Positions 1 to 32,000 of a stretch of DNA of 32,000 nt are shown one piece after another. The stretch covers positions 1,590,001-1,622,000 of the forward strand of contig NC_013967.1 in NCBI RefSeq assembly GCF_000025685.1, written 5' to 3'. Every line of letters begins with the position of its first letter. Positions within the stretch are counted from its first letter, which is position 1. Origin of the DNA: Haloferax volcanii DS2 (GTDB taxonomy: Archaea; Halobacteriota; Halobacteria; Halobacteriales; Haloferacaceae). A model generated the notes under the pieces. The model was not told where the DNA came from and did no database searches. It saw only the letters and a list, made by a program, of their open reading frames with translations. The translations under genes and the position numbers were made by a program.

Positions 1-96
1 CGGTTCGGCTACCCGCGGCTCTCGTGTCAGCTTCGCGTCGACGGGCCGCTAACTGTCGAACTGGTCGAAAAGGTGGTGTGGGGCGGTCGGGAGTAG
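1..96 (+). CDS. 3' end of a CDS cut by the window edge; C-terminus resembles a 2Fe-2S ferredoxin
   Basis: Frame 1 reads RFGYPRLSCQLRVDGPLTVELVEKVVWGGRE and stops at TAG 94-96. The 'RLSCQ...v..l.ve' pattern is typical of adrenodoxin/putidaredoxin-type 2Fe-2S ferredoxin C-termini. Only 31 codons are visible. Confidence 0.35.
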   Translation, partial: RFGYPRLSCQLRVDGPLTVELVEKVVWGGRE

Positions 97-158
97 CGGA
101 GTAAATCAACCAGTGCGAGCGAAGACGGGGCGCGCTCTGAGTTGCAACACTGAGAGAA

Positions 159-399
159 TCCGCGCTCCCCGATTTGAACTCACTCGCAACGCTCCGCGTT
201 GCTCGCTGCTCAAATCGGGTCGAGGAGTCCTTCACATTCAACACCGCTCGCTACGCTCGCGGGTGTTGAAGTTCAGTCCGCTCTCCCCGATTTGAACTCA
301 GTCAGACGACGCGTTCACTTCGTTCACGCGCTGCGACTGACCTGCTCAAACCGGCTCGACCGGATTTTGCAAGCAAAATCCGCTCTCCCCGATTTGAAC
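159..399 (-). repeat. Three direct copies of the terminal 21 nt of tRNA-Tyr (T-loop to discriminator), about 104-118 bp apart
   Basis: Plus-strand TCCGCTCTCCCCGATTTGAAC occurs at 379-399 (inside the intact tRNA) and 277-297 (identical). At 159-179 it has one mismatch (TCCGCGCT...). The two extra units also share TCGAsCC.GwTTTGAGCAG plus an internal hairpin on the minus strand. Confidence 0.85.
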
Positions 400-452
400 G
401 GGGGACAAGCCGATCTACAGTCGGCTGCTCTGCCAGGCTGAGCTAAGAGCGG
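379..452 (-). tRNA. tRNA-Tyr (anticodon GUA)
   Basis: The minus strand folds by eye as CCGCTCT TA GCTC AGCCTGGCA GAGC A GCCGA CTGTAGA TCGGC TTGTC CCCCG TTCAAAT CGGGG AGAGCGG A, 74 nt. The anticodon loop is CU-GUA-GA. CCA is not encoded, and a TTTT run follows. Confidence 0.9.
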
Positions 453-525
453 TCAAGAGAATCTCAATCCACGGGCAGACTTAAGAATTCTCATTCCGGG
501 CGGCGAAGCGCCCGACGACGGGTGA

Positions 526-2613
526 TTACTCGTCGGTCGTCGCTGACTCAGCGCCGTCCGCAGACGCCGACTCAGCACCGTCCGACTCGTCGTCTTCGGT
601 GTCAGTGTCGGCGTCGGTGTCACCGCCGTCCGACTCGGGGTCGAGGTCGTCGGCGCTCGTCTCCCGGACGCGGATACCCTTCCCGGCGAGGTGTTGCATC
701 TGGCGCTGGGCGAAGTCCTCTTCGCTCGTGCCGCGGGTGGCGAGCACGTAGACGAGCGCGCTCCCCGTCGGGCGCATGGTTCGGCCGGCGCGCTGGGAGC
801 CCTGCCGGCGAGAGCCGCCGAGGCCGGAGGCGACGATTGCGAGTCCGGCGTTCGGGAGGTCGATGCCCTCGTCGCCGATGCGGGAGATGACGAGCGTGTC
901 GAGGTCGCCGTCGCGGAACGCCTCGAAGTACGCCTCGCGGCGGTGATGGCGGGTCTCGCCGCTGACGAACGGCACGTCGAGCGCCTCGGCAATCGCCTCT
1001 CCCTGGTCGAGGTAGTCGACGAAAACGAGCGTCTTCGAGTCGGCGTGACGGGCGCGGAGCCGACGAATCTCGAATATCTTCCCGGGGTTCATCGCGGCGA
1101 GCATGTGCCGCTCGCGGCCGTCGCTGGAGGCCCATTCGTTTCTGGCCATGTCGTCGCCCCAACCCACGTAGCGAATCTCGACTTCGGGCTCCTGAACGTA
1201 GCCGGCGTCGAAGAGCTTCCCCCAGTCGGTGCCGATAGGCGGGCCGATGAGCGTGAAGATCTCTGCTTCCTTGTCGTCCTCGCGGATGGGCGTCGCCGAC
1301 AGCCCGAGGCGGTGTTTGGACTGGAGGTCGGCGCTCCGCTGGAAGACGCGACTCGGGATGTGGTGGGCCTCGTCGTAGATGATGAGCCCCCAACGCCGCG
1401 AGTCGAAAAGCGAGCGATGGCGGTCCATCCCGGCGGTCTGGTAGGTGGCGATTGTGACCGGGCGAATCTCTTTCGCGCCGCCGTGATACTCGCCGATTTG
1501 GTCGGCGTCGAGGTCCGTCGTCGAGCGGAGTTCCTCGCGCCACTGGCGGGCGAGTTCGCGACTCGGCACGAGAATCAGCGTCTCGCCACCGACCGCGGCG
1601 AGCGCGCCGATGCCGGCGATGGTCTTCCCCGCGCCGGGCGGCCCGACGAGGACGCCGGCGCGCTGGTCGACGAATCGGTCGACCCAGTCTCGCTGGTAGT
1701 CGCGGAGGTCGACGCCGAGCGTAACGTCGAGTTCCTCGCCCTCTTCGAGGTCGCGGTCGTCCTCGACGGGGTAGCCCGCGTCGTAGAGGATGCGCTTTAT
1801 GGCCGCGATTTCTTCGTCTCTGACCCACGCCTCGGTGTCGGAGATGGGGGCGTAGACGTGGTCGTCGTCGAGTTTCTGGAGCGCGACGTTGCCCATGAGG
1901 CTCTCGGTGGCGGCTTCGAGGACGGTGTATCCCTCCTCGTGAGAGTAGAGGCGGAACTGGTGGGCGCGCTTCCACTGGTCTTCGACCCACGCTTCGAGGT
2001 GCGGCGACCGCTCGGGGAGGACCGACCGAAGCATCGAGAGGAGCGAGTCGACGTCGTCGAAGGGTGCCTGCCACACGTCTTCCTGCCGAATGCGGTAGAG
2101 GTAACCGCGGCCGCGGCCCTCGCGGTCGCCGGTGGTGTCCGCGAGGTGCGCAAACTGCGAGAGTCGCGCCCGGGTGTACTGGGTCGGGTTGTCGACGACG
2201 ATTTCGCGGCGTTTCGGAAAGAGGACGACCCGCTCGCGCGAGGCGAGGTCGCCCCACTCGGTCGGATACCAGACGACCGGGTCGGTCTCGACGTTCACCC
2301 GCTGGACTCGCCCCGCACCGGCGAGCGCGTCGAGTCCGTCCATCGCGTCCGCCTGCGAGACGCCGAGGCGGCGAGCGACCTGCTGGGCGGTCACCACGGG
2401 CCGGCCCTCGGATTCGAGCGCTTCGTAGAACGCTGCGAGCGAGACGCCGTCGGCAATTTCGCTCGGTTGGTCCGCGTCGACGGTGGACGCGTCGGGCACG
2501 TCGGATACCTCGGTTACGTCGGCCAATCGGTCGAGCACGTCTCGGGACGCGCCGGCCCCGTCGATGTCGCCGTCTCCGTCGGGAGGACTTTGGTCCTCGT
2601 CCTCGGCAGTCAT
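526..2613 (-). CDS. rad25: XPB/Rad25-type SF2 DNA helicase, long form with an acidic N-terminal extension (695 aa from the ATG at 2613)
   Basis: Motifs seen: Walker A VGPPGAGKT, motif II IIYDEAHH, LSATPIREDDKE (XPB RED motif) and a motif VI-like GSRRQGSQRAGR. Composition is acidic halophile-type. The track ORF starts at 2691, but MTAEDEDQ at 2613 is the more plausible start. Confidence 0.85.
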   Translation of the reverse strand: MTAEDEDQSPPDGDGDIDGAGASRDVLDRLADVTEVSDVPDASTVDADQPSEIADGVSLAAFYEALESEGRPVVTAQQVARRLGVSQADAMDGLDALAGAGRVQRVNVETDPVVWYPTEWGDLASRERVVLFPKRREIVVDNPTQYTRARLSQFAHLADTTGDREGRGRGYLYRIRQEDVWQAPFDDVDSLLSMLRSVLPERSPHLEAWVEDQWKRAHQFRLYSHEEGYTVLEAATESLMGNVALQKLDDDHVYAPISDTEAWVRDEEIAAIKRILYDAGYPVEDDRDLEEGEELDVTLGVDLRDYQRDWVDRFVDQRAGVLVGPPGAGKTIAGIGALAAVGGETLILVPSRELARQWREELRSTTDLDADQIGEYHGGAKEIRPVTIATYQTAGMDRHRSLFDSRRWGLIIYDEAHHIPSRVFQRSADLQSKHRLGLSATPIREDDKEAEIFTLIGPPIGTDWGKLFDAGYVQEPEVEIRYVGWGDDMARNEWASSDGRERHMLAAMNPGKIFEIRRLRARHADSKTLVFVDYLDQGEAIAEALDVPFVSGETRHHRREAYFEAFRDGDLDTLVISRIGDEGIDLPNAGLAIVASGLGGSRRQGSQRAGRTMRPTGSALVYVLATRGTSEEDFAQRQMQHLAGKGIRVRETSADDLDPESDGGDTDADTDTEDDESDGAESASADGAESATTDE

Positions 2614-2842
2614 CGAAGCCGAATACGGTCGCGACGGGGAAACGGCTTGCGACACCGGGGCCCGTGACGCGAGTGAGGGAACCAGCTGCACGCGAGGGTT
2701 CAGGGGGAGCGGAGGCGGAAGGAACGAAGGGAGAGCGAGGAGAAAGCGAGGAGCGAACGAGCTGAGTGCGAGAAGACAGAAGCGACTCGGCTTCGTCGAA
2801 GCGGTCCCCCGTTGAAACGACGTTATCGGGACGGAGGCGATA

Positions 2843-3325
2843 CTATCGGGACGTGCTCGACCGCGCGGGAGCCATCCGGTCGAACACGGCCCGAAAGTCG
2901 TCGTCGACGGTGAGGAACTCGGGGAACTCTTCGAGCGTCCGGACGCCGTCGAGATAGACGTACTCGACCGGCTCGGGGGGAATCTCCTCGAAGACCTGAA
3001 CCGGTCCCCGTTCAGCGAGACCGACGAACGGCCGTCCCTCCGGGTCGGTCTGCGGCGTCAGTTCGTGTTCGAGGTAGAGCTTCGCCATCACGAGCGCGCT
3101 CGCGAGCGGAACCTGACCGGGAGTCAACTGCCACGTGACCTCTCGGTCTTCGTAGTGGACGGTGGTCACGTAGCCGTCGTCGAACCGGAAGCAATCGACT
3201 CGCTCCCCCGGGCGCGACCACCGCGTCTCCGTCGAACGGGAGCGTTCGAGAGACCACGCTCCGTCGTCGTCGCGATTAAACACGACCTCTCCGAGGCGCA
3301 CCCACAAGCGACTGAGCGCACGCAT
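2843..3325 (-). CDS. hypothetical protein (160 aa)
   Basis: Clean ORF with acidic composition, co-directional with and upstream of the helicase. No motif recognised. Confidence 0.55.
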   Translation of the reverse strand: MRALSRLWVRLGEVVFNRDDDGAWSLERSRSTETRWSRPGERVDCFRFDDGYVTTVHYEDREVTWQLTPGQVPLASALVMAKLYLEHELTPQTDPEGRPFVGLAERGPVQVFEEIPPEPVEYVYLDGVRTLEEFPEFLTVDDDFRAVFDRMAPARSSTSR

Positions 3326-3447
3326 ACGTTACCGATTCGTCCCCCTGGGTAATTGCATTGACGCCACGGGAACGACACAGTCCGTCGGGGGAGAACGTTT
3401 CGAGGCTCGTTCCGGGAGGCTACGCACGGATGCACGAGAGTCGCATG

Positions 3448-4698
3448 CACACCACGTTTCCGGTGAACGAGTGAGAGCTAAGTTCGGTCCGAGACCGGTG
3501 TAGACGTCGGTGTCGGCAGGTGACGGCTCGGCCGGGTCCGGTCGGTCGTCGACGACTCACCACATCGTGTTCGCGACACCCCACACCTCGCTTCCGGTGA
3601 ATCCCGAGACCGGGTGAGACGGGTAGAGACACCACGTTTCCGGTGAATGAGGGGAAGATAGAGAACCGGAAAACCCGGTCACAGAGCCGGGATACCACGA
3701 GCCGTCAGGACGGAAAGCGACAGTCGGTCGCTCACCGGTCAGCTCTCCGTCGCCAACTTCGTCCGGCTCGGCGGAGAACGTAGCAACGCTGACAGACACC
3801 GTGTTTCCGGTGAAATACGATACAGGGCAGACGAGTCCCGCGGGGGTCGGAAAGCGGTCAAACAGCCGATGAGTCACGAGAGCGAGGTCACGCGCACACC
3901 ACGTTTCCGGTGAACCGAACCACGCGCCTGGCAGCGGCAAACGCATGGAAACACGGGTGTGCGCGTTCGTATCTTTCCCCTCATTTTCGGGGGCACCCGA
4001 ATCGAACCACTTATATTGAACACACCGCGTTTCCGGTGAAAACACCTGCAATAAGAGTTCTATCTGGGGAATAGGGACACTACGGGAGACCGAGATGAGA
4101 CACCACATTTCCGGTGAGTCAGCCAGGCGAGTCCATCAGGCGCGGTCCAACACTCACTCGACTCGCGTCGGGGTTCCTGTGTAGTTCAAGTAGCAATAAT
4201 TAAATAGTATATTCGTGTTAACGACCATTGATACACTCGTGAAGTAAAGAAATACTCGTAACTCGAGTACGGTTCGAATCGAACCGTTCGTCTTAGACGT
4301 GTGTTTTTCGGAGTTTGCGAGTCAGCACAGTCCGTGATTTCGGTCCGTTCTGGAGGGTCCTACGAGGTTTCGCGAACTCCCGTGAATCTGAGCGATTCGT
4401 GGCGAGACGGAACTTCACAGTCGACTCTCGTCACAGACCGCTTCCAGCAACAGCGCACACACGGCATCGGTGCCGACGTAACTCGTCAGCTTCGTGCGCG
4501 TTCTCCGTCCTCAGGTGGGACGCGAAGTGAGAGTAGCCGGCCTCGTGGGGTCAGGTAGACTCCCCCACACCGTGTTTCCGGTGAATCAATACCTCCGTTT
4601 CGTGTGGACGGAAAACCGGGGTTCGTGGGCGTTCACCGGAAACGTGGTGTGTGTGTGCTGAGTCGAATGGTAAGTCCTTTCACCGGAAACGTGGTGTG
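3448..4698. other. Chromosomal replication origin: cluster of 10 origin-recognition-box (ORB) repeats
   Basis: The 20-mer consensus is CACACCACGTTTCCGGTGAA. Plus-orientation copies lie at 3448-3467, 3582-3601 (18/20), 3628-3647, 3795-3814, 3895-3914, 4021-4040, 4099-4118 and 4566-4585. Inverted copies lie at 4632-4651 and 4679-4698. The cluster is directly upstream of orc1/cdc6. Confidence 0.9.
4181..4262. other. AT-rich putative duplex unwinding element of the origin
   Basis: TAGTTCAAGTAGCAATAATTAAATAGTATATTCGTGTTAACGACCATTGATACACTCGTGAAGTAAAGAAATACTCG is by far the most AT-rich stretch of the left 13 kb. Palindromes TACTCG-n5-CGAGTA and ACGGTTCGA-A-TCGAACCGT (4269-4287) follow it. Confidence 0.7.
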
Positions 4699-4706
4699 TT
4701 GCGAAC

Positions 4707-5912
4707 ATGCCTAACGCCAGCGACGACCTCTTCACCCGGGAGGACCCCATCTTCGCCAATAAGGAGTTGTTGGAGATTAACCACCTCCCGGGCGAGGGTC
4801 GCATCGTCGGTCGCGACGACGAGATTTCGGATCTCGCGACCGCGGTGAACCCCGCCATCTTCGGACAGAGCCCGAGCAACGTCCTCATCTACGGGAAAAC
4901 TGGGACGGGGAAGTCGCTCTGTGCGAAGTACGTCTCCCAGCGCCTCGTCGAGACGGCCGAAGAGGAGGGCGTGAAAGCGACGTTCGCCTACGTGGACTGC
5001 GCGCAGGACACGACCGAGACGCAGGCCGTCCAGACCATCGCCGACAGCGTCAACGACACCTCGATTACCGGGATAAAAGTCCCCGATAAGGGACTTTCGA
5101 CGTCGACGTACTACAAACGCCTGTGGCGCATCCTCGACTCGCTGTACGACGTGGTTCTCATCATCCTCGACGAAATCGACAAACTGAGCGACGACGACAT
5201 CCTCATGCAGCTCTCGCGAGCCGGTGAGGCGGGGAAGATTGCCGGCTGTAAGCTCGGCGTCATCGGTATCAGCAACAAGATTCAGTACAAAGACCGGATG
5301 GACGAGCGGGTGAAATCAAGCCTCTGCGAGCGCGAGTTCGTCTTTCCACCGTACGACGCGAACCAGCTTCGCGACATCATGGACGCCCGGAGCGACGCCT
5401 TCCGAGACGGCGTGTTGGACCCATCGACGATTCCGCGAGCCGCGGCGCTCGCCGCCCGCGAACACGGGGACGCCCGGAAAGCAATCGACATCCTGCGGTA
5501 CGCGGGAGAAATCGCACAGTCCATGGGGGCGAGTACCGTCAAGGAGAACTTCGTCACGCAGGCGCGCCAGCGCGCGGAGACCGACCGCTTCCGCGAGCTG
5601 ATTCGCGGGTCGACACCGCACTCTCGCTACGTGTTGCAGGCGCTCGCCATCCTCTCGCTTTCGAACGAAAAACAAGACGGCTTCCGAACGAGCCGCGTCT
5701 ACGAGGTCTACGAGAACATCTGCCGACAGCAGGGCTCCGATAGCCTGTCGCTGCGGCGGGTTCGAGACCTCCTGAAAGAACACGCCTTTCTCGACATCAT
5801 CGAGCAGTCGAAACACAGCGGCGGGAGCGCGGAGGGAAGCTACACCAAGCACCAACTGCTCGAGGATCCGGACGTGGTGAGGGACGTCCTCATCGAGAAC
5901 ACGGACTCTTGA
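4707..5912 (+). CDS. orc1: Orc1/Cdc6 replication initiator (401 aa)
   Basis: AAA+ Walker A YGKTGTGKS and Walker B LIILDEID are present. The C-terminal region is winged-helix-like. The last ORB ends 8 nt before the ATG. Confidence 0.93.
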   Translation: MPNASDDLFTREDPIFANKELLEINHLPGEGRIVGRDDEISDLATAVNPAIFGQSPSNVLIYGKTGTGKSLCAKYVSQRLVETAEEEGVKATFAYVDCAQDTTETQAVQTIADSVNDTSITGIKVPDKGLSTSTYYKRLWRILDSLYDVVLIILDEIDKLSDDDILMQLSRAGEAGKIAGCKLGVIGISNKIQYKDRMDERVKSSLCEREFVFPPYDANQLRDIMDARSDAFRDGVLDPSTIPRAAALAAREHGDARKAIDILRYAGEIAQSMGASTVKENFVTQARQRAETDRFRELIRGSTPHSRYVLQALAILSLSNEKQDGFRTSRVYEVYENICRQQGSDSLSLRRVRDLLKEHAFLDIIEQSKHSGGSAEGSYTKHQLLEDPDVVRDVLIENTDS

Positions 5913-6083
5913 TTGGAGAATCGAACTCTCGATCGGGGCGTGTGAGGGCCGAACCGGCTAGCGGGAACGCCGTACCACCGCAGGCGTACCTCCGTAGAGT
6001 GGCCTCTTATAGTTTATTGCATAATCGTGTGACTGGAATATTCACGCGTGACCGACCCGGTCACGCCCGTTGTCGGCGCCGAC

Positions 6084-6869
6084 TCACGGTTCGAGGCGGT
6101 CAATCGGCACTGATGTCGAGCGGACCGACTCGTACAGGATTTCGACCCACGAAACGACTTCCGACGCGTCGCCGTCAACGAGGGCCGTCAGGTTGTTGTG
6201 TTCGTCGTAGGCGGAGACGAGACCGTGGCCGTCGACCACGAGCAGGCCGAAATCGAGGTTCTCCTCGGTGACTCGAAGTTCGAACTGGTCAAGGTCCCGC
6301 GCACGCTCGAAGGAGTCCGGGTAGGCGTCCATCGAACGCTCGAGGACGCCGCGGTCGACGATGAGTTCCATCCGAGTATCTTCTCCCAGCACCGCTTCGG
6401 CCGATTCGTTGAACACACGACTCACGATGGGCGTGACTCCGCGGAAGCGGTCGACTGGTTCGCTTCCGACGATAGTCAAGTACCTGTTAAGCGGCGCGTG
6501 CGGGTCGTTGTCCGCGGCGGTCGTGATGTTCATCTGACCGAGGACACCGGGCGGGGCGTTCTCACAGATGTCTGCGGCGTTCGCCAGGAACTCGCTCATT
6601 CGGTCGGCGCATTCGACCGTCTCTATGAACCGCTCGTACCGTTCGTGGACCATCGTTCCGCCCGGCGTAAGGTGATACAGTCCGTCGGATCTCTTTTTCG
6701 CCCATCCTCGGTCACAGAATCCTGCGAGTGTCCGCTGTGCCGTCTCTCGGGCGCAGTCACAGTGTTCCGCGAGCGCTGTCGGTCGACGTGGTTCGACCGC
6801 CAACGCCCGGAGAATCGCCTCTCGACTCTGTGACCCAACGAGAAACGCTACGTCCTCCCGCGCACTCAT
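6084..6869 (-). CDS. winged-HTH transcriptional regulator with a DUF1724/FilR1-like C-terminal domain (261 aa)
   Basis: The N-terminus FLVGSQSREAILRALAVEPRRPTALAEHCDCARETAQRTLAGFCDRGWA...YHLTPGG is an ArsR-like wHTH. The long C-terminal domain architecture is recalled from haloarchaeal and methanogen regulators. Confidence 0.65.
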   Translation of the reverse strand: MSAREDVAFLVGSQSREAILRALAVEPRRPTALAEHCDCARETAQRTLAGFCDRGWAKKRSDGLYHLTPGGTMVHERYERFIETVECADRMSEFLANAADICENAPPGVLGQMNITTAADNDPHAPLNRYLTIVGSEPVDRFRGVTPIVSRVFNESAEAVLGEDTRMELIVDRGVLERSMDAYPDSFERARDLDQFELRVTEENLDFGLLVVDGHGLVSAYDEHNNLTALVDGDASEVVSWVEILYESVRSTSVPIDRLEP

Positions 6870-6954
6870 GTACCTCTGTTACACTGTTCGCCATTTCACA
6901 CTTATGGGTGTTCAGACACCTAGCACCGCGAAAAATCGGATAGTTCGGGAGCGC

Positions 6955-7515
6955 CTAGCCGAGCAGTCCAAGCGCGTCGATGCGCTCGACGATTTCCTCG
7001 ACGGCGGTTTCCGCGTCGTCCGTCCGCTTTCCCCCGGTGATGACGATTTTCCCGGAACCGAAGAGGAGGATAACGACTTTCGGTTCGTCCATCCGGTAGA
7101 CGAGGCCGGGGAACTGCTCCGGCTCGTACTCGACGTCTTCGAGACCGAGCCCGATGGCCAGCGCGTTCAGGTTCAGGTTGTGTCCGAGGTCCGCGCTGGA
7201 AACGATGTTCTGGACAGTTATCTCTGGCTCGTCGTCGACGGGAATCTTCAGCTCACGGAGCTTATCGAAGATAATCCCGAGTGCGTCGTGCACGTCGTCG
7301 ATACTTTTCGCGCCCGTGCACACGATCTTCCCCGACCGGAAGATGAGCGCAGCGGCTTTCGGGTCCTGGGTGCGATAGACGAGGCCCGGGAAGTTGTCCG
7401 GGTTGAAATCTGCACCGGGGAGGTCGTCGGCGAGGGCTTCGAGGTCGAGCTCCTGACCGATCCCGGTCGATGCGACTACGTTCTGAATCTCGATGGAGTC
7501 TGCCGGCCCACTCAT
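6955..7515 (-). CDS. tbp: TATA-box binding protein (186 aa from the ATG at 7515)
   Basis: Two TBP repeats are visible: IQNVVAS...FPGLVYR...LIFRSGKIVCTGAKS and VQNIVSS...FPGLVYR...LLFGSGKIVITGGK. The track ORF's 29-aa N-terminal extension (to 7602) is not TBP-like. Confidence 0.95.
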   Translation of the reverse strand: MSGPADSIEIQNVVASTGIGQELDLEALADDLPGADFNPDNFPGLVYRTQDPKAAALIFRSGKIVCTGAKSIDDVHDALGIIFDKLRELKIPVDDEPEITVQNIVSSADLGHNLNLNALAIGLGLEDVEYEPEQFPGLVYRMDEPKVVILLFGSGKIVITGGKRTDDAETAVEEIVERIDALGLLG

Positions 7516-7543
7516 TGCTCGCACGTGAATCGTACCTCCGGCC

Positions 7544-7565
7544 TTATAAAGCGACCCGTTATAAA
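7544..7565 (-). promoter_or_regulatory. Putative TATA boxes of the tbp promoter
   Basis: Minus-strand TTTATAA occurs at 7550-7544 and again at 7565-7559. The proximal box is centred about 32 nt upstream of the ATG, which fits a leaderless or short-leader haloarchaeal transcript. Confidence 0.45.
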
Positions 7566-7722
7566 CCGACTTCAACGGGTCGATTCTATCGACACCTCGC
7601 ACGCACGCGAAACTAATACATTGATTTCTCGCTCAGTCTAATTGATGTCACAATTGACCGCGCGTGAAGTTATGGCACGCCTCGTGTCTATTTTTCTCAC
7701 AGAGCCACTAAATCAACGGGGT

Positions 7723-7757
7723 TAAATGTATCCCGGGCATTCGGATTAATGCGAAGA
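7723..7757 (+). promoter_or_regulatory. rRNA operon promoter P1
   Basis: TTAAAT box at 7723-7728, followed 18 nt from the box start by TTCGGATTAATGCGAAGA. The spacing and motif match the two other copies. Confidence 0.65.
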
Positions 7758-7870
7758 AGCGCACGGGGGCACTCCCCCCGAAAGCTTCCACCGAACGCCC
7801 CCGACCCCAAGGTCGTCAGGCGCTCACCGGGATGACACACCTTCCCGGGGGTCGCCACGATACGACGGCC

Positions 7871-7906
7871 TTAAGTGGTCCAAGGCATTTCGGATGAATG
7901 CGAACG
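7871..7906 (+). promoter_or_regulatory. rRNA operon promoter P2
   Basis: TTAAGT box at 7871-7876 and TTCGGATGAATGCGAACG at 7889-7906. This resembles the haloarchaeal rRNA promoter consensus with initiation in TGCGAACG. Confidence 0.7.
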
Positions 7907-8060
7907 ACACACCGCGATTGCAGGGCGATTCAACGCGTCCTGCCTCACCGGACCCGAACCGAACGAGGTTCGAAGGGTTTATACCCTCGAATCGCTTCGG
8001 TTCAGGTCCGAAGGAAATGAGGATTCCGCCCCTGCGGTACGCCGCAAGACGGTATCTGAT

Positions 8061-8077
8061 GTTAGCCCTAGTAGTTC
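8061..8077 (+). other. 5' arm of the 16S processing stem; pairs with 9743-9759
   Basis: GTTAGCCCTAGTAGTTC (8061-8077) is the perfect reverse complement of GAACTACTAGGGCTAAC (9743-9759). The adjacent GCGAACTCGGA / TCCGAGTTCAC extends the helix. This fits an archaeal bulge-helix-bulge pre-rRNA stem. Confidence 0.8.
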
Positions 8078-8191
8078 GGTGACATCCGAACGGATGTCAC
8101 GCGAACTCGGACCTTTGAACGGTGATTTGACAGCATATCGCTGCCATTCACCCGCCAACACCCCGCGACCAGGTTTAAATGGTCGCGACCC

Positions 8192-9664
<1,473 letters not shown>

Positions 9665-9761
9665 AACGACCGAGACCACCCCGACGGGGTGGCTCACACG
9701 CGATCTTCCGAGTTCACCAATGACACCCGTTCGGACACCTTAGAACTACTAGGGCTAACAC

Positions 9762-9833
9762 GGGCCCATAGCTCAGTGGTAGAGTGCCTCCTTTGCAAGG
9801 AGGATGCCCAGGGTTCGAATCCCTGTGGGTCCA
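9762..9833 (+). tRNA. tRNA-Ala (anticodon UGC) in the 16S-23S spacer
   Basis: GGGCCCA TA GCTC AGTGGTA GAGT G CCTCC TTTGCAA GGAGG ATGCC CAGGG TTCGAAT CCCTG TGGGTCC A. It carries the G3:U70 Ala identity pair. Confidence 0.95.
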
Positions 9834-9870
9834 TGGTAAGCAGTACTCCACTCCGAAACGATCGTGCCCC

Positions 9871-9906
9871 TTAAGTGTGGCAAGACGTTTCGAATGAATG
9901 GATACT
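9871..9906 (+). promoter_or_regulatory. Internal promoter-like module between tRNA-Ala and 23S
   Basis: TTAAGT at 9871-9876 and TTCGAATGAATGGATACT at 9889-9906. The layout and spacing match P1 and P2. Confidence 0.55.
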
Positions 9907-10000
9907 GACGACAGATGCACCATCCCGCGCAAGCGAGGTTGGGAAGGGTCGAAAACACGCCTCGGCTATCTCCGAGGGTGTTTGATGAAACCGTGTGTAC

Positions 10001-10011
10001 GTGCAATCCAG
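10001..10011 (+). other. 5' arm of the 23S processing stem; pairs with 12999-13009
   Basis: GTGCAATCCAG (10001-10011) pairs with CTGGATTGCAC (12999-13009). The inner segments GGACCCGTTCTC / GAGAACGGGTCC are also complementary. Confidence 0.75.
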
Positions 10012-10055
10012 GCGTCCACTGGACCCGTTCTCCGGGTCACAGTGACTATATCAAC

Positions 10056-12957
<2,902 letters not shown>

Positions 12958-13032
12958 ATTCATACGCACTGAGACCCGAGAACGGGTCCAGGCGCAAACT
13001 GGATTGCACGGACACATTGGTAAGACGGCCCG

Positions 13033-13073
13033 ACCGATATTGGTATGGCAACGGTTCGATTCCGTTGATCGGT
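13033..13073 (+). ncRNA. tRNA-like (acceptor stem plus T-arm) element directly 5' of 5S rRNA
   Basis: ACCGAT (13033-13038) pairs with ATCGGT (13068-13073). This encloses the T-arm-like AACGG TTCGATT CCGTT. 5S starts 2 nt later. Confidence 0.6.
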
Positions 13074-13074
13074 A

Positions 13075-13196
13075 TTAAGGCGGCCAGAGCGGTGAGGTTC
13101 CACCCGTACCCATCCCGAACACGGAAGTTAAGCTCACCTGCGTTCTGGTCAGTACTGGAGTGAGCGATCCTCTGGGAAATCCAGTTCGCCGCCCCT
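13075..13196 (+). rRNA. rrf: 5S rRNA
   Basis: TTAAGGCGGCC...CCCGTACCCATCCCGAACACGGAAGTTAAGC...GTACTGGAGTG...TCTGGGAAA...TTCGCCGCCCCT, 122 nt. The termini are complementary. Confidence 0.93.
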
Positions 13197-13382
13197 ATTC
13201 ATACTTCACAGAGCCCACTGGACGCGGTGTCCAGTGGGCTTTGTTCATTTTATGCAGAGCGGCACGCACGGCCGCTCGCACACGCATACACAGAGCGACT
13301 GCGTCGGGCAGAGTCTCGAAAACGCCCGACTCAGGTCGCACACCGTCAGGCTTAAGCACAAGACCGGGATACCAGTAACTGC

Positions 13383-13459
13383 GCCAAGGTGGCAGAGTTC
13401 GGCCCAACGCATCCGCCTGCAGAGCGGAACCCCCGCCGGTTCAAATCCGGCCCTTGGCT
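13383..13459 (+). tRNA. tRNA-Cys (anticodon GCA), distal gene of the rRNA operon
   Basis: GCCAAGG...TCCGC CTGCAGA GCGGA...GCCGG TTCAAAT CCGGC CCTTGGC T. The 16S-Ala-23S-5S-Cys order is the classic haloarchaeal arrangement. The D-arm pairing is imperfect by eye. Confidence 0.85.
13449..13459 (+). repeat. Putative attL: last 11 nt of tRNA-Cys (GGCCCTTGGCT)
   Basis: The exact 11-mer recurs at 28737-28747. Confidence 0.55.
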
Positions 13460-13636
13460 CTCACACGTTTCTCTAAAGCCCAAGACGACTACGTCTTGGC
13501 TCGTTTCCTCGCTGATCTCAACTTCTCGGAGTTCAGACAGTGGGATCACGCTGGCGACCAACTCGTTTTGAAACAGAGTTCTTGGAATATTCCGCATACA
13601 CAAAGATTTATTCCGCTAGACGACCGTATTTCAGGT

Positions 13637-14212
13637 ATGGACGACCCGCGTACCGAACTCAAAGCAGATACCGACGAGCGTCGGGACCCGCCGGAGTTCG
13701 ACGATCTCGTCCCTCCCGAAGAACTAGTCGCTGGGGATCGCACTCGGGACGACTTCTTCGATGCCGTGCTCGGACTGGGCAGTCCCGCGACTGTGGGTGA
13801 GATCGCAGATCTCGCGGGACATGGGGTAGACGCTGCCCGTGAATATTTAGAGTGGTTCGAACGCATGGGTATCGTCACGCAGATCACCGATTCTCCTGCG
13901 ACGTACGAACGGAATCAGGAGTACCTGAATTGGCGGCGTGTCCAGCAGCTCCGGAACCAGTACGACGACGAGGAACTCCTCGCCTTCCTTGAAGACGCAG
14001 TGGAGCGTGATGAGTCGTTTGCGGAGAAGTTCGGTGTCGAATCTCCGGATGCGGTAGCGATCGCTGCGCACGCAACTGACACGGATCGTTCTGTCGAGAC
14101 AGTGTGGCGGGAGGTGTCAGCGTGGAAGACGACGCGCCGCCGAATCTCCCTCCTCGAACGGGCATTGCAGACTGACACGGACGGCACTGCCGGGCAGCGC
14201 ACTGTCGCATGA
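13637..14212 (+). CDS. winged-HTH DNA-binding protein (191 aa from the ATG at 13637); antitoxin-like partner
   Basis: SPATVGEIADLAGHGVDAAREYLEWFERMGIV is a TrmB/ArsR-like wHTH. The stop overlaps the next start (ATGA at 14209-14212). The track ORF's extension back to 13454 would overlap tRNA-Cys. Confidence 0.65.
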   Translation: MDDPRTELKADTDERRDPPEFDDLVPPEELVAGDRTRDDFFDAVLGLGSPATVGEIADLAGHGVDAAREYLEWFERMGIVTQITDSPATYERNQEYLNWRRVQQLRNQYDDEELLAFLEDAVERDESFAEKFGVESPDAVAIAAHATDTDRSVETVWREVSAWKTTRRRISLLERALQTDTDGTAGQRTVA

Positions 14213-14640
14213 GCGGCGGAAGGGACGGTGTCAGCGGTGCGCCGATCGACTTCGCCCGTCTGAACGTCGTCGCGGAGCGATTTGCTACCGACGATCGCTC
14301 CACTGAGATCGACATCCAACCAGAATTCGCACCCGATCGCATCGTCTGTCACTACGATTCCGGGTTCTATCCCCAGCGCGTGCAGAGTGCTCGCCTTGAG
14401 ATCGCGTGGCTCGAGAACGGGGACTTCTCGATACACTACCACGAAGAGCACCATGAGGGCGAGTTCGACCATCGATGGGATCGGCATCCCTCAGATCACA
14501 ACACGCGTGACCACGTTCACCCGGGTCCGGACGCACCGACACCCGGCGACGACGCGTCACATCCGGCGGAGTGGCGTGACGTGCTGTCGATGGTTCTCGG
14601 CGAGGTCGAAGCTCGACAACGAGCCTTCTGGACGGAGTGA
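14209..14640 (+). CDS. His-rich small protein, possibly TumE/DUF6516-like toxin (143 aa)
   Basis: The motif IHYHEEHHEGEFDHRWDRHPSDHNTRDHVHPGPD recalls the DUF6516 'hYH...RaDn.pH....PHH.H' pattern. That recall is low-certainty. It is translationally coupled to the wHTH gene. Confidence 0.6.
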   Translation: MSGGRDGVSGAPIDFARLNVVAERFATDDRSTEIDIQPEFAPDRIVCHYDSGFYPQRVQSARLEIAWLENGDFSIHYHEEHHEGEFDHRWDRHPSDHNTRDHVHPGPDAPTPGDDASHPAEWRDVLSMVLGEVEARQRAFWTE

Positions 14641-14647
14641 GTTCGTC

Positions 14648-15157
14648 TCAGATTTTCTCACGTCGTCGTCGCAGACTGTGACGGATCAGCAGGAGAAAGG
14701 TGCACAGTTCGGCCCGTCGCCGAGATTCGACAAAACGAAACACAACGTTGTAATGTCGAGTCCACGTTGAGAGGGTGCCGACCATCTGGTTCGGATGGAT
14801 GTCCCGCCACGCCATACAGCCCCGGTTCTGAAGGAGGGTTTCCCAGGATGTCTCCACGACGACCGCAAGGGGTTGTGGCCACTCGGTGGCCCGACGTAAC
14901 TCGGAACAGAATCGATCTCGCTCCCACGTGAGTGCGGTGAGGAAGTCGTCTCCGGACTTGCGTTCGACTGCGAACCGTGGGTGATAGGTGTCCGATTCCG
15001 GATCGTGCGTACAAGCAGTCGGGACAGCGTAGTCCCCGGTCGAGAGCGTCACGTCGCGCGTCTCTACTGCACACCTCTCGAACGTCCAGGTTCGCTGTTC
15101 GCGGGTATCTCGCAGTATCGTTGAGGGAATAGAACTACCGTGTCGTGTCTCGCCCAT
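14648..15157 (-). CDS. ERCC4 (XPF/Mus81-type) nuclease-domain-only protein (169 aa)
   Basis: The ERCC4 signature GDx(n)ERKx3D is present: VTLSTGDYAV...FAVERKSGDDFLTAL. No HhH or helicase region is attached. Confidence 0.75.
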   Translation of the reverse strand: MGETRHGSSIPSTILRDTREQRTWTFERCAVETRDVTLSTGDYAVPTACTHDPESDTYHPRFAVERKSGDDFLTALTWERDRFCSELRRATEWPQPLAVVVETSWETLLQNRGCMAWRDIHPNQMVGTLSTWTRHYNVVFRFVESRRRAELCTFLLLIRHSLRRRREKI

Positions 15158-15224
15158 CTATTGCGTTTGGTGCCGGTATCGGAAATAAACCCTCGCAGCG
15201 AGAGAACAAGGGGGATAACGGAGA

Positions 15225-17207
15225 TCAGAATCCGGCCTTCTCCAGTTCGTCGAGAAACGCCGGTCGGTTCGAGTGTTTGTCTTTCAGGAAATCGACGAAC
15301 TCTTCCAACCGCGCTTCGGGGACCAACCCCTGCATCTCTTCTAAGTGGTCGGCGATATCTCGGTAGTGTCGTCGACCGGTGTCGCCGGCGGCAAACGGGA
15401 CGAGCAGTTCCCGGTAGAGTTCGAAGTATTCGACCGGCGCCGTGGTTGCGACCGGGTCACGGTACTGGCGAACCGACGAGAGGTCTGCGTTCTCTTTCAG
15501 TTCGGCAAACGCTCTTTCGAGGTCGTCGTCGTGGACGTACAGCGCGACGAGGTCCTTTCGATCGTCCCGTTCGAAGTGCCGTTCGAATTCCCCGTAGATC
15601 GATTGCCACTCCTGATCGTCACAGATTGTCTTCAGGTCGTCGTACGCTGCCCACTCCGTGTGGTCAAGAAATAACTGCTTCAGGGTGGCACGGTACTCGT
15701 CCATATCTCGGTCCTCGTAGAGGTCGGCAGCGAGCCAACGGAGCTCACGAGCCGATCGGAACGTATGGATCCCGTCTTCGACGACTTCGATCGCACGGTT
15801 TTCGTTGCCTTCGTCGATCAGTCGTCGGGCGTACTCCTTGCAGAATCGCTTGCTCTCGAGGTAGATTTCCTCGTAGAGTTGCGAGAGGGCGTCTTCGTCG
15901 CCGAGTTCCTCGAGAATGTAGACGTAGGTCGAGAATATCCGCCGCTTCTGGAGTGACGACGATATGTCCGTGTCGGTCGTTCCTGATTTGGTCAGTTCGA
16001 CACGTGCAGTGTGTTTCTCGACGGTCGTCGGTTCATCGACGCGTAACTCCTCGAACGCGTCACCGACGAAGTACTCGAATTGCAGTGTCCCAACAGCCAA
16101 GTGTTCGACGTCGAGCGCTCCACCGGTGAAATCGTCGGTGCTGAGCGGACCATCGGTGAAATCGGATGCGTAGAGAACGTCGTCCGTCCGTTCGGGATGG
16201 TCTGTGGAACCGTCATCTCTCGCTGATCCGTCGGATGTATCGGCGCTGTCTTCAGTTTCATCTCGTCGGTCGTCCGTTTTCGAGGACAACTCACCCGACA
16301 GTACTGCGTCGAGTGTGACTCCGGACACGTGTGCGTCGAGTTGCTCCAGCCAGTATTCGAGGTCCGCGTCCTCCGTGCAGACCGTTCGGAGTGCGCCGTC
16401 GTAGTCGTCGCTGGCGAAGCCGTGGTCTGCCCCGACGAACTCCGCACAGAGATACTGGATGTACAGCTCCTTTCGCTCGTGCTCGAACTCCTGTTCTGCG
16501 ACCGTCTCTGCATATGCCTCGATAGCGCGTTCCAGTTCACGGCCGTAGTGCCCGCTGCTGTCGTCGACTCGGTCCAGATTCTCGCGTATCCCCTCGGAAA
16601 CCGCTCGATAGATATCCGTCGCCGTATCGACGTGGCCCCGTTCTCGATGTGTCTCCGCGAGGTCGGTGTACTGCGAGAAGTCGATGTGTGTGCCGTGTTC
16701 GACCATCCCTCGACGACTGACAGCGTCGTCGAACAGTCGATCGATCTCCTGCTTGTAGTCGTAGACTGTCTTGCCCGTGTCTTCGCCGACGAACGCGACG
16801 AACCGGTCACGGATATCCTGATCCGCCGCAACGATGTCGAGCAGAAACGCTCGGAGGTCCTCGGCTGTCGTCTGATCGACCAGCGATTCGATGTCGACCG
16901 TTTCATTTCGTTCGGGGTCAGTGTCACTCATCGTCTCGGGGTCTCGATCATCGACAGCGAGCAGGACCGCGACGACGTGTTTGCAGTCGCCCGCGTAGTC
17001 GTACGGACAACTGCAACGAGACCGGACCCCATCGTCTACGATATCGATAGCCACGTCGTAGTAGTTGGATCCCCGAACGGTGGCTCTGATTTCGCTGCCG
17101 TCGATATCCAGTTCTTGTATCCGATCTTGGTGATAATAGTTGGCACCACGCTCGAACGACTGTTCCGTACAGAGTGACCGTATTTCGTCGCGAGCCGGGT
17201 AGTCCAT
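15225..17207 (-). CDS. SWIM zinc-finger protein, long form, with an acidic linker and a helical-repeat C-terminal half (660 aa)
   Basis: SWIM CxCx(n)CxH is present: RSRCSCPYDYAGDCKHVVAVLL. The N-terminal ~260 aa are paralogous to the ORF at 23635-24432. The C-terminal half is alpha-helical and repeat-like, in the style of COG4715. Confidence 0.8.
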   Translation of the reverse strand: MDYPARDEIRSLCTEQSFERGANYYHQDRIQELDIDGSEIRATVRGSNYYDVAIDIVDDGVRSRCSCPYDYAGDCKHVVAVLLAVDDRDPETMSDTDPERNETVDIESLVDQTTAEDLRAFLLDIVAADQDIRDRFVAFVGEDTGKTVYDYKQEIDRLFDDAVSRRGMVEHGTHIDFSQYTDLAETHRERGHVDTATDIYRAVSEGIRENLDRVDDSSGHYGRELERAIEAYAETVAEQEFEHERKELYIQYLCAEFVGADHGFASDDYDGALRTVCTEDADLEYWLEQLDAHVSGVTLDAVLSGELSSKTDDRRDETEDSADTSDGSARDDGSTDHPERTDDVLYASDFTDGPLSTDDFTGGALDVEHLAVGTLQFEYFVGDAFEELRVDEPTTVEKHTARVELTKSGTTDTDISSSLQKRRIFSTYVYILEELGDEDALSQLYEEIYLESKRFCKEYARRLIDEGNENRAIEVVEDGIHTFRSARELRWLAADLYEDRDMDEYRATLKQLFLDHTEWAAYDDLKTICDDQEWQSIYGEFERHFERDDRKDLVALYVHDDDLERAFAELKENADLSSVRQYRDPVATTAPVEYFELYRELLVPFAAGDTGRRHYRDIADHLEEMQGLVPEARLEEFVDFLKDKHSNRPAFLDELEKAGF

Positions 17208-17340
17208 GTTTTGTGTGTGTGCCTACTGTGGTACCGACTGAAAACGTGACGCTGTGCCGTCACTGGGTGCTTGGTCGTTATGTCTCTCGGCCAGCGCCCG
17301 ACAGATTGAATCGTCCGACGGTCGTGCGTTCACGTACCGA

Positions 17341-18753
17341 ATGCGGATCGAGTTCGACGAGGGGACGCTCTTGCTCCACGATGCGCCCGAGACAGTTCCA
17401 CACGCAGAGTGGGACGACCGCGTCGATACTCACCGGGCACAGGCCTATCGATACCGGGCACTCCTCAAGTGGGCCGGACAGTGGAGCGATGGCGGTGGCC
17501 AGGCCACCCTCGACAGCGGATTCAGTCACGCTGTCGAAGACGCTGCCAGAGCGTACCCGGACCTCGCTCTGACACCCGCACTCCAGATCGAACCGCGTGA
17601 CTATCAGCAGACTGCACTCGGCTCGTGGGGTGCGCACGACCGACAGGGCACAGTAGTCCTTCCGACCGGCAGCGGGAAGACGTTCCTCGGATTGCAGGCT
17701 ATCGCCGACGCCGGTGTCAGCGCACTCGTCGTCACCCCGACGATCGATCTGATGAACCAGTGGCACGCCACGCTCACTCACGCGTTCGGTGAGCAACTCA
17801 CCGACGAGGTCGGCGTCCTCGGTGGCGGGTGTCACGATATCGGCGCGCCCACAGTCACTACCTACGACAGCGCCTACCGCTATATCGACGAGTACGGCGA
17901 TCGGTTCGGCCTGCTCATCACCGACGAAACCCACCATTTGGCGGCCGAGACGTACCTCCAAATTCCCGAGATGACGCTCGCGCCTTACCGCCTCGGATTG
18001 ACAGCGACCTACGAACGCGCTGACGGGCGAGAGACGCTACTCGAAGACCGTATGGGACCGGTTGTCTACGAGGAAGATGTCGACGCCCTCGCCGGAGATT
18101 TCCTCAGTGAGTACGAGACCATCCAGATGTCCGTCGATCTCACACCAGCGGAACGGACTGAATACGACGAGGAGTACCAGATCTACCGGGACTACGTCGA
18201 TAGTCACGACTTCGACCTCTGGAAAGAACAGGGCTACGCGGAGTTTCTCAAGCGGACGTCCTACGATCCACAGGGGCGACGTGCGCTCGTCGCAAAGCAA
18301 CGGGCCGAGCGCATCGCCCGGACGGCGTCGAAGAAACTCGATACGCTCGACAATCTGCTCAAACGTCACCACGACGATCGCGTCATCGTCTTCACCGCCA
18401 ACAACGACTTCGCCTACGACATCTCCCGGGAGTTCATTCTCCCGTGTATCACGCACCAGACCGACACCGACGAACGCACCGAGATTCTCGACCGGTTCCG
18501 CAGCGGTGAGTACTCCATGCTCGCCACCTCGCAGGTCCTCGACGAGGGCATCGACGTGCCAGCGGCCAACGTCGGCATCATCCTCTCCGGGAGCGCATCG
18601 AAACGACAGTACGCCCAACGACTCGGCCGGATCCTCCGTCCGACAGACGACCGCCAGCCAGCACGGCTCTACGAGATCATCACGACCGACACGATGGAGA
18701 CGTACGTCTCGCAGCGACGACGCGAGGGGGTGAGTAGCAGTGCTGACAGCTGA
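17341..18753 (+). CDS. xpb: archaeal XPB helicase, short canonical form (470 aa from the ATG at 17341)
   Basis: The N-terminus MRIEFDEGTLLL is DRD-like. Also seen: Walker A PTGSGKT, motif II LITDETHH, LTATYERADGRE at the RED-motif position, and motif VI-like QRLGRILR. The gene overlaps the downstream Bax1-like gene. Confidence 0.85.
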   Translation: MRIEFDEGTLLLHDAPETVPHAEWDDRVDTHRAQAYRYRALLKWAGQWSDGGGQATLDSGFSHAVEDAARAYPDLALTPALQIEPRDYQQTALGSWGAHDRQGTVVLPTGSGKTFLGLQAIADAGVSALVVTPTIDLMNQWHATLTHAFGEQLTDEVGVLGGGCHDIGAPTVTTYDSAYRYIDEYGDRFGLLITDETHHLAAETYLQIPEMTLAPYRLGLTATYERADGRETLLEDRMGPVVYEEDVDALAGDFLSEYETIQMSVDLTPAERTEYDEEYQIYRDYVDSHDFDLWKEQGYAEFLKRTSYDPQGRRALVAKQRAERIARTASKKLDTLDNLLKRHHDDRVIVFTANNDFAYDISREFILPCITHQTDTDERTEILDRFRSGEYSMLATSQVLDEGIDVPAANVGIILSGSASKRQYAQRLGRILRPTDDRQPARLYEIITTDTMETYVSQRRREGVSSSADS

Positions 18754-20092
18754 TCTCGCACGGTCGCGAACACGCGACGGCGCAGTCCGTCCTCTGTTCA
18801 TCGACATCTCCGACGAGCAGTACCGAGAGACGGCGGCCACGCTGATAGCGCTGTTCGAGGACCATCTCGGTGAACCGAAGGGAGAACTGGACGACGCCAT
18901 CGACGAACTGACCGTGGCCGATACCGACTACAAGATCGTCCAGGGGCTGGCGAAACTCCTCAGAGACGAGTGCGAGTTCGAGCAACAGGCGGCCGTTGAC
19001 CCACGCGAGATCCGCAAGCGACTGTTCGAGCGAGCCAACGATCGCTACCCGATCGTTCGCCAGCCCACACTCGGCGAAGACACGCAGAAACTGGAAGTCT
19101 ACAGCGCGGTCGCCGACGAGTTGGGCATCTCACTCGAGGAGTGTTACCGGGGTATGTACGCTGATCTGGAGGACAACAAACGGCTCGTCCGGTTCGGCGA
19201 CCAGTCGGTGCGCGATGACAGCGACGGACAGGAGTCCACGACGACAACGACGAAACTGACGGGAAATAGCAAGCAGGCGTACGATCAGCGCGACCAGACG
19301 GTCGACTGGCTGCTGGCTCGCTACAACCTCGCGCTGGCACAGGCCGTGCTCTACGACGCCTCGAAGATGCACTTTCGGGTGTGGGAGCACTTCGGAACGG
19401 TGTTCAGTTACATGAAGCTGTTCGGATTGATGCACCGGATCTACCCCATCGACGAGGACGGCAACCGCGTCGCAAGCACGGACGTGGCAGCGGGCTACGA
19501 GGCGGAACTCGACGGGCCAGTCTCGCTGTTTCGGCAATCACAAAAGTACGGCATCCGGATGGCGAACTTCCTGCCCGCGCTCCCGCTGTGTGACCGCTGG
19601 GAGATGCGCGCGGAGATTCTCGACGAGGGGTCGGCCGGCGACACCAAACAGTTCACACTCGACTACACTGATGGGCTCGTCTCCCACTACAGCACCGGCC
19701 AGCGGTTCGACAGCGACGTCGAGCGAACGCTCGCCCGAAAGTGGGAGCGGTCGACCACAGAGTGGGACCTCCAGCGCGAAGACGATGTGTTCGATCTCGG
19801 CTCCGAAGTGATGATCCCCGATTTCGCCATCGAACATCCCGACGGACGGCGGGCAATCATGGAGATCGTCGGGTTCTGGACGCCGGAGTACCTGGCGTCG
19901 AAACTGGCGAAGATACGGCAGGTCGAGACCCACAACTTCGTGTTGGCGGTCTCGGAACGACTGGACTGTTCCGACGAGGACTTCGGGGACGTTGCGGATC
20001 GCGTACTGTGGTTCAAAACCGGGATGCACGTCTACGACGTGGTCGAACTGGCCGAGGAGTACGCCTCTCCGGTCGAAACAGACCCCGACTGA
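18740..20092 (+). CDS. bax1: Bax1 (DUF790) nuclease, partner of XPB (450 aa, GTG start)
   Basis: The N-terminus LTADLARSRTRDGAVRPLF is typical of DUF790. The C-terminal PD-(D/E)xK-like core is MIPDFAIEH...MEIVGFWTPEYL. There is a 14-nt overlap with xpb. Confidence 0.75.
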   Translation: MLTADLARSRTRDGAVRPLFIDISDEQYRETAATLIALFEDHLGEPKGELDDAIDELTVADTDYKIVQGLAKLLRDECEFEQQAAVDPREIRKRLFERANDRYPIVRQPTLGEDTQKLEVYSAVADELGISLEECYRGMYADLEDNKRLVRFGDQSVRDDSDGQESTTTTTKLTGNSKQAYDQRDQTVDWLLARYNLALAQAVLYDASKMHFRVWEHFGTVFSYMKLFGLMHRIYPIDEDGNRVASTDVAAGYEAELDGPVSLFRQSQKYGIRMANFLPALPLCDRWEMRAEILDEGSAGDTKQFTLDYTDGLVSHYSTGQRFDSDVERTLARKWERSTTEWDLQREDDVFDLGSEVMIPDFAIEHPDGRRAIMEIVGFWTPEYLASKLAKIRQVETHNFVLAVSERLDCSDEDFGDVADRVLWFKTGMHVYDVVELAEEYASPVETDPD

Positions 20093-20099
20093 TCGGCAC

Positions 20100-20468
20100 T
20101 CAGCCCAAGCGGCCGCCGTCGCCGTTCCAGTAGTGCCAGTCATCGACTGCCTCCCGGGTATCCTGATCTACGTCGAGCACTTCGAGTTGTGACAACGGGA
20201 CACCGAATTCCCTGTCCTTCCACTCCACGAGGACGAACATCTCACGACTGCTGACGACTTCGTCCGTCATTCCGACGACAGGCACTTCTTCGCCCTCACG
20301 CAGCGGCGAGATCGTTCGCTCCTCGATACACCGCGCCTGAAACGGGAACGTCATCTCGCGTTCGAGGTGATAGCACCAGCTGATCGCTTGCTCGTCGGCG
20401 GTGTACGCGTCGGTGAGTATCTCCCTCCGAATGCGTTTGTCCCGCTCTTCGTCTGTCTCCCGTGTCAT
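20100..20468 (-). CDS. small acidic hypothetical protein (122 aa), last gene of the minus-strand cluster
   Basis: ATGA start/stop overlap with the upstream gene at 20465-20468. The C-terminal motif is VPLSQLEVLDVDQDTREAVDDWHYW. No family is assigned with confidence. Confidence 0.6.
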   Translation of the reverse strand: MTRETDEERDKRIRREILTDAYTADEQAISWCYHLEREMTFPFQARCIEERTISPLREGEEVPVVGMTDEVVSSREMFVLVEWKDREFGVPLSQLEVLDVDQDTREAVDDWHYWNGDGGRLG

Positions 20469-21235
20469 GGTCGTTTCTGCTTGACGATTGCGGCCGTGTC
20501 GGTCGACGTGATCACGTCGCCGTCGAGCACCTCGTCGATTTCGTCTGGTTCGTAGACATCCTTGACGATGCAGTAGTAATGCGAGGGCGTCCCGAAGTCG
20601 TAGACGAGACTGAGTCTGTCACCCTCTCGAAGTCTGGCCCGCTCGGCGACATCCGCAATCGTCATCTCGCCCGCTTTCGTGTACGTCCGGTCGCCTGCTT
20701 CCTCGTACTGGCGGTCAGGAAGCACGTTGAGACTGGAATCCAGATACTCGTCTTCGAGGCCGTACATCCGGAGGTGGAAATCGTCGAGCGTCGAGAACCG
20801 GCACACGAGTCTGTCCAGTTCCGCCATCGTCGTCTCCGGTCTCACGACGATATCGTACCACTCCTCCCGCGCACGCCCTTTCTGCTTCCACCGGAGCCGA
20901 TACCCGACAGTCCCGATCTGCTCGGACAGGTCGTCAGCATCCTGCTCTTTCCCCACTGCTTCACGCGTGTTCGACCAGCAATACGAGCAGATCTCGTCAG
21001 GTGCATCGCCTTCGAAGCCCGCCTTGTTGATGTCGTGGTGGGCGGCAAACTCCGACAACGAGACGTGCTGCGGACGCGGGTGGCGGTTCCCTCGACTACA
21101 CATCATCTCCCCGGGACCTCCAATGCCGAGCGAGAAGCGAGAGTCCGTCTCCGATTGGTCGGCGTCCGTATCGATGATGTGCGCGACGGTTCCGGTTCCG
21201 ATCTCGATCACGAATCGGTCGGTTGGCTCGCTCAT
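20465..21235 (-). CDS. MM3350-like / pRiA4b ORF-3-like (PF07929-type) protein with a Cys-containing N-terminal extension (256 aa)
   Basis: YRLRWKQ...EWYDIVVRPETTMAELDRLVCRFSTLDDFHLRMY and LSLVYDFGTPSHYYCIV match the two hallmark blocks of the family (Y.l.V.L..iWR.i.v....L..LH..I...fgW...HLh.F and Y.YDFGD.W.H.i). Confidence 0.65.
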   Translation of the reverse strand: MSEPTDRFVIEIGTGTVAHIIDTDADQSETDSRFSLGIGGPGEMMCSRGNRHPRPQHVSLSEFAAHHDINKAGFEGDAPDEICSYCWSNTREAVGKEQDADDLSEQIGTVGYRLRWKQKGRAREEWYDIVVRPETTMAELDRLVCRFSTLDDFHLRMYGLEDEYLDSSLNVLPDRQYEEAGDRTYTKAGEMTIADVAERARLREGDRLSLVYDFGTPSHYYCIVKDVYEPDEIDEVLDGDVITSTDTAAIVKQKRP

Positions 21236-21241
21236 CGTTGC

Positions 21242-21874
21242 TCACCGGTACTGGATGTAGATGCCATGGTCGCGATACAGGTCGTGGAACGCGACGAACC
21301 GCTGTCGGGAGGCCGCTTTCGGTTCGTCTGGCTCTACTCGATGCTCGTGTTCTTCGAGAAGGTGGGTTTTCTCCTCGCCGGGGAACGGAAACGAGACGCC
21401 CGAGGTTGTAGTAAACTCGTCGTACCGAACGGGTCTGAAAAACAGCACTGTCCCCGGCTCCGCGGTTCGGCTGAGGTTGATATCCAGCAGCGTGTGTTCT
21501 TCGCGGCCGTCGAGCAGATCGGTTACCGTCAGACGGGGGTCTGAGTCGCTGATGGACTCGACCTCGAACAGCGAGGGGTCGGCGTCGACGGTGGCTTCGA
21601 GAATGTCCCGTTCGGTTTCGCTCTCCCAGCGCTCCGCTTCGAGGTATCGCTCCGCCGCAGTGGTCCCGTCCCGGTGGTATTCGTACAGCGCGAACTCGAA
21701 GTGGGCCGCCATCTGGGATTCGAACTCGTAGGCCAGGTTCAGCCCGTCGAATTCGATGTCCAGCTCGGACGCGGTTTCTACGATCAGTTCCCGGTCAGAG
21801 TACGCCTCGAGGATGTCGCTGTTCAATTGCGTCCCGACTTCCCGATAGGTCTTGTACTGGTCGGTGTCGGTCAC
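21242..21874 (-). CDS. hypothetical acidic protein (210 aa)
   Basis: Clean ORF, co-directional, only 6 nt from the next gene. No motif recognised. Confidence 0.6.
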   Translation of the reverse strand: MTDTDQYKTYREVGTQLNSDILEAYSDRELIVETASELDIEFDGLNLAYEFESQMAAHFEFALYEYHRDGTTAAERYLEAERWESETERDILEATVDADPSLFEVESISDSDPRLTVTDLLDGREEHTLLDINLSRTAEPGTVLFFRPVRYDEFTTTSGVSFPFPGEEKTHLLEEHEHRVEPDEPKAASRQRFVAFHDLYRDHGIYIQYR

Positions 21875-21933
21875 TACGAGAGTGTATCATCTGGGCGGTA
21901 CCAGTATCTTGTGGCGCCGGACGTACAGTGGGA

Positions 21934-22920
21934 TTACAGATCCATATCGGCAAACGTCCATTCCTCTCCCAGTTGTCGGTGGAACCCCTCGGATTCGATC
22001 GTGTTCCGCAACTGCGATCTGACTGTCTCGTCGAACTCGAACCGGTCGTTCAATTCATCGCGCATGTCCCAGTAACGAGGGACCTTCGGAGCGGAATCGC
22101 GGTCGACCTCGGACAGGATCGACGCCAGCAGGTATCGATCCTCGTAGTCGATCCGCTCGTCACTCAGCAACGCATCCATCAAGTCGGCTGCAGCGTGCTG
22201 ATCGGCGTAGAACGCATGCGGGAGCACGCCCCGAACCCAGAATAGTTCCTCGGTAACAGCATCCTGGAGTTGCTCTTCGACCGAGTGCTCGGGATAGCCG
22301 ATTCCCCATCCGTACGTGAACGATTCTTCCCAACTCGTGTCTTTATTTGAATCCCAGAACGAACCGAGATACGCCAGCGCCTCGGCGGGGACTGCCCCGA
22401 CGCCGTCGCGCCGTCGCGTCCGGACGACGTGGCGTCCGACTGCGTTCTCGATGACCGGGCTCACGAAGGGTTCGTCGTCGCTCTCACGCGAATATGCGTC
22501 GATAAGATCTGTGAGAAACGGCCATCCTTCACGCGTAGCGATTTCGTCGAGCGCCTCTGCTGCCGGTTCGTAAAACGCCCAGAATATCCCGCGATACGTG
22601 TCGTCGTTCTCGGTTTGGTGGTATTCCTGAAGTTCTCGTTCGTAGTGAGCGAGCATCTGGAATGCGGCGTCAGCGTCCCCTTTCGCAGCCGCTTCGAGAT
22701 TGGTTTTCAACGTTCCACTCGCGGCTTCCAGCCCTCGTTTCTCGCGCTCTTGATTCCGCCGCTCCATGTCGGCGTCGAGAGCGTCCGAGATCGAATCGAG
22801 GAAACTGTCGAACGACGACAGCGGGTTCGACTCCGCTGGCTCTTCAGCAGGACAGTCGTGTAGACGCAGGCGACTCAACGTAGTGAAACTCTCACCGCAG
22901 GCATCGCACTCGTGTGGCAT
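21934..22920 (-). CDS. hypothetical protein with an N-terminal C2H2/C2HC-type zinc finger (328 aa)
   Basis: N-terminus MPHECDACGESFTTLSRLRLHDC (Cx2Cx12HxC). The rest is acidic and helical with no recognised domain. Confidence 0.65.
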   Translation of the reverse strand: MPHECDACGESFTTLSRLRLHDCPAEEPAESNPLSSFDSFLDSISDALDADMERRNQEREKRGLEAASGTLKTNLEAAAKGDADAAFQMLAHYERELQEYHQTENDDTYRGIFWAFYEPAAEALDEIATREGWPFLTDLIDAYSRESDDEPFVSPVIENAVGRHVVRTRRRDGVGAVPAEALAYLGSFWDSNKDTSWEESFTYGWGIGYPEHSVEEQLQDAVTEELFWVRGVLPHAFYADQHAAADLMDALLSDERIDYEDRYLLASILSEVDRDSAPKVPRYWDMRDELNDRFEFDETVRSQLRNTIESEGFHRQLGEEWTFADMDL

Positions 22921-22995
22921 CGTTCGTATTCGTCTGGACGAGGGGGAGACACATCTACGTTCGGGGCTGTTCTGGCTGTCTCGAACGCGCAGATA

Positions 22996-23553
22996 TTACT
23001 CGTCGAGATCAGGGTATTGAGACGGTGCTGTGCCTTGCTCGTCGACGACGACGGGATCACCATCCATCGATCCCGTTCGCGTGTCTTGCAGTTCGATGTA
23101 GTGTTCCCAGCTGTCGCCCATGTCGAACGTGTAGGAGAGCGCGCCCAGATCTTCCGGATCGAGTTCGTCGATCGTCGTCTCAGCGGCGTTGCCTTCCATC
23201 GGTGGGTTCGACTGGAGTTCGCGGAACCGTTCTTTGGCTTCCTCGGACGCGTCGTCCGGCACGGCCTGCTCGATGAAGCGATCGATCTCTTCGTCGTCCA
23301 TTGTGCGCCAGCTCGGACCGCCATCGTAGAGCATCGGATGGACGTAGCTCCGGAGCGCGATGCCGTTGTCATCGCGTGTGATGAACTCGTAGGCGTGGCT
23401 CTCCCAGCGATCGAACGCCTGGAAGATCGCCTCGTGGAACGTAGCGAGCGTGTGTGACCCGTCGATCTCGAGGTCGTGCCAGACCTCCTCGTCGGGTTCG
23501 AACCCCAGCGGTGGATGCGGCTGGAGCCAGACGCGGAACACGTAGGTCGTCAT
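22996..23553 (-). CDS. MM3350-like / pRiA4b ORF-3-like protein (185 aa)
   Basis: YVFRVWL...EVWHDLEIDGSHTLATFHEAIFQAFDRWESHAYEF and LSYTFDMGDSWEHYIEL are close to the family consensus. Confidence 0.75.
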   Translation of the reverse strand: MTTYVFRVWLQPHPPLGFEPDEEVWHDLEIDGSHTLATFHEAIFQAFDRWESHAYEFITRDDNGIALRSYVHPMLYDGGPSWRTMDDEEIDRFIEQAVPDDASEEAKERFRELQSNPPMEGNAAETTIDELDPEDLGALSYTFDMGDSWEHYIELQDTRTGSMDGDPVVVDEQGTAPSQYPDLDE

Positions 23554-23634
23554 GCCTCGTCTAACGAGGGTCAGTGTTGTAGATTTTTCGCGTAGACAAT
23601 AGATATCCGCTGATGAATCGATTCGCTGACTTCC

Positions 23635-24432
23635 TCACTCGTATCGCTCCTCCAGATCGTCGAGTGCGCGCCGGAACTGCTCGTCGTTGATCCGCGGCTC
23701 TGCCGTTGCCCGCGCCTCAAGCACGCCAGCGTACGTGTCGAACTCTTCGGGAGTCGGATTGGTCGCGAGGACGCAGTCGGCGTAGCCGTCGAGTGCGGTC
23801 TGGATCGCCTTCGCGTAGTGGTCGTAGGCACCGTCGATCCAGTTGTATTTCTCGTCGATCTCCTCGAACACCGCTCGGTAGACGGTCGCAGCGGCCAGAT
23901 ACCGCTCGCGGTCACGGTACTGCTCGGCGATCTCCAAAAACCGGGAGAAGTCGATGGCCTCGAACACGACCGGGTCGGCGTGTTGCTCGAACAACTGCGC
24001 GATTTCCTCGCGGTACTCCTCGACCGATCTGTGGTCGTCGCCAAAGCGTGCGAGAAACTGCTCGCGCAACTCCGGATGTTCGGCGAGGGCGTCACGGGCG
24101 AACCCACGCAGGTCCTCGGCCGACACGTCGTCGATGACTGCCTCGACACGCTCGCTCTCGTCCTGTGGCGGGCTGGCGGCGATGTCCAGCAGTACTGCGA
24201 CGACGTGCTTGCAGTCGCCGCCACCGTCGTACGGACAGGTACACCGCGCATCGATACTGCGCCCGCCGAACTCGACAGTCACGTCGTACAACTTCGAACC
24301 GCTGATGGTGGCCGTAACGAGTTCGCCAAATCGGTCGAGTTGCTGAATGCGTCCCTCGTCACGGTAGTTGACTCCGCGTTCGAACACCGCATCGGTGCTT
24401 CTGTTCTTGACCCTTTCCCTATCGATGTTCAT
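23635..24432 (-). CDS. SWIM zinc-finger protein, short form (265 aa from the ATG at 24432)
   Basis: ARCTCPYDGGGDCKHVVAVLL is a SWIM motif. The protein is collinear with the N-terminal part of the 660-aa SWIM protein. It lies 32 nt downstream of the helicase gene. Confidence 0.8.
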   Translation of the reverse strand: MNIDRERVKNRSTDAVFERGVNYRDEGRIQQLDRFGELVTATISGSKLYDVTVEFGGRSIDARCTCPYDGGGDCKHVVAVLLDIAASPPQDESERVEAVIDDVSAEDLRGFARDALAEHPELREQFLARFGDDHRSVEEYREEIAQLFEQHADPVVFEAIDFSRFLEIAEQYRDRERYLAAATVYRAVFEEIDEKYNWIDGAYDHYAKAIQTALDGYADCVLATNPTPEEFDTYAGVLEARATAEPRINDEQFRRALDDLEERYE

Positions 24433-24464
24433 GACTCGTCTTTCGACGCAGACGTAAAATTCGA

Positions 24465-26873
24465 TTACGGTGTCGAATCGGCGGCCTGCCGGCTCGGATC
24501 GGCCAGCGCCATCGTGAGCGTCGCCGCGAGGCGTTTGTCGAGCGGTTCGTTCGCTCGGCCACAGTGCGGTGATTGAATACACGCCGGACAGCCGTCGGAA
24601 CAGCCACAATCGGCGAGCAGTTCCCACGTGTGCTGGAAGAGTCCCTCGATGTGGTCGTATCCGTTGCGGGCGAGTCCGACACCACCGCGGTAACTGTCGT
24701 ACATGAATAGCGCGCTCGTCTCGGTCTGTGGGTGTTCGGCCGTCGAGACGCTTCCAACGTCACGCCGGTCACAAAGGATGACCAGCGGGAATGTGGCGAC
24801 GAGGGCGTGCTGGACGGCGTGGAGGCCACCCTCGAACGACCCGGACATCGTCTGCATCAGGCTTTCCAGTCCCGGTGGGAGCGTCACGTACAGTGCACGG
24901 GTCGAGAGCGTCGTTTCGGGCAGCTTGAGTGCCTCCTCGGTCATGATCTCACCAGTTCGGTGGTCGCGTCGCTGGAAGCCGGTGACCTGCTTCCGTCGCG
25001 TCACGTCCGCGAAGTGAACGGTCACGTCGTCGCGGGTCGCCAGTGGCTTGGTAGCGCTGTCCTCCTCGATAGTCATCGACTCCTCGTACTGCACGCGCGT
25101 CTGGTGGTCGCTGTCCGTTTCGGCGAGCCACGCCACGTCGCGGTCTAGGTCGAGTGACTGGACTTCGTAGTTCTGCCCCTGATGGTGGTAGATCGCACCT
25201 GGATGTACGTCCCGCAGTGCCGCGTTGAGCGGCAACTTCCCGAGTTCGTCAGTCGCTCCCCCTCGAACCCGGAGGGTGACCATGCGTTCTGTGATGGTTC
25301 GGAGCCCCTGTTCGTACGGATTCACCGTTCGTCCGCTGGCGGTGCGTCGCCATTCGAGTCCTTGATCTGTCTGTCGCCGGGTCAATTCGCCGTCGTTTGT
25401 GAGGGTACTGACGATGTCGGGGAAAGTAGAACCGAAATACGCCTCGTCGGCGGTTCGGAGCGGTCCTTCCATGGCCGCGGCGTGTGTATGCAGTTTCAGG
25501 AGATGCGAATTCGAGGGATTGGCGACGGCACGCTCGGGCGTCTGCTCGAACAGTTCGTTAGGATGCTTGATAACGTACTGGTCGAGTTGATCCTCGCTGG
25601 CGACGAGCGCGACGAGGCTCGGGTCGGTCCCACGGCCAGCGCGGCCCGCGCGCTGGAACGTTGCCATCTGTGTTCCAGGGTACCCGTCTAACAGGACGGC
25701 GTCGAGGCTGCCGATGTCGACGCCGAGTTCCAGCGCGCTCGTGCTCCAGACGCCGGCACAGTCCCCGGAGTGCAGTGCAGTCTCGATTGTCGCCCGCCGG
25801 TCATCGCGCAGTCCTGCGTGGTACGCAGTTACGCTCTGGGCGATGTCGGCCCTCCCGCGCTCTGCGAGTGTATCGCTGCTGATGGTGGCGTACCGCTCTG
25901 CCGTCTGCCTCGCGCGCGTGAACGCCACTGTCTGATACCCCTGCATCACGAGGTCGACGAACAGTCGCATGGTTTCCCCGTGGTTGGAGCGGCGCTGTCC
26001 ACCACCGGCCGGTGCATCGCCCTCGTCGTATTCCGGTGGTTGCCAGAACAGCCAGTGTGTCGGACCCGTTTCACTGGTGTCCTCGTCGACGAGTTCGAAC
26101 GAGTCGGTCGGTTGGCCGGCGATCGTCGCTGCGTGCTCCCGGGGATTGCCGATCGTCGCGGAACAGCACACGAACTGCGGGTCGGCACCGAGACGGTCAC
26201 AGATCCGCGCCAGCCGGCGGCAGACGAGACCGACGTGACTGCCGAAGACACCGCGGTACTCGTGGACTTCGTCGACGACGACGAGTTCCAACGACTCGAA
26301 GAACGCTCGCCAGAGGTCGCCCGCGTGACTGAGCAGTCCACAGTGGAGCATATCCGGCGTCGTCAAGACGATGGACGGGTCTTCGTCACGTGCCTGCTGG
26401 CGCTCGTCCGAAGAGAGCGAGCCTGTGTACTGAGTCACGGAGAGATCGTCGAACGGTGCAGCGAAATCAGACAGCGTCGTCTCCTGGTCGTTGATCAGCG
26501 CGACCTGCGGACCGATATACAGCGTCCGTCCGTCGTACTTGTGAGCGCGCTCGATGGCGGGAATCGTGTACGCGAGGCTCTTTCCGCTTGCTGTCGGCGT
26601 CGCGAGGACGACGTTCTGCCCGTTGCGAACCGCTTCGATGGCGTCGGTCTGGTGTGCGTAGAGTCCGTCGATGCCCCGGTTAGCAAGGAGGTCTGCGAGC
26701 CGGCGCTCCATCTCACAGGATCGAGTGATGGGCCTACGAGCGGGAATCTCCCGCTGGAACTGGATCTGATCGCGGTAGTACTCGCGGTTCTGTACCCACT
26801 CGACGAACTCGTTCACTACTCCGTGGATACTGCGTGCCCGCATATAGGGATATGGCCCTCGACTTGTCGCCAT
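24465..26873 (-). CDS. COG1205-type DEAD/DEAH (DEVH) SF2 helicase with a C-terminal DUF1998/MZB Cys cluster (MrfA/Hrq1-like, 802 aa)
   Basis: Motifs seen: Walker A ATPTASGKS, motif II VVVDEVHEY, CSATIGNP and motif VI QRAGRAGRG. The C-terminus is DCGCSDGCPACIQSPHCGRANEPLDK. Confidence 0.85.
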   Translation of the reverse strand: MATSRGPYPYMRARSIHGVVNEFVEWVQNREYYRDQIQFQREIPARRPITRSCEMERRLADLLANRGIDGLYAHQTDAIEAVRNGQNVVLATPTASGKSLAYTIPAIERAHKYDGRTLYIGPQVALINDQETTLSDFAAPFDDLSVTQYTGSLSSDERQQARDEDPSIVLTTPDMLHCGLLSHAGDLWRAFFESLELVVVDEVHEYRGVFGSHVGLVCRRLARICDRLGADPQFVCCSATIGNPREHAATIAGQPTDSFELVDEDTSETGPTHWLFWQPPEYDEGDAPAGGGQRRSNHGETMRLFVDLVMQGYQTVAFTRARQTAERYATISSDTLAERGRADIAQSVTAYHAGLRDDRRATIETALHSGDCAGVWSTSALELGVDIGSLDAVLLDGYPGTQMATFQRAGRAGRGTDPSLVALVASEDQLDQYVIKHPNELFEQTPERAVANPSNSHLLKLHTHAAAMEGPLRTADEAYFGSTFPDIVSTLTNDGELTRRQTDQGLEWRRTASGRTVNPYEQGLRTITERMVTLRVRGGATDELGKLPLNAALRDVHPGAIYHHQGQNYEVQSLDLDRDVAWLAETDSDHQTRVQYEESMTIEEDSATKPLATRDDVTVHFADVTRRKQVTGFQRRDHRTGEIMTEEALKLPETTLSTRALYVTLPPGLESLMQTMSGSFEGGLHAVQHALVATFPLVILCDRRDVGSVSTAEHPQTETSALFMYDSYRGGVGLARNGYDHIEGLFQHTWELLADCGCSDGCPACIQSPHCGRANEPLDKRLAATLTMALADPSRQAADSTP

Positions 26874-26924
26874 CGGCGAACGAGGTTCTTATCTAGGTGC
26901 TCGGACAACAATCTCGTGAGCGCA

Positions 26925-27608
26925 ATGGTTGCTCCGATTTCGCACGCGGACGAACTTGACCCGTTTATCGCTCTGGAACTTCCCCCGGGCTGGGTTCGTG
27001 GCCTTCTCGAACCGCTGTCGGGGTCGTTCCGATCGGACGACCCGCTTGAGAGCGCGCTGTTCGAGGCACTCACGGGATCGAAGCCTGACTCGGCACCAAC
27101 CTCGAACACAGTCATCTTCACGTATCTCGCCGGCTACGATCCCGGTATCGACCGGCCGATTGACAGCGAGCGCCAGCTATCGATCAAGTACGTAGCCGAG
27201 CAGGATGCGTTCGGAGTCAGAGCAGCGTTCGACGAAGGTCTGGTCGAGACTGTTCCAGACGCTCGTGACTGGCTGGAACGGGCCATGCCACGGGTCGAAC
27301 GTGAGATGGACCATCGACGCCGCTTCTGGGTGGCGCTCTCGGATATCCACGGTCTCGGGCAGCAAGGGATTGACAATCTGAACGGGGAATACGAGTCTTT
27401 GGATGCAGTCGCTTCGGCGACCGAAACCGAACTGGCCGACATTCCGTACGTCACTGACGACTTGGCGCCCGAGGTAGTGGAAGCTGCCGAGCAGTTCGAC
27501 GGGACAGTCCCGGATGCTCCTGGCGACCGGGCGGCCGACTGTGCTGACGATCCGCTCGTCGTCGATACTAGCGACCTGCGTCCATTCAGTGACCTCTTCG
27601 AGAACTGA
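26925..27608 (+). CDS. helix-hairpin-helix (HhH)2-containing protein (227 aa)
   Basis: LSDIHGLGQQGIDNL and LADIPYVTDDLAPEVV form two HhH-like motifs. This is only the last 227 codons of the 612-aa track ORF; the upstream part is antisense to the helicase gene. Confidence 0.6.
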   Translation: MVAPISHADELDPFIALELPPGWVRGLLEPLSGSFRSDDPLESALFEALTGSKPDSAPTSNTVIFTYLAGYDPGIDRPIDSERQLSIKYVAEQDAFGVRAAFDEGLVETVPDARDWLERAMPRVEREMDHRRRFWVALSDIHGLGQQGIDNLNGEYESLDAVASATETELADIPYVTDDLAPEVVEAAEQFDGTVPDAPGDRAADCADDPLVVDTSDLRPFSDLFEN

Positions 27609-27656
27609 ACGCCGACGGTCCTGAACCTTTTCAATCAAGCAGTCGTACCCGTTTCT

Positions 27657-28628
27657 ATGCCGTTTAGCGTCAGCTGGCACACGCTGCTCGAGGAGCTCGA
27701 CGAGTTGCCCGACGATGCTGAACTCGTCACACCGCTCTCGCACGATACGTTCCGCGTCACGGACGTACAGGAACACCGCGTTGTCGTCACGTTCGACGAC
27801 ACGGGAGAGCGTCGCCCGCTCCAGCGCGATCAGTTCGAGACCCTTCACCGCCGGATCCAGGACTCGAACGGTGCGTTCGAACTCGACCGGCTCCCACCCG
27901 ATGCCGATCCCTATCCGGCAGTGCTGAGCCTGCATCCGCGATTCGAGGTGGACGAAGAGCAGGGTAGTATCGCCGAAACGGAAGCAGAGACTGGTACCCA
28001 ACTCCTGAGTGGCGAATCAGCACCTGCCGAGAGCGACCGTGTCGAACCTGACGAGATCGACGTGTATTCGGATGCCCTTCTCCTCATCGATGCGCTGGAA
28101 CGTCAGGACGTCTCCGATCTCACAGCACTGGAGACGGAAGCACTGGTGAACCTCTACACGCTCTGTTCGGATGTCCAGCGGAACGCGGACGAACTCCGCC
28201 AGGACATCGCCGACGTGTTACTCGATCGACTCCACCACGATCAGCCAGTCCACGGGCAGTACGGCTCGGTTCAGCGAACGTCGCGTCGTAACCGCTCGTT
28301 GAAAGACGAGGAAGACGTACTGGCCACACTGGAAGGCGCAGGGATCGACCGCGAGCGTGTCATGAGCGTCGACTCGAAGAAAGTGAACGAGGCACTGGAA
28401 GTAACGGAACTCTCGGAAACGGATGTCTACGAGGTTGACGAGAGCGAATACGTCCGGAAGGCCGAAGTAGACGAGGATGTCAAAGAGTCACGACTCCAGG
28501 GATTGAAAGACCGGCTTGCGGCCAGTAGCGACGCAGAATCCGACGAACTCAGACAGGAGATCGAGGCCCTCGAAGAACGTATCGACGACCTTACGAGTTT
28601 CAGTACGGGGACACAGATGCAGGGGTAG
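27657..28628 (+). CDS. hypothetical acidic protein with a coiled-coil-like C-terminus (323 aa)
   Basis: Clean ORF with strongly acidic composition. The C-terminus SDELRQEIEALEERIDDL is heptad-like. No tyrosine- or serine-recombinase motifs. Confidence 0.6.
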   Translation: MPFSVSWHTLLEELDELPDDAELVTPLSHDTFRVTDVQEHRVVVTFDDTGERRPLQRDQFETLHRRIQDSNGAFELDRLPPDADPYPAVLSLHPRFEVDEEQGSIAETEAETGTQLLSGESAPAESDRVEPDEIDVYSDALLLIDALERQDVSDLTALETEALVNLYTLCSDVQRNADELRQDIADVLLDRLHHDQPVHGQYGSVQRTSRRNRSLKDEEDVLATLEGAGIDRERVMSVDSKKVNEALEVTELSETDVYEVDESEYVRKAEVDEDVKESRLQGLKDRLAASSDAESDELRQEIEALEERIDDLTSFSTGTQMQG

Positions 28629-28736
28629 ACGAGCGTTGTATTTCATAAAACAGTGTTTCAGGGCCTGAAATATATCTCACATCCAATATTAACTCATAGT
28701 TAGTGGTTCTAATATATAAATTACTGCCTAATAGCT

Positions 28737-28747
28737 GGCCCTTGGCT
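28737..28747 (+). repeat. Putative attR: displaced copy of the tRNA-Cys 3' end (GGCCCTTGGCT)
   Basis: Exact match to 13449-13459. It is followed by TTTCCTTTC, an oligo-T tract of the kind that terminates archaeal tRNA/rRNA transcripts. Confidence 0.55.
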
Positions 28748-29595
28748 TTTCCTTTCGGACGTTACGCCCCGGAGCGACGCGTCCCGGCATCGAATCAGTG
28801 AGTGGCGATGCTATCGCACGAGTCGTGTTTCGAGGGCGTCGACCGCGTTATCGTCGCCCAGTTCGCGTACGACCTCAAGGGCGTCGAGTGGCGTTTTCCC
28901 CGCTCGAACCCTTGGTTCGACGGACGAAACACACGTAGTAGCGCGCCGGAGTTAGGCGAGCGCCTCGGTTGCGTTCTCGACTCCGCGGAGTGACCCGGCG
29001 CGCTGTCGGTGACATCGACCTTCGAGCACCGCCGTCGGTACGGACTCGGCTGCCGTCGTGAGATACGAGCGTCCGCCGTCGGTTTTTCCGACTGCACACG
29101 TCTCTGAGAGTCATCTTCGTGAGTCCCTTCTGCTCATCACCGTGTCGCCGCTCGTTCGCGGGTCGTCGAACATCTCTTGAGCACGTCCAGCGTCGCGGGC
29201 GGCGCGAAACGGGGAGACGAACCGTCGGCCCGTCAGCGGCGTGGTGTAGTCGCAGCCATCGAGGACGAGGGCCGCGGCGGTCAGGTCACGGTGTCGGAAC
29301 ACGCGCCGTCGAGCGCGTCAAGGAAGTCGAACCGGAGGCGAGCCCCCACCGCTCTATGGCGTAGTCTCCTCGCGCGTCACGGCCTCCGCCCGGTTCGGCG
29401 TCGCCGGACGGCTGGTCCGTAACTCGTGACACGCCCGTTCGGCCGACAGATTCAAAAAGTCGCGTCAATCCGCGACCGCGAGTGCCCGCCGGCCCACTGT
29501 ATTGAGGGTGAGAGTCGCCGCCGACGGTCGCGCGACGCGGTGACACGCTCCGAGGAAAAGTAATCGTTATACGCCGCGTGGCCCATGCCGAAACC

Positions 29596-30450
29596 ATGCA
29601 ACGACGCGCCGCGGTCATCTCCGTCGTGTTCTTCCTGGTCATCGGTGCCGGTGCATACTCGCTCATCGCGACTGCATCGACGCCGTCGGTCAGTTTCGAG
29701 AACCCAGAGTACTCGCTGGCACAGGGAGACGAGTTCTCCGTCCCCGGTAGCGACCAGACGTACACAGTGTCGTCGATAACCGAAGAGGAGGAGTCGGGCG
29801 GCCACGGTGGTGGGACCACGCTGGTCCGCTCCGGTGAACTCACGTACGTGAACGATTCGGCCCGGTACACGGAGGCGTGGGACAACGAGAGCACCGTCAC
29901 GCTCGACGGCACGGACTACCGTGTCGAAATCGCCAACGTCTCGGACCCCAGCGAGGCGACGCTGGTCGAACTGTACAACGAGACTGCAATCCTCCAGGCG
30001 GACTCGAACGCCGACAACGAGACCGTCACCCGTAACGGCGAGCGCTACGTCGTGGTCAACGACTCGACGCTCGTCTCGGTCGACGAGTACTTCCCGGCCA
30101 ACGAGACGCGCACCGTCGCCGAGGGTGACTCCTTCGACTACAACAACCAGTCTGTCACCGTCGTCGCCGTCGAGACCTCCGGCGTGACCATCGAGTGGTT
30201 CGCCCCCGAGGAGAACACGGTCGCCGTCGACAACGAGGCGAACGTGACGATTTCGGACCAGCAGTACCTCGCGTACTTCCCGGACGGCGAGACGCTCGTC
30301 CTGACGCAGAACTACGACAGCTACCAGACGCAGCTGTCAGAAATCGACCGCTTCCACGAGACCGAAAACGGCCTCTGGGGCGTCACTATCGTCTCGTTCA
30401 CCACGGTGGTTCTCCTCACCGGGATGGCGTTCCTCCCGTCGCGGTACTGA
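29596..30450 (+). CDS. membrane-anchored secreted protein rich in N-glycosylation sequons (284 aa from the ATG at 29596; alternative GTG at 29578)
   Basis: It has an N-terminal hydrophobic segment (AAVISVVFFLVIGAGAYSLIA) and a C-terminal one (VTIVSFTTVVLLTGMAFL). Nine N-x-S/T sequons are counted by eye. Confidence 0.7.
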   Translation: MQRRAAVISVVFFLVIGAGAYSLIATASTPSVSFENPEYSLAQGDEFSVPGSDQTYTVSSITEEEESGGHGGGTTLVRSGELTYVNDSARYTEAWDNESTVTLDGTDYRVEIANVSDPSEATLVELYNETAILQADSNADNETVTRNGERYVVVNDSTLVSVDEYFPANETRTVAEGDSFDYNNQSVTVVAVETSGVTIEWFAPEENTVAVDNEANVTISDQQYLAYFPDGETLVLTQNYDSYQTQLSEIDRFHETENGLWGVTIVSFTTVVLLTGMAFLPSRY

Positions 30451-30462
30451 ACGCCACGTCCG

Positions 30463-30693
30463 TCACCGTTTTTCGTGCGCCCCGCTCGCTTCGAGCCACG
30501 CGACTCCGAGTCCGACGGCGATAGCCGACAGCGACCCGAGTATCTGGAACGCCGTGACGACGACAACCGACTCGCTGGCGACGTAGCGCCACGGGGCTCC
30601 CACGAGCGTTCCGACACCGACGAGGACGAGGAACGCGCCGACGGCCAGCGGGAGCCACGACGCCGTCCACGCGAGGGGTCGACGACTCATCAT
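30463..30693 (-). CDS. small membrane protein with two predicted TM helices (76 aa)
   Basis: Hydrophobic segments are WLPLAVGAFLVLVGVGTLV and VVVVTAFQILGSLSAIAVGLGVAW. No homology is recognised. Confidence 0.45.
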   Translation of the reverse strand: MMSRRPLAWTASWLPLAVGAFLVLVGVGTLVGAPWRYVASESVVVVTAFQILGSLSAIAVGLGVAWLEASGAHEKR

Positions 30694-30825
30694 CCGAGAG
30701 ACTCGATGCGCGAGGGGAAAAGTCAGACGGCGAACCGGAGGTACGGAATGAGGCGGCGGAACGGTTCGGAACTGTGGGGCGAGGCGGACGGTGTTGGGAC
30801 TCGCACGCGTCGAACGAGCCCTGTC

Positions 30826-32000
30826 CTACCGCCGCAGGAAGTCGAGGAAGCGGTAGTCGTGGTCCGGCGTGTAGCTCCGGAACAGGAGGCTGTTCGTGAG
30901 GACGGACACCGACGACAGCGCCATCGCGCCCGCGGCGAACACCGGCTGGAGGAGGCCGAGCGACGCGAGCGGAATCATCGCGGTGTTGTAGCCGAGCGCC
31001 CAGAACAGGTTCTGCTTGATTTTGGCGAGCGTCCCCGCGGAGATGCGGATGGCTTTCACCACGTCGAGCGGGTCGTCGCGCATGAGCGTCACGTTGGCGG
31101 CCTCGATAGCCACGTCGGTGCCGGAGCCGAGCGCCGTGCCGACGTACGCGGCGGCGAGCGCGGGCGCGTCGTTGACGCCGTCACCGACCATCATGACTCT
31201 CGTGCCGTCGGCTTGCAGGGACTCGACGGCGTCGGCCTTGTCCTCGGGGAGGACGCCGGCGCTGACGTTGTCGGGGTCGATGCCGACCTGCTCGGCGACG
31301 GCGCGGGCGGTCCGCTCGTTGTCGCCGGTAATCATGTGGACGGTCGCGCCGCGGTCGCGGAGCGCGGCGACGGCCTCGGCGGCCGACTCCTTGATTTCGT
31401 CCGCGTCGGCGACGACGCCCGCGAGGTCGCCGTCGACCGCGACGAGCATCGCGGTCTTGCCCTCTCCTTCGAGGTCGCGGAGCGCGTCCTCGGCCGGCGC
31501 GGGGTCGACGCCCGCGTCCGAGAGGAGTTTGCGGTTGCCGACGAGGACGGGTTTCCCGTCGACGGTCGCGCGAATCCCGTGGCCGGGGACGTTCTCGAAG
31601 TCGTCCGGCTCCGCGAGGTCGAGGCCGCGGTCTGCCGCGCCGGCGACGATGGCGCGGGCAAGCGGGTGTTCGCTGTTGCGCTCGGCCGAGGCGGCGTACC
31701 GGAGCACGGCGTCTTCGTCGAGCGTCTCGTCGTCGGCGGTGACGACGCCGGAGCCGTCGGCGGCGGGGCCGACGGCGACCACGTCGGTCAGCGTCATCTC
31801 GCCTTTGGTGAGCGTGCCGGTCTTGTCGAAGACGACGGTCTCCACGTCTTTGACGCGTTCGAGCACGTCGCCGCCCTTGAACAGGACGCCGTTTTGCGCG
31901 CCGATTGCCGTCCCGACCATCGTCGCGGCCGGGGTCGCGAGGCCGAGCGCGCAGGGGCAGGCGATGAGCACGGCCGACGCGAAGACGACGACGGCGAACT
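30826..32000 (-). CDS. copA: heavy-metal (Cu+-type) P1B-ATPase, C-terminal ~390 aa; the N-terminus lies beyond the window
   Basis: Motifs seen: CPC (LIACPCALGLATP), DKTGTLT, SEHPLA, and GDGVNDAPAL. The reading frame stays open to position 32000 (…FAVVVFASAV-LIACPC). Confidence 0.9.
   Translation of the reverse strand, partial: FAVVVFASAVLIACPCALGLATPAATMVGTAIGAQNGVLFKGGDVLERVKDVETVVFDKTGTLTKGEMTLTDVVAVGPAADGSGVVTADDETLDEDAVLRYAASAERNSEHPLARAIVAGAADRGLDLAEPDDFENVPGHGIRATVDGKPVLVGNRKLLSDAGVDPAPAEDALRDLEGEGKTAMLVAVDGDLAGVVADADEIKESAAEAVAALRDRGATVHMITGDNERTARAVAEQVGIDPDNVSAGVLPEDKADAVESLQADGTRVMMVGDGVNDAPALAAAYVGTALGSGTDVAIEAANVTLMRDDPLDVVKAIRISAGTLAKIKQNLFWALGYNTAMIPLASLGLLQPVFAAGAMALSSVSVLTNSLLFRSYTPDHDYRFLDFLRR

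Follow-up and report, generated by a model that had tools for sequence, protein, structure and literature searches.

Genomic islands that lie between attL and attR sites at a tRNA-type target and have no recombinase of their own are known from streptococci, where cis-mobilizable elements (CIMEs) and related ICE-att islands (PMC5704250; ICEberg, PMC6323972) have attachment sites related to those of autonomous, integrase-bearing elements at the same target. The locus described below, an overlooked island in Haloferax volcanii DS2, the main genetic model for haloarchaea, has these same properties. It differs from CIMEs in that the host is an archaeon, the candidate helpers are elements of about 75 kb and of unclassified type, and no tandem accretion with a helper is seen in our sample; further, the integrase-less haloarchaeal lineage is old, diversified and spread across several families rather than a local deletion derivative. 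The literature searched contained no account of an archaeal integration system that resembles a CIME or a satellite.

An experimental precedent among haloarchaea is provided by the SNJ2-type modules of pleolipoviruses and other elements (PMC5861418). Through a short core (14 bp at the tRNA 3' end for SNJ2, against 11 bp here), their tyrosine integrases target the 3'-distal region of a tRNA gene, and each integrase subgroup goes with particular tRNAs. An SNJ2 provirus from which the integrase was deleted is excised in trans by SNJ2-type integrases of other genera; tRNA-Cys, the target here, is nowhere mentioned in that paper. The elements IGE1-3 of Hfx. gibbonsii (PMC7921747) and Halfvol1-4 of Hfx. 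volcanii (PMC12091111) are likewise low in GC; they are integrated at tRNA 3' ends, and their terminal direct repeats duplicate part of the tRNA. They carry XerC/D-type integrases beside the tRNA and are found at tRNA-Pro, tRNA-Ala or tRNA-Arg (Halfvol4 has no flanking tRNA). The tRNA-Cys island is not among these elements, and four integrated elements are listed in PMC12091111. Finally, the SSV-type ‘suicidal’ integrase elements of Crenarchaeota and Thermococcales are also archaeal, tRNA-integrated and left with no intact integrase visible afterwards. Their integrase gene is split into two end fragments, whereas no ORF spans the attP reconstructed from the H. volcanii island: both arms are AT-rich and non-coding with stops in all frames, and the border ORFs encode a DUF7342 protein and a 323-aa protein. 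An SSV-type element was rejected on these grounds.

We analyzed a 32,000-nt stretch of the H. volcanii DS2 chromosome (the window; positions count from its first letter). It contains a complete 16S-tRNA-Ala-23S-5S operon (ARAGORN, Rfam) that ends in a tRNA-Cys gene, the integration target; the features at and beyond this gene are collected in the table. The tRNA is intact, its 3' end having been regenerated by the element, and 11 other Haloferax species share its sequence at 100% identity. The attL core takes in the final 3 nt of the T stem together with the 3' strand of the acceptor and the discriminator base.

Features of the tRNA-Cys island and its borders in the window
Feature	Position	Strand	Evidence
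tRNA-Cys(GCA), integration target, last gene of rRNA operon	13383-13459 (end 13459/60)	+	ARAGORN, Rfam
attL core, 11-bp GGCCCTTGGCT	13449-13459	+	exact match, genome-wide pattern count
Inserted island	13460-28736		empty site in seven congeners; GC and tetranucleotide outlier
Conserved left arm, including hairpin CCAAGACG-ACTA-CGTCTTGG at 13480-13499	13460-13505	+	alignment to 10 other genomes
DUF7342 winged-helix protein (13637-14212) and overlapping 143-aa partner (14209-14640)	13637-14640	+	Pfam
ERCC4-domain nuclease (14648-15157) and 660-aa SWIM zinc-finger protein (15225-17207)	14648-17207	-	Pfam, PADLOC
XPB-type helicase (17254-18753) and Bax1/DUF790 nuclease (18740-20092)	17254-20092	+	Pfam
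Co-directional run of seven genes	20100-26873	-	Pfam, PADLOC, NCBIfam
CcbP-like gene	20100-20468	-	Pfam, PADLOC, NCBIfam
Second PRiA4-like gene	20465-21235	-	Pfam, PADLOC, NCBIfam
210-aa ORF	21242-21874	-	within co-directional run
328-aa ORF	21934-22920	-	within co-directional run
PRiA4_ORF3-like gene	22996-23553	-	Pfam, PADLOC, NCBIfam
265-aa SWIM protein	23635-24432	-	Pfam, PADLOC, NCBIfam
MrfA/DUF1998-type helicase	24465-26873	-	Pfam, PADLOC, NCBIfam
Terminal 323-aa gene (PF25943; ‘DUF2800’ in sources)	27657-28628	+	last gene before right arm in large islands
Conserved AT-rich right arm (CAATATTAAC ... TTCTAATATATAAA ... CTGCCTAATAGCT)	28671-28736	+	alignment of nine right ends
attR core, second GGCCCTTGGCT copy	28737-28747	+	exact match, genome-wide pattern count
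Native tRNA-Cys trailer TTTCCTTTCGG..., now 15.3 kb away from the tRNA	28748-28770	+	contiguous with tRNA-Cys in seven congeners

The earlier note on this DNA, made from its letters alone, had proposed that an element integrated into tRNA-Cys and regenerated its 3' end, citing an exact recurrence of the terminal 11-mer followed by the original operon trailer. Both copies of GGCCCTTGGCT are confirmed; they are the only two in the 4.01-Mb genome on either strand, and no further match is found in the window with up to one mismatch allowed. A reversed control pattern of the 11-mer occurs six times genome-wide, and taken alone the repeat is weak evidence. It becomes significant because both copies coincide exactly with the breakpoints of an indel. 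In seven other Haloferax species the tRNA-Cys gene ends in GGCCCTTGGCT and runs directly into TTTTC and the homologue of window 28748 onward, with synteny breaking at exactly 13459/13460 and 28747/28748. Thus, 13460-28736 was inserted precisely, as a segment of 15.3 kb (the repeats enclose 15,277 bp, and their starts are 15,288 bp apart), the borders fall where the earlier note had placed them, and TTTCCTTTC after the distal copy is the native trailer, since the empty sites read GGCT|TTTTC. As a block, the island is absent from all 20 other Haloferax species searched.

When composition is computed over the whole island rather than counted by hand, the shift is present in both GC and tetranucleotides. 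Hand counts had put the segment at about 50-62% GC against 68-75% outside; the drop is real but milder, with 60.2% in the island, 66.6% for the chromosome mean and 68.4% in the right flank. Among windows of the same size the island ranks in the lowest 4.8% for GC and, by tetranucleotide distance, in the top 4.2%; the 636-kb replicon is the closest to it in composition. GC is low in the left flank as well (56% in the rRNA operon, 59.5% in the origin region), for reasons unrelated to the island. Hartman et al. 2010 described a codon-usage island, ‘GI-f’, with oriC2, orc5 and an rRNA operon, and explained its bias by the origin or by rRNA transcription (PMC2841640); GI-f appears to be the region of this window, where an Orc1/Cdc6 gene lies at 4707-5912 beside the rRNA operon.

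Of the features that mark a tRNA-integrated island made by a tyrosine integrase, the locus has a 3'-end insertion with its repeat and an empty site, and lacks an internal integrase gene. Pfam scans of all sizeable ORFs reveal no recombinase, transposase or Cas1 in the island, and six-frame searches of the genome give no PF00589 or PF00239 match within C1:1603449-1618747, as expected from the first reading of the letters. Upstream of tRNA-Cys there is no integrase either, the genes there being the rRNA operon, TBP, a regulator and Orc1/Cdc6. An integron-like cassette array was therefore rejected, no integrase gene adjoining the primary attachment site. A transposon or casposon with target-site duplication was likewise rejected: the ends, CTCACACG... 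and ...CTAATAGCT, are not mutual inverted repeats.

The two ends of the island recur elsewhere. Compared with the left arms in 10 other genomes, which belong to elements of types A, B and C, that of H. volcanii is identical at 31-41 of 46 nt; the block CCTAAAGCCCAAGACGAC is nearly invariant. The hairpin had been seen correctly in the earlier note; a partial core copy at 13495-13510 had there been taken for a possible scar of an older event. This stretch is in fact the 3' arm of the hairpin; since every family member examined keeps it, it belongs to the element's own end and is no relic. The mean identity among nine right ends is 0.70 in the right arm, versus 0.53 for third codon positions in the gene beside it; the arm identities, 0.70 and 0.78, both exceed the latter value, and the ends are under selective constraint. 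The distal 11-mer is non-functional, yet exact in every island copy. These ends define a family of tRNA-Cys-specific integrative elements in Halobacteria, whose only universal features are the core, the hairpin left arm of about 45 nt and the right arm. Three classes have them in common: autonomous IntC elements of about 74-76 kb, helicase/nuclease islands of 12-15 kb and mini-islands of 1-2 kb, the last two both without a recombinase.

Islands related to that of H. volcanii, with 70-98% amino acid identity, are found at tRNA-Cys in Halapricum, Halorhabdus, a Halorubrum-like genus and others, flanked by this 11-bp repeat. They include those of Halapricum hydrolyticum (G305, 13,865 bp), Halorhabdus tiamatea (G117, 13,838 bp) and genomes G176 (12,122 bp) and G087 (14,280 bp); partial copies are present in G321, G215 and G291. 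The shared gene set consists of ERCC4, two SWIM proteins, XPB-Bax1, an MrfA-like helicase and the terminal 323-aa gene. For the G176 island, a sister of this one, there are precise empty sites in four species of another genus, g21. In every host the 11-mer ends exactly at the right junction, while the flanking host DNA is unrelated from one host to the next, which means repeated independent site-specific insertions. Mini-islands with the same core and arms are found in Halorientalis marina (1,062 bp) and in G110, G344, G396 and G175 (1.9-2.2 kb). Their cargo is a SWIM protein plus a PIN toxin-antitoxin pair; the Halorientalis version has the PIN protein and antitoxin alone. No PF00589 match lies near any of eight island sites checked. 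Each search sampled only about 395 species genomes of the class Halobacteria; a right-arm-like motif beside the core occurs in 16 of 395 (one possibly by chance) and the left arm in 12, both counts including DS2.

In the large elements the situation is different, as an integrase adjoins the core. Genomes G401 and G336 have tRNA-Cys core repeats 73.8 and 76.1 kb apart, and a 435-aa tyrosine integrase, assigned by its PF00589 match and here called IntC, stands next to the distal core. Their left arms are identical to that of H. volcanii at 31-35 of 46 nt and the core is the same, so that, as for CIMEs, attL and attR are homologous to those of an autonomous element using the same target. The likeness of the right arms is confined to about 11 nt beside the core (GCCTAATAGCT in integrase-less islands versus GCCTTAAAGCC in IntC elements; 8 of 11 nt match). 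In all nine close-clade genes examined the IntC start codon is about 50 nt from a tRNA-Cys-type core, which takes the variant form GGCCTAGGCT at two of the nine loci. This places the core upstream of the integrase gene, whereas in SNJ2 it lies near the gene's 3' end and Orf2 and Orf3 are needed for integration (PMC5861418). In another Haloferax species, a tRNA-Cys island of 21 kb has a 48% IntC homologue, now a pseudogene, at its distal end. No close homologue of IntC is present in H. volcanii DS2, and no genome in the sample has both a close-clade IntC and an integrase-less island.

Based on these comparisons, 13460-28736 is probably a non-autonomous, integrase-less island that was placed at tRNA-Cys by an IntC-family integrase acting in trans. 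It is now stranded, because DS2 lacks a close IntC homologue. The earlier note had left the island as either immobilized or mobilized in trans; we arrive at the same reading, with a probable cognate integrase family in other genomes. In the putative pathway, a circular form of the island, with right arm, core and left arm in that order at attP, would recombine with the attB in tRNA-Cys across the 11-bp core GGCCCTTGGCT, regenerating the tRNA and duplicating the core. The integrase may have been supplied by a co-resident element or during cell fusion. Both the action of IntC on such islands and their passage through a circle are inferred from sequence; no circular (attP) form was found in plasmid or viral collections or in the genomes sampled. 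A wider proposal, for and against which we see the balance as even, is a satellite-helper system in Halobacteria. Here ancient, diversified integrase-less islands, with XPB-Bax1/SWIM/MrfA modules and toxin-antitoxin pairs as cargo, would parasitize the IntC of large tRNA-Cys elements, move from one family to another and in every case land on the same 11 bp where the rRNA operon ends.

The islands could instead encode a recombinase of their own that goes unrecognized, either the 323-aa protein beside attR or a SWIM protein. Neither has a known function, the 323-aa gene is always the final gene ahead of the right arm in large islands, and homologues of the 265-aa SWIM protein occur in both large and 2-kb islands, as the sole gene common to the large and most of the mini-islands. 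This is improbable given that the Halorientalis mini-island has the same core and arms without either gene. In addition, the AlphaFold model of the 323-aa protein, with a predicted N-terminal winged-helix-like domain followed by helical and beta regions, matches no recombinase or nuclease fold (best Z about 5), and 323-aa homologues are abundant on plasmids without a tRNA-Cys site. The SWIM-265 model, at pLDDT 38, is too low in confidence for use. The helper could also be a small serine recombinase rather than IntC, as G045 has a 282-aa PF00239 resolvase 1.5 kb from a core and left arm lacking a full tRNA-Cys, with orthologues of 54-64% identity in three island hosts (G087, G176 and G040). That linkage is a single instance, however: in the other hosts the orthologues have neither core nor arm within 1.5 kb, only 30% relatives are present in H. 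volcanii, G305 and G117, and a block of 11 identical bp at the 3' end of a tRNA is a typical mark of tyrosine integrases. We consider a serine helper very improbable.

Haloarchaea fuse, recombine between species and use microhomology-mediated repair. The same product would be expected if, after cell fusion between species, homologous recombination in the rRNA operon and tRNA-Cys had set the left border and an MMEJ- or SDSA-like microhomology join at the distal 11-mer the right one; the left flank is indeed a 5-kb rRNA operon conserved across genera. Such a route, to which we give little probability, leaves unexplained why non-coding arms of about 45 and 65 nt are conserved above the synonymous level across unrelated cargos and why integrase-bearing elements have the same core and left arm. 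Finally, each island may have lost its own integrase after integration, leaving independently decayed relics and no hitchhiking lineage. Decay does occur: the G291 island is truncated by a TnpB-type insertion sequence, several genomes retain the left arm without the distal repeat, and the G012 integrase is a pseudogene. As a general account it is unlikely, however, since at least 10 integrase-less islands in at least six genera have one right-end layout (323-aa gene or toxin-antitoxin pair, then arm, then core), and their cores are exact although their genes are deeply diverged; the integrase-less form therefore propagated as such.

The island accounts for the accessory XPB-Bax1 pair, two SWIM proteins, ERCC4 nuclease and MrfA-like helicase of DS2, which in studies of DNA repair and defense are to be regarded as horizontally acquired cargo. 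It also exemplifies a recurrent island type in which elements are defined by their ends alone, carry interchangeable cargo and move without a recombinase of their own. The ERCC4 nuclease and 660-aa SWIM protein are found in related islands as well, and the seven-gene run is kept in synteny in related islands and on Haloarcula sinaiiensis pHsi204. Megaplasmids of further Haloferax species and of other genera carry the DUF7342 gene and its 143-aa partner as a pair, and more distant homologues are found within integrase-bearing elements. The XPB-Bax1 pair is widespread on haloarchaeal plasmids, and that of the island has a 78% paralogue on the 636-kb replicon.

The genome of Haloferax volcanii DS2 has five replicons (2,847,757, 85,092, 6,359, 437,906 and 635,786 bp), and the window lies on the chromosome at 1,590,001-1,622,000. 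The earlier note had seen a duplicated tRNA-Cys 3' end, proposed that an element had inserted there and suggested aligning empty sites in relatives. The final 11 nt of the tRNA, GGCCCTTGGCT (13449-13459), recur exactly at 28737-28747; no third copy occurs in the window with up to one mismatch, or elsewhere in the 4.01-Mb genome. The right flank was searched in 40 relatives, and in seven Haloferax species tRNA-Cys directly abuts the homologue of window 28748 onward. When aligned, all seven empty sites read GGCCCTTGGCT followed immediately by TTTTC and the native trailer. The insertion is thus exactly 13460-28736 or, equivalently, 13449-28736, and because its breakpoints coincide with the empty-site junctions, a chance repeat is ruled out; duplication and insertion both stand. 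The island block as a whole was found in none of the 20 other Haloferax species genomes searched, where paralogues exist at the gene level only.

Features of the window and of related type A islands (G, sampled genome)
Feature	Window position	Remarks
16S-tRNA-Ala-23S-5S operon		complete, in window
tRNA-Cys(GCA)	13383-13459	
Orc1/Cdc6 gene	4707-5912	low-GC stretch left of rRNA operon
HVO_A0261-type regulator	6084-6869	low-GC stretch left of rRNA operon
TBP gene	6955-7602	low-GC stretch left of rRNA operon
DUF7342 winged-helix protein and overlapping 143-aa partner		island cargo
ERCC4 nuclease and 660-aa SWIM protein		island cargo
XPB and Bax1		island cargo
Co-directional seven-gene run		MrfA/DUF1998-type helicase, 265-aa SWIM, two PRiA4_ORF3-like, two ORFs without assignment, CcbP-like
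323-aa protein		terminal gene of island
G305, Halapricum hydrolyticum		type A, repeat spacing 13,865 bp
G117, Halorhabdus tiamatea		type A, repeat spacing 13,838 bp
G176, genus g21		type A, repeat spacing 12,122 bp
G087, genus g48		type A, repeat spacing 14,280 bp

The GC drop remarked on earlier persists in windowed analysis: the island has 60.2% GC versus 66.6% for the chromosome and is an outlier both for GC (lowest 4.8% of windows) and for tetranucleotide distance (top 4.2%). Its closest compositional match is the 636-kb replicon. Another stretch of low GC (56-61%), at 3500-8000 and to the left of the rRNA operon, probably corresponds to the origin region that PMC2841640 names and not to foreign DNA. 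Hartman et al. 2010 describe a codon-usage island, 'GI-f', that holds oriC2, orc5 and an rRNA operon, and explain its bias by the origin or by transcription of the rRNA genes (PMC2841640); 'GI-f' appears to be the region of the present window.

The modules of the island have a plasmid-like character. Haloarchaeal plasmids often carry XPB-Bax1 and the 323-aa gene, and the paralogues of these on the 636-kb replicon (78% nucleotide identity and 67%, respectively) are adjacent at G000:C5:446935-450751, so these modules also travel together on plasmids. Much of the island gene order is present on Haloarcula sinaiiensis pHsi204, interrupted by many insertion sequences. As the earlier note had read, the island lacks a recombinase or transposase: Pfam searches of its ORFs and searches with PF00589 and PF00239 found neither a recombinase of the tyrosine or serine type nor a transposase within it. 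An ORF called at 27177-27935 on the reverse strand probably does not represent a gene in that form: the conserved part, its N-terminal third, simply lies opposite the 5' end of the 323-aa gene on the other strand.

Related islands can be found through their ends. The left junction (core plus CTCACACGTTTC) was used as a query against public genomes. In Halorientalis marina, where tRNA-Cys also closes an rRNA operon, the same ~33 nt come directly after the tRNA, and the 11-mer repeats 1,062 bp downstream, flanking a PIN-like protein (a weak, sub-threshold Pfam match) and UPF0175 antitoxin pair. Two metagenome contigs contain the right junction, followed by another flanking sequence. Pattern searches of ~395 Halobacteria species genomes, with DS2 counted, found the left arm (~45 nt after the proximal core) in 12, the right arm of the H. 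volcanii type (AT-rich, before the distal core) in 7 and GCCT-N7-core in 16, the last comprising three arm types and one possible chance match.

Type A islands carry the H. volcanii gene set at 70-98% amino-acid identity between two exact 11-mers at tRNA-Cys; G321, G215 (Natronorubrum) and G291 (Halorubrum sp. N11) show one end only, and in G291 a TnpB-like insertion sequence cuts the island off. Type B mini-islands of 1.9-2.2 kb, with the 265-aa SWIM protein (SWIM-265), a PIN protein and an antitoxin, are present in G110, G344, G396 and G175. Empty sites for the G176 island were verified in four congeners, and the host flank beyond the distal core differs in each genus; the same 11 bp has therefore been hit independently many times. 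We found no description of the island or its family in the literature searched.

Cargo exchange extends beyond these two types, since in G174 (L087) this left arm adjoins unrelated cargo, an AbiEi/AbiEii pair and an AspBHI-like HNH restriction enzyme, and in G193 (L148) a type A right arm lacks the usual genes. A conserved 87-aa acidic-tailed protein (...ESDxDSx) directly follows the left arm in several genera (G349, G132 and G161; L083, L084, L089); the distal repeat is absent at these loci, which may be relics of one end of a further kind of island. On metagenome contig L069 (150-560), a pair of long, GC-rich repeats resembling hairpins (CCCCRCCCTCAAC...GGGTGGGG type) is found immediately interior to a type A right arm, in the place of the 323-aa gene of other islands.

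In every type, the left arm has a nearly invariant block, CCTAAAGCCCAAGACGAC, and the hairpin; the right-arm blocks are AATATTAAC, CTAATATATAAAA and GCCTRWTAGCT. In pairwise comparisons, identity averages 0.78 in the left arm and 0.70 in the right arm, versus 0.53 at third codon positions in the neighbouring 323-aa gene, and the distal 11-mer is exact in all copies although it has no tRNA function. More conserved than synonymous sites while the cargo is swapped, the ends have the appearance of recombination sites, and their conservation argues that they are functional. The partial core copy at 13495-13510, previously suggested as a possible scar of an older event, is instead part of the conserved left-arm hairpin. 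The occurrence of a 33-mer in 12/395 genomes raised the idea that the left arm is a native, vertically inherited tRNA-Cys trailer; this is unlikely because the arm is patchy (3/49, 3/9 and 0/20 species within genera) and co-occurs with distal core copies.

No PF00589 gene lies near any of eight family sites examined. Sites of the third arm type (GCCTTAAAGCC and core) do have a tyrosine integrase nearby in G039, G401 and G336, from three different families. These integrases, which we call IntC, have 434-436 aa, are mutually 88-90% identical and read inward from a start ~50 nt away from the distal core. An IntC gene with an orthologue in G401 occupies L143:11786-13087 on the reverse strand. From the tRNA-Cys core to the distal core on the same contig is 73.8 kb in G401 and 76.1 kb in G336, and the left arms of both elements belong to the same family as that of H. 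volcanii. Six more close-clade genes all keep this spacing to a core (two of the cores being the variant GGCCTAGGCT), and the clade (at least 77% identity) is present in 11/395 genomes. IntC genes at L153 and L157 (G142, G277) adjoin the variant core CGGCCTAGGCT in place of GGCCCTTGGCT, which suggests that in this genus the att core changes in step with a variant acceptor stem of tRNA-Cys. H. volcanii has no close homologue at E <= 1e-60 (best match 25% identical); another Haloferax species has a 48% homologue, now decayed to a pseudogene, at the distal end of a tRNA-Cys island 21 kb long.

The integrase-less islands share their docking sites with a family of integrase-bearing elements, and the most economical mechanism would be that an IntC-type integrase mobilises them in trans. 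There is experimental precedent in Natrinema, where SNJ2 provirus with its integrase deleted was excised in trans (PMC5861418). This reading agrees with the earlier note's option of an island either immobilised or mobilised in trans; a circular form was not found. Viral contigs yielded neither the attP junction nor either arm and the phage collection no island, and searching the plasmid collection with both arms gave nothing beyond a degenerate remnant of the left arm, on pHsi204. The ~395-genome sample showed neither a tandem helper-island array nor a close-clade IntC together with an integrase-less island in one genome, and for these reasons trans mobilisation is something we infer.

Independent loss of an integrase in each island is improbable: deeply diverged copies share the same integrase-less right-end layout, so the islands evidently propagated in that state. 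We give similarly little credence to an island-encoded recombinase of unrecognised kind. The 323-aa terminal protein was rejected for this role, its predicted fold giving only weak winged-helix matches with Foldseek and VIA-align; the predicted structure of SWIM-265 is of low confidence (pLDDT 38). Spread by homologous recombination and microhomology, with no recombinase at all, seems just as doubtful. Still less likely is a serine-recombinase helper, the rival to IntC raised by G045 (L085:10486-13171), where core and left arm lie 205 nt after a tRNA-Arg, with a 282-aa serine recombinase 1.5 kb away. There they are preceded by a degenerate ~22-nt tRNA-Cys 3' fragment, not a full tRNA, and the site may be attP-like or captured. 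An SSV-type split integrase is ruled out, as no ORF spans the reconstructed attP, and so is a transposon or casposon, given no terminal inverted repeats, transposase or Cas1.

A 2025 provirus paper places Halfvol1-4 at tRNA-Pro, tRNA-Ala and tRNA-Arg, Halfvol4 having no flanking tRNA (PMC12091111); its text does not mention tRNA-Cys. Directly downstream of tRNA-Cys, tandem copies of its last 24 nt (CCGGTTCAAATCCGGCCCTTGGCT), 93-112 bp apart, occur in Haloferax G013 (L062:254-470) and in G396 (L141:17790-17912), each spacer with a GATTTGAAYC-type motif. These copies resemble scars or mini-cassettes of another type of element that targets tRNA-Cys through a longer att site.

Follow-up and report, generated by a model that had tools for sequence, protein, structure and literature searches.

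The window analysed here is a 32,000-nucleotide stretch of the Haloferax volcanii chromosome, within which a 14-kb block extends from position 14648 to 28628. The first-pass annotation had placed thirteen consecutive genes with assigned domains in this interval, and all 13 ORFs were found there, each with conserved homologues in other genomes. The block codes for a pair of DNA helicases, a pair of enzymes that cut DNA and several partner proteins without enzymatic activity, and its genes are tightly packed, with overlapping start and stop codons. These genes, and a pair next to them at the tRNA-proximal end, are as follows.

Ga, 13637..14212, + strand: DUF7342 winged-HTH protein, putative TumA-like antitoxin (called gene, 191 aa; Pfam DUF7342, 4e-30)
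Gb, 14209..14640, + strand: TumE (DUF6516)-family putative toxin (precomputed PF20126 TumE match; 4-nt overlap with Ga)
G1, 14648..15157, - strand: ERCC4-only nuclease, 169 aa, without (HhH)2 (Pfam ERCC4, 8.6e-13)
G2, 15225..17207, - strand: SWIM-long, 660 aa, with SWIM, acidic linker and helical C-terminus (Pfam SWIM, 2.3e-6)
G3, 17341..18753, + strand: XPB/Rad25 helicase, 470 aa (Pfam XPB_DRD, ResIII, ERCC3_RAD25_C)
G4, 18740..20092, + strand: Bax1 (DUF790) nuclease (DUF790 over full length, 2.2e-132; 14-nt overlap with XPB)
G5, 20100..20468, - strand: CcbP-family small acidic protein (Calci_bind_CcbP PF11535, 4e-34; PDB 2k2v, 1.6e-17)
G6, 20465..21235, - strand: Cys-containing N-terminus and MM3350-like C-terminal domain (PRiA4_ORF3, 2.9e-4, under the family cutoff)
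G7, 21242..21874, - strand: DUF7986, variable component (newer Pfam; no match in local Pfam)
G8, 21934..22920, - strand: DUF8137, N-terminal C2HC finger and helical domain (CxxC...HxC motif; DUF8137 annotation)
G9, 22996..23553, - strand: MM3350-like (PRiA4_ORF3), variable component (Pfam, 1.8e-15)
G10, 23635..24432, - strand: SWIM-short, 265 aa, SWIM and helical repeat domain (Pfam SWIM, 1e-7)
G11, 24465..26873, - strand: MrfA/YprA-type DExH helicase with MZB (DUF1998) zinc domain (Pfam DEAD, Helicase_C, MZB/DUF1998)
G12, 26925..27608, + strand: possible (HhH)2 protein (HHH_5 and HHH_2 matches, 2e-4 and 5e-4, below threshold)
G13, 27657..28628, + strand: DUF7983, end gene (DUF7983 annotation; divergent from the MrfA operon)

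The tRNA at the edge of the block is tRNA-Cys, the terminal gene of a 16S-tRNAAla-23S-5S-tRNACys operon. The block had been described as a tRNA-integrated island, but the present evidence does not bear this out: the window contains no direct repeat of at least 12 nt derived from the tRNA-Cys and no att repeats, and a Pfam scan of window ORFs revealed no integrase. The G+C content of the block (~0.57-0.63) is lower than that of its flanks (0.65-0.72).

Pfam matches upheld the earlier assignment of two SF2 helicases, XPB and a DUF1998 type, and two nucleases, and the catalytic motifs of these enzymes are all intact in the H. volcanii proteins. G3 carries GSGKT, DETH, TAT and QRLGR. G11 carries DEVH, SAT, QRAGRAGR and CGCSDGCPAC with an intact MZB cluster, and aligns from end to end with B. 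subtilis MrfA/YprA (6znp; 3.6e-121); its counterparts in other genomes are often truncated. G1, a conserved end gene of the block, retains the catalytic motif GDx23ERKSGDD, matches phrog_3490 (4.5e-32) and is 45-49% identical to homologues encoded by 53 tailed haloviruses. G3 is probably rad25b (HVO_1736, a locus tag that was inferred). Deletion of rad25b is viable with no phenotype reported, in a study that did not include virus or plasmid challenge, and a rad25 quadruple deletion mutant grows normally (PMC11276520).

The first-pass annotation had divided the locus into two modules, each composed of a SWIM protein and an SF2 helicase, a scheme that holds only in part. G2 and G10 are indeed paralogous (37% identity over 234 aa, E 1e-45), and MrfA and SWIM-short form a true same-strand pair separated by 33 nt. 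SWIM-long, however, is operonic with ERCC4 and not with XPB. The G2-[DUF8137]-G1 order is conserved across loci, and SWIM-long and ERCC4 are retained together without XPB-Bax1 in L038, L056, L063, L064 and L119. Across many genera, G10 keeps an identity of at least 75%. The best PDB match of its AF2 model (pLDDT 79), a SWIM domain followed by helical repeats as in the eukaryotic ZSWIM8-type substrate receptors, is ZSWIM8 (E 1.5e-3, probability 0.99), but the score is borderline, identity is 17% and the block has no cullin or ubiquitin machinery, so that the likeness is only an analogy for a possible adaptor role. Relatives of the block's SWIM type are SWIM+TPR proteins without enzymatic domains. 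Paralogues of SWIM-short also occur solitary or with TumAE-like pairs, which lie upstream of them on plasmids, and bacterial SWIM relatives adjoin RepA or ParAB.

Three of the small proteins had been listed as unknown; G5 proved to belong to the CcbP family, whereas G7, found in a subset of loci, remained without a local Pfam match. CcbP-like genes of bacterial plasmids adjoin either a PDDEXK nuclease with DUF499 or an integrase. Two MM3350-like proteins had been proposed, and G9, which of the related loci only L007 and L042 share, is a clear case; G6 falls below the family cutoff, and the assignment is supported by ~30% identity to annotated pRiA4b ORF-3 proteins in tblastn. Start/stop overlaps in L003 and others show G6 to be coupled in translation with G5 and, in loci lacking G7-G9, with G10. 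The C2HC finger protein was confirmed as G8 by its motif, and G8-like genes (34-37% identity) are present in L012, L022, L044, L059, L063 and L064; the position of DUF8137 is variable, with a second subfamily between SWIM-long and ERCC4 in other genomes. The (HhH)2 assignment of G12 is possible at best, given the subthreshold matches; the gene is a rare insert separating G13 from G11, with conservation in L011 and L043 alone. G13 has 1959 relatives and matches phrog_35116 over its full length (6e-142); it had no match in INPHARED phages, and its match to DUF2800 reached only E 0.017. In its AF2 model the N-terminal 110 aa are confidently predicted as a small beta-barrel and the remainder is of low confidence, and the model had no significant match in the PDB.

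TumE-TumA is a validated toxin-antitoxin family (PMC10584680), and the HTH and TumE-family pair of H. volcanii resembles it. The pair consists of optional end genes, many versions of the block being without it. Ga accompanies the block in L003, L006, L036 and L117, and the precomputed TumE match of Gb, also seen in L036 and L117, was not reproduced by a local Pfam scan.

A check of neighbourhood conservation showed that these are not dispersed core genes. At about 100 loci, in genomes as well as metagenomes and in many haloarchaeal genera, they follow a common order: DUF7983 <- -> MrfA, SWIM-short, [variable genes], MM3350-like, CcbP <- Bax1, XPB -> SWIM-long, [DUF8137], ERCC4. We counted co-occurrence at loci whose G10 reaches 75% identity or more, many of the metagenomic ones not being mutually independent. 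MrfA or its remnant lies directly upstream of G10 in 26 of the 35 loci with enough upstream sequence, DUF7983 is present in 22/30, and G6, G7, G8 or G9 is directly downstream in 35/40. CcbP is also present in 21 of 26 G10 loci carrying G6. Where at least 7 kb of downstream sequence is available (n=23), ERCC4 is found in 18, SWIM-long in 14 and XPB-Bax1 in 12. The linkage of the block genes is thus strongly non-random.

Many haloarchaea carry the block, which stays linked and moves horizontally as a unit. In Halapricum (L003) its proteins are 91-98% identical to those of H. volcanii, as opposed to 29% for the flanking DUF8231, which argues for recent transfer, and flanks on the G13 side differ among genomes. 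The block frequently adjoins the rRNA-operon tRNA-Cys or sits on megaplasmids; the tRNA-Cys/5S flank is common to at least 12 loci from several genera, which is consistent with homologous-recombination exchange anchored on rRNA genes. Erosion is frequent, mostly at MrfA, with truncations, IS and TnpB insertions and collapsed versions; internal deletions are common and content varies. Even collapsed versions (L117, L029, L054) retain both end genes, DUF7983 and ERCC4.

Three linked gene sets can be distinguished: DUF7983 divergent from MrfA, SWIM-short, MM3350-like and CcbP; XPB-Bax1; and SWIM-long, [DUF8137] and ERCC4. XPB-Bax1 is a separable cassette, found on 13 haloarchaeal plasmids, most of them without any SWIM gene, and on plasmids the stand-alone pair occurs with the CcbP, MM3350-like and DUF7983 partners, CcbP adjoining it on 6/13. 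These three families are thus common to different gene sets and different replicons, and the earlier view of MM3350-like proteins as partners of the DUF1998 helicase and SWIM is not borne out as stated: they accompany XPB-Bax1 as well as MrfA-SWIM. One plasmid copy has a TIR/DUF4231 gene pair on one side and BREX PglX with a methyltransferase on the other, further copies adjoin a restriction endonuclease or AbiEi, and the cassettes are often beside ParA. SWIM-short, like XPB-Bax1, is also found alone.

The claim that no described system matches the block was sustained by PADLOC, which, apart from an N-terminal match of both SWIM proteins to the unvalidated candidate PDC-S62, yielded only helicase-core matches to SngC, BrxH, DruE, DpdF/J, DrmA and PbeA, with none of the partner genes of those systems in the block, and by literature searches, in which no paper joined SWIM with MM3350 or mentioned PDC-S62. 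G3 and G4 resemble archaeal XPB-Bax1: the XPB, with its DRD and two RecA domains, and the Bax1/DUF790 protein are both full-length, and their genes overlap in the canonical way. Unlike that pair, they reside in a mobile block, and elsewhere on plasmids, with CcbP-like, MM3350-like and DUF7983 partners and a divergent SWIM-long-ERCC4 operon, none of which was described as an XPB-Bax1 partner in the literature searched. G11 aligns with the whole of MrfA, including the MZB four-cysteine domain. MrfA functions in mitomycin C repair in B. subtilis as part of MrfAB (YprA/YprB), but the block is without an MrfB-type DnaQ exonuclease and has SWIM-short, MM3350-like and CcbP as conserved downstream partners instead. 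The G11 helicase core also resembles DruE, DrmA and DpdF/J, and the SWIM region weakly matches the DpdE N-terminus; these matches are partial, and PADLOC and Pfam confirmed the absence of the partners that define DISARM, Druantia or Dpd (methylase, PLD nuclease, DruA-D/H, 7-deazaguanine genes). The N-terminal part of the PDC-S62 profile, a PADLOC candidate, matches the first ~230 aa of G2 (1.3e-23) and the first ~140-200 aa of G10 (4.6e-15). PDC-S62 and bacterial SWIM+TPR proteins (~550-600 aa) share with the block the combination of SWIM and helical repeats, but PDC-S62 is a single-gene, unvalidated candidate of which ~40% of the profile is matched, whereas each SWIM gene of the block shares an operon with a helicase or nuclease gene.

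One hypothesis, which we favor tentatively and at somewhat less than even confidence, is that the block is a candidate modular, mobile helicase-nuclease island whose products act jointly on DNA, most likely against invading or selfish replicons. The SWIM proteins would be non-catalytic SWIM/alpha-solenoid adaptors that recognize a DNA structure or protein-DNA complex typical of foreign DNA (perhaps free ends, ssDNA gaps, or replication or recombination intermediates) and recruit or license the motors MrfA and XPB; Bax1 and ERCC4, as structure-specific nucleases, would then cleave the single-strand/duplex junctions that the helicases create. Because the block contains no modification enzyme, self and non-self would have to be read from DNA structure or context rather than methylation. 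This anti-MGE reading is suggested by the conserved order and content, horizontal transfer and intact catalytic motifs; by the accessory, defence-like evolution (truncation, insertions, collapsed versions, megaplasmid copies, a toxin-antitoxin pair at one end); by plasmid XPB-Bax1 with the same accessory genes, some copies beside defence genes; by the SWIM matches to PDC-S62 and DpdE and the ZSWIM8-like model; and by the neighbours of bacterial-plasmid CcbP-like genes. Against it, the proteins are 75-98% conserved, which is unusual for defence, with no hypervariable sensor evident; MrfA, XPB-Bax1 and ERCC4 are families known from lesion and crosslink repair; the defence-gene neighbours are anecdotal; and, if G3 is rad25b, its deletion had no reported phenotype. 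A single system is not required, given that XPB-Bax1 and SWIM-short each occur alone. Since the block matches no named system, the question whether it defends against foreign DNA or provides accessory repair lends itself to testing in H. volcanii, a tractable organism.

The main rival is a horizontally acquired accessory kit for repairing DNA at crosslinks, bulky adducts or stalled forks, in which MrfA would unwind the DNA at the adduct, junctions would be incised by XPB-Bax1 and ERCC4, and the SWIM proteins would act in recruitment or as mediators, like eukaryotic Shu2/SWS1. The full-length MrfA homologue with its intact MZB cluster, the repair-type enzymes and a conservation that fits housekeeping-like constraint all agree with it, as does the setting, since replication-transcription conflicts are to be expected beside a heavily transcribed rRNA operon with an ORB-rich origin ~9 kb away. 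We nevertheless consider it rather unlikely in view of the patchy distribution, inter-genus transfer and frequent decay (especially of MrfA), the plasmid, IS and toxin-antitoxin contexts, the missing MrfB-type exonuclease, the normal growth of the rad25 quadruple mutant, and UvrABC, which reportedly already serves nucleotide excision repair in haloarchaea.

Alternatively, a recombination hot spot beside the rRNA operon might gather independent cassettes (XPB-Bax1 with CcbP, MrfA with SWIM, SWIM with ERCC4, TumAE) that are co-transferred only as neighbours. This would agree with XPB-Bax1 being alone on most of its plasmids, the solitary or TumAE-linked SWIM-short paralogues, the variable content and internal deletions, and the shared tRNA-Cys/5S flank. 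It is unlikely, however, because neighbourhood alone does not predict that DUF7983, G6 and CcbP recur with different enzyme sets, replicons and orders, and the tight packing and the ends kept in collapsed versions also speak against it. In a last scenario, which we regard as quite improbable, the block would be a module of partly viral origin for maintenance, replication or recombination that benefits a mobile element (plasmid, integrated element or satellite) and not the host. The block lacks integrase, Rep, capsid and packaging genes as well as att repeats, IMG/VR holds no close relatives of G2, G4, G10 or G11, and G13 is without an INPHARED match. What does point in this direction is that the nearest non-cellular relatives of the ERCC4-only nuclease are those of the tailed haloviruses and phrog_3490, that G13 matches a phrog over its full length, and that plasmid XPB-Bax1 and bacterial SWIM relatives are found beside ParA and beside RepA or ParAB, respectively.

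All 13 open reading frames that the first-pass annotation had placed between positions 14648 and 28628 (G1 to G13, the block) were confirmed, and nearly all of its domain assignments held; its (HhH)2 protein was found only below the threshold, and one of its three proteins of unknown function, G5, clearly belongs to the CcbP family (4e-34; PDB 2k2v, 1.6e-17). The XPB helicase G3 has an XPB_DRD domain (1.7e-14) together with ResIII and ERCC3_RAD25_C in Pfam, and carries SF2 motifs I, II, III and VI (GSGKT, DETH, TAT and QRLGR). Its gene overlaps by 14 nt that of G4, a full-length Bax1 that covers positions 1-386 of the 387 in the DUF790 profile (2.2e-132). G11 aligns end to end with Bacillus subtilis MrfA/YprA (6znp; 3.6e-121 across residues 45-768) and ends in the MZB/DUF1998 four-cysteine zinc domain (2.6e-20; motif CGCSDGCPAC); its TIGR03817 score of 651 bits is under that family's cutoff of 874. 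The 169-aa G1 contains the ERCC4 catalytic motif GDXnERKX3D as GDY...ERKSGDD at residues 41-71, and Pfam identified the ERCC4 domain alone, with no C-terminal (HhH)2, unlike archaeal short XPF. The best family match of G1 is the viral-type phrog_3490, which scores better than Pfam ERCC4. Homologues of this ERCC4-only protein are carried by 53 tailed haloarchaeal viruses (45-49% identity); the neighborhood of the homologue in halovirus HSTV-2 (L130, 7025-7510) was examined and contains no other block gene. Two SWIM proteins, G2 (SWIM-long, 660 aa) and G10 (SWIM-short, 265 aa), are paralogous across their first ~235 residues. Two proteins match PRiA4_ORF3 (MM3350-like), G9 strongly and G6 weakly, and the weak call is supported by tblastn matches to annotated proteins of the family. 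In the H. volcanii block, none of the Walker, DExH, ERCC4, SWIM and MZB motifs is disrupted. The remaining products are as follows.

G7, DUF7986 protein
G8, C2HC-finger protein, DUF8137
G12, protein with an HhH match below threshold
G13, DUF7983 protein

The block is a genuine gene unit, both conserved and mobile. Using SWIM-short as an anchor, we collected 28 loci from species-representative genomes and 80 from metagenomes and mapped all window proteins onto them; because some metagenomic loci duplicate genomic ones, the linkage counts that follow are not independent. The block genes proved to be linked beyond chance rather than scattered. In loci with a SWIM-short of at least 75% identity, the recurring order is a divergent DUF7983 gene, MrfA, SWIM-short, a variable set of MM3350-like, DUF8137 and DUF7986 genes, G6 and CcbP, followed by a convergent Bax1-XPB pair, SWIM-long, in some cases a DUF8137-like gene, ERCC4 and sometimes TumE/DUF7342. 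MrfA or its remnant was present in 26 of the 35 close-homologue loci with enough upstream sequence and DUF7983 in 22 of 30, and one of G6 to G9 lies immediately 3' of SWIM-short in 35 of 40; CcbP accompanies G6 in 21 of the 26 loci having the latter. Where at least 7 kb of downstream sequence was available (23 loci), ERCC4 was found in 18, SWIM-long in 14 and XPB-Bax1 in 12. The genera represented are Halapricum, Halorubrum, Haloarcula, Halorhabdus, Salinibaculum, Natronorubrum, Natronomonas, Halobacterium and Halonotius. In loci lacking the variable genes, the SWIM-short stop codon overlaps the G6 start and G6 overlaps CcbP, which indicates a SWIM-short/G6/CcbP operon. The Halorhabdus and Halapricum versions carry an extra unannotated gene of ~406 aa between DUF8137 and DUF7986 (L036, 11922-13145; L119, 4611-5831) that is absent from H. 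volcanii.

The block proteins of Halapricum hydrolyticum and H. volcanii share 91-98% identity, compared with only 29% for the product of the flanking DUF8231 gene, which means that the block was recently transferred between families. The genes beyond DUF7983 vary by genome (FKBP; DUF5305 with IS elements; an RNB nuclease; a copper ATPase), which makes DUF7983 a true end of the block; the other end is ERCC4 or the toxin-antitoxin pair. The ends deduced from this neighbor comparison agree with those originally proposed. Decay is frequent: MrfA is frameshifted, cut down to its MZB tail or broken by IS605/TnpB elements, an IS element splits G6 in Haloarcula quadrata, and the Halalkaliarchaeum version is reduced to DUF8137, DUF7983, TumA/E and ERCC4. 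A scan of IMG/VR with G2, G4, G10 and G11 yielded no close relative.

The window belongs to the main chromosome of H. volcanii. The block lies there in the following setting, and its G+C content is below that of its flanks.

379-452, minus strand, tRNA-Tyr, at the left end of the window
4707-5912, orc1/cdc6, directly downstream of an array of ORB-like repeats
8192-13460, complete rRNA operon, 16S-tRNAAla(TGC)-23S-5S-tRNACys
13637-14640, DUF7342 HTH/TumE-like gene pair, between the rRNA operon and the block
right of the block, a few small genes and then a copper ATPase

The proposal that the block is a tRNA-integrated island was not supported as it stood. The tRNA-Cys at its edge forms the distal end of the rRNA operon, no direct repeat of tRNA-Cys of 12 nt or longer occurs anywhere in the window, no copy of its 3' end is found at the far boundary, and no integrase was detected among the window proteins scanned with Pfam. 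The same tRNA-Cys, in some cases with 5S/23S, flanks the block or a solitary SWIM-short at no fewer than 12 loci in several genera; further copies of the block occupy other chromosomal sites or megaplasmids such as pHsi204 of Haloarcula sinaiiensis. The low coding density between 8 and 13.4 kb, considered as an anomalous gene desert, is explained by the rRNA operon. Identity with the provirus Halfvol2 was also rejected: Halfvol2 is at tRNA-Ala-CGC at 329-342 kb of the chromosome, and the block is beside the rRNA operon and the TRASH/Cu-ATPase genes, the HTH/TRASH and P-type ATPase products of which match the HVO_1752-type family. Published work on H. volcanii proviruses concerns loci other than the block; a different SWIM gene, HVO_0362, is annotated as "provirus" and is 2.4-fold up in the absence of Cas11b (PMC11899642). 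At the left of the window, the 3' end of tRNA-Tyr is partly repeated in two direct copies, one of 21 nt (277-297) and one of about 15 nt (165-180), which look like att-site scars left by earlier integrations. The 20-nt ORB-like repeat CACACCACGTTTCCGGTGAA occurs at least nine times at 3448-4700, in both orientations and around a stretch of lower GC; together with orc1/cdc6, this region resembles a chromosomal replication origin, and the rRNA operon separates it from the block about 9 kb away.

The two SWIM/helicase modules proposed earlier fared differently. The pairing of MrfA with SWIM-short, which share a strand and are 33 nt apart, is supported, and that of XPB with SWIM-long is not: SWIM-long is co-directional with ERCC4 and stays with it where XPB-Bax1 is missing (L038, L056, L063, L064 and L119). 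Furthermore, XPB-Bax1 was found on 13 haloarchaeal plasmids, 12 of them without an adjacent SWIM gene. A CcbP-like gene is directly upstream of XPB in six of the 13 and a small MM3350-like gene is convergent to Bax1 in three; the Halobaculum and Natronobeatus plasmids have full-length G6-like and DUF7983-like genes (61-63% identity), and one XPB-Bax1-CcbP cassette sits between TIR/DUF4231 and BREX genes. Thus DUF7983, MM3350-like and CcbP-like proteins link the MrfA-SWIM and XPB-Bax1 sets across replicons and gene orders. We regard these shared partners as the strongest argument for a functional system and against independent cassettes gathered only by position, a reading that we consider unlikely. 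The stand-alone XPB-Bax1 pair is repeatedly no more than a few kb from ParA (plasmids L123, L124, L126 and L127), and in two plasmids the cassette adjoins a UvrD-helicase and PD-(D/E)XK nuclease pair.

The partner proteins have no evident enzymatic role. The SWIM family comprises about 3,600 clusters (50% identity; E of 1e-3 or better), with most full-length members at 540-600 aa, and a search of 59 long SWIM relatives for fusions to helicases or nucleases found only SWIM with TPR-type repeats (Pfam). The AF2 model of SWIM-short (pLDDT 79) consists of the SWIM domain followed by helical repeats, and its best PDB match, of borderline significance (E 1.5e-3, probability 0.99), is the substrate receptor ZSWIM8. 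Because fusions are absent and the model resembles ZSWIM8, the SWIM proteins may be adaptors. In the AF2 model of DUF7983, the N-terminal ~110 aa form a confident small beta-barrel and the remainder is helical with low confidence; no significant structural match was obtained (best PDB match, E 0.03). Some NCBI names make G13 a DUF2800 PD-(D/E)XK nuclease, an assignment that we rejected as the match (E 0.017) covers only the C-terminal part of the profile and the model has no nuclease core. DUF7983 (27657-28628) matches phrog_35116 over its full length (6e-142), and tblastn against 50,697 phage records gave no match; phrog_35116 probably derives from a predicted prophage region of a haloarchaeal genome. 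CcbP-family genes adjoin a 1394-aa protein, a PDDEXK nuclease and a DUF499 protein on Leptolyngbya pLBX (L131), and DUF6884 and an integrase on a Cupriavidus plasmid (L132). There are hints here that this "calcium-binding" family acts in DNA or mobile-element biology and not in calcium signaling; it is now tied to DNA-enzyme cassettes on archaeal mobile elements, possibly on bacterial ones too. Genomic context and partners can be assigned to four families of unknown function (SWIM, MM3350-like, CcbP-like and DUF7983).

As had been anticipated, PADLOC identified no named system; the helicase cores are similar to SngC, BrxH, DruE, DpdF/J, DrmA, PsyrT and PbeA, the partners of which are absent. 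Unlike MrfAB, the block lacks the DnaQ-like exonuclease MrfB, and Pfam/TIGRFAM-type profiles detected no exonuclease domain in any block protein. The DISARM PLD and methylase are missing and the DrmA matches are weak and partial (1e-10). Similarity to Druantia is limited to helicase-core segments of DruE, with no DruA-D or DruH match in the block. For Dpd, there are only partial DpdE, DpdF and DpdJ matches, without the deazaguanine insertion genes dpdA/B/C; both SWIM proteins show weak similarity to the helicase DpdE at its N-terminus. They also align with the N-terminal ~40% of the 566-position profile of PDC-S62, an unvalidated PADLOC candidate (G2, 11-231; G10, 8-149). PbeA is a fusion of an HKD nuclease and an SF2 helicase (PMC10853773), and the match of G3, confined to the helicase core, is thus no sign of PbeA membership. 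Literature searches found no paper combining SWIM with MM3350, none on PDC-S62 and no match for candidate HVO_17xx locus tags. We class the block with the helicase-nuclease DNA-surveillance modules, as new in composition and made of known building blocks; it matched no named system in the searches run.

One possible hypothesis for the function of the block, which we favor tentatively and at slightly less than even chances, is that it is a modular anti-foreign-DNA system. The SWIM, MM3350-like, CcbP-like and DUF7983 proteins would serve as adaptors that recognize a DNA structure or nucleoprotein state, MrfA and XPB would open the recognized DNA, and Bax1 and ERCC4 would cut the junctions left by the helicases; the scheme includes no modification enzyme. 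We lean to this hypothesis because the block is mobile, patchy and eroding, because of its plasmid, IS and toxin-antitoxin contexts and the cassette next to TIR/DUF4231 and BREX genes, and because the SWIM proteins resemble PDC-S62 and DpdE and bacterial CcbP-like genes have PDDEXK and DUF499 neighbors. Counted against it are the high protein conservation, the repair-type enzyme families and the lack of a phenotype. The main rival, somewhat improbable in our estimation, is an accessory kit for the repair of crosslinks or bulky lesions. UV damage in haloarchaea is repaired by UvrABC. An H. volcanii mutant lacking all four rad25 genes grows normally, and rad25b (HVO_1736), which is G3 if the gene order is a guide, is highly expressed and can be deleted without a gene-conversion phenotype (PMC11276520). 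Alternatively, the block might be a module for mobile-element maintenance or recombination, a reading suggested by the ERCC4 homologues in tailed haloviruses, the PHROG matches of G1 and G13 and the ParA or RepA neighbors; we think that this is very unlikely.

A stronger form of the anti-foreign-DNA hypothesis, which we find doubtful, is that all parts of the block make up a single multi-protein immune system of haloarchaea and that mobile archaeal XPB-Bax1 cassettes, by extension, are primarily conflict modules and not nucleotide-excision-repair enzymes. MrfA, XPB-Bax1 and ERCC4, once licensed by SWIM/alpha-solenoid adaptors together with their MM3350-like, CcbP-like and DUF7983 partners, would unwind and cut invading replicons, with no DNA modification involved. 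If this is true, a conflict-module role would explain the absence of a repair phenotype upon XPB-Bax1 deletion. What archaeal XPB-Bax1 does in the cell has been a puzzle for years; one copy is now placed in a mobile, eroding block with recurrent uncharacterized partners, which provides a concrete hypothesis that is genetically tractable in H. volcanii, the best archaeal model organism.

PF20126 (TumE/DUF6516) is recorded for the product at the block edge and two orthologues, and our local Pfam scan did not return that match; the HTH protein DUF7342 beside the TumE-like gene was found with Pfam. On many haloarchaeal plasmids, SWIM-short paralogues (41-45% identity) occur in three-gene operons of wHTH, TumE-like and SWIM genes, as in pNRC200 (L122, 5037-6822) and the metagenome loci L102-L116, which suggests a separate association of SWIM proteins with a toxin-antitoxin pair.

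Follow-up and report, generated by a model that had tools for sequence, protein, structure and literature searches.

The XPB-Bax1 and SWIM-ERCC4 gene pairs of Haloferax volcanii are best explained as parts of a modular, horizontally mobile island that follows the tRNA-Cys gene of rrnB, consists of at least three separable units and has a putative defence-like role; this reading as a whole is held with a little more belief than doubt. Its architecture, in separable units, is regarded as very probable, and the defence-like role is put forward tentatively. Unit 1 is XPB-Bax1, a self-contained 2.8-kb cassette in opposite orientation within an array. Unit 2, SWIM-ERCC4, combines a non-enzymatic zinc-finger/alpha-solenoid scaffold with an XPF-type nuclease that lacks HhH but has intact catalytic motifs. 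Unit 3 consists of a short SWIM protein and an MrfA/Hrq1-like DUF1998 helicase, and lies with unit 2 in one co-directional array. The window, the whole stretch of DNA analysed, is 32,000 nucleotides long (H. volcanii chromosome 1,590,001-1,622,000); coordinates are given within it unless stated otherwise. It was compared with about 90 related loci (numbered from L001 onward).

Extent and composition of the island

The island occupies about 13.46-28.7 kb and begins directly 3' of tRNA-Cys (13383-13459, plus strand), the last gene of rrnB, its left boundary and a recurrent insertion site. GC3 is 0.62-0.80 in the island against 0.86-0.94 in flanking core genes. The low-GC segment at 8.2-13.2 kb was rejected as an island, as 8192-13197 is the rRNA operon (16S 8192-9664, tRNA-Ala, 23S 10050-12962, 5S 13076-13197). 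Origin-type repeats (3447-4585) adjoin orc5 (HVO_1725, chromosome 1594707-1595912). A tRNA-Cys gene adjoins 9 other loci (7 named genera and two metagenome contigs): L001, L004, L007, L009, L011, L022, L028, L051 and L058, in each of them on the side of the cluster where ERCC4 lies.

The first two genes, a DUF7342 protein (13454 to 14212, plus strand; Pfam DUF7342, 4e-30), whose true start is probably downstream of tRNA-Cys, and a 143-aa protein (14209-14640, plus strand), form a flanking pair convergent with ERCC4. The pair is conserved and adjoins ERCC4 in L001, L006, L022, L051, L052, L055 and L058. A co-directional minus-strand array then extends to 26873. It is headed by an 802-aa MrfA/Hrq1-like DEAD-box helicase (24465-26873; Pfam DEAD, Helicase_C, WHD_HRQ1 and the MZB (DUF1998) zinc domain; TIGR03817, 3e-195), followed by short SWIM2 (23635-24450; the listed ORF extends to 24627), PRiA4b (22996-23553), p328 (21934-22920; C2H2 finger and helical domain, PF26458), p210/DUF7986 (21242-21874), PRiA4a (20465-21235) and a small acidic CcbP-like protein (20100-20468; Pfam Calci_bind_CcbP, 4e-34; D+E 25%, pI 4.4). 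SWIM-ERCC4 is the tail of this array, and XPB-Bax1 interrupts it in the opposite orientation. Genes of the 20465-24450 segment recur in variable order across L001-L026 and L051-L085. In L033, L039, L040, L041 and L043 CcbP immediately precedes XPB, both being on one strand, and in L032 it lies 3' of Bax1. The last island gene (27657-28628, plus strand) encodes a 323-aa conserved hypothetical protein, which gave no match in a Pfam search; blastn matched the gene to its counterpart in L001, L007, L011, L021 and L026.

A scan of the island ORFs revealed no integrase domain. The tRNA-Cys 3' end occurs only once in the window, which also has no island-borne replication or partition genes. Among the island proteins scanned there was no Rad3/XPD-type domain, the helicase that a eukaryote-type NER set (XPB, XPD, XPF and an XPG-like protein) would include; rad3a and rad3b lie elsewhere (HVO_1351 and HVO_0039).

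Distribution outside H. volcanii

A Halapricum hydrolyticum contig is 97.5%, 94.6% and 93.5% identical in DNA over the island, which indicates recent transfer between genera; the Halorhabdus rRNA operon is only 83% DNA-identical to the window. Relatives of XPB-Bax1 (70-83% protein identity) were found on 28 haloarchaeal plasmids. Together with the Halapricum identity, these bear out the earlier note, made from the sequence alone, in treating the locus as accessory rather than housekeeping. Defence-type neighbours of the plasmid pairs include BREX PglZ/PglX, TIR-DUF4231, a restriction enzyme, AbiEi and UvrD with PD-(D/E)XK; ParA and orc1/cdc6 genes are also often near, and CcbP-like and PRiA4-domain proteins often accompany XPB-Bax1. 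Plasmid pHsi204 of Haloarcula sinaiiensis carries the whole cluster, interrupted by IS elements. IMG/VR and phage records yielded no relatives and hence no evidence of a viral link.

The proteins were also searched against PADLOC-DB 2.0. XPB matched PbeA (3e-55) and the helicase matched SngC/BrxH/DruE, the helicase matches representing generic SF2 similarity. The N-terminal 230 aa of SWIM660 matched PDC-S62 (1e-23), which is a candidate system only. Bax1, ERCC4, CcbP, PRiA4a, p210 and p328 had no match, and no single system was fully matched. The island helicase shares domains with the MrfA/Hrq1 DUF1998 (MZB) helicases of MrfAB repair and of DISARM, Druantia, Dpd and Shango. In contrast to these systems, the island has no MrfB-type exonuclease or defence partner genes, the partners being SWIM, PRiA4, CcbP and ERCC4.

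The XPB-Bax1 cassette

XPB/Rad25b (HVO_1736; 470 aa, 17341-18753, plus strand; Pfam XPB_DRD 1.6e-14, ResIII, ERCC3_RAD25_C) aligned over its full length to A. fulgidus XPB (2e-106, continuous over residues 3-465). Of 17 homologues, 15-17 share its helicase motifs I, II, V and VI (PTGSGKT, DETHH, SQVLDEGIDVP, QRLGRILR). The RED motif (Arg-Glu-Asp, after motif III) is absent: the window XPB reads LTATYERADGRE where AfXPB reads LTATFEREDGRH, and R-A/P/S-D replaces RED across the 17 cassette homologues, a haloarchaeal clade. Bax1 (450 aa, 18740-20092, plus strand; Pfam DUF790, 2e-132 over 1-437) starts 14 nt before the end of the XPB gene, overlapping its stop. The acidic residues of its nuclease domain are kept (DVERTL, IPDFA and EIVGFW align to AfBax1 E275, D305 and E318). 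In the second, N-terminal active site YADLED corresponds to YADREE of A. fulgidus (AfBax1 D133/E135), with Asp in 17/17 homologues and D or E at the second acidic position in 16/17. The archaeal XPB-Bax1 complexes of A. fulgidus and S. tokodaii (PDB 6P66, 6P4F) resemble the island pair in DRD, helicase motifs and Bax1 active sites. They differ in the mobility of the island pair, a cassette carried by plasmids and islands, in the RED motif, and in the CcbP-like, PRiA4-domain and SWIM partners of haloarchaeal XPB-Bax1, which are undescribed for the characterised complexes.

A second XPB-family helicase in the window, which the earlier note had also recognised but placed at 526-2613, spans 526-2691 on the minus strand (721 aa) and has no DRD match and no Bax1 partner. 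Rad25d is HVO_1723.

The cassette is a precise presence/absence unit of 2,811 bp (17289-20099, plus strand). In seven loci that lack it (L007, L010, L066, L071, L073, L074, L081) the CcbP stop codon directly abuts the upstream region of SWIM660. XPB has its own conserved promoter-like block (17297-17340, plus strand), including GATTGAATC at 17304-17312, which is also conserved in L054/L057, both without SWIM660. Identities of XPB and Bax1 across loci are tightly correlated (r=0.97). XPB-Bax1 is a tightly co-inherited, self-contained mobile cassette with its own promoter-like block.

The SWIM-ERCC4 unit

ERCC4 is a basic (pI 8.7), 169-aa, ERCC4-only nuclease (14648-15157, minus strand; Pfam ERCC4 8.6e-13, domain at 17-147), its family seen only in Halobacteria. 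D17xRE20, G41-D42-Y43 and E65-R66-K67-S68-x2-D71 (ERKx3D) are invariant in 16 homologues. It thereby carries the DxRE, GDY, ERKx3D signature of the XPF/Mus81/Hef nucleases (P. furiosus Hef, 1J22; crenarchaeal short XPF), and weakly resembles the nuclease domain of Hef. Unlike them it has no C-terminal HhH2 dimerisation/DNA-binding domain (no HhH match in the 169 aa), is too short to hold an N-terminal helicase-like domain, and follows a SWIM gene.

That gene, SWIM660 (660 aa, 15225-17207, minus strand; Pfam SWIM 2.3e-6, above cut-off), ends 67 nt before ERCC4. The protein has an N-terminal SWIM zinc finger (C65, C67, C75 and H77 invariant in 15 homologues) followed by a helical domain; a linker (~297-414), conserved but of low confidence, leads to the C-terminal alpha-solenoid. 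No enzymatic domain was found in it, and it is a putative scaffold or adaptor for ERCC4. The CxC-x7-CxH finger, helical repeats and non-catalytic character are shared with bacterial stand-alone SWIM proteins (PDC-S62) and eukaryotic ZSWIM adaptors; the relationship to the bacterial SWIM proteins does not extend to its C-terminal half, and the association with ERCC4 and XPB-Bax1 is specific to Halobacteria. SWIM660 and XPB are separated by a 133-nt divergent spacer (17208-17340). The SWIM660 promoter-like region (17208-17288, minus strand) is kept with either XPB or CcbP upstream; a TATA-like TTTTC (plus strand TGAAAACGTG, 17239-17248) precedes the ATG by about 40 nt, and an inverted repeat, GTGACG-N6-CGTCAC, lies at 17246-17251 / 17258-17263. 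The ORFs and spacings given in the earlier note for the four genes, the divergent spacer included, were exact, and its proposals of a SWIM adaptor and of two nucleases, Bax1 and ERCC4, agree with the scaffold-like character of SWIM660 and the catalytic residues retained in both enzymes.

In about 30 loci, core-genome sites included, ERCC4 has a SWIM protein 5' of it, which may be long or short and may or may not be accompanied by p328; SWIM-ERCC4 also stands alone in core neighbourhoods. p328 is an optional C2H2/helical protein, sometimes placed between SWIM and ERCC4. As ERCC4 is nearly always preceded by a SWIM protein, SWIM-ERCC4 is a two-gene unit of its own.

A possible repair cassette for the host genome

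Every enzymatic component has repair-type homologues (XPB, Bax1, XPF/Hef, MrfA/Hrq1). This counts against the favoured reading and is just as compatible with a repair cassette that spread horizontally. Such a cassette would act for the host on bulky lesions, crosslinks or stalled forks/R-loops near the highly transcribed rrnB/oriC2, with XPB-Bax1, ERCC4 and the MrfA-like helicase as parallel repair activities. Conservation of both Bax1 active sites and of the ERCC4 motif agrees with it, as does the conserved placement beside rrn operons across genera, although use of tRNA-Cys as an insertion or recombination anchor explains the rrn adjacency as well. In published work rad25b is strongly expressed in unstressed cells, and its deletion causes no gene-conversion defect; the high constitutive expression suits repair and is atypical for a toxic effector. 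Deletion of all four rad25 genes in H. volcanii leaves cells viable with normal growth. This argues against a repair cassette, as do the patchy, plasmid-borne distribution, the very recent transfer between genera and the absence of XPD from the island. UV repair in haloarchaea relies on UvrABC, which weighs on the same side. The repair-cassette reading is considered somewhat unlikely.

Linkage and separability of the two pairs

Linkage of SWIM and ERCC4 genes to XPB-Bax1 was found elsewhere, as the earlier note had proposed surveying. An XPB gene is no more than 3 kb away in 15 of ~27 assessable SWIM660 loci and in ~10/23 ERCC4 loci, and the pairs adjoin in ~40-55% of SWIM/ERCC4 loci, in several arrangements; as many loci stem from related cassettes, these co-occurrence counts do not represent independent events. 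Many loci have the pairs divergent and next to each other; in L014, L017 and L019 inserts separate the divergent pairs, and in L021 and L024 the pairs are co-directional. L033 has a non-orthologous SWIM599 after Bax1.

An obligate four-protein machine, with a shared divergent control region, opposite polarities of Bax1 and ERCC4 and SWIM660 as a bridge, would account for several of these patterns. Many genera and metagenomes share the arrangement of four genes (L001, L004, L008, L009, L011, L017, L019, L051, L058, L065, L069, L070, L077, L085). ERCC4 is present in 8-10 of 14 SWIM660 loci with XPB and in 2 of 12 without, XPB directly faces ERCC4 in L054/L057, and a published model gives Bax1 the 3' cut and XPF the 5' cut where XPF exists. 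The machine is nonetheless judged improbable, and the fixed four-gene module of the earlier note was not upheld. The cassette boundary is a precise indel and the two pairs have separate promoter-like blocks. XPB and SWIM660 histories are incongruent (r=0.61 for XPB/SWIM660 identity against 0.97 for XPB/Bax1; between L004 and L008 XPB is 97% identical and SWIM660 72%). SWIM660 is missing from 27 of the 28 plasmids with XPB-Bax1 (present on 1) and ERCC4 from all 28. SWIM660-ERCC4 occurs without XPB-Bax1 in 8 loci (L007, L061, L066, L067, L071, L073, L074, L081), and a short SWIM with ERCC4 alone in 3 (L049, L050, L072). Across the loci compared, XPB-Bax1 and SWIM-ERCC4 often travel together, neither needing the other.

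Least probable is that the island is left over from an integrated plasmid or an integrative element, its proteins serving the element (replication, maintenance, transfer, anti-defence) and not the host: the adjoining tRNA gene, an integrase after ERCC4 in L047, the IS-broken cluster on pHsi204, the nearby plasmid ParA and orc1/cdc6 genes and, speculatively, a small acidic CcbP acting as a DNA mimic are consistent with it, but the window holds no integrase, att repeat or island-borne replication/partition genes, ERCC4 is absent from all PLSDB plasmids, viral collections have no relatives, and the minimal SWIM-ERCC4 pair occurs in core-genome contexts.

Proposed mode of action and implications

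For the favoured modular island, XPB-Bax1 would open DNA and cut one strand at the junction, like the archaeal complex in vitro. SWIM660 may recruit or regulate ERCC4, and where both units are present ERCC4 could add a cut of opposite polarity. By analogy with published Bax1/XPF models, such a dual-incision mechanism is plausible. Given its patchy, plasmid-linked, defence-neighbouring distribution, the island is somewhat likelier to survey or degrade foreign or aberrant DNA than to perform housekeeping excision repair.

The analysis suggests that, in Halobacteria, accessory DNA commonly lands or recombines at the tRNA-Cys genes that end rRNA operons. The haloarchaeal SWIM-ERCC4 gene pair is also defined here; no published description of it was found. 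A broader proposal, rated rather unlikely, is that in Halobacteria XPB-Bax1 is the effector of an unrecognised mobile anti-plasmid/anti-virus or DNA-uptake-control system and not primarily an excision repair complex, with CcbP-like, PRiA4-domain and SWIM-ERCC4 proteins as interchangeable sensor/regulator and second-nuclease modules. The cassette moves by recombination between islands and plasmids, is found near BREX, TIR and restriction genes, and has come to lie next to SWIM-ERCC4 repeatedly, which shifts the question from the mechanism of archaeal NER to which DNA the cassette acts on. If the proposal is true, the long-puzzling archaeal XPB-Bax1 would gain a defence role directly testable in H. 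volcanii, a genetically tractable host with known viruses and plasmids.

Genes and products

All four genes of the module were recovered exactly, with the positions and spacings of the earlier note. On the minus strand, SWIM660, which encodes the 660-aa SWIM protein (15225-17207; SWIM domain, 2.3e-6), is followed after 67 nt by ERCC4, which encodes an ERCC4-only nuclease (14648-15157, 169 aa; Pfam ERCC4, 8.6e-13). On the plus strand, 133 nt from SWIM660, XPB (17341-18753, 470 aa from the ATG; XPB_DRD, ResIII and ERCC3_RAD25_C) overlaps Bax1 (18740-20092, 450 aa; DUF790, 2e-132) by 14 nt. The XPB start was set at the ATG at 17341, and homologue alignments begin at the same residue. A second XPB-family helicase (526-2691, 721 aa) has no Bax1 partner and gave no DRD match in the domain scan. 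The published gene table lists Rad25d as HVO_1723 and Rad25b as HVO_1736, which makes the 721-aa helicase Rad25d and identifies Rad25b as the XPB of the island. According to the rad25 paper, rad25b is the only rad25 paralogue with high expression, its deletion does not impair gene conversion, and a quadruple rad25 mutant grows normally.

XPB residues 3-465 align with A. fulgidus XPB (2e-106). All ATPase motifs are kept (I, II, V and VI intact), and the RED motif (residues ~229-231) reads R-A-D in the window and R-A/P/S-D in 17 related cassettes. Bax1 aligns with solved Bax1 structures and retains the equivalents of A. fulgidus Bax1 E275/D305/E318 and of its N-terminal D133/E135 site. In ERCC4 the motifs DxRE, GDY and ERKx3D are invariant; the protein is basic (pI 8.7) and lacks HhH2, and its family was found only in Halobacteria. 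The SWIM660 model (pLDDT 68) comprises a SWIM finger, a helical domain (106-291), a linker of low model confidence yet conserved sequence, and a confident alpha-solenoid (411-657). A Foldseek search of this model against the PDB offered no clue to function: all hits were generic solenoids of TPR/HAT or armadillo-like type with low TM-scores, and none was an enzyme fold.

Chromosomal setting and island borders

The region from 7.7 to 13.4 kb had been considered as a run of small mobile-element ORFs, which was ruled out because Rfam identified an rRNA operon at 8192-13197 (16S 8192-9664, tRNA-Ala 9762-9833, 23S 10050-12962, 5S 13076-13197). Downstream of the 5S gene the operon ends in a tRNA-Cys (13383-13459), where the accessory island has its left border. 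The operon accounts for the low GC at 8192-13459, across which many spurious ORFs are listed. It is rrnB, placed by the genome paper 6 kb from oriC2. The same paper puts orc5 (HVO_1725) at 1594707-1595912, and the window orc1/cdc6 gene at 4707-5912 (plus strand) is this gene, which sets the window at chromosome positions 1,590,001-1,622,000, read forward. The SWIM660 product is 100% identical to a protein encoded on the H. volcanii chromosome. Upstream of it, a 21-nt unit (reference copy AGACACCACGTTTCCGGTGAA) occurs eight times in direct orientation at 3447-4585; the copies are consistent with candidate origin-recognition boxes of oriC2/orc5. Origin and rRNA sequence thus make up much of the "low-GC island".

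The accessory island in the strict sense begins just past tRNA-Cys and extends to ~28.7 kb, with GC3 of 0.62-0.80 against 0.86-0.94 in flanking genes. Its minus-strand array reads MZB helicase, SWIM2, PRiA4b, p328, p210, PRiA4a, CcbP, SWIM660 and ERCC4, with XPB-Bax1 on the opposite strand between CcbP and SWIM660. The first gene (26873-24465, minus strand) encodes an MrfA/Hrq1-like DEAD helicase with an MZB (DUF1998) zinc domain. The short SWIM protein SWIM2 (23635 to ~24450, minus strand) starts 14 nt after it; the gene probably begins near 24450 and not at the listed 24627, and over its N-terminal 220 aa the protein shares 35% identity with SWIM660. These two genes (23635-26873) form a second helicase-plus-SWIM pair in the window. 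The p328 model (pLDDT 86) contains a C2H2 finger and a helical domain (PF26458), and Foldseek against the PDB gave generic low-TM-score solenoids and no significant structural match. CcbP (20100-20468, minus strand) is a small acidic "calcium-binding" type protein. At both convergent junctions, p143/ERCC4 (14640-14648) and Bax1/CcbP (20092-20100), only 7 nt lie between the stops, too short a gap to hold separate terminators.

Mobility of the island

The claimed accessory status was borne out by near-identity between genera and by plasmid carriage of XPB-Bax1. A Halapricum hydrolyticum contig (L001) matches window DNA at 97.5% identity over 13348-17241, 94.6% over 17239-21235 and 93.5% over 23615-26861, while the Halorhabdus rRNA operon reaches just 83% identity with that of the window. 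The Halapricum near-identity is a recent transfer between genera. In nine further loci (Halapricum, Natronorubrum, Halorubrum, Haloarcula, Halobellus, Halorhabdus and metagenomes) the cluster is likewise bordered by a tRNA-Cys on its ERCC4 side; in two others a tRNA-Leu or tRNA-Phe takes this place. XPB-Bax1 pairs were found on 28 haloarchaeal plasmids, including pNRC100/200, at 70-83% protein identity.

No att-type repeat of the tRNA-Cys 3' end was found within the window, and an identity with a Halfvol1-4 provirus was rejected, the island not being among the four. No relatives were obtained from IMG/VR scanned with the SWIM660 alignment and Bax1, nor from phage records searched with Bax1 by tblastn. 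Near the start of the window, a tRNA-Tyr gene (379-452, minus strand) has two further copies of its 3' end (379-405) just past the gene, at 159-185 and 277-303, one 93% and one 74% identical; they resemble att sites left behind by earlier integrations.

Linkage survey

Linkage was conditioned three ways, on SWIM660 loci, ERCC4 loci and XPB-Bax1 plasmids. The SWIM660 alignment matched 31 genome loci, all in Halobacteria, 11 of them with ERCC4 downstream. Among the ERCC4-derived loci (n=43), the immediate same-strand upstream neighbour of ERCC4 was SWIM660 in about 13; SWIM660 then p328 stood upstream in 6, a short SWIM2-like protein in 3, and SWIM2 then p328 in 1. Two of the three short-SWIM loci, on metagenome contigs (L049, L050), hold a minimal pair of short SWIM (276-296 aa) and ERCC4 set plainly among core genes: one pair is flanked by SRP54 and MetRS, the other lies beside rpl1/rpl10/rpl12. 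The linkage to XPB-Bax1 claimed in the earlier note recurs elsewhere: about 27 SWIM660 loci could be assessed and 15 of them have XPB within 3 kb, and XPB-Bax1 is present at about 10 of the 23 ERCC4 loci with enough upstream DNA. The two units are divergent and adjacent in many loci, divergent with 1.5-2 kb inserts in L014, L017 and L019, and co-directional in L021 and L024; in L054/L057 XPB directly faces ERCC4 and SWIM660 is missing. That the two units meet repeatedly in such varied geometries speaks more for a degree of functional affinity than for hitch-hiking alone.

On plasmids, SWIM660 accompanies XPB-Bax1 in one case of 28 (pHsi204), the window-type ERCC4 in none, and ERCC4 gave no match in PLSDB. 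On a Halococcus plasmid (L033), a non-orthologous protein (SWIM599) that has only the SWIM finger in common with SWIM660 directly follows Bax1. A plasmid TPR protein beside XPB-Bax1 was tested as a homologue of the SWIM660 C-terminus and is not homologous. Among 15 plasmid contexts inspected, CcbP-like proteins were near XPB-Bax1 in 6, PRiA4-domain proteins in 6, and one or both in 10. The CcbP-like/XPB-Bax1 neighbourhood recurs in the window, L033, L039, L040, L041 and L043, and the CcbP-like protein may be a third component or regulator of XPB-Bax1. In the window its gene follows Bax1 in convergent orientation; on plasmids it immediately precedes XPB on the same strand. Other plasmid neighbours are ParA/orc genes and defence genes (BREX PglZ/PglX, TIR-DUF4231, a restriction enzyme, AbiEi, UvrD+PD-(D/E)XK). 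On plasmids L037 and L039, BREX genes (PglZ, PglX, large methyltransferase) and a TIR/DUF4231 pair directly adjoin XPB-Bax1. PADLOC found no complete known defence system in the island; partial matches linked the SWIM N-terminus to candidate PDC-S62 (1e-23) and XPB to PbeA (3e-55), and the MZB helicase showed generic helicase similarity.

Separability of the two units

In seven loci (L007, L010, L066, L071, L073, L074, L081) the CcbP stop lies ~55-85 nt from the SWIM660 start, and the L007 spacer is homologous to window 17208-17288. As CcbP in these loci directly abuts the SWIM660 upstream region, XPB-Bax1 is a precise 2,811-bp indel (17289-20099). Across 17 loci, the pairwise identity of XPB correlates closely with that of Bax1 (r=0.97) and less well with that of SWIM660 (r=0.61). 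Clear incongruences occur, for instance between L004 and L008, where XPB is 97% and SWIM660 72% identical. It follows that the cassette has moved, or undergone recombination, between distinct SWIM660 lineages. The precise indel, this incongruence and the 27 of 28 plasmids without SWIM660 speak against a fixed four-gene machine.

The 133-nt spacer, described previously as a shared divergent control region, is not demonstrably shared. The 45 nt 5' of the XPB ATG (CCCGACAGATTGAATC...) are kept in all XPB-bearing loci, L054/L057 included, and a CACGTTTTC element ~40 nt 5' of SWIM660 is kept with either XPB or CcbP upstream. Since both are conserved independently, the region resolves into two back-to-back promoter-like blocks, each of which, judging from this conservation, appears to travel with its own gene. 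A perfect 6-nt inverted repeat (17246-17263, GTGACG-N6-CGTCAC), conserved among close relatives, overlaps the TATA-like element in front of SWIM660 and is a possible operator. In the otherwise 97% identical L001 copy, the XPB/SWIM660 spacer carries an 83-nt MITE-like insertion with terminal inverted repeats (L001 positions ~9790-9880).

Interpretation

The best-supported reading is a modular mobile island in which an XPB-Bax1 cassette, a SWIM-ERCC4 unit and an MrfA-like helicase/SWIM unit co-localise often, not obligately. The earlier interpretation thus stands as to accessory status and recurrent linkage, and falls as to a fixed machine. SWIM660, or elsewhere a short SWIM2-like protein, may be a scaffold or regulator of the HhH-less ERCC4 nuclease. 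XPB-Bax1 would unwind DNA and cut at the junction, by analogy with the archaeal complex, for which both activities are described in vitro. Where both units occur together, cuts of opposite polarity would be possible, as previously suggested.

Repair of damaged host DNA is a strong rival: every island enzyme is homologous to repair factors, and rad25b expression is high and constitutive. The balance tilts slightly towards foreign DNA as the target, in a defence-like role, because the distribution is patchy, plasmid-linked and defence-neighbouring. For the modular island, whose XPB-Bax1/SWIM-ERCC4 association had no published description in the literature searched, the locus is testable in a model archaeon, H. 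volcanii.

Follow-up and report, generated by a model that had tools for sequence, protein, structure and literature searches.

In 2002, Makarova, Aravind and Koonin reportedly described SWIM proteins of bacteria that are either paired with SWI2/SNF2 ATPases or fused to them. In the archaeal XPB-Bax1 pair, a protein with XPB_DRD and a helicase core is encoded ahead of an overlapping DUF790/Bax1 gene. YprA-type MZB helicases are central to the DISARM, Druantia, Dpd and ARMADA systems; SWIM is nowhere mentioned in a 2025 survey that covered about 52,000 YprA helicases and that places architectures like that of the helicase reported here in a repair-type branch without conserved context. The window analysed here, a stretch of 32,000 nt of the Haloferax volcanii DS2 genome, encodes a long and a short SWIM protein, each beside a different SF2 helicase, as a preliminary description of this DNA had noticed: XPB-like with Bax1 in one case, YprA/MrfA-type (COG1205) in the other. 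As in the SWIM-SNF2 pairs, the gene of a protein with a CxCxnCxH SWIM finger neighbours that of an SF2 helicase, but neither helicase is of the SNF2 type. The pairing of SWIM proteins with these helicases is undescribed, as the same description had supposed. The genes form a block of about 15 kb in the order DUF7342-p143, ERCC4-long SWIM facing XPB-Bax1, CcbP-p256-(further genes)-short SWIM-YprA/MrfA-like helicase, and DUF7983, with the following features:

13383..13460, + strand: tRNA-Cys, closely following the rRNA operon and bounding the block on the left
13637..14212, + strand: winged-helix protein (DUF7342); ORF open from 13454, within the tRNA, likely start ATG 13637
14209..14640, + strand: p143, 4-nt overlap with the DUF7342 stop
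14648..15157, - strand: nuclease with an ERCC4 domain, small (169 aa), following the long SWIM gene after 67 nt
15225..17207, - strand: long SWIM protein, 660 aa (N-module, acidic insert, C-terminal solenoid)
15228-15959, - strand: its TPR/HAT-like C-terminal solenoid, residues 417-660, with TGRRHYR and RPAFLDEL motifs
15960-16316, - strand: its insert, residues 298-416, acidic and mostly disordered, with a family-specific conserved segment at 338-402
16449-17207, - strand: its N-module, residues 1 to about 253, finger C65-x-C67-x7-C75-x-H77
17341..18753, + strand: XPB-like helicase, 470 aa, from M30 of an ORF opening at 17254
18740..20092, + strand: Bax1 (DUF790) nuclease, 450 aa, 14-nt overlap with the XPB stop
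20100..20468, - strand: p122, CcbP-like (Calci_bind_CcbP, E = 4e-34), always after p256
20465..21235, - strand: p256, 256 aa, weak PRiA4_ORF3-like match
21242..21874, - strand: p210, variable block member
21934..22920, - strand: p328, N-terminal C2H2-like finger, variable block member
22996..23553, - strand: p185, PRiA4_ORF3-like (E = 1.8e-15), between short SWIM and p328
23635..24432, - strand: short SWIM protein, 265 aa, N-module only, start ATG at 24432
24465..26873, - strand: YprA/MrfA-family SF2 helicase (COG1205), 802 aa, with DEAD, Helicase_C, WH and MZB/DUF1998 domains
27657..28628, + strand: p323 (phrog_35116, E = 6e-142; DUF7983 in relatives), bounding the block on the right

The XPB-like helicase (XPB_DRD, ResIII and ERCC3_RAD25_C domains; GSGKT and DETH motifs) is transcribed divergently from the long SWIM gene across a 133-nt spacer, and both it and Bax1 miss the NCBIfam equivalog cut-offs (189 vs 610 and 185 vs 500, respectively). 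A second, more canonical XPB is encoded in the same window. The YprA/MrfA-like helicase has a Walker A motif (ASGKS), a DEVH box and a cluster of Cys residues at its C-terminus; its gene precedes short SWIM on the same strand, with 32 nt between them. No catalytic domain was found by Pfam or NCBIfam in either SWIM protein.

BLASTP aligned residues 6-236 of the long with 5-221 of the short protein (86/234 identities, 37%; 59% positives; E = 1e-45), and all sequence blocks from which paralogy had originally been proposed were present in this alignment, their order unchanged (FERG.NY, RIQ.LD, CPYD..GDCKHVVAVLL, AEDLR.F, R..F.A..G.D, Y..EI..LF, IDFS, AE..R.R, YRAV.E.I.E and A...YA..V). Comparison of the family profiles by hhalign (113 short vs 111 long sequences) gave a probability of 100% and E = 1.5e-47 over 235 columns, pairing residues 4-238 of the short with 5-253 of the long protein. 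Similarity confined to the finger of about 25 aa would have spoken against paralogy; the Pfam SWIM match itself is limited to residues 51-85 (long) and 49-83 (short). However, after removal of the finger and everything N-terminal of it, the helical parts alone still aligned (34% over 140 aa, E = 3e-22), and paralogy therefore stands. Sixteen columns were invariant among 112 members of both families, several of them outside the finger (R19, G20, Y23, L108, F111 and A187). At the nucleotide level, similarity was left only at the finger (59 nt, 80% identity, 16960-17018 vs 24188-24246). Judged by these alignments, the two proteins are true, ancient paralogues with a common N-terminal module of about 240 residues. 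The proposal that the short protein equals the N-terminal 260 or so residues of the long one was right about the N-terminal match and too generous about its length: the shared part covers about 235-250 residues, and nothing in the long protein corresponds with confidence to the final 27 or so residues of the short one.

In the shared module, a small sheet and a CxCx7CxH zinc finger are combined with a bundle of eight helices. In the short protein, residues 1-86 form a helix, a 4-strand sheet and the SWIM helix, with the finger at C64-x-C66-x7-C74-x-H76, and residues 92-264 form the bundle. AF2 models of each protein alone reached a pLDDT of 89 for the short (disorder at 89-103) and 79 for the long form (disorder at 298-416), and the long model matched TPR/HAT scaffolds in a structure search. 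A family profile search recovered 12,081 proteins at E<=1e-3, the best 150 of which were mostly 530-610 aa long. This widespread 'SWIM zinc finger family protein' group of about 550 aa (SWIM plus TPR-like, partly Pfam DUF6880) resembles the long SWIM protein at both ends, sharing the N-module, the C-terminal solenoid and the motifs GR..Y and RPA(F/L)L.EL. Among 149 representatives, 137 matched the N-part and 118 the C-part of the long protein, and their Pfam content was SWIM, TPR and DUF6880 only; the long SWIM protein itself scored 15.4 bits against DUF6880, below the threshold of 27.3. The haloarchaeal long family differs by its additional acidic insert, about 120 residues long, with a conserved 60-residue segment that is absent from the relatives of about 550 aa; the short protein entirely lacks the C-domain. 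The long form (SWIM plus helical N-module plus TPR/HAT-like C-domain) is the ancestral architecture, common to thousands of such bacterial and archaeal relatives, and the short form arose when one old truncation left nothing but the module. All short forms are monophyletic (100% bootstrap), including a divergent plasmid subclade, and since they constitute one old clade, the duplication is neither recent nor local.

Pairing with helicases is asymmetric: one helicase lineage is never found without its SWIM partner, whereas SWIM often occurs without a helicase. Short SWIM came after the island-type YprA-like helicase in 19/19 loci, with a gap of 22-32 nt, but after a paralogous helicase (50-59% identical to the island type) in 0/46. 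Seen from the short SWIM gene, the upstream helicase was intact in 5, a remnant in 4 and absent in 20 of 29 loci, while short SWIM is under purifying selection (dN/dS about 0.12, 0.11-0.13). The long SWIM gene faces XPB-Bax1 in 10/22 loci and has no XPB nearby in 9/22; the complete set of ERCC4, long SWIM, XPB and Bax1 occurs in 8 loci, ERCC4 accompanying the other three in most canonical blocks, and XPB-Bax1 pairs at 77-79% identity lacked any SWIM in 4/5 loci.

Long and short SWIM lay within one locus of at most 20 kb in 13 of 35 short-SWIM loci, and in one of the relatives (L038) the block order is identical at 91-99% identity. The XPB-like helicase is 94% identical to its counterparts in both Halorubrum tibetense and Halorhabdus tiamatea, and the long SWIM protein 87-88% identical to those of both Halorubrum and Halorhabdus. 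The GC content of the block is 0.60 vs 0.66-0.67 in the flanks. Both SWIM genes belong to one mosaic accessory block that is common to distant haloarchaeal genera and moves horizontally among Halobacteria.

We consider it most likely that both SWIM proteins are non-catalytic adaptors for helicase-nuclease modules; the full reading, in which these old paralogues come from a non-catalytic family of SWIM plus helical repeats and each serves a helicase(-nuclease) set within one block, we hold tentatively, at a little below even confidence. The block carries two such sets, ERCC4-long SWIM facing XPB-Bax1 and YprA/MrfA-like helicase-short SWIM-(variable genes)-p256-CcbP-like, and each SWIM protein would act as the binding or recruitment adaptor of its own set. 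The zinc module may contact DNA or a partner, and the solenoid and conserved disordered segment of the long protein may add a docking surface. The island-type helicase would depend on short SWIM, which would have a further, helicase-independent role. Several points speak against adaptors: the adjacency could be mere co-transfer in an island, an intact and selected short SWIM gene has no intact helicase in 24/29 loci, long SWIM often lacks a nearby XPB and XPB-Bax1 at 77-79% identity usually lacks SWIM, the bacterial relatives are not linked to helicases, and the short forms on plasmids are paired with a wHTH and a small protein instead.

A somewhat unlikely alternative is an accessory DNA-repair cluster, in which bulky lesions or cross-links would be dealt with by XPB-Bax1, the MrfA-like helicase and the ERCC4 nuclease, with the SWIM proteins as damage- or partner-binding cofactors, loosely analogous to SWS1/ZSWIM7 in recombination. 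All four enzymes come from repair families, the YprA/MrfA-like helicase resembling B. subtilis YprA (6ZNP) over its full length (E = 3.6e-121) with the architecture of the repair-type branch, and XPB-Bax1 at 77-79% identity also occurs in ordinary chromosomal contexts. Such a role fits poorly with an accessory, horizontally exchanged block whose genes are often decayed, with the more canonical XPB of the same window, and with the lack of an MrfB-like exonuclease (domain and PADLOC searches of the window revealed neither an MrfB exonuclease nor a methyltransferase, a PLD nuclease or a homologue of DruH). Nor does the wider SWIM family show linkage to repair genes among 59 neighbours of bacterial relatives.

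The preliminary description had instead seen two independent, defence-like modular systems, each with a conserved SWIM core and an exchangeable helicase effector. Its modular part is borne out by the 19/19 tie and by the varied C-termini with which the N-module occurs (a TPR/HAT-like domain, an unrelated one in PADLOC PDC-S62, or no C-terminal part at all), its independence is not: the paralogues travel in one conserved block. A SWIM sensor with a helicase effector attacking invading DNA would suit the N-module held in common with the PADLOC candidate PDC-S62, the constant presence of short SWIM behind the island-type helicase, the company that YprA-type helicases keep in known defence systems, the patchy distribution and frequent gene decay of the block, and its neighbours in relatives (toxin-antitoxin genes, TnpB, an integrase or GmrSD), and Cas or Wadjet genes adjoin some bacterial SWIM relatives. 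We nevertheless regard it as unlikely. The helicase is dispensable, being absent or decayed in 24/29 short-SWIM loci while SWIM is still selected, the long protein faces XPB in 10/22 loci, and helicases made up only 2/59 neighbours of the bacterial relatives. PADLOC matches were partial, with no known system matched whole and no methyltransferase; PDC-S62 is itself a mere candidate that matches in the N-module only, the helicase resembles stand-alone YprA/MrfA throughout, and none of the viral contigs searched carries the module.

It is likewise improbable that the SWIM proteins act apart from helicases, as a regulatory, toxin-antitoxin-like or mobile-element maintenance module beside which the helicases merely hitch-hike. 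Their partners could then be the winged-helix DUF7342 protein with p143/p150, or p256 with the CcbP-like protein. Plasmids pNRC200 and pHM100 carry wHTH-p150-SWIM operons with overlapping stops and starts and without a helicase, whose first two genes are homologous to DUF7342 and p143; a p143 homologue (L169) matches Pfam TumE, and in two loci (L016 and L040) short or long SWIM comes directly after the same pair, DUF7342-c30. Moreover, p256, the steadiest downstream companion of the window-type short SWIM gene, and the CcbP-like gene join it more often than the helicase does (p185 is a variable passenger present in few relatives), and relatives at 65-71% identity lie among CetZ, TraG-like and DUF7344 genes. 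Such a module leaves unexplained the strict helicase tie and the recurrent ERCC4-long SWIM/XPB-Bax1 quartet with its constant spacing. That the short gene is a decaying fragment of the long one, as its N-terminal likeness and real deletion hybrids at two loci (L041 and L012) might suggest, is wholly implausible and refuted by 687 homologues (the best 120 listed nearly all 265-269 aa and from many genera), the low dN/dS, monophyly and a compact, confidently predicted fold.

Returning to adaptors as the preferred reading, several known proteins offer comparisons. The sole significant PDB match of the short model was ZSWIM8, a eukaryotic Cullin-RING substrate receptor (E = 5.8e-4), in which a finger is likewise followed by helical repeats, there serving protein recognition; with a TM-score of only 0.25 and 16% identity, and no BC-box, Cullin context or ubiquitin system here, the likeness supports the architecture, not the function. 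Both window proteins weakly match the N-terminal SWIM region of DpdE in PADLOC (E about 1e-4, residues 12-86), but this likeness ends at the finger, whereas the unit shared here comprises finger and helical bundle. The unvalidated candidate defence gene PDC-S62 matches the whole N-module (long 6-229 to profile 11-231, E = 1.3e-23; short E = 4.9e-15), while profile positions of about 232-566 are unmatched by the long, the short and a 567-aa haloarchaeal relative, and a bacterial relative of about 600 aa did not match the profile. The XPB-Bax1 genes repeat the archaeal pair, from which they differ by the flanking divergent SWIM gene and ERCC4 nuclease and by their mobile block. The second helicase corresponds to MrfA/YprA, the mitomycin repair helicase of B. 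subtilis, including its MZB zinc domain. Among the defence helicases of the YprA family (DruE with DruH, DrmAB, DpdJ and ArmC), Druantia III offers a parallel for its tie to short SWIM, as there too a YprA-type helicase, DruE, is bound up with a single small and uncharacterised protein that is not an enzyme, DruH.

The two SWIM proteins of the window, a long one of 660 aa and a short one of 265 aa, are paralogues built around a reusable N-terminal module, as the preliminary description had read them. BLASTP aligns 234 residues of the two (E=1e-45), 37% of them identical and 59% similar, and all the conserved blocks that had been picked out by eye recur in this alignment in unchanged order. The similarity is not limited to the zinc finger, a restriction that had been named beforehand as refuting the relationship: after everything through the SWIM finger had been cut off both proteins, the helical remainder alone still aligned at 34% over 140 residues (E=3e-22). 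The proposed profile-profile comparison, run with 113 short and 111 long members, gave a probability of 100% (E=1.5e-47) and paired residues 4-238 of the short with 5-253 of the long protein. The claim that the N-terminal ~260 aa are shared therefore stands as to the sharing and falls short as to the extent, the common part (hereafter the N-module, i.e., SWIM finger plus helical region) comprising about 240-250 residues. Both proteins exceed the cut-off of Pfam SWIM PF04434 (27.4 bits for the long and 32.2 for the short form; cut-off 19.6), and besides this one zinc finger each Pfam returned nothing above threshold. The CxCxnCxH zinc signatures read CSCPYDYAGDCKH at residues 65-77 of the long and CTCPYDGGGDCKH at residues 64-76 of the short protein; the finger cysteines, G72 and K75 are invariant and H76 nearly so among 112 family members, and some of the columns invariant in both SWIM families lie well outside the finger.

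Both genes lie in a gene set of ~15 kb, here called the block, whose main features and flanking RNA genes are as follows (window positions; p plus number denotes a protein by its length in aa):
8192-13197: rRNA operon (16S 8192-9664, tRNA-Ala 9762-9833, 23S 10050-12962, 5S 13076-13197)
13383-13460, plus strand: tRNA-Cys, following the complete rRNA operon and adjoining the block
13637-14212, plus strand: DUF7342 winged-helix gene (likely extent)
14209-14640, plus strand: p143
14648-15157, minus strand: ERCC4 nuclease, 169 aa, just downstream of the long SWIM gene
15225-17207, minus strand: long SWIM protein, 660 aa, Pfam SWIM finger at residues 51-85
17341-18753, plus strand: XPB-like helicase, divergent from long SWIM
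18740-20092, plus strand: Bax1/DUF790 nuclease, overlapping the XPB-like gene by 14 nt and likewise divergent from long SWIM
23635-24432, minus strand: short SWIM protein, 265 aa, ATG at 24432, Pfam SWIM finger at residues 49-83
24465-26873, minus strand: YprA/MrfA-type helicase with MZB zinc domain, first gene of a seven-gene array
27657-28628, plus strand: p323, full-length match to phrog_35116 (E=6e-142), Pfam DUF7983 in relatives

Confident AlphaFold2 models (pLDDT: short 89, long 79) show the N-module opening with a helix, a four-stranded sheet and the SWIM helix, which together take up residues 1-86; a bundle of eight helices comes next. In the long protein, this is succeeded by further helices, a disordered acidic segment (residues 298-416, window 15960-16316) and a helical solenoid of 240 residues. 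The sole significant solved-structure match of the short model is ZSWIM8 (Foldseek E=5.8e-4, probability 1.00, TM-score only 0.25), a substrate receptor built of SWIM and helical repeats. The long model resembles TPR/HAT scaffolds, and a PDB sequence search with the long-family profile yielded no relative. Neither protein carries a catalytic signature. Within the acidic segment, a 60-residue core (338-402; RTDDVLYASDFTDGPL..DDFTGG..H.AVG.L..FVGDAF) is kept only in the ~650-aa family and is missing from the ~550-aa relatives; AlphaFold predicts it with low confidence, and it is a candidate for a docking motif that folds on binding.

An exhaustive profile search recovered 12,081 proteins at E<=1e-3; lengths of 530-610 aa predominate among the best 150 listed. 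The long SWIM protein belongs to this ~550-aa SWIM plus TPR-like family, the short one corresponding to the N-module only. Among 149 representatives, the N-part of the long protein was matched by 137 and its C-part (residues 401-660) by 118, an example being the representative relative P0243 (7.7e-88). Long SWIM therefore retains an ancestral, widespread two-domain architecture, to which a haloarchaeal insert has been added. The Pfam content of the ~550-aa relatives is restricted to SWIM, TPR and DUF6880 (PF21810). The last of these is matched by 7 of 87 relatives at E<=0.001, and long SWIM stays outside it with 15.4 bits vs a threshold of 27.3 (E=0.0094, residues 393-492). In a bootstrapped neighbor-joining (distance) tree of the module, all short forms fall into one clade (100% bootstrap) and the long family into a separate one (95%); a sister relation of the two was not supported (43%). 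The short clade also takes in a second group, 42-45% identical, which is carried by plasmids of haloarchaea (pNRC200 and pHM100, for example). A single short clade means one old truncation and not a recent local duplicate. Recent tandem duplication is ruled out by the identity of only 37% and the age of this clade, although tandem arrangements occur in two comparison loci (L001, L030), and the idea that the short gene arose as a pseudogene or fragment is ruled out by conserved length, a dN/dS of ~0.12 and monophyly. Both families are widespread in Halobacteria, many contigs carrying both: the short one has 687 homologs, the best 120 of which are nearly all 265-269 aa long, and the long one 164 of about 640-690 aa.

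In the window, the two paralogues stand beside two helicase families, XPB-like and YprA/MrfA-type, just as first described. The YprA-like helicase opens a co-directional array of seven minus-strand genes running from 26873 down to 20100, in which it is followed by short SWIM, p185 (PRiA4_ORF3-like), p328, p210, p256 (weakly PRiA4_ORF3-like) and p122 (CcbP-like). p328 (21934-22920, minus strand) has an N-terminal C2H2-like zinc finger, MPHECDACGESFTTLSRLRLHDC, with weak matches to eukaryotic C2H2 fingers only, and no family was detectable in the rest of it. PDB searches with p256, p328 and the ERCC4 nuclease gave nothing informative. The ~5-kb ORF-free stretch (8-13 kb) and its lower GC are explained by the rRNA operon. 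Just upstream of the latter lie genes for Orc1/Cdc6 (4707-5912), a regulator of the FilR1/HVO_A0261 type (6084-6869) and a TATA-binding protein (6955-7602). The window also encodes another XPB paralogue (721 aa; 526-2691, minus strand), which has a long acidic extension at its N-terminus and no Bax1 gene beside it; it scores 374 bits against NCBIfam XPB vs 189 bits for the XPB-like protein of the block.

A scan of species-representative genomes, with every window protein mapped onto the hits, provided 78 loci. The gene order of the window is DUF7983, then helicase-shortSWIM-...-p256-CcbP, then Bax1-XPB divergent from longSWIM-ERCC4, then p143-DUF7342; it was met again in Halapricum (at 91-99% identity), in Halorubrum, Haloarcula, Salinibaculum and Natronorubrum, and in metagenome contigs. 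The block is a mosaic: short and long genes stand in tandem (L001, L030) or as short-p256-long (L008, L019), XPB-Bax1 faces the short instead of the long gene in L020, and deletion hybrids join a short N-part to a long C-part (L041 10001-10730, L012 12108-12479). In L170 (3582-5589) the long gene is split by a 447-aa insertion; in L005 (8446-9962) the YprA-like helicase is broken into five frames with the downstream short SWIM intact, and helicase remnants occur in L006, L019 and L034. The XPB-like protein is 94% identical to its counterparts in both Halorubrum and Halorhabdus, long SWIM 87-88% to both, and the GC of the block is 0.60 vs 0.66-0.67 in the flanks. Equal similarity to two genera together with the low GC points to horizontal spread of the SWIM/helicase block. 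The block begins immediately past tRNA-Cys. An integrated element with att repeats at this tRNA was rejected, as within the window its 3′ end is not repeated and there is no integrase. A viral origin is likewise dismissed: neither SWIM protein nor 7 of the 8 other block proteins scanned matched PHROGs (p323 being the sole match; XPB, Bax1, ERCC4 and the helicase lay outside the scan), no IMG/VR contig carried the N-module, and phage SWIM matches were remote only. DUF7983 was also seen near XPB-Bax1 in loci without SWIM genes (L164, L166, L167). A short SWIM subgroup of 65-71% identity, mostly from Halorubrum (L022-L026, L029, L036), is found beside CetZ tubulin, a ~1200-aa TraG/TrwB-like ATPase and DUF7344, with none of the block genes of the window.

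SWIM proteins and helicases are coupled asymmetrically: short SWIM is needed by a dedicated lineage of YprA-like helicases, which it does not itself need. At the 29 short-SWIM loci for which at least 2.5 kb upstream could be read, there were 5 intact YprA-like helicases and 4 remnants, the other 20 loci having none; the dN/dS of short SWIM was equally low in the three situations (0.11 with the helicase, 0.13 without it and 0.12 beside remnants). Starting from the helicase in 80 metagenome loci, we found short SWIM directly after the lineage of the window helicase (>=75% identity; island-type) in 19/19 evaluable loci, one of them truncated, vs 0/46 for the paralogous lineage of 50-59% identity. 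Of 22 long-SWIM loci, 10 have a divergent XPB within 5 kb, 3 have it at another place in the locus and 9 lack it. Sampling from XPB recovered the full block at >=83% identity (L168-L170); at 77-79%, the divergent position is taken in L164 by another SWIM relative, of 567 aa, and four loci have no SWIM. The p143 homolog of L169 matches Pfam TumE. Helicases made up only 2 of the 59 neighbors of the bacterial relatives (Anaerolineae, Caldilineae, Poribacteria, others; mostly ~590 aa); a few of these neighbors are Cas or Wadjet genes, and no conserved partner and no family beyond pairs emerged among them. In an Anaerolineaceae MAG (L056 1913-4068), a 590-aa SWIM relative is directly followed by a CcbP-like ORF 50% identical to p122 (HMM E=7e-43); as the only such partner among the bacterial loci, it reflects an ancient link or a cross-domain transfer. 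On plasmids pNRC200 and pHM100 (L082 and L083, both 8037-9822), an operon without helicase encodes a DUF7342-like wHTH protein, the p143-like p150 and, as its last gene, a sequence-divergent short SWIM of 273 aa. Stop and start codons overlap from gene to gene, and the surroundings of these operons contain VapC toxins, IS elements and TnpB. Two independent modular helicase-effector systems were not borne out by these data. Both paralogues are part of a single co-transferred block, and helicases are facultative for SWIM.

Most parsimonious is a mechanism in which both SWIM proteins serve as non-catalytic adaptors, a reading we hold to be quite possible without calling it probable. The zinc and helical N-module would bind DNA or a partner, and in the long protein XPB-Bax1 and ERCC4 would find additional docking surface on the solenoid and the conserved disordered segment. 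The partner of short SWIM would be the YprA-like helicase where present and otherwise something else, perhaps p256 and the CcbP-like protein or the wHTH/p143 pair. Homology, fold class, the history of the architectures, linkage statistics and selection are shown by the data; physical contact between SWIM proteins and helicases, and the process in which the block acts, we infer. More ambitious, and in our estimate rather unlikely, is an obligate two-component machine of short SWIM and the island-type helicase, with long SWIM docking XPB-Bax1 and ERCC4 via its disordered segment and solenoid and the SWIM modules supplying target or partner recognition, which would make the block a new haloarchaeal two-helicase nucleic-acid surveillance system for defence or repair. 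Were it true, it would assign a first function to an uncharacterised family of SWIM plus TPR proteins with more than 10,000 members. A role in repair is suggested because all block enzymes come from repair families and the helicase resembles stand-alone MrfA over its full length. A defence role is suggested by the mobile, decaying, island-like character of the block, by the prominent place that YprA-type helicases have in the Druantia, DISARM, Dpd and ARMADA systems, and by the N-module shared with the PADLOC candidate PDC-S62, a match that is, however, limited to this module.

If the adaptor idea is true, it would offer a first functional handle on the unstudied SWIM plus TPR family, add a new partner class for YprA/MrfA helicases, now central to prokaryotic immunity, and tie archaeal XPB-Bax1, the biological role of which is still debated, to a dedicated accessory factor; if it fails, the block still documents a set of repair-like genes that moves horizontally among Halobacteria. 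It also presents natural experiments, as the same ~240-residue module exists with and without the C-domain, and one helicase lineage never occurs without a module that many genomes keep under selection after helicase loss. The strict dependence of helicase on SWIM is a clear testable handle.

That SWIM fingers occur beside SF2 helicases in genomes is a long-known pattern still in want of an explanation. Their pairing with SNF2 ATPases, reportedly described in 2002, differs from the situation here, where the neighbors are XPB-like and YprA-like and SNF2-rel_dom appears only in the distant XPB (526-2691). For the combination of SWIM with XPB-Bax1 or YprA/MrfA helicases, full-text literature searches gave no description; searches for SWIM with DUF1998, PDC-S62, COG4715/DUF6880 or anti-phage returned nothing relevant, and the word SWIM is absent from a 2025 survey of about 52,000 YprA helicases. 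PADLOC reported a DpdE finger match to the window SWIM proteins. Matches to the 566-position PDC-S62 profile, whether from the long, the short, the plasmid or the 567-aa relatives, are confined to positions 9-231, i.e., the N-module, so the window proteins are not members; the representative bacterial relative P0320 did not match it. DISARM, Druantia, Dpd and ARMADA are represented by partial helicase-core PADLOC matches only (SngC, BrxHI, DruE, DpdF, DrmA), the system partners (DrmB/DrmC/methylase, DruH, Dpd biosynthesis, BrxHII-like plus PglX-like) being unmatched. The window helicase is a YprA/MrfA family member (DEAD 1.1e-28, Helicase_C, WHD_HRQ1, MZB 2.6e-20) with the MZB Cys cluster CGCSDGCPACIQSPHC, and B. 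subtilis YprA (6ZNP) matches its residues 45-768 with E=3.6e-121. It differs from the MrfAB module, as a scan of 10 window ORFs revealed no MrfB-type 3′-5′ exonuclease and short SWIM lies directly downstream. The XPB-Bax1 pair is of the known type (XPB_DRD 1.7e-14, ERCC3_RAD25_C 4.6e-22, DUF790 2.2e-132), scoring below the NCBIfam equivalog cut-offs. The proposed pair of short SWIM and island-type helicase would be analogous to DruH-DruE of Druantia III.

What the first reader, a model, noticed from the sequence alone, without database searches (positions are those of the whole stretch)
20100..26873. Seven co-directional genes led by a DUF1998 helicase: helicase, SWIM, MM3350-like, C2HC finger, unknown, MM3350-like, small protein
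All seven ORFs are on the minus strand. Successive gaps are 32, 81, 75, 59 and 6 nt, then a 4-nt ATGA overlap, so at least the helicase-SWIM pair and the last three genes look translationally or transcriptionally coupled. The COG1205 helicase (DEVH box plus the CxC..CxxC..HC cluster) normally pairs with an exonuclease, as in bacterial MrfA-MrfB. Here no nuclease is in the run. Instead there are two copies of a domain of unknown function (PF07929-like) and a zinc-finger protein. This composition is not one I can map to any characterised pathway.
Basis: partly seen in the sequence, partly recalled or inferred. Interest (0 to 1): 0.85.

Follow-up and report, generated by a model that had tools for sequence, protein, structure and literature searches.

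The report
Mobile helicase island in Haloferax volcanii

Summary
The window is H. volcanii DS2 chromosome 1,590,001-1,622,000, and the seven minus-strand genes are HVO_1744 to HVO_1738, with exactly the stated gaps. Published RNA-seq calls one 7.3-kb, seven-gene transcript. Published TSS mapping adds internal promoters before HVO_1743, 1741 and 1740.

The seven-gene order is not conserved elsewhere. In about 25 related loci the conserved core is a YprA/MrfA-type helicase, a SWIM protein, a divergent MM3350-like protein and a CcbP-like protein. HVO_1742, 1741 and 1740 are variable inserts.

The core is embedded in a recurrent island of about 15 kb: DUF7983 | helicase operon | XPB-Bax1 | second SWIM protein, ERCC4 nuclease. 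The nucleases are therefore next door, not absent.

The island has low GC and is patchily distributed across haloarchaeal families at 75-93% identity. It occurs on a plasmid and shows repeated helicase truncation. Yet dN/dS is 0.05-0.23. An MM3350+CcbP fusion in a bacterium links the last two genes.

My best reading is an accessory helicase-nuclease module that surveys DNA, either defence/mobile-element conflict or accessory repair. The partner set is absent from the papers I could search. Function is inferred, not shown.

The parts
24465..26816 (-). HVO_1744, a YprA/MrfA-type SF2 helicase (783 aa from the GTG at 26816). It carries Walker A, DEVH, SAT and QRAGRAGR motifs, an Hrq1-type winged helix, and a C-terminal MZB/DUF1998 four-Cys cluster.
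   Evidence: Pfam and NCBIfam. Full-length match to B. subtilis YprA/MrfA 6ZNP, E 3.5e-121. TSS at 26824 with a TATA at -28.
23635..24432 (-). HVO_1743, a SWIM zinc-finger protein (265 aa) and the conserved partner directly downstream of the helicase. Its transcript is leaderless, starting at 24432.
   Evidence: SWIM 7.5e-8. PADLOC candidate PDC-S62 4.9e-15 and DpdE N-terminus 4e-4. A full-length helicase lies directly upstream in 19 of 24 informative orthologous loci. TSS.
22996..23553 (-). HVO_1742, an MM3350-like (PRiA4_ORF3) protein of 185 aa. It is a variable insert and is often paired with a DUF8137 gene. No TSS of its own was mapped.
   Evidence: Pfam 1.8e-15. Profile match to PDB 2I1S, 2.7e-4. 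Adjacent to DUF8137 genes in L003, L004, L008, L036, L047 and L130.
21934..22920 (-). HVO_1741, DUF8137: an N-terminal C2HC zinc finger plus an all-alpha solenoid (328 aa). It is a variable insert with its own TSS at 22927.
   Evidence: Alignment. AlphaFold2 model with pLDDT 84 and pTM 0.78. Only weak armadillo-like fold matches, TM <= 0.34. 76 loci in haloarchaea, often next to XPB-Bax1, DUF7983 or the 660-aa SWIM protein.
21242..21874 (-). HVO_1740, DUF7986 (210 aa), unknown fold. It is a variable gene that, when present, precedes the MM3350-like/CcbP pair. TSS at 21877.
   Evidence: Precomputed Pfam. Present in L084-L087, L130, L151 and L169. No similarity to HVO_1739 or to the f9-like domain.
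20465..21235 (-). HVO_1739 (256 aa): a conserved Cys/His N-domain plus a divergent MM3350-like C-domain. It is a core gene. In the minimal islands its start overlaps the SWIM gene's stop.
   Evidence: PRiA4_ORF3 at 2.9e-4, below cut-off. Alignment A3 shows invariant C45, C82-x2-C85 and H18, and the YDFG..H motif. Neighbourhoods.
20100..20468 (-). HVO_1738, a CcbP-family protein (122 aa). It is a core gene whose ATG overlaps the stop of HVO_1739 (ATGA).
   Evidence: Pfam 4e-34. PDB 2K2V 2e-17. Overlap. A natural PRiA4_ORF3+CcbP fusion occurs in Saccharibacillus.
19532..26824 (-). Seven-gene polycistronic RNA (published coordinates chr 1609532-1616814). Primary TSSs lie at window 26824, 24432, 22927 and 21877, and internal TSSs at 24631, 22215, 20530 and 20456. 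The 3' end overlaps the convergent rad25b-bax1 RNA.
   Evidence: Laass 2019 Table S2 (PMC6490895). Babski 2016 Table S2 (PMC4983044).
26925..27608 (+). HVO_1745 (227 aa), with weak helix-hairpin-helix motifs. It is divergent from the helicase, variable between islands, and co-transcribed with HVO_1746.
   Evidence: HHH_5 1.9e-4. Two-gene transcript. Orthologues in L086 and L087.
27657..28628 (+). HVO_1746, DUF7983 (323 aa). It is the conserved divergent neighbour of the helicase and is very abundant on haloarchaeal plasmids. Its function is unknown.
   Evidence: Adjacent to the helicase in about 21 of 24 informative loci. 93 places on 70 plasmids. At least 1,959 clusters. phrog_35116 6e-142. 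DUF2800 only E 0.017. Structure model failed.
17341..20092 (+). HVO_1736 (Rad25b/XPB helicase) and HVO_1737 (Bax1/DUF790 nuclease). They are convergent with the seven-gene operon and form a conserved island module.
   Evidence: Pfam. HVO numbering. Present in 11 island loci. Also on pNRC100 and pHsi204.
14648..17207 (-). HVO_1735 (660-aa SWIM protein, a paralogue of HVO_1743 over about 230 N-terminal residues) and HVO_1734A (169-aa ERCC4 nuclease with GDY...ERKSGDD). They form a conserved island module.
   Evidence: PDC-S62 1.3e-23.
13637..14640 (+). HVO_1733 (DUF7342) and HVO_1734 (TumE family), a pair at the left edge of the island next to tRNA-Cys (13383-13460).
   Evidence: Precomputed Pfam in L001 converted to window coordinates. 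tRNA. The same edge is seen in Halorhabdus and L084.

Best explanation
The seven genes (HVO_1744-HVO_1738) are the central operon of a horizontally mobile, plasmid-associated accessory island of about 15 kb (HVO_1733 to HVO_1746). The island recurs in many haloarchaeal genera.

Shown:
- One long RNA covers all seven genes, and it carries internal promoters.
- Four genes form a conserved, co-inherited core: a YprA/MrfA-type helicase, a SWIM protein, a divergent MM3350-like protein and a CcbP-like protein.
- Three genes (the MM3350-like HVO_1742, the zinc-finger/alpha-solenoid HVO_1741, and HVO_1740) are variable cargo.
- Conserved neighbours are DUF7983, XPB-Bax1, a second SWIM protein and an ERCC4 nuclease.

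Inferred mechanism:
- The helicase is a 3'-to-5' ssDNA translocase like MrfA and SftH.
- The SWIM protein is its DNA-recognition or regulatory subunit. The same N-terminal SWIM module is fused to helicases such as DpdE.
- The translationally coupled MM3350-like/CcbP-like pair acts as an adaptor or regulator rather than an enzyme.
- DNA cutting is done in trans by the neighbouring ERCC4 and Bax1 nucleases.

I commit to an accessory role in DNA surveillance. Action against foreign or aberrant DNA (defence or conflict between mobile elements) is most likely, rather than housekeeping repair. This rests on how the island evolves.
For: Identity and expression:
- The source is H. volcanii DS2.
- TSS table and seven-gene transcript.

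Conserved core and island:
- Helicase-centred metagenome loci.
- A full-length helicase lies directly upstream of the SWIM orthologue in 19 of 24 informative loci, and the MM3350-like gene lies downstream in about 20 of 27.
- The same island with the same flanks occurs in Halorhabdus tiamatea.
- The core occurs on Haloarcula plasmid pHsi204.

Mobility:
- GC is 0.59-0.64 across the run against 0.65-0.72 at the window edges and 66.7% for the genome (PMC12091111).
- Orthologues at 75-93% identity occur in different families, while no close Haloferax orthologue was returned.
- Neighbourhoods are rich in transposases, toxin-antitoxin genes and Orc1/Cdc6.
- Component families sit on dozens of megaplasmids.

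Selection: dN/dS is 0.05-0.23, and dS is similar across the block.

Functional link of the last two genes:
- 4-nt overlap.
- PRiA4_ORF3+CcbP fusion protein.

Context that points to defence:
- The SWIM N-module matches PADLOC candidate PDC-S62 (4.9e-15 and 1.3e-23) and DpdE.
- Bacterial CcbP-like genes sit beside a PDDEXK nuclease/DUF499 and beside Tn3/integrase.
- Deleting rad25b gave no gene-conversion phenotype although the gene is highly expressed (PMC11276520).
Against: - There is no phenotype, interaction or biochemical datum for any of the seven proteins.
- By sequence the helicase falls with the repair-type YprA/MrfA/SftH enzymes (409 bits to YprA; 650 bits to TIGR03817). It scores far lower against defence helicases (DruE 117 bits, DrmA 38 bits).
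- No methyltransferase, abortive effector or known complete defence system is present.
- The helicase is repeatedly lost while its partners persist. This argues against an obligate helicase-centred machine.
- The coverage-based transcript call cannot separate one long RNA from overlapping shorter ones.
- No integrase or att repeat marks the H. volcanii copy.
- The role assigned to MM3350/CcbP is a guess from gene order and fusions.
Confidence: 0.5

Rival explanations
1. This is an accessory DNA-repair cassette. The MrfA-like helicase, XPB-Bax1 and the ERCC4 (XPF-type) nuclease together unwind and excise bulky adducts or cross-links, as MrfAB does for mitomycin C damage. The zinc-finger proteins sense the lesion. 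The cassette spreads horizontally because extra repair capacity pays off in UV-rich, desiccating brines.
For: - The helicase is closest to B. subtilis YprA/MrfA over its full length and to the SftH-type model TIGR03817. This is the branch that Bell et al. 2025 call repair-related.
- Every enzyme with a characterised homologue (MrfA, XPB, Bax1, ERCC4) works in excision-type repair (PMC7293015 abstract).
- HVO_1745 has HhH motifs.
- Expression is constitutive.
Against: - No MrfB-type exonuclease is present.
- The distribution is patchy and HGT-like, the genes are carried on plasmids, and the helicase is pseudogenised in several hosts.
- Most haloarchaea carry a separate 'solo' YprA homologue (50-59% identity to HVO_1744) in housekeeping synteny, which could be the repair enzyme.
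- The rad25b deletion had no phenotype in the one assay reported.
Confidence: 0.3
2. The run is a decaying fragment of an integrated megaplasmid. It is a mosaic of unrelated cargo genes that happen to be read through by one transcript, and they share no function.
For: - Gene content between the SWIM and MM3350-like genes is variable.
- IS and TnpB insertions and truncations occur in relatives.
- Each family also occurs alone in other plasmid contexts.
- Several internal promoters are mapped.
Against: - All seven ORFs are intact and under purifying selection.
- Core order and start/stop overlaps are kept in about 20 loci from different genera.
- The MM3350+CcbP fusion shows that at least that pair works together.
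- The whole island, flanks included, is conserved between Haloferax and Halorhabdus.
Confidence: 0.12
3. One reading: a single, obligate seven-component, nuclease-free helicase machine with a fixed gene order.
For: One seven-gene transcript. Tight spacing and overlap.
Against: - The exact order was found in no other locus.
- HVO_1740 was a singleton among 76 DUF8137-centred loci.
- Three of the seven genes are dispensable in most islands.
- Nucleases are conserved neighbours.
Confidence: 0.05

Closest known systems
MrfA/YprA-MrfB (B. subtilis mitomycin repair factors) and mycobacterial SftH
   Same: The helicase architecture is the same: SF2 core, winged helix and a C-terminal MZB/DUF1998 four-Cys domain. 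The full-length match has E 3.5e-121. A 3'-to-5' translocase activity is expected.
   Different: There is no MrfB (DnaQ/RNase H-like exonuclease), either adjacent or fused. The partners are instead SWIM, MM3350-like and CcbP-like proteins. The locus is mobile and patchily distributed.
YprA-family defence systems (DISARM, Druantia, Dpd, ARMADA, BRIGADE, TALON; Bell et al. 2025, bioRxiv 10.1101/2025.09.15.676423)
   Same: It is a multigene cluster centred on a YprA-family helicase, in a mobile, island-like context, with nucleases encoded nearby. BRIGADE shows that such systems exist in halophilic archaea.
   Different: - The helicase is compact (783 aa) and repair-type by similarity.
- There is no methyltransferase, BrxHII-like helicase, PLD/Vsr/NERD nuclease, 7-deazaguanine genes or DruH-like partner.
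- SWIM and MM3350 do not appear in that paper's main text, and SWIM was not found in its held supplements either; CcbP was not searched for there.
Archaeal XPB-Bax1 helicase-nuclease
   Same: An XPB-Bax1 pair (HVO_1736-1737) is a conserved module of the island. It converges on the seven-gene operon and its RNA overlaps that operon's RNA.
   Different: It is a separate transcription unit and is not part of the seven genes. Here it is one of four rad25 paralogues, is island- and plasmid-borne, and its deletion gave no phenotype in the reported assay.
SWIM-domain modules attached to helicases (DpdE N-terminus; PADLOC candidate PDC-S62; bacterial SWIM + SNF2 pairs, the last from my own knowledge)
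   Same: The N-terminal module of about 140-230 residues in HVO_1743 and HVO_1735 matches PDC-S62 and DpdE. It is encoded next to a helicase.
   Different: Here it is a separate polypeptide beside a YprA-type helicase, not an SNF2-type one. The C-terminal helical part has no known relative.
CcbP (Anabaena Alr1010 calcium-binding protein) and MM3350/PRiA4_ORF3 (PDB 2I1S; IS1096/ISAzba1 passenger genes)
   Same: Family membership by sequence is clear for HVO_1738 and HVO_1742. MM3350-like genes are known passengers of mobile elements (PMC3942029).
   Different: Neither family has an established molecular function in DNA transactions. Their pairing, their fusion and their link to a helicase are new observations here.

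Membership tests
YprA/MrfA helicase family | SF2 DExH core with intact ATPase motifs | tested here: met
   DEAD 1.1e-28 and Helicase_C 5.3e-11. GKS, DEVH, SAT and QRAGRAGR are readable in the translation.
YprA/MrfA helicase family | C-terminal MZB/DUF1998 zinc-binding domain on the same polypeptide | tested here: met
   PF09369 2.6e-20 at residues 688-766, with a C-x-C...C-x2-C...HC cluster.
YprA/MrfA helicase family | Full-length collinearity with a solved member | tested here: met
   6ZNP YprA, E 3.5e-121; residues 27-749 align with 34-732.
MrfAB repair system | Adjacent or fused MrfB-type 3'-5' exonuclease | tested here: not met
   No exonuclease or RNase H-like domain in any of the seven proteins or their neighbours. 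A plasmid paralogue in Haloarcula litorea does have one.
DISARM | Helicase (DrmA) and DUF1998 (DrmB) as separate proteins, plus a methyltransferase and a PLD nuclease | tested here: not met
   The MZB domain is fused to the helicase. DrmA models score only 1e-10. No methyltransferase or PLD is in the window.
Druantia | Very large DruE (about 1,500-2,100 aa) with DruH or other Dru partners | tested here: not met
   The protein is 783 aa. DruE models match only in pieces. No Dru partner hits.
ARMADA / BRIGADE | BrxHII-like helicase plus PglX-like methylase (ARMADA); two YprA homologues plus 7-deazaguanine genes (BRIGADE) | tested here: not met
   The Pfam and PADLOC scans of the window's proteins found neither a methylase nor a second YprA homologue nor queuosine-type genes.
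PRiA4_ORF3 / MM3350-like | Match to PF07929 above the gathering score, including the YxFDxGDxWxH motif | tested here: met
   HVO_1742: 57.5 bits against a 26.6-bit cut-off. Both motif regions align to 2I1S.
PRiA4_ORF3 / MM3350-like | The same test for the 256-aa HVO_1739 | tested here: inconclusive
   21.1 bits, below the cut-off. hhalign against the HVO_1742 family gives E 0.1, collinear, with YDFG..H kept.
CcbP family | Full-length match to PF11535 and to Alr1010 | tested here: met
   4e-34. 2K2V 2.2e-17 over residues 3-117.
CcbP family | Calcium binding | not testable with these tools
The acidic composition is uninformative in a halophile.
SWIM zinc finger | CxCxnCxH motif matching PF04434 | tested here: met
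   32.2 bits against 19.6 for HVO_1743, and 27.4 bits for HVO_1735.
Operon (single transcription unit) | One RNA that covers all seven genes | tested here: met
   Published transcript no. 1583 is 7,283 nt with 'Operon 7'. Caveat: the call is coverage-based, and four primary plus four internal TSSs are mapped inside it.
PD-(D/E)XK nuclease (DUF2800), for HVO_1746 | Significant match or a recognisable catalytic motif or fold | tested here: inconclusive
   PF10926 E 0.017, below the cut-off. No PDB relative. AlphaFold2 pLDDT 45.

The most novel reading that the evidence does not exclude
The whole island acts as one previously undescribed, modular haloarchaeal immune or anti-plasmid system. Its parts are DUF7983, a YprA-type helicase with SWIM, MM3350-like and CcbP-like partners, XPB-Bax1, and a second SWIM protein with an ERCC4 nuclease. 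Under this reading archaeal XPB-Bax1, long assumed to be a nucleotide-excision-repair relic with no clear phenotype, serves in defence against foreign DNA. MM3350 and CcbP would be a new class of regulatory or adaptor domains for helicase-nuclease effectors.
Probability: 0.25. Interest if true: 0.85.

Novelty: new variant of a known kind. Interest (0 to 1): 0.62.

Why it matters
YprA/MrfA helicases are now seen as the hub of several immune systems and of one repair pathway. This locus adds a partner set (SWIM, MM3350-like, CcbP-like) that I did not find described in the papers I could search.

It sits in H. volcanii, the most tractable haloarchaeal model. Deletions, virus (HFPV-1), plasmid and DNA-damage assays are routine there.

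It also ties XPB-Bax1, whose role in archaea is still unresolved, to a mobile, plasmid-borne gene set. That gives a concrete non-NER hypothesis to test.

It offers a first functional handle on three widespread orphan families:
- PF07929 (MM3350-like / PRiA4_ORF3);
- PF11535 (CcbP) outside cyanobacteria;
- DUF7983, with at least 1,959 sequence clusters.

If the island turns out to be a plain accessory repair cassette or inert plasmid cargo, the result is modest.

Tried and rejected
- **DUF7983 (HVO_1746) as the 'missing' nuclease.** NCBI names some members DUF2800 or PD-(D/E)XK, but the Pfam hit is E 0.017, a profile search of PDB found nothing, and the AlphaFold2 model was unusable (pLDDT 45). 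Left open.
- **Viral origin of the island.** DUF7983 equals phrog_35116. There is no match in GenBank phages or IMG/VR, and the region is not one of the four known H. volcanii proviruses. Rejected.
- **Integration at tRNA-Cys.** No direct repeat of the tRNA end was found across 13.2-31 kb. Unsupported.
- **HVO_1740 as a relative of HVO_1739.** My de novo clustering merged them. BLAST shows no similarity, so this was a clustering artefact.
- **HVO_1740 as a relative of the f9-like domain that is fused to CcbP.** Rejected: HMM and hhalign are not significant.
- **An enzymatic fold for HVO_1741.** The model is confident, but only weak armadillo-like matches were found.
- **My first neighbourhood scan, centred on DUF8137**, suggested that nothing was conserved. 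The helicase-centred scan corrected this.
- **An ORF I first used as 'U227'** (27177-28001, minus strand) is a spurious antisense ORF over HVO_1746.
- **One literature search was wasted** on the word 'SWIM'.
- **The HFPV-1 infection paper** holds no searchable supplements.

Full report
**1. What the window is**

The proteins are strongly acidic, and the window carries an archaeal rRNA operon. Exact look-ups name every protein as Haloferax volcanii DS2, main chromosome. Published coordinates fix the window as chr 1,590,001-1,622,000 in the same orientation. For example, the HVO_1743 start at chr 1,614,432 equals window 24432.

The seven ORFs are, in order:

| Gene | Product |
|---|---|
| HVO_1744 | helicase |
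| HVO_1743 | SWIM protein |
| HVO_1742 | MM3350-like protein |
| HVO_1741 | DUF8137 zinc-finger protein |
| HVO_1740 | DUF7986 protein |
| HVO_1739 | 256-aa protein |
| HVO_1738 | CcbP-like protein |

Rad25b is HVO_1736 (PMC11276520), which fixes the numbering.

**2. Checking the observation**

- Coordinates, strand, the gaps (32, 81, 75, 59 and 6 nt) and the ATGA overlap are all as stated.
- Domain calls are confirmed, with three corrections.
  - The helicase starts at the GTG at 26816 (783 aa), because the mapped TSS is at 26824.
  - The 256-aa protein is MM3350-like only below Pfam's threshold, and the profile-profile test gives E 0.1.
  - The small protein is a clear CcbP-family member.
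- dN/dS against orthologues is 0.05-0.23 for all seven genes, so all are real genes under selection.

**3. Transcription (published data)**

- Mixed RNA-seq lists transcript 1583 on the minus strand at chr 1,609,532-1,616,814. It is 7,283 nt long and flagged 'Operon 7'. It is also flagged as overlapping the 3' UTR of the convergent two-gene rad25b-bax1 transcript (PMC6490895 Table S2).
- dRNA-seq maps primary TSSs for four genes (PMC4983044 Table S2):
  - HVO_1744: 8-nt leader, TATA at -28, score 6.41.
  - HVO_1743: leaderless, score 5.6.
  - HVO_1741: 7-nt leader.
  - HVO_1740: 3-nt leader.
- An internal TSS with a strong promoter score (7.63) lies 62 nt upstream of the HVO_1738 start.
- No TSS is mapped for HVO_1742 or HVO_1739.

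The run is therefore an operon with nested promoters. It is not seven separate units and not a single-promoter unit. The coverage-based call cannot prove a single molecule.

**4. Is the gene order conserved?**

I ran two scans.

*Scan centred on the 328-aa protein.* It returned 76 haloarchaeal genome loci. In these the seven-gene order is absent. The same families recur in shuffled arrangements among transposases, TnpB, Orc1/Cdc6 and toxin-antitoxin genes.

*Scan centred on the helicase.* It returned 80 metagenome loci. They split cleanly into two groups.

- About 55 homologues at 50-59% identity sit in ordinary housekeeping synteny with none of these partners, apart from L106 and L108, which keep DUF7983 and one or two other island genes.
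- About 25 at 79-92% identity share one layout. It reads: DUF7983 (divergent) | helicase, SWIM, [optional DUF8137 / MM3350-like / DUF7986 / an 'f9-like' gene], 256-aa protein, CcbP | Bax1, XPB (convergent) | 660-aa SWIM, [DUF8137-like], ERCC4.

Counts:

- A full-length helicase lies directly upstream of the SWIM orthologue in 19 of 24 informative loci.
- The 256-aa gene follows within 4.5 kb in about 20 of 27.
- In the minimal form its start overlaps the SWIM stop codon.

Halorhabdus tiamatea carries the same island with the same flanks, copA on one side and TumE on the other. Haloarcula sinaiiensis carries it on plasmid pHsi204.

In H. volcanii, then, four genes are the conserved core and three are inserts (HVO_1742, 1741, 1740). 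HVO_1742 and HVO_1741 form a module of their own that recurs elsewhere.

**5. The island is mobile and accessory**

- GC is 0.59-0.64 over the run, against 0.65-0.72 at the window edges and 66.7% for the genome.
- SWIM orthologues at 75-90% identity occur in Haloarcula, Halorhabdus, Halobacterium, Halorubrum, Natronomonas, Halolamina and Salinadaptatus. The scans returned no close Haloferax relative.
- Component families sit on many megaplasmids:
  - DUF7983 in 93 places on 70 plasmids, often followed by an overlapping MM3350-like gene, and next to XPB-Bax1 on pNRC100.
  - The helicase family on 78 plasmids, with other partners.
- The helicase is truncated or IS-disrupted in Halorhabdus, in strain DL31 and on pHsi204. 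It is missing in two further loci, while SWIM and its downstream genes stay intact.
- The region is not one of the four described proviruses. It has no viral relatives. I found no att repeat.

**6. What the proteins are**

- **Helicase.** It shows full-length similarity to B. subtilis YprA/MrfA (3.5e-121) and to the SftH-type model TIGR03817. Defence helicases score far lower.
- **SWIM proteins.** The N-terminal module matches PADLOC candidate PDC-S62 and the N-terminus of DpdE. The rest has no known relative.
- **HVO_1741.** The AlphaFold2 model is confident (pLDDT 84). It shows a zinc finger plus an alpha-solenoid, with only weak armadillo-like matches, so it looks like a scaffold rather than an enzyme.
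- **CcbP domain.** There are 1,136 representative clusters. Some carry the domain C-terminal to other domains:
  - a canonical PRiA4_ORF3 domain in Saccharibacillus;
  - an 'f9-like' domain that is itself encoded by a variable island gene.

  These fusions, together with the 4-nt overlap, link HVO_1739 and HVO_1738 functionally.
- **ERCC4 protein.** It keeps the catalytic GDY...ERKxxxD signature.
- **DUF7983.** It remains opaque.

**7. Interpretation**

Shown: the anatomy, the transcription, the conservation pattern, the mobility and the purifying selection.

Inferred:
- The SWIM protein is the helicase's recognition or regulatory subunit.
- MM3350-like and CcbP-like proteins form an adaptor or regulatory pair.
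- The neighbouring ERCC4 and Bax1 provide cleavage.

The evolutionary behaviour resembles defence or mobile-element conflict systems more than core repair. That behaviour includes HGT, plasmid carriage, modular shuffling, recurrent loss and neighbourhoods full of toxin-antitoxin genes and transposases. The helicase's closest relatives and all characterised homologues, however, are excision-repair enzymes.

I weight the readings as follows:

| Reading | Weight |
|---|---|
| Surveillance / defence | about 0.5 |
| Accessory repair | about 0.3 |
| Inert plasmid cargo | about 0.1 |
| The original fixed seven-gene machine | about 0.05 |

**8. Comparison with what is known, and novelty**

The helicase is a member of the YprA/MrfA family. 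The locus fails the defining tests for MrfAB, DISARM, Druantia, ARMADA and BRIGADE (see the membership table).

The broad 2025 survey of YprA systems describes the repair branch as 'YprA only' or MrfB-linked. Its main text does not mention SWIM or MM3350, and SWIM was not found in its held supplements either; I did not search it for CcbP. Full-text searches for the HVO numbers, for PF07929/MM3350 and for Bax1+SWIM found no description of this association.

I therefore class it as a new variant of a known kind, a helicase-centred gene cluster of the YprA family. A minority possibility is that the whole island is a new immune system that also recruits XPB-Bax1.

Noticed in passing
window 19532-20352: The seven-gene RNA (3' end at 19532) and the convergent rad25b-bax1 RNA (3' end at 20352) overlap by about 820 nt. 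The overlap covers the end of bax1 and most of HVO_1738, so the two helicase units may regulate each other by antisense.
   Followed up: no
window 22373 (+) and 26392 (+): Published antisense TSSs lie inside HVO_1741 and HVO_1744, both with TATA-like elements. Short antisense RNAs are also listed over HVO_1740, 1741 and 1744.
   Followed up: no
window 526-2691 (-): A second XPB/Rad25 paralogue (rad25d, HVO_1723) lies 15 kb from rad25b. It is 721 aa, has a long N-terminal extension and has no Bax1 partner.
   Followed up: partly
window 4001-7602: This stretch holds an Orc1/Cdc6 gene (HVO_1725, 4707-5912) beside a GC dip to 0.56, a FilR1-like regulator (6084-6869) and a TBP paralogue (6955-7602), all just upstream of the rRNA operon. 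From my own knowledge this is the oriC2/orc5 region.
   Followed up: no
window 13383-13460: tRNA-Cys, downstream of the 5S rRNA, directly abuts the left edge of the low-GC island (HVO_1733 starts at 13637). No repeat of the tRNA end was found at the other edge.
   Followed up: yes
window 27657-28628; plasmid loci L164-L166: DUF7983 (HVO_1746) is extraordinarily abundant and conserved: at least 1,959 clusters at 90% identity, mostly 76-93% identical to the query, and 93 copies on 70 haloarchaeal plasmids. It is often followed by an MM3350-like gene with a 4-nt overlap. Its function is unknown.
   Followed up: partly
L169 9076-9978; L170 6076-10004; L173 11586-11978: In Halorhabdus tiamatea, strain DL31 and Haloarcula plasmid pHsi204, only the 3' (MZB) part of the helicase gene survives next to an intact SWIM gene. 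In DL31 an IS605-type TnpB sits inside the helicase gene.
   Followed up: yes
P0476; P0463, P0512, P0522, P0507, P0496, P0453; P0506: The CcbP domain occurs as a C-terminal fusion to a PRiA4_ORF3 domain, to an unnamed domain of about 200 aa also encoded by a variable island gene ('f9', e.g. L151 12945-14531), and to DUF6429. This suggests CcbP is a general partner module and not only a calcium buffer.
   Followed up: yes
L167 and L168 (bacterial plasmids): Bacterial CcbP-like genes sit beside a PDDEXK nuclease and a DUF499 protein (Leptolyngbya pLBX), and beside a Tn3 transposase and an integrase (Cupriavidus). These are contexts typical of mobile elements or defence.
   Followed up: no
window 30826-31971 (-); L169 4039-7663: A copper-type P-type ATPase with an HMA/TRASH regulator flanks the DUF7983 end of the island in both H. 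volcanii and Halorhabdus. The transferred block may therefore be larger than 15 kb.
   Followed up: no
window 16960-17018 vs 24188-24246: A 59-nt stretch is 80% identical between the two SWIM genes. It is the coding region of the SWIM motif in the paralogues HVO_1735 and HVO_1743.
   Followed up: partly
L082 (Haloarcula litorea plasmid) 6171-14728: A plasmid paralogue of the helicase (46% identity) lies in a different cluster: ThiF-like adenylyltransferase, YprA-type helicase, RNase H-like protein (MrfB-like?) and a second DEAD/DEAH helicase. Near-identical hit coordinates in six genera suggest a widely shared plasmid module.
   Followed up: no
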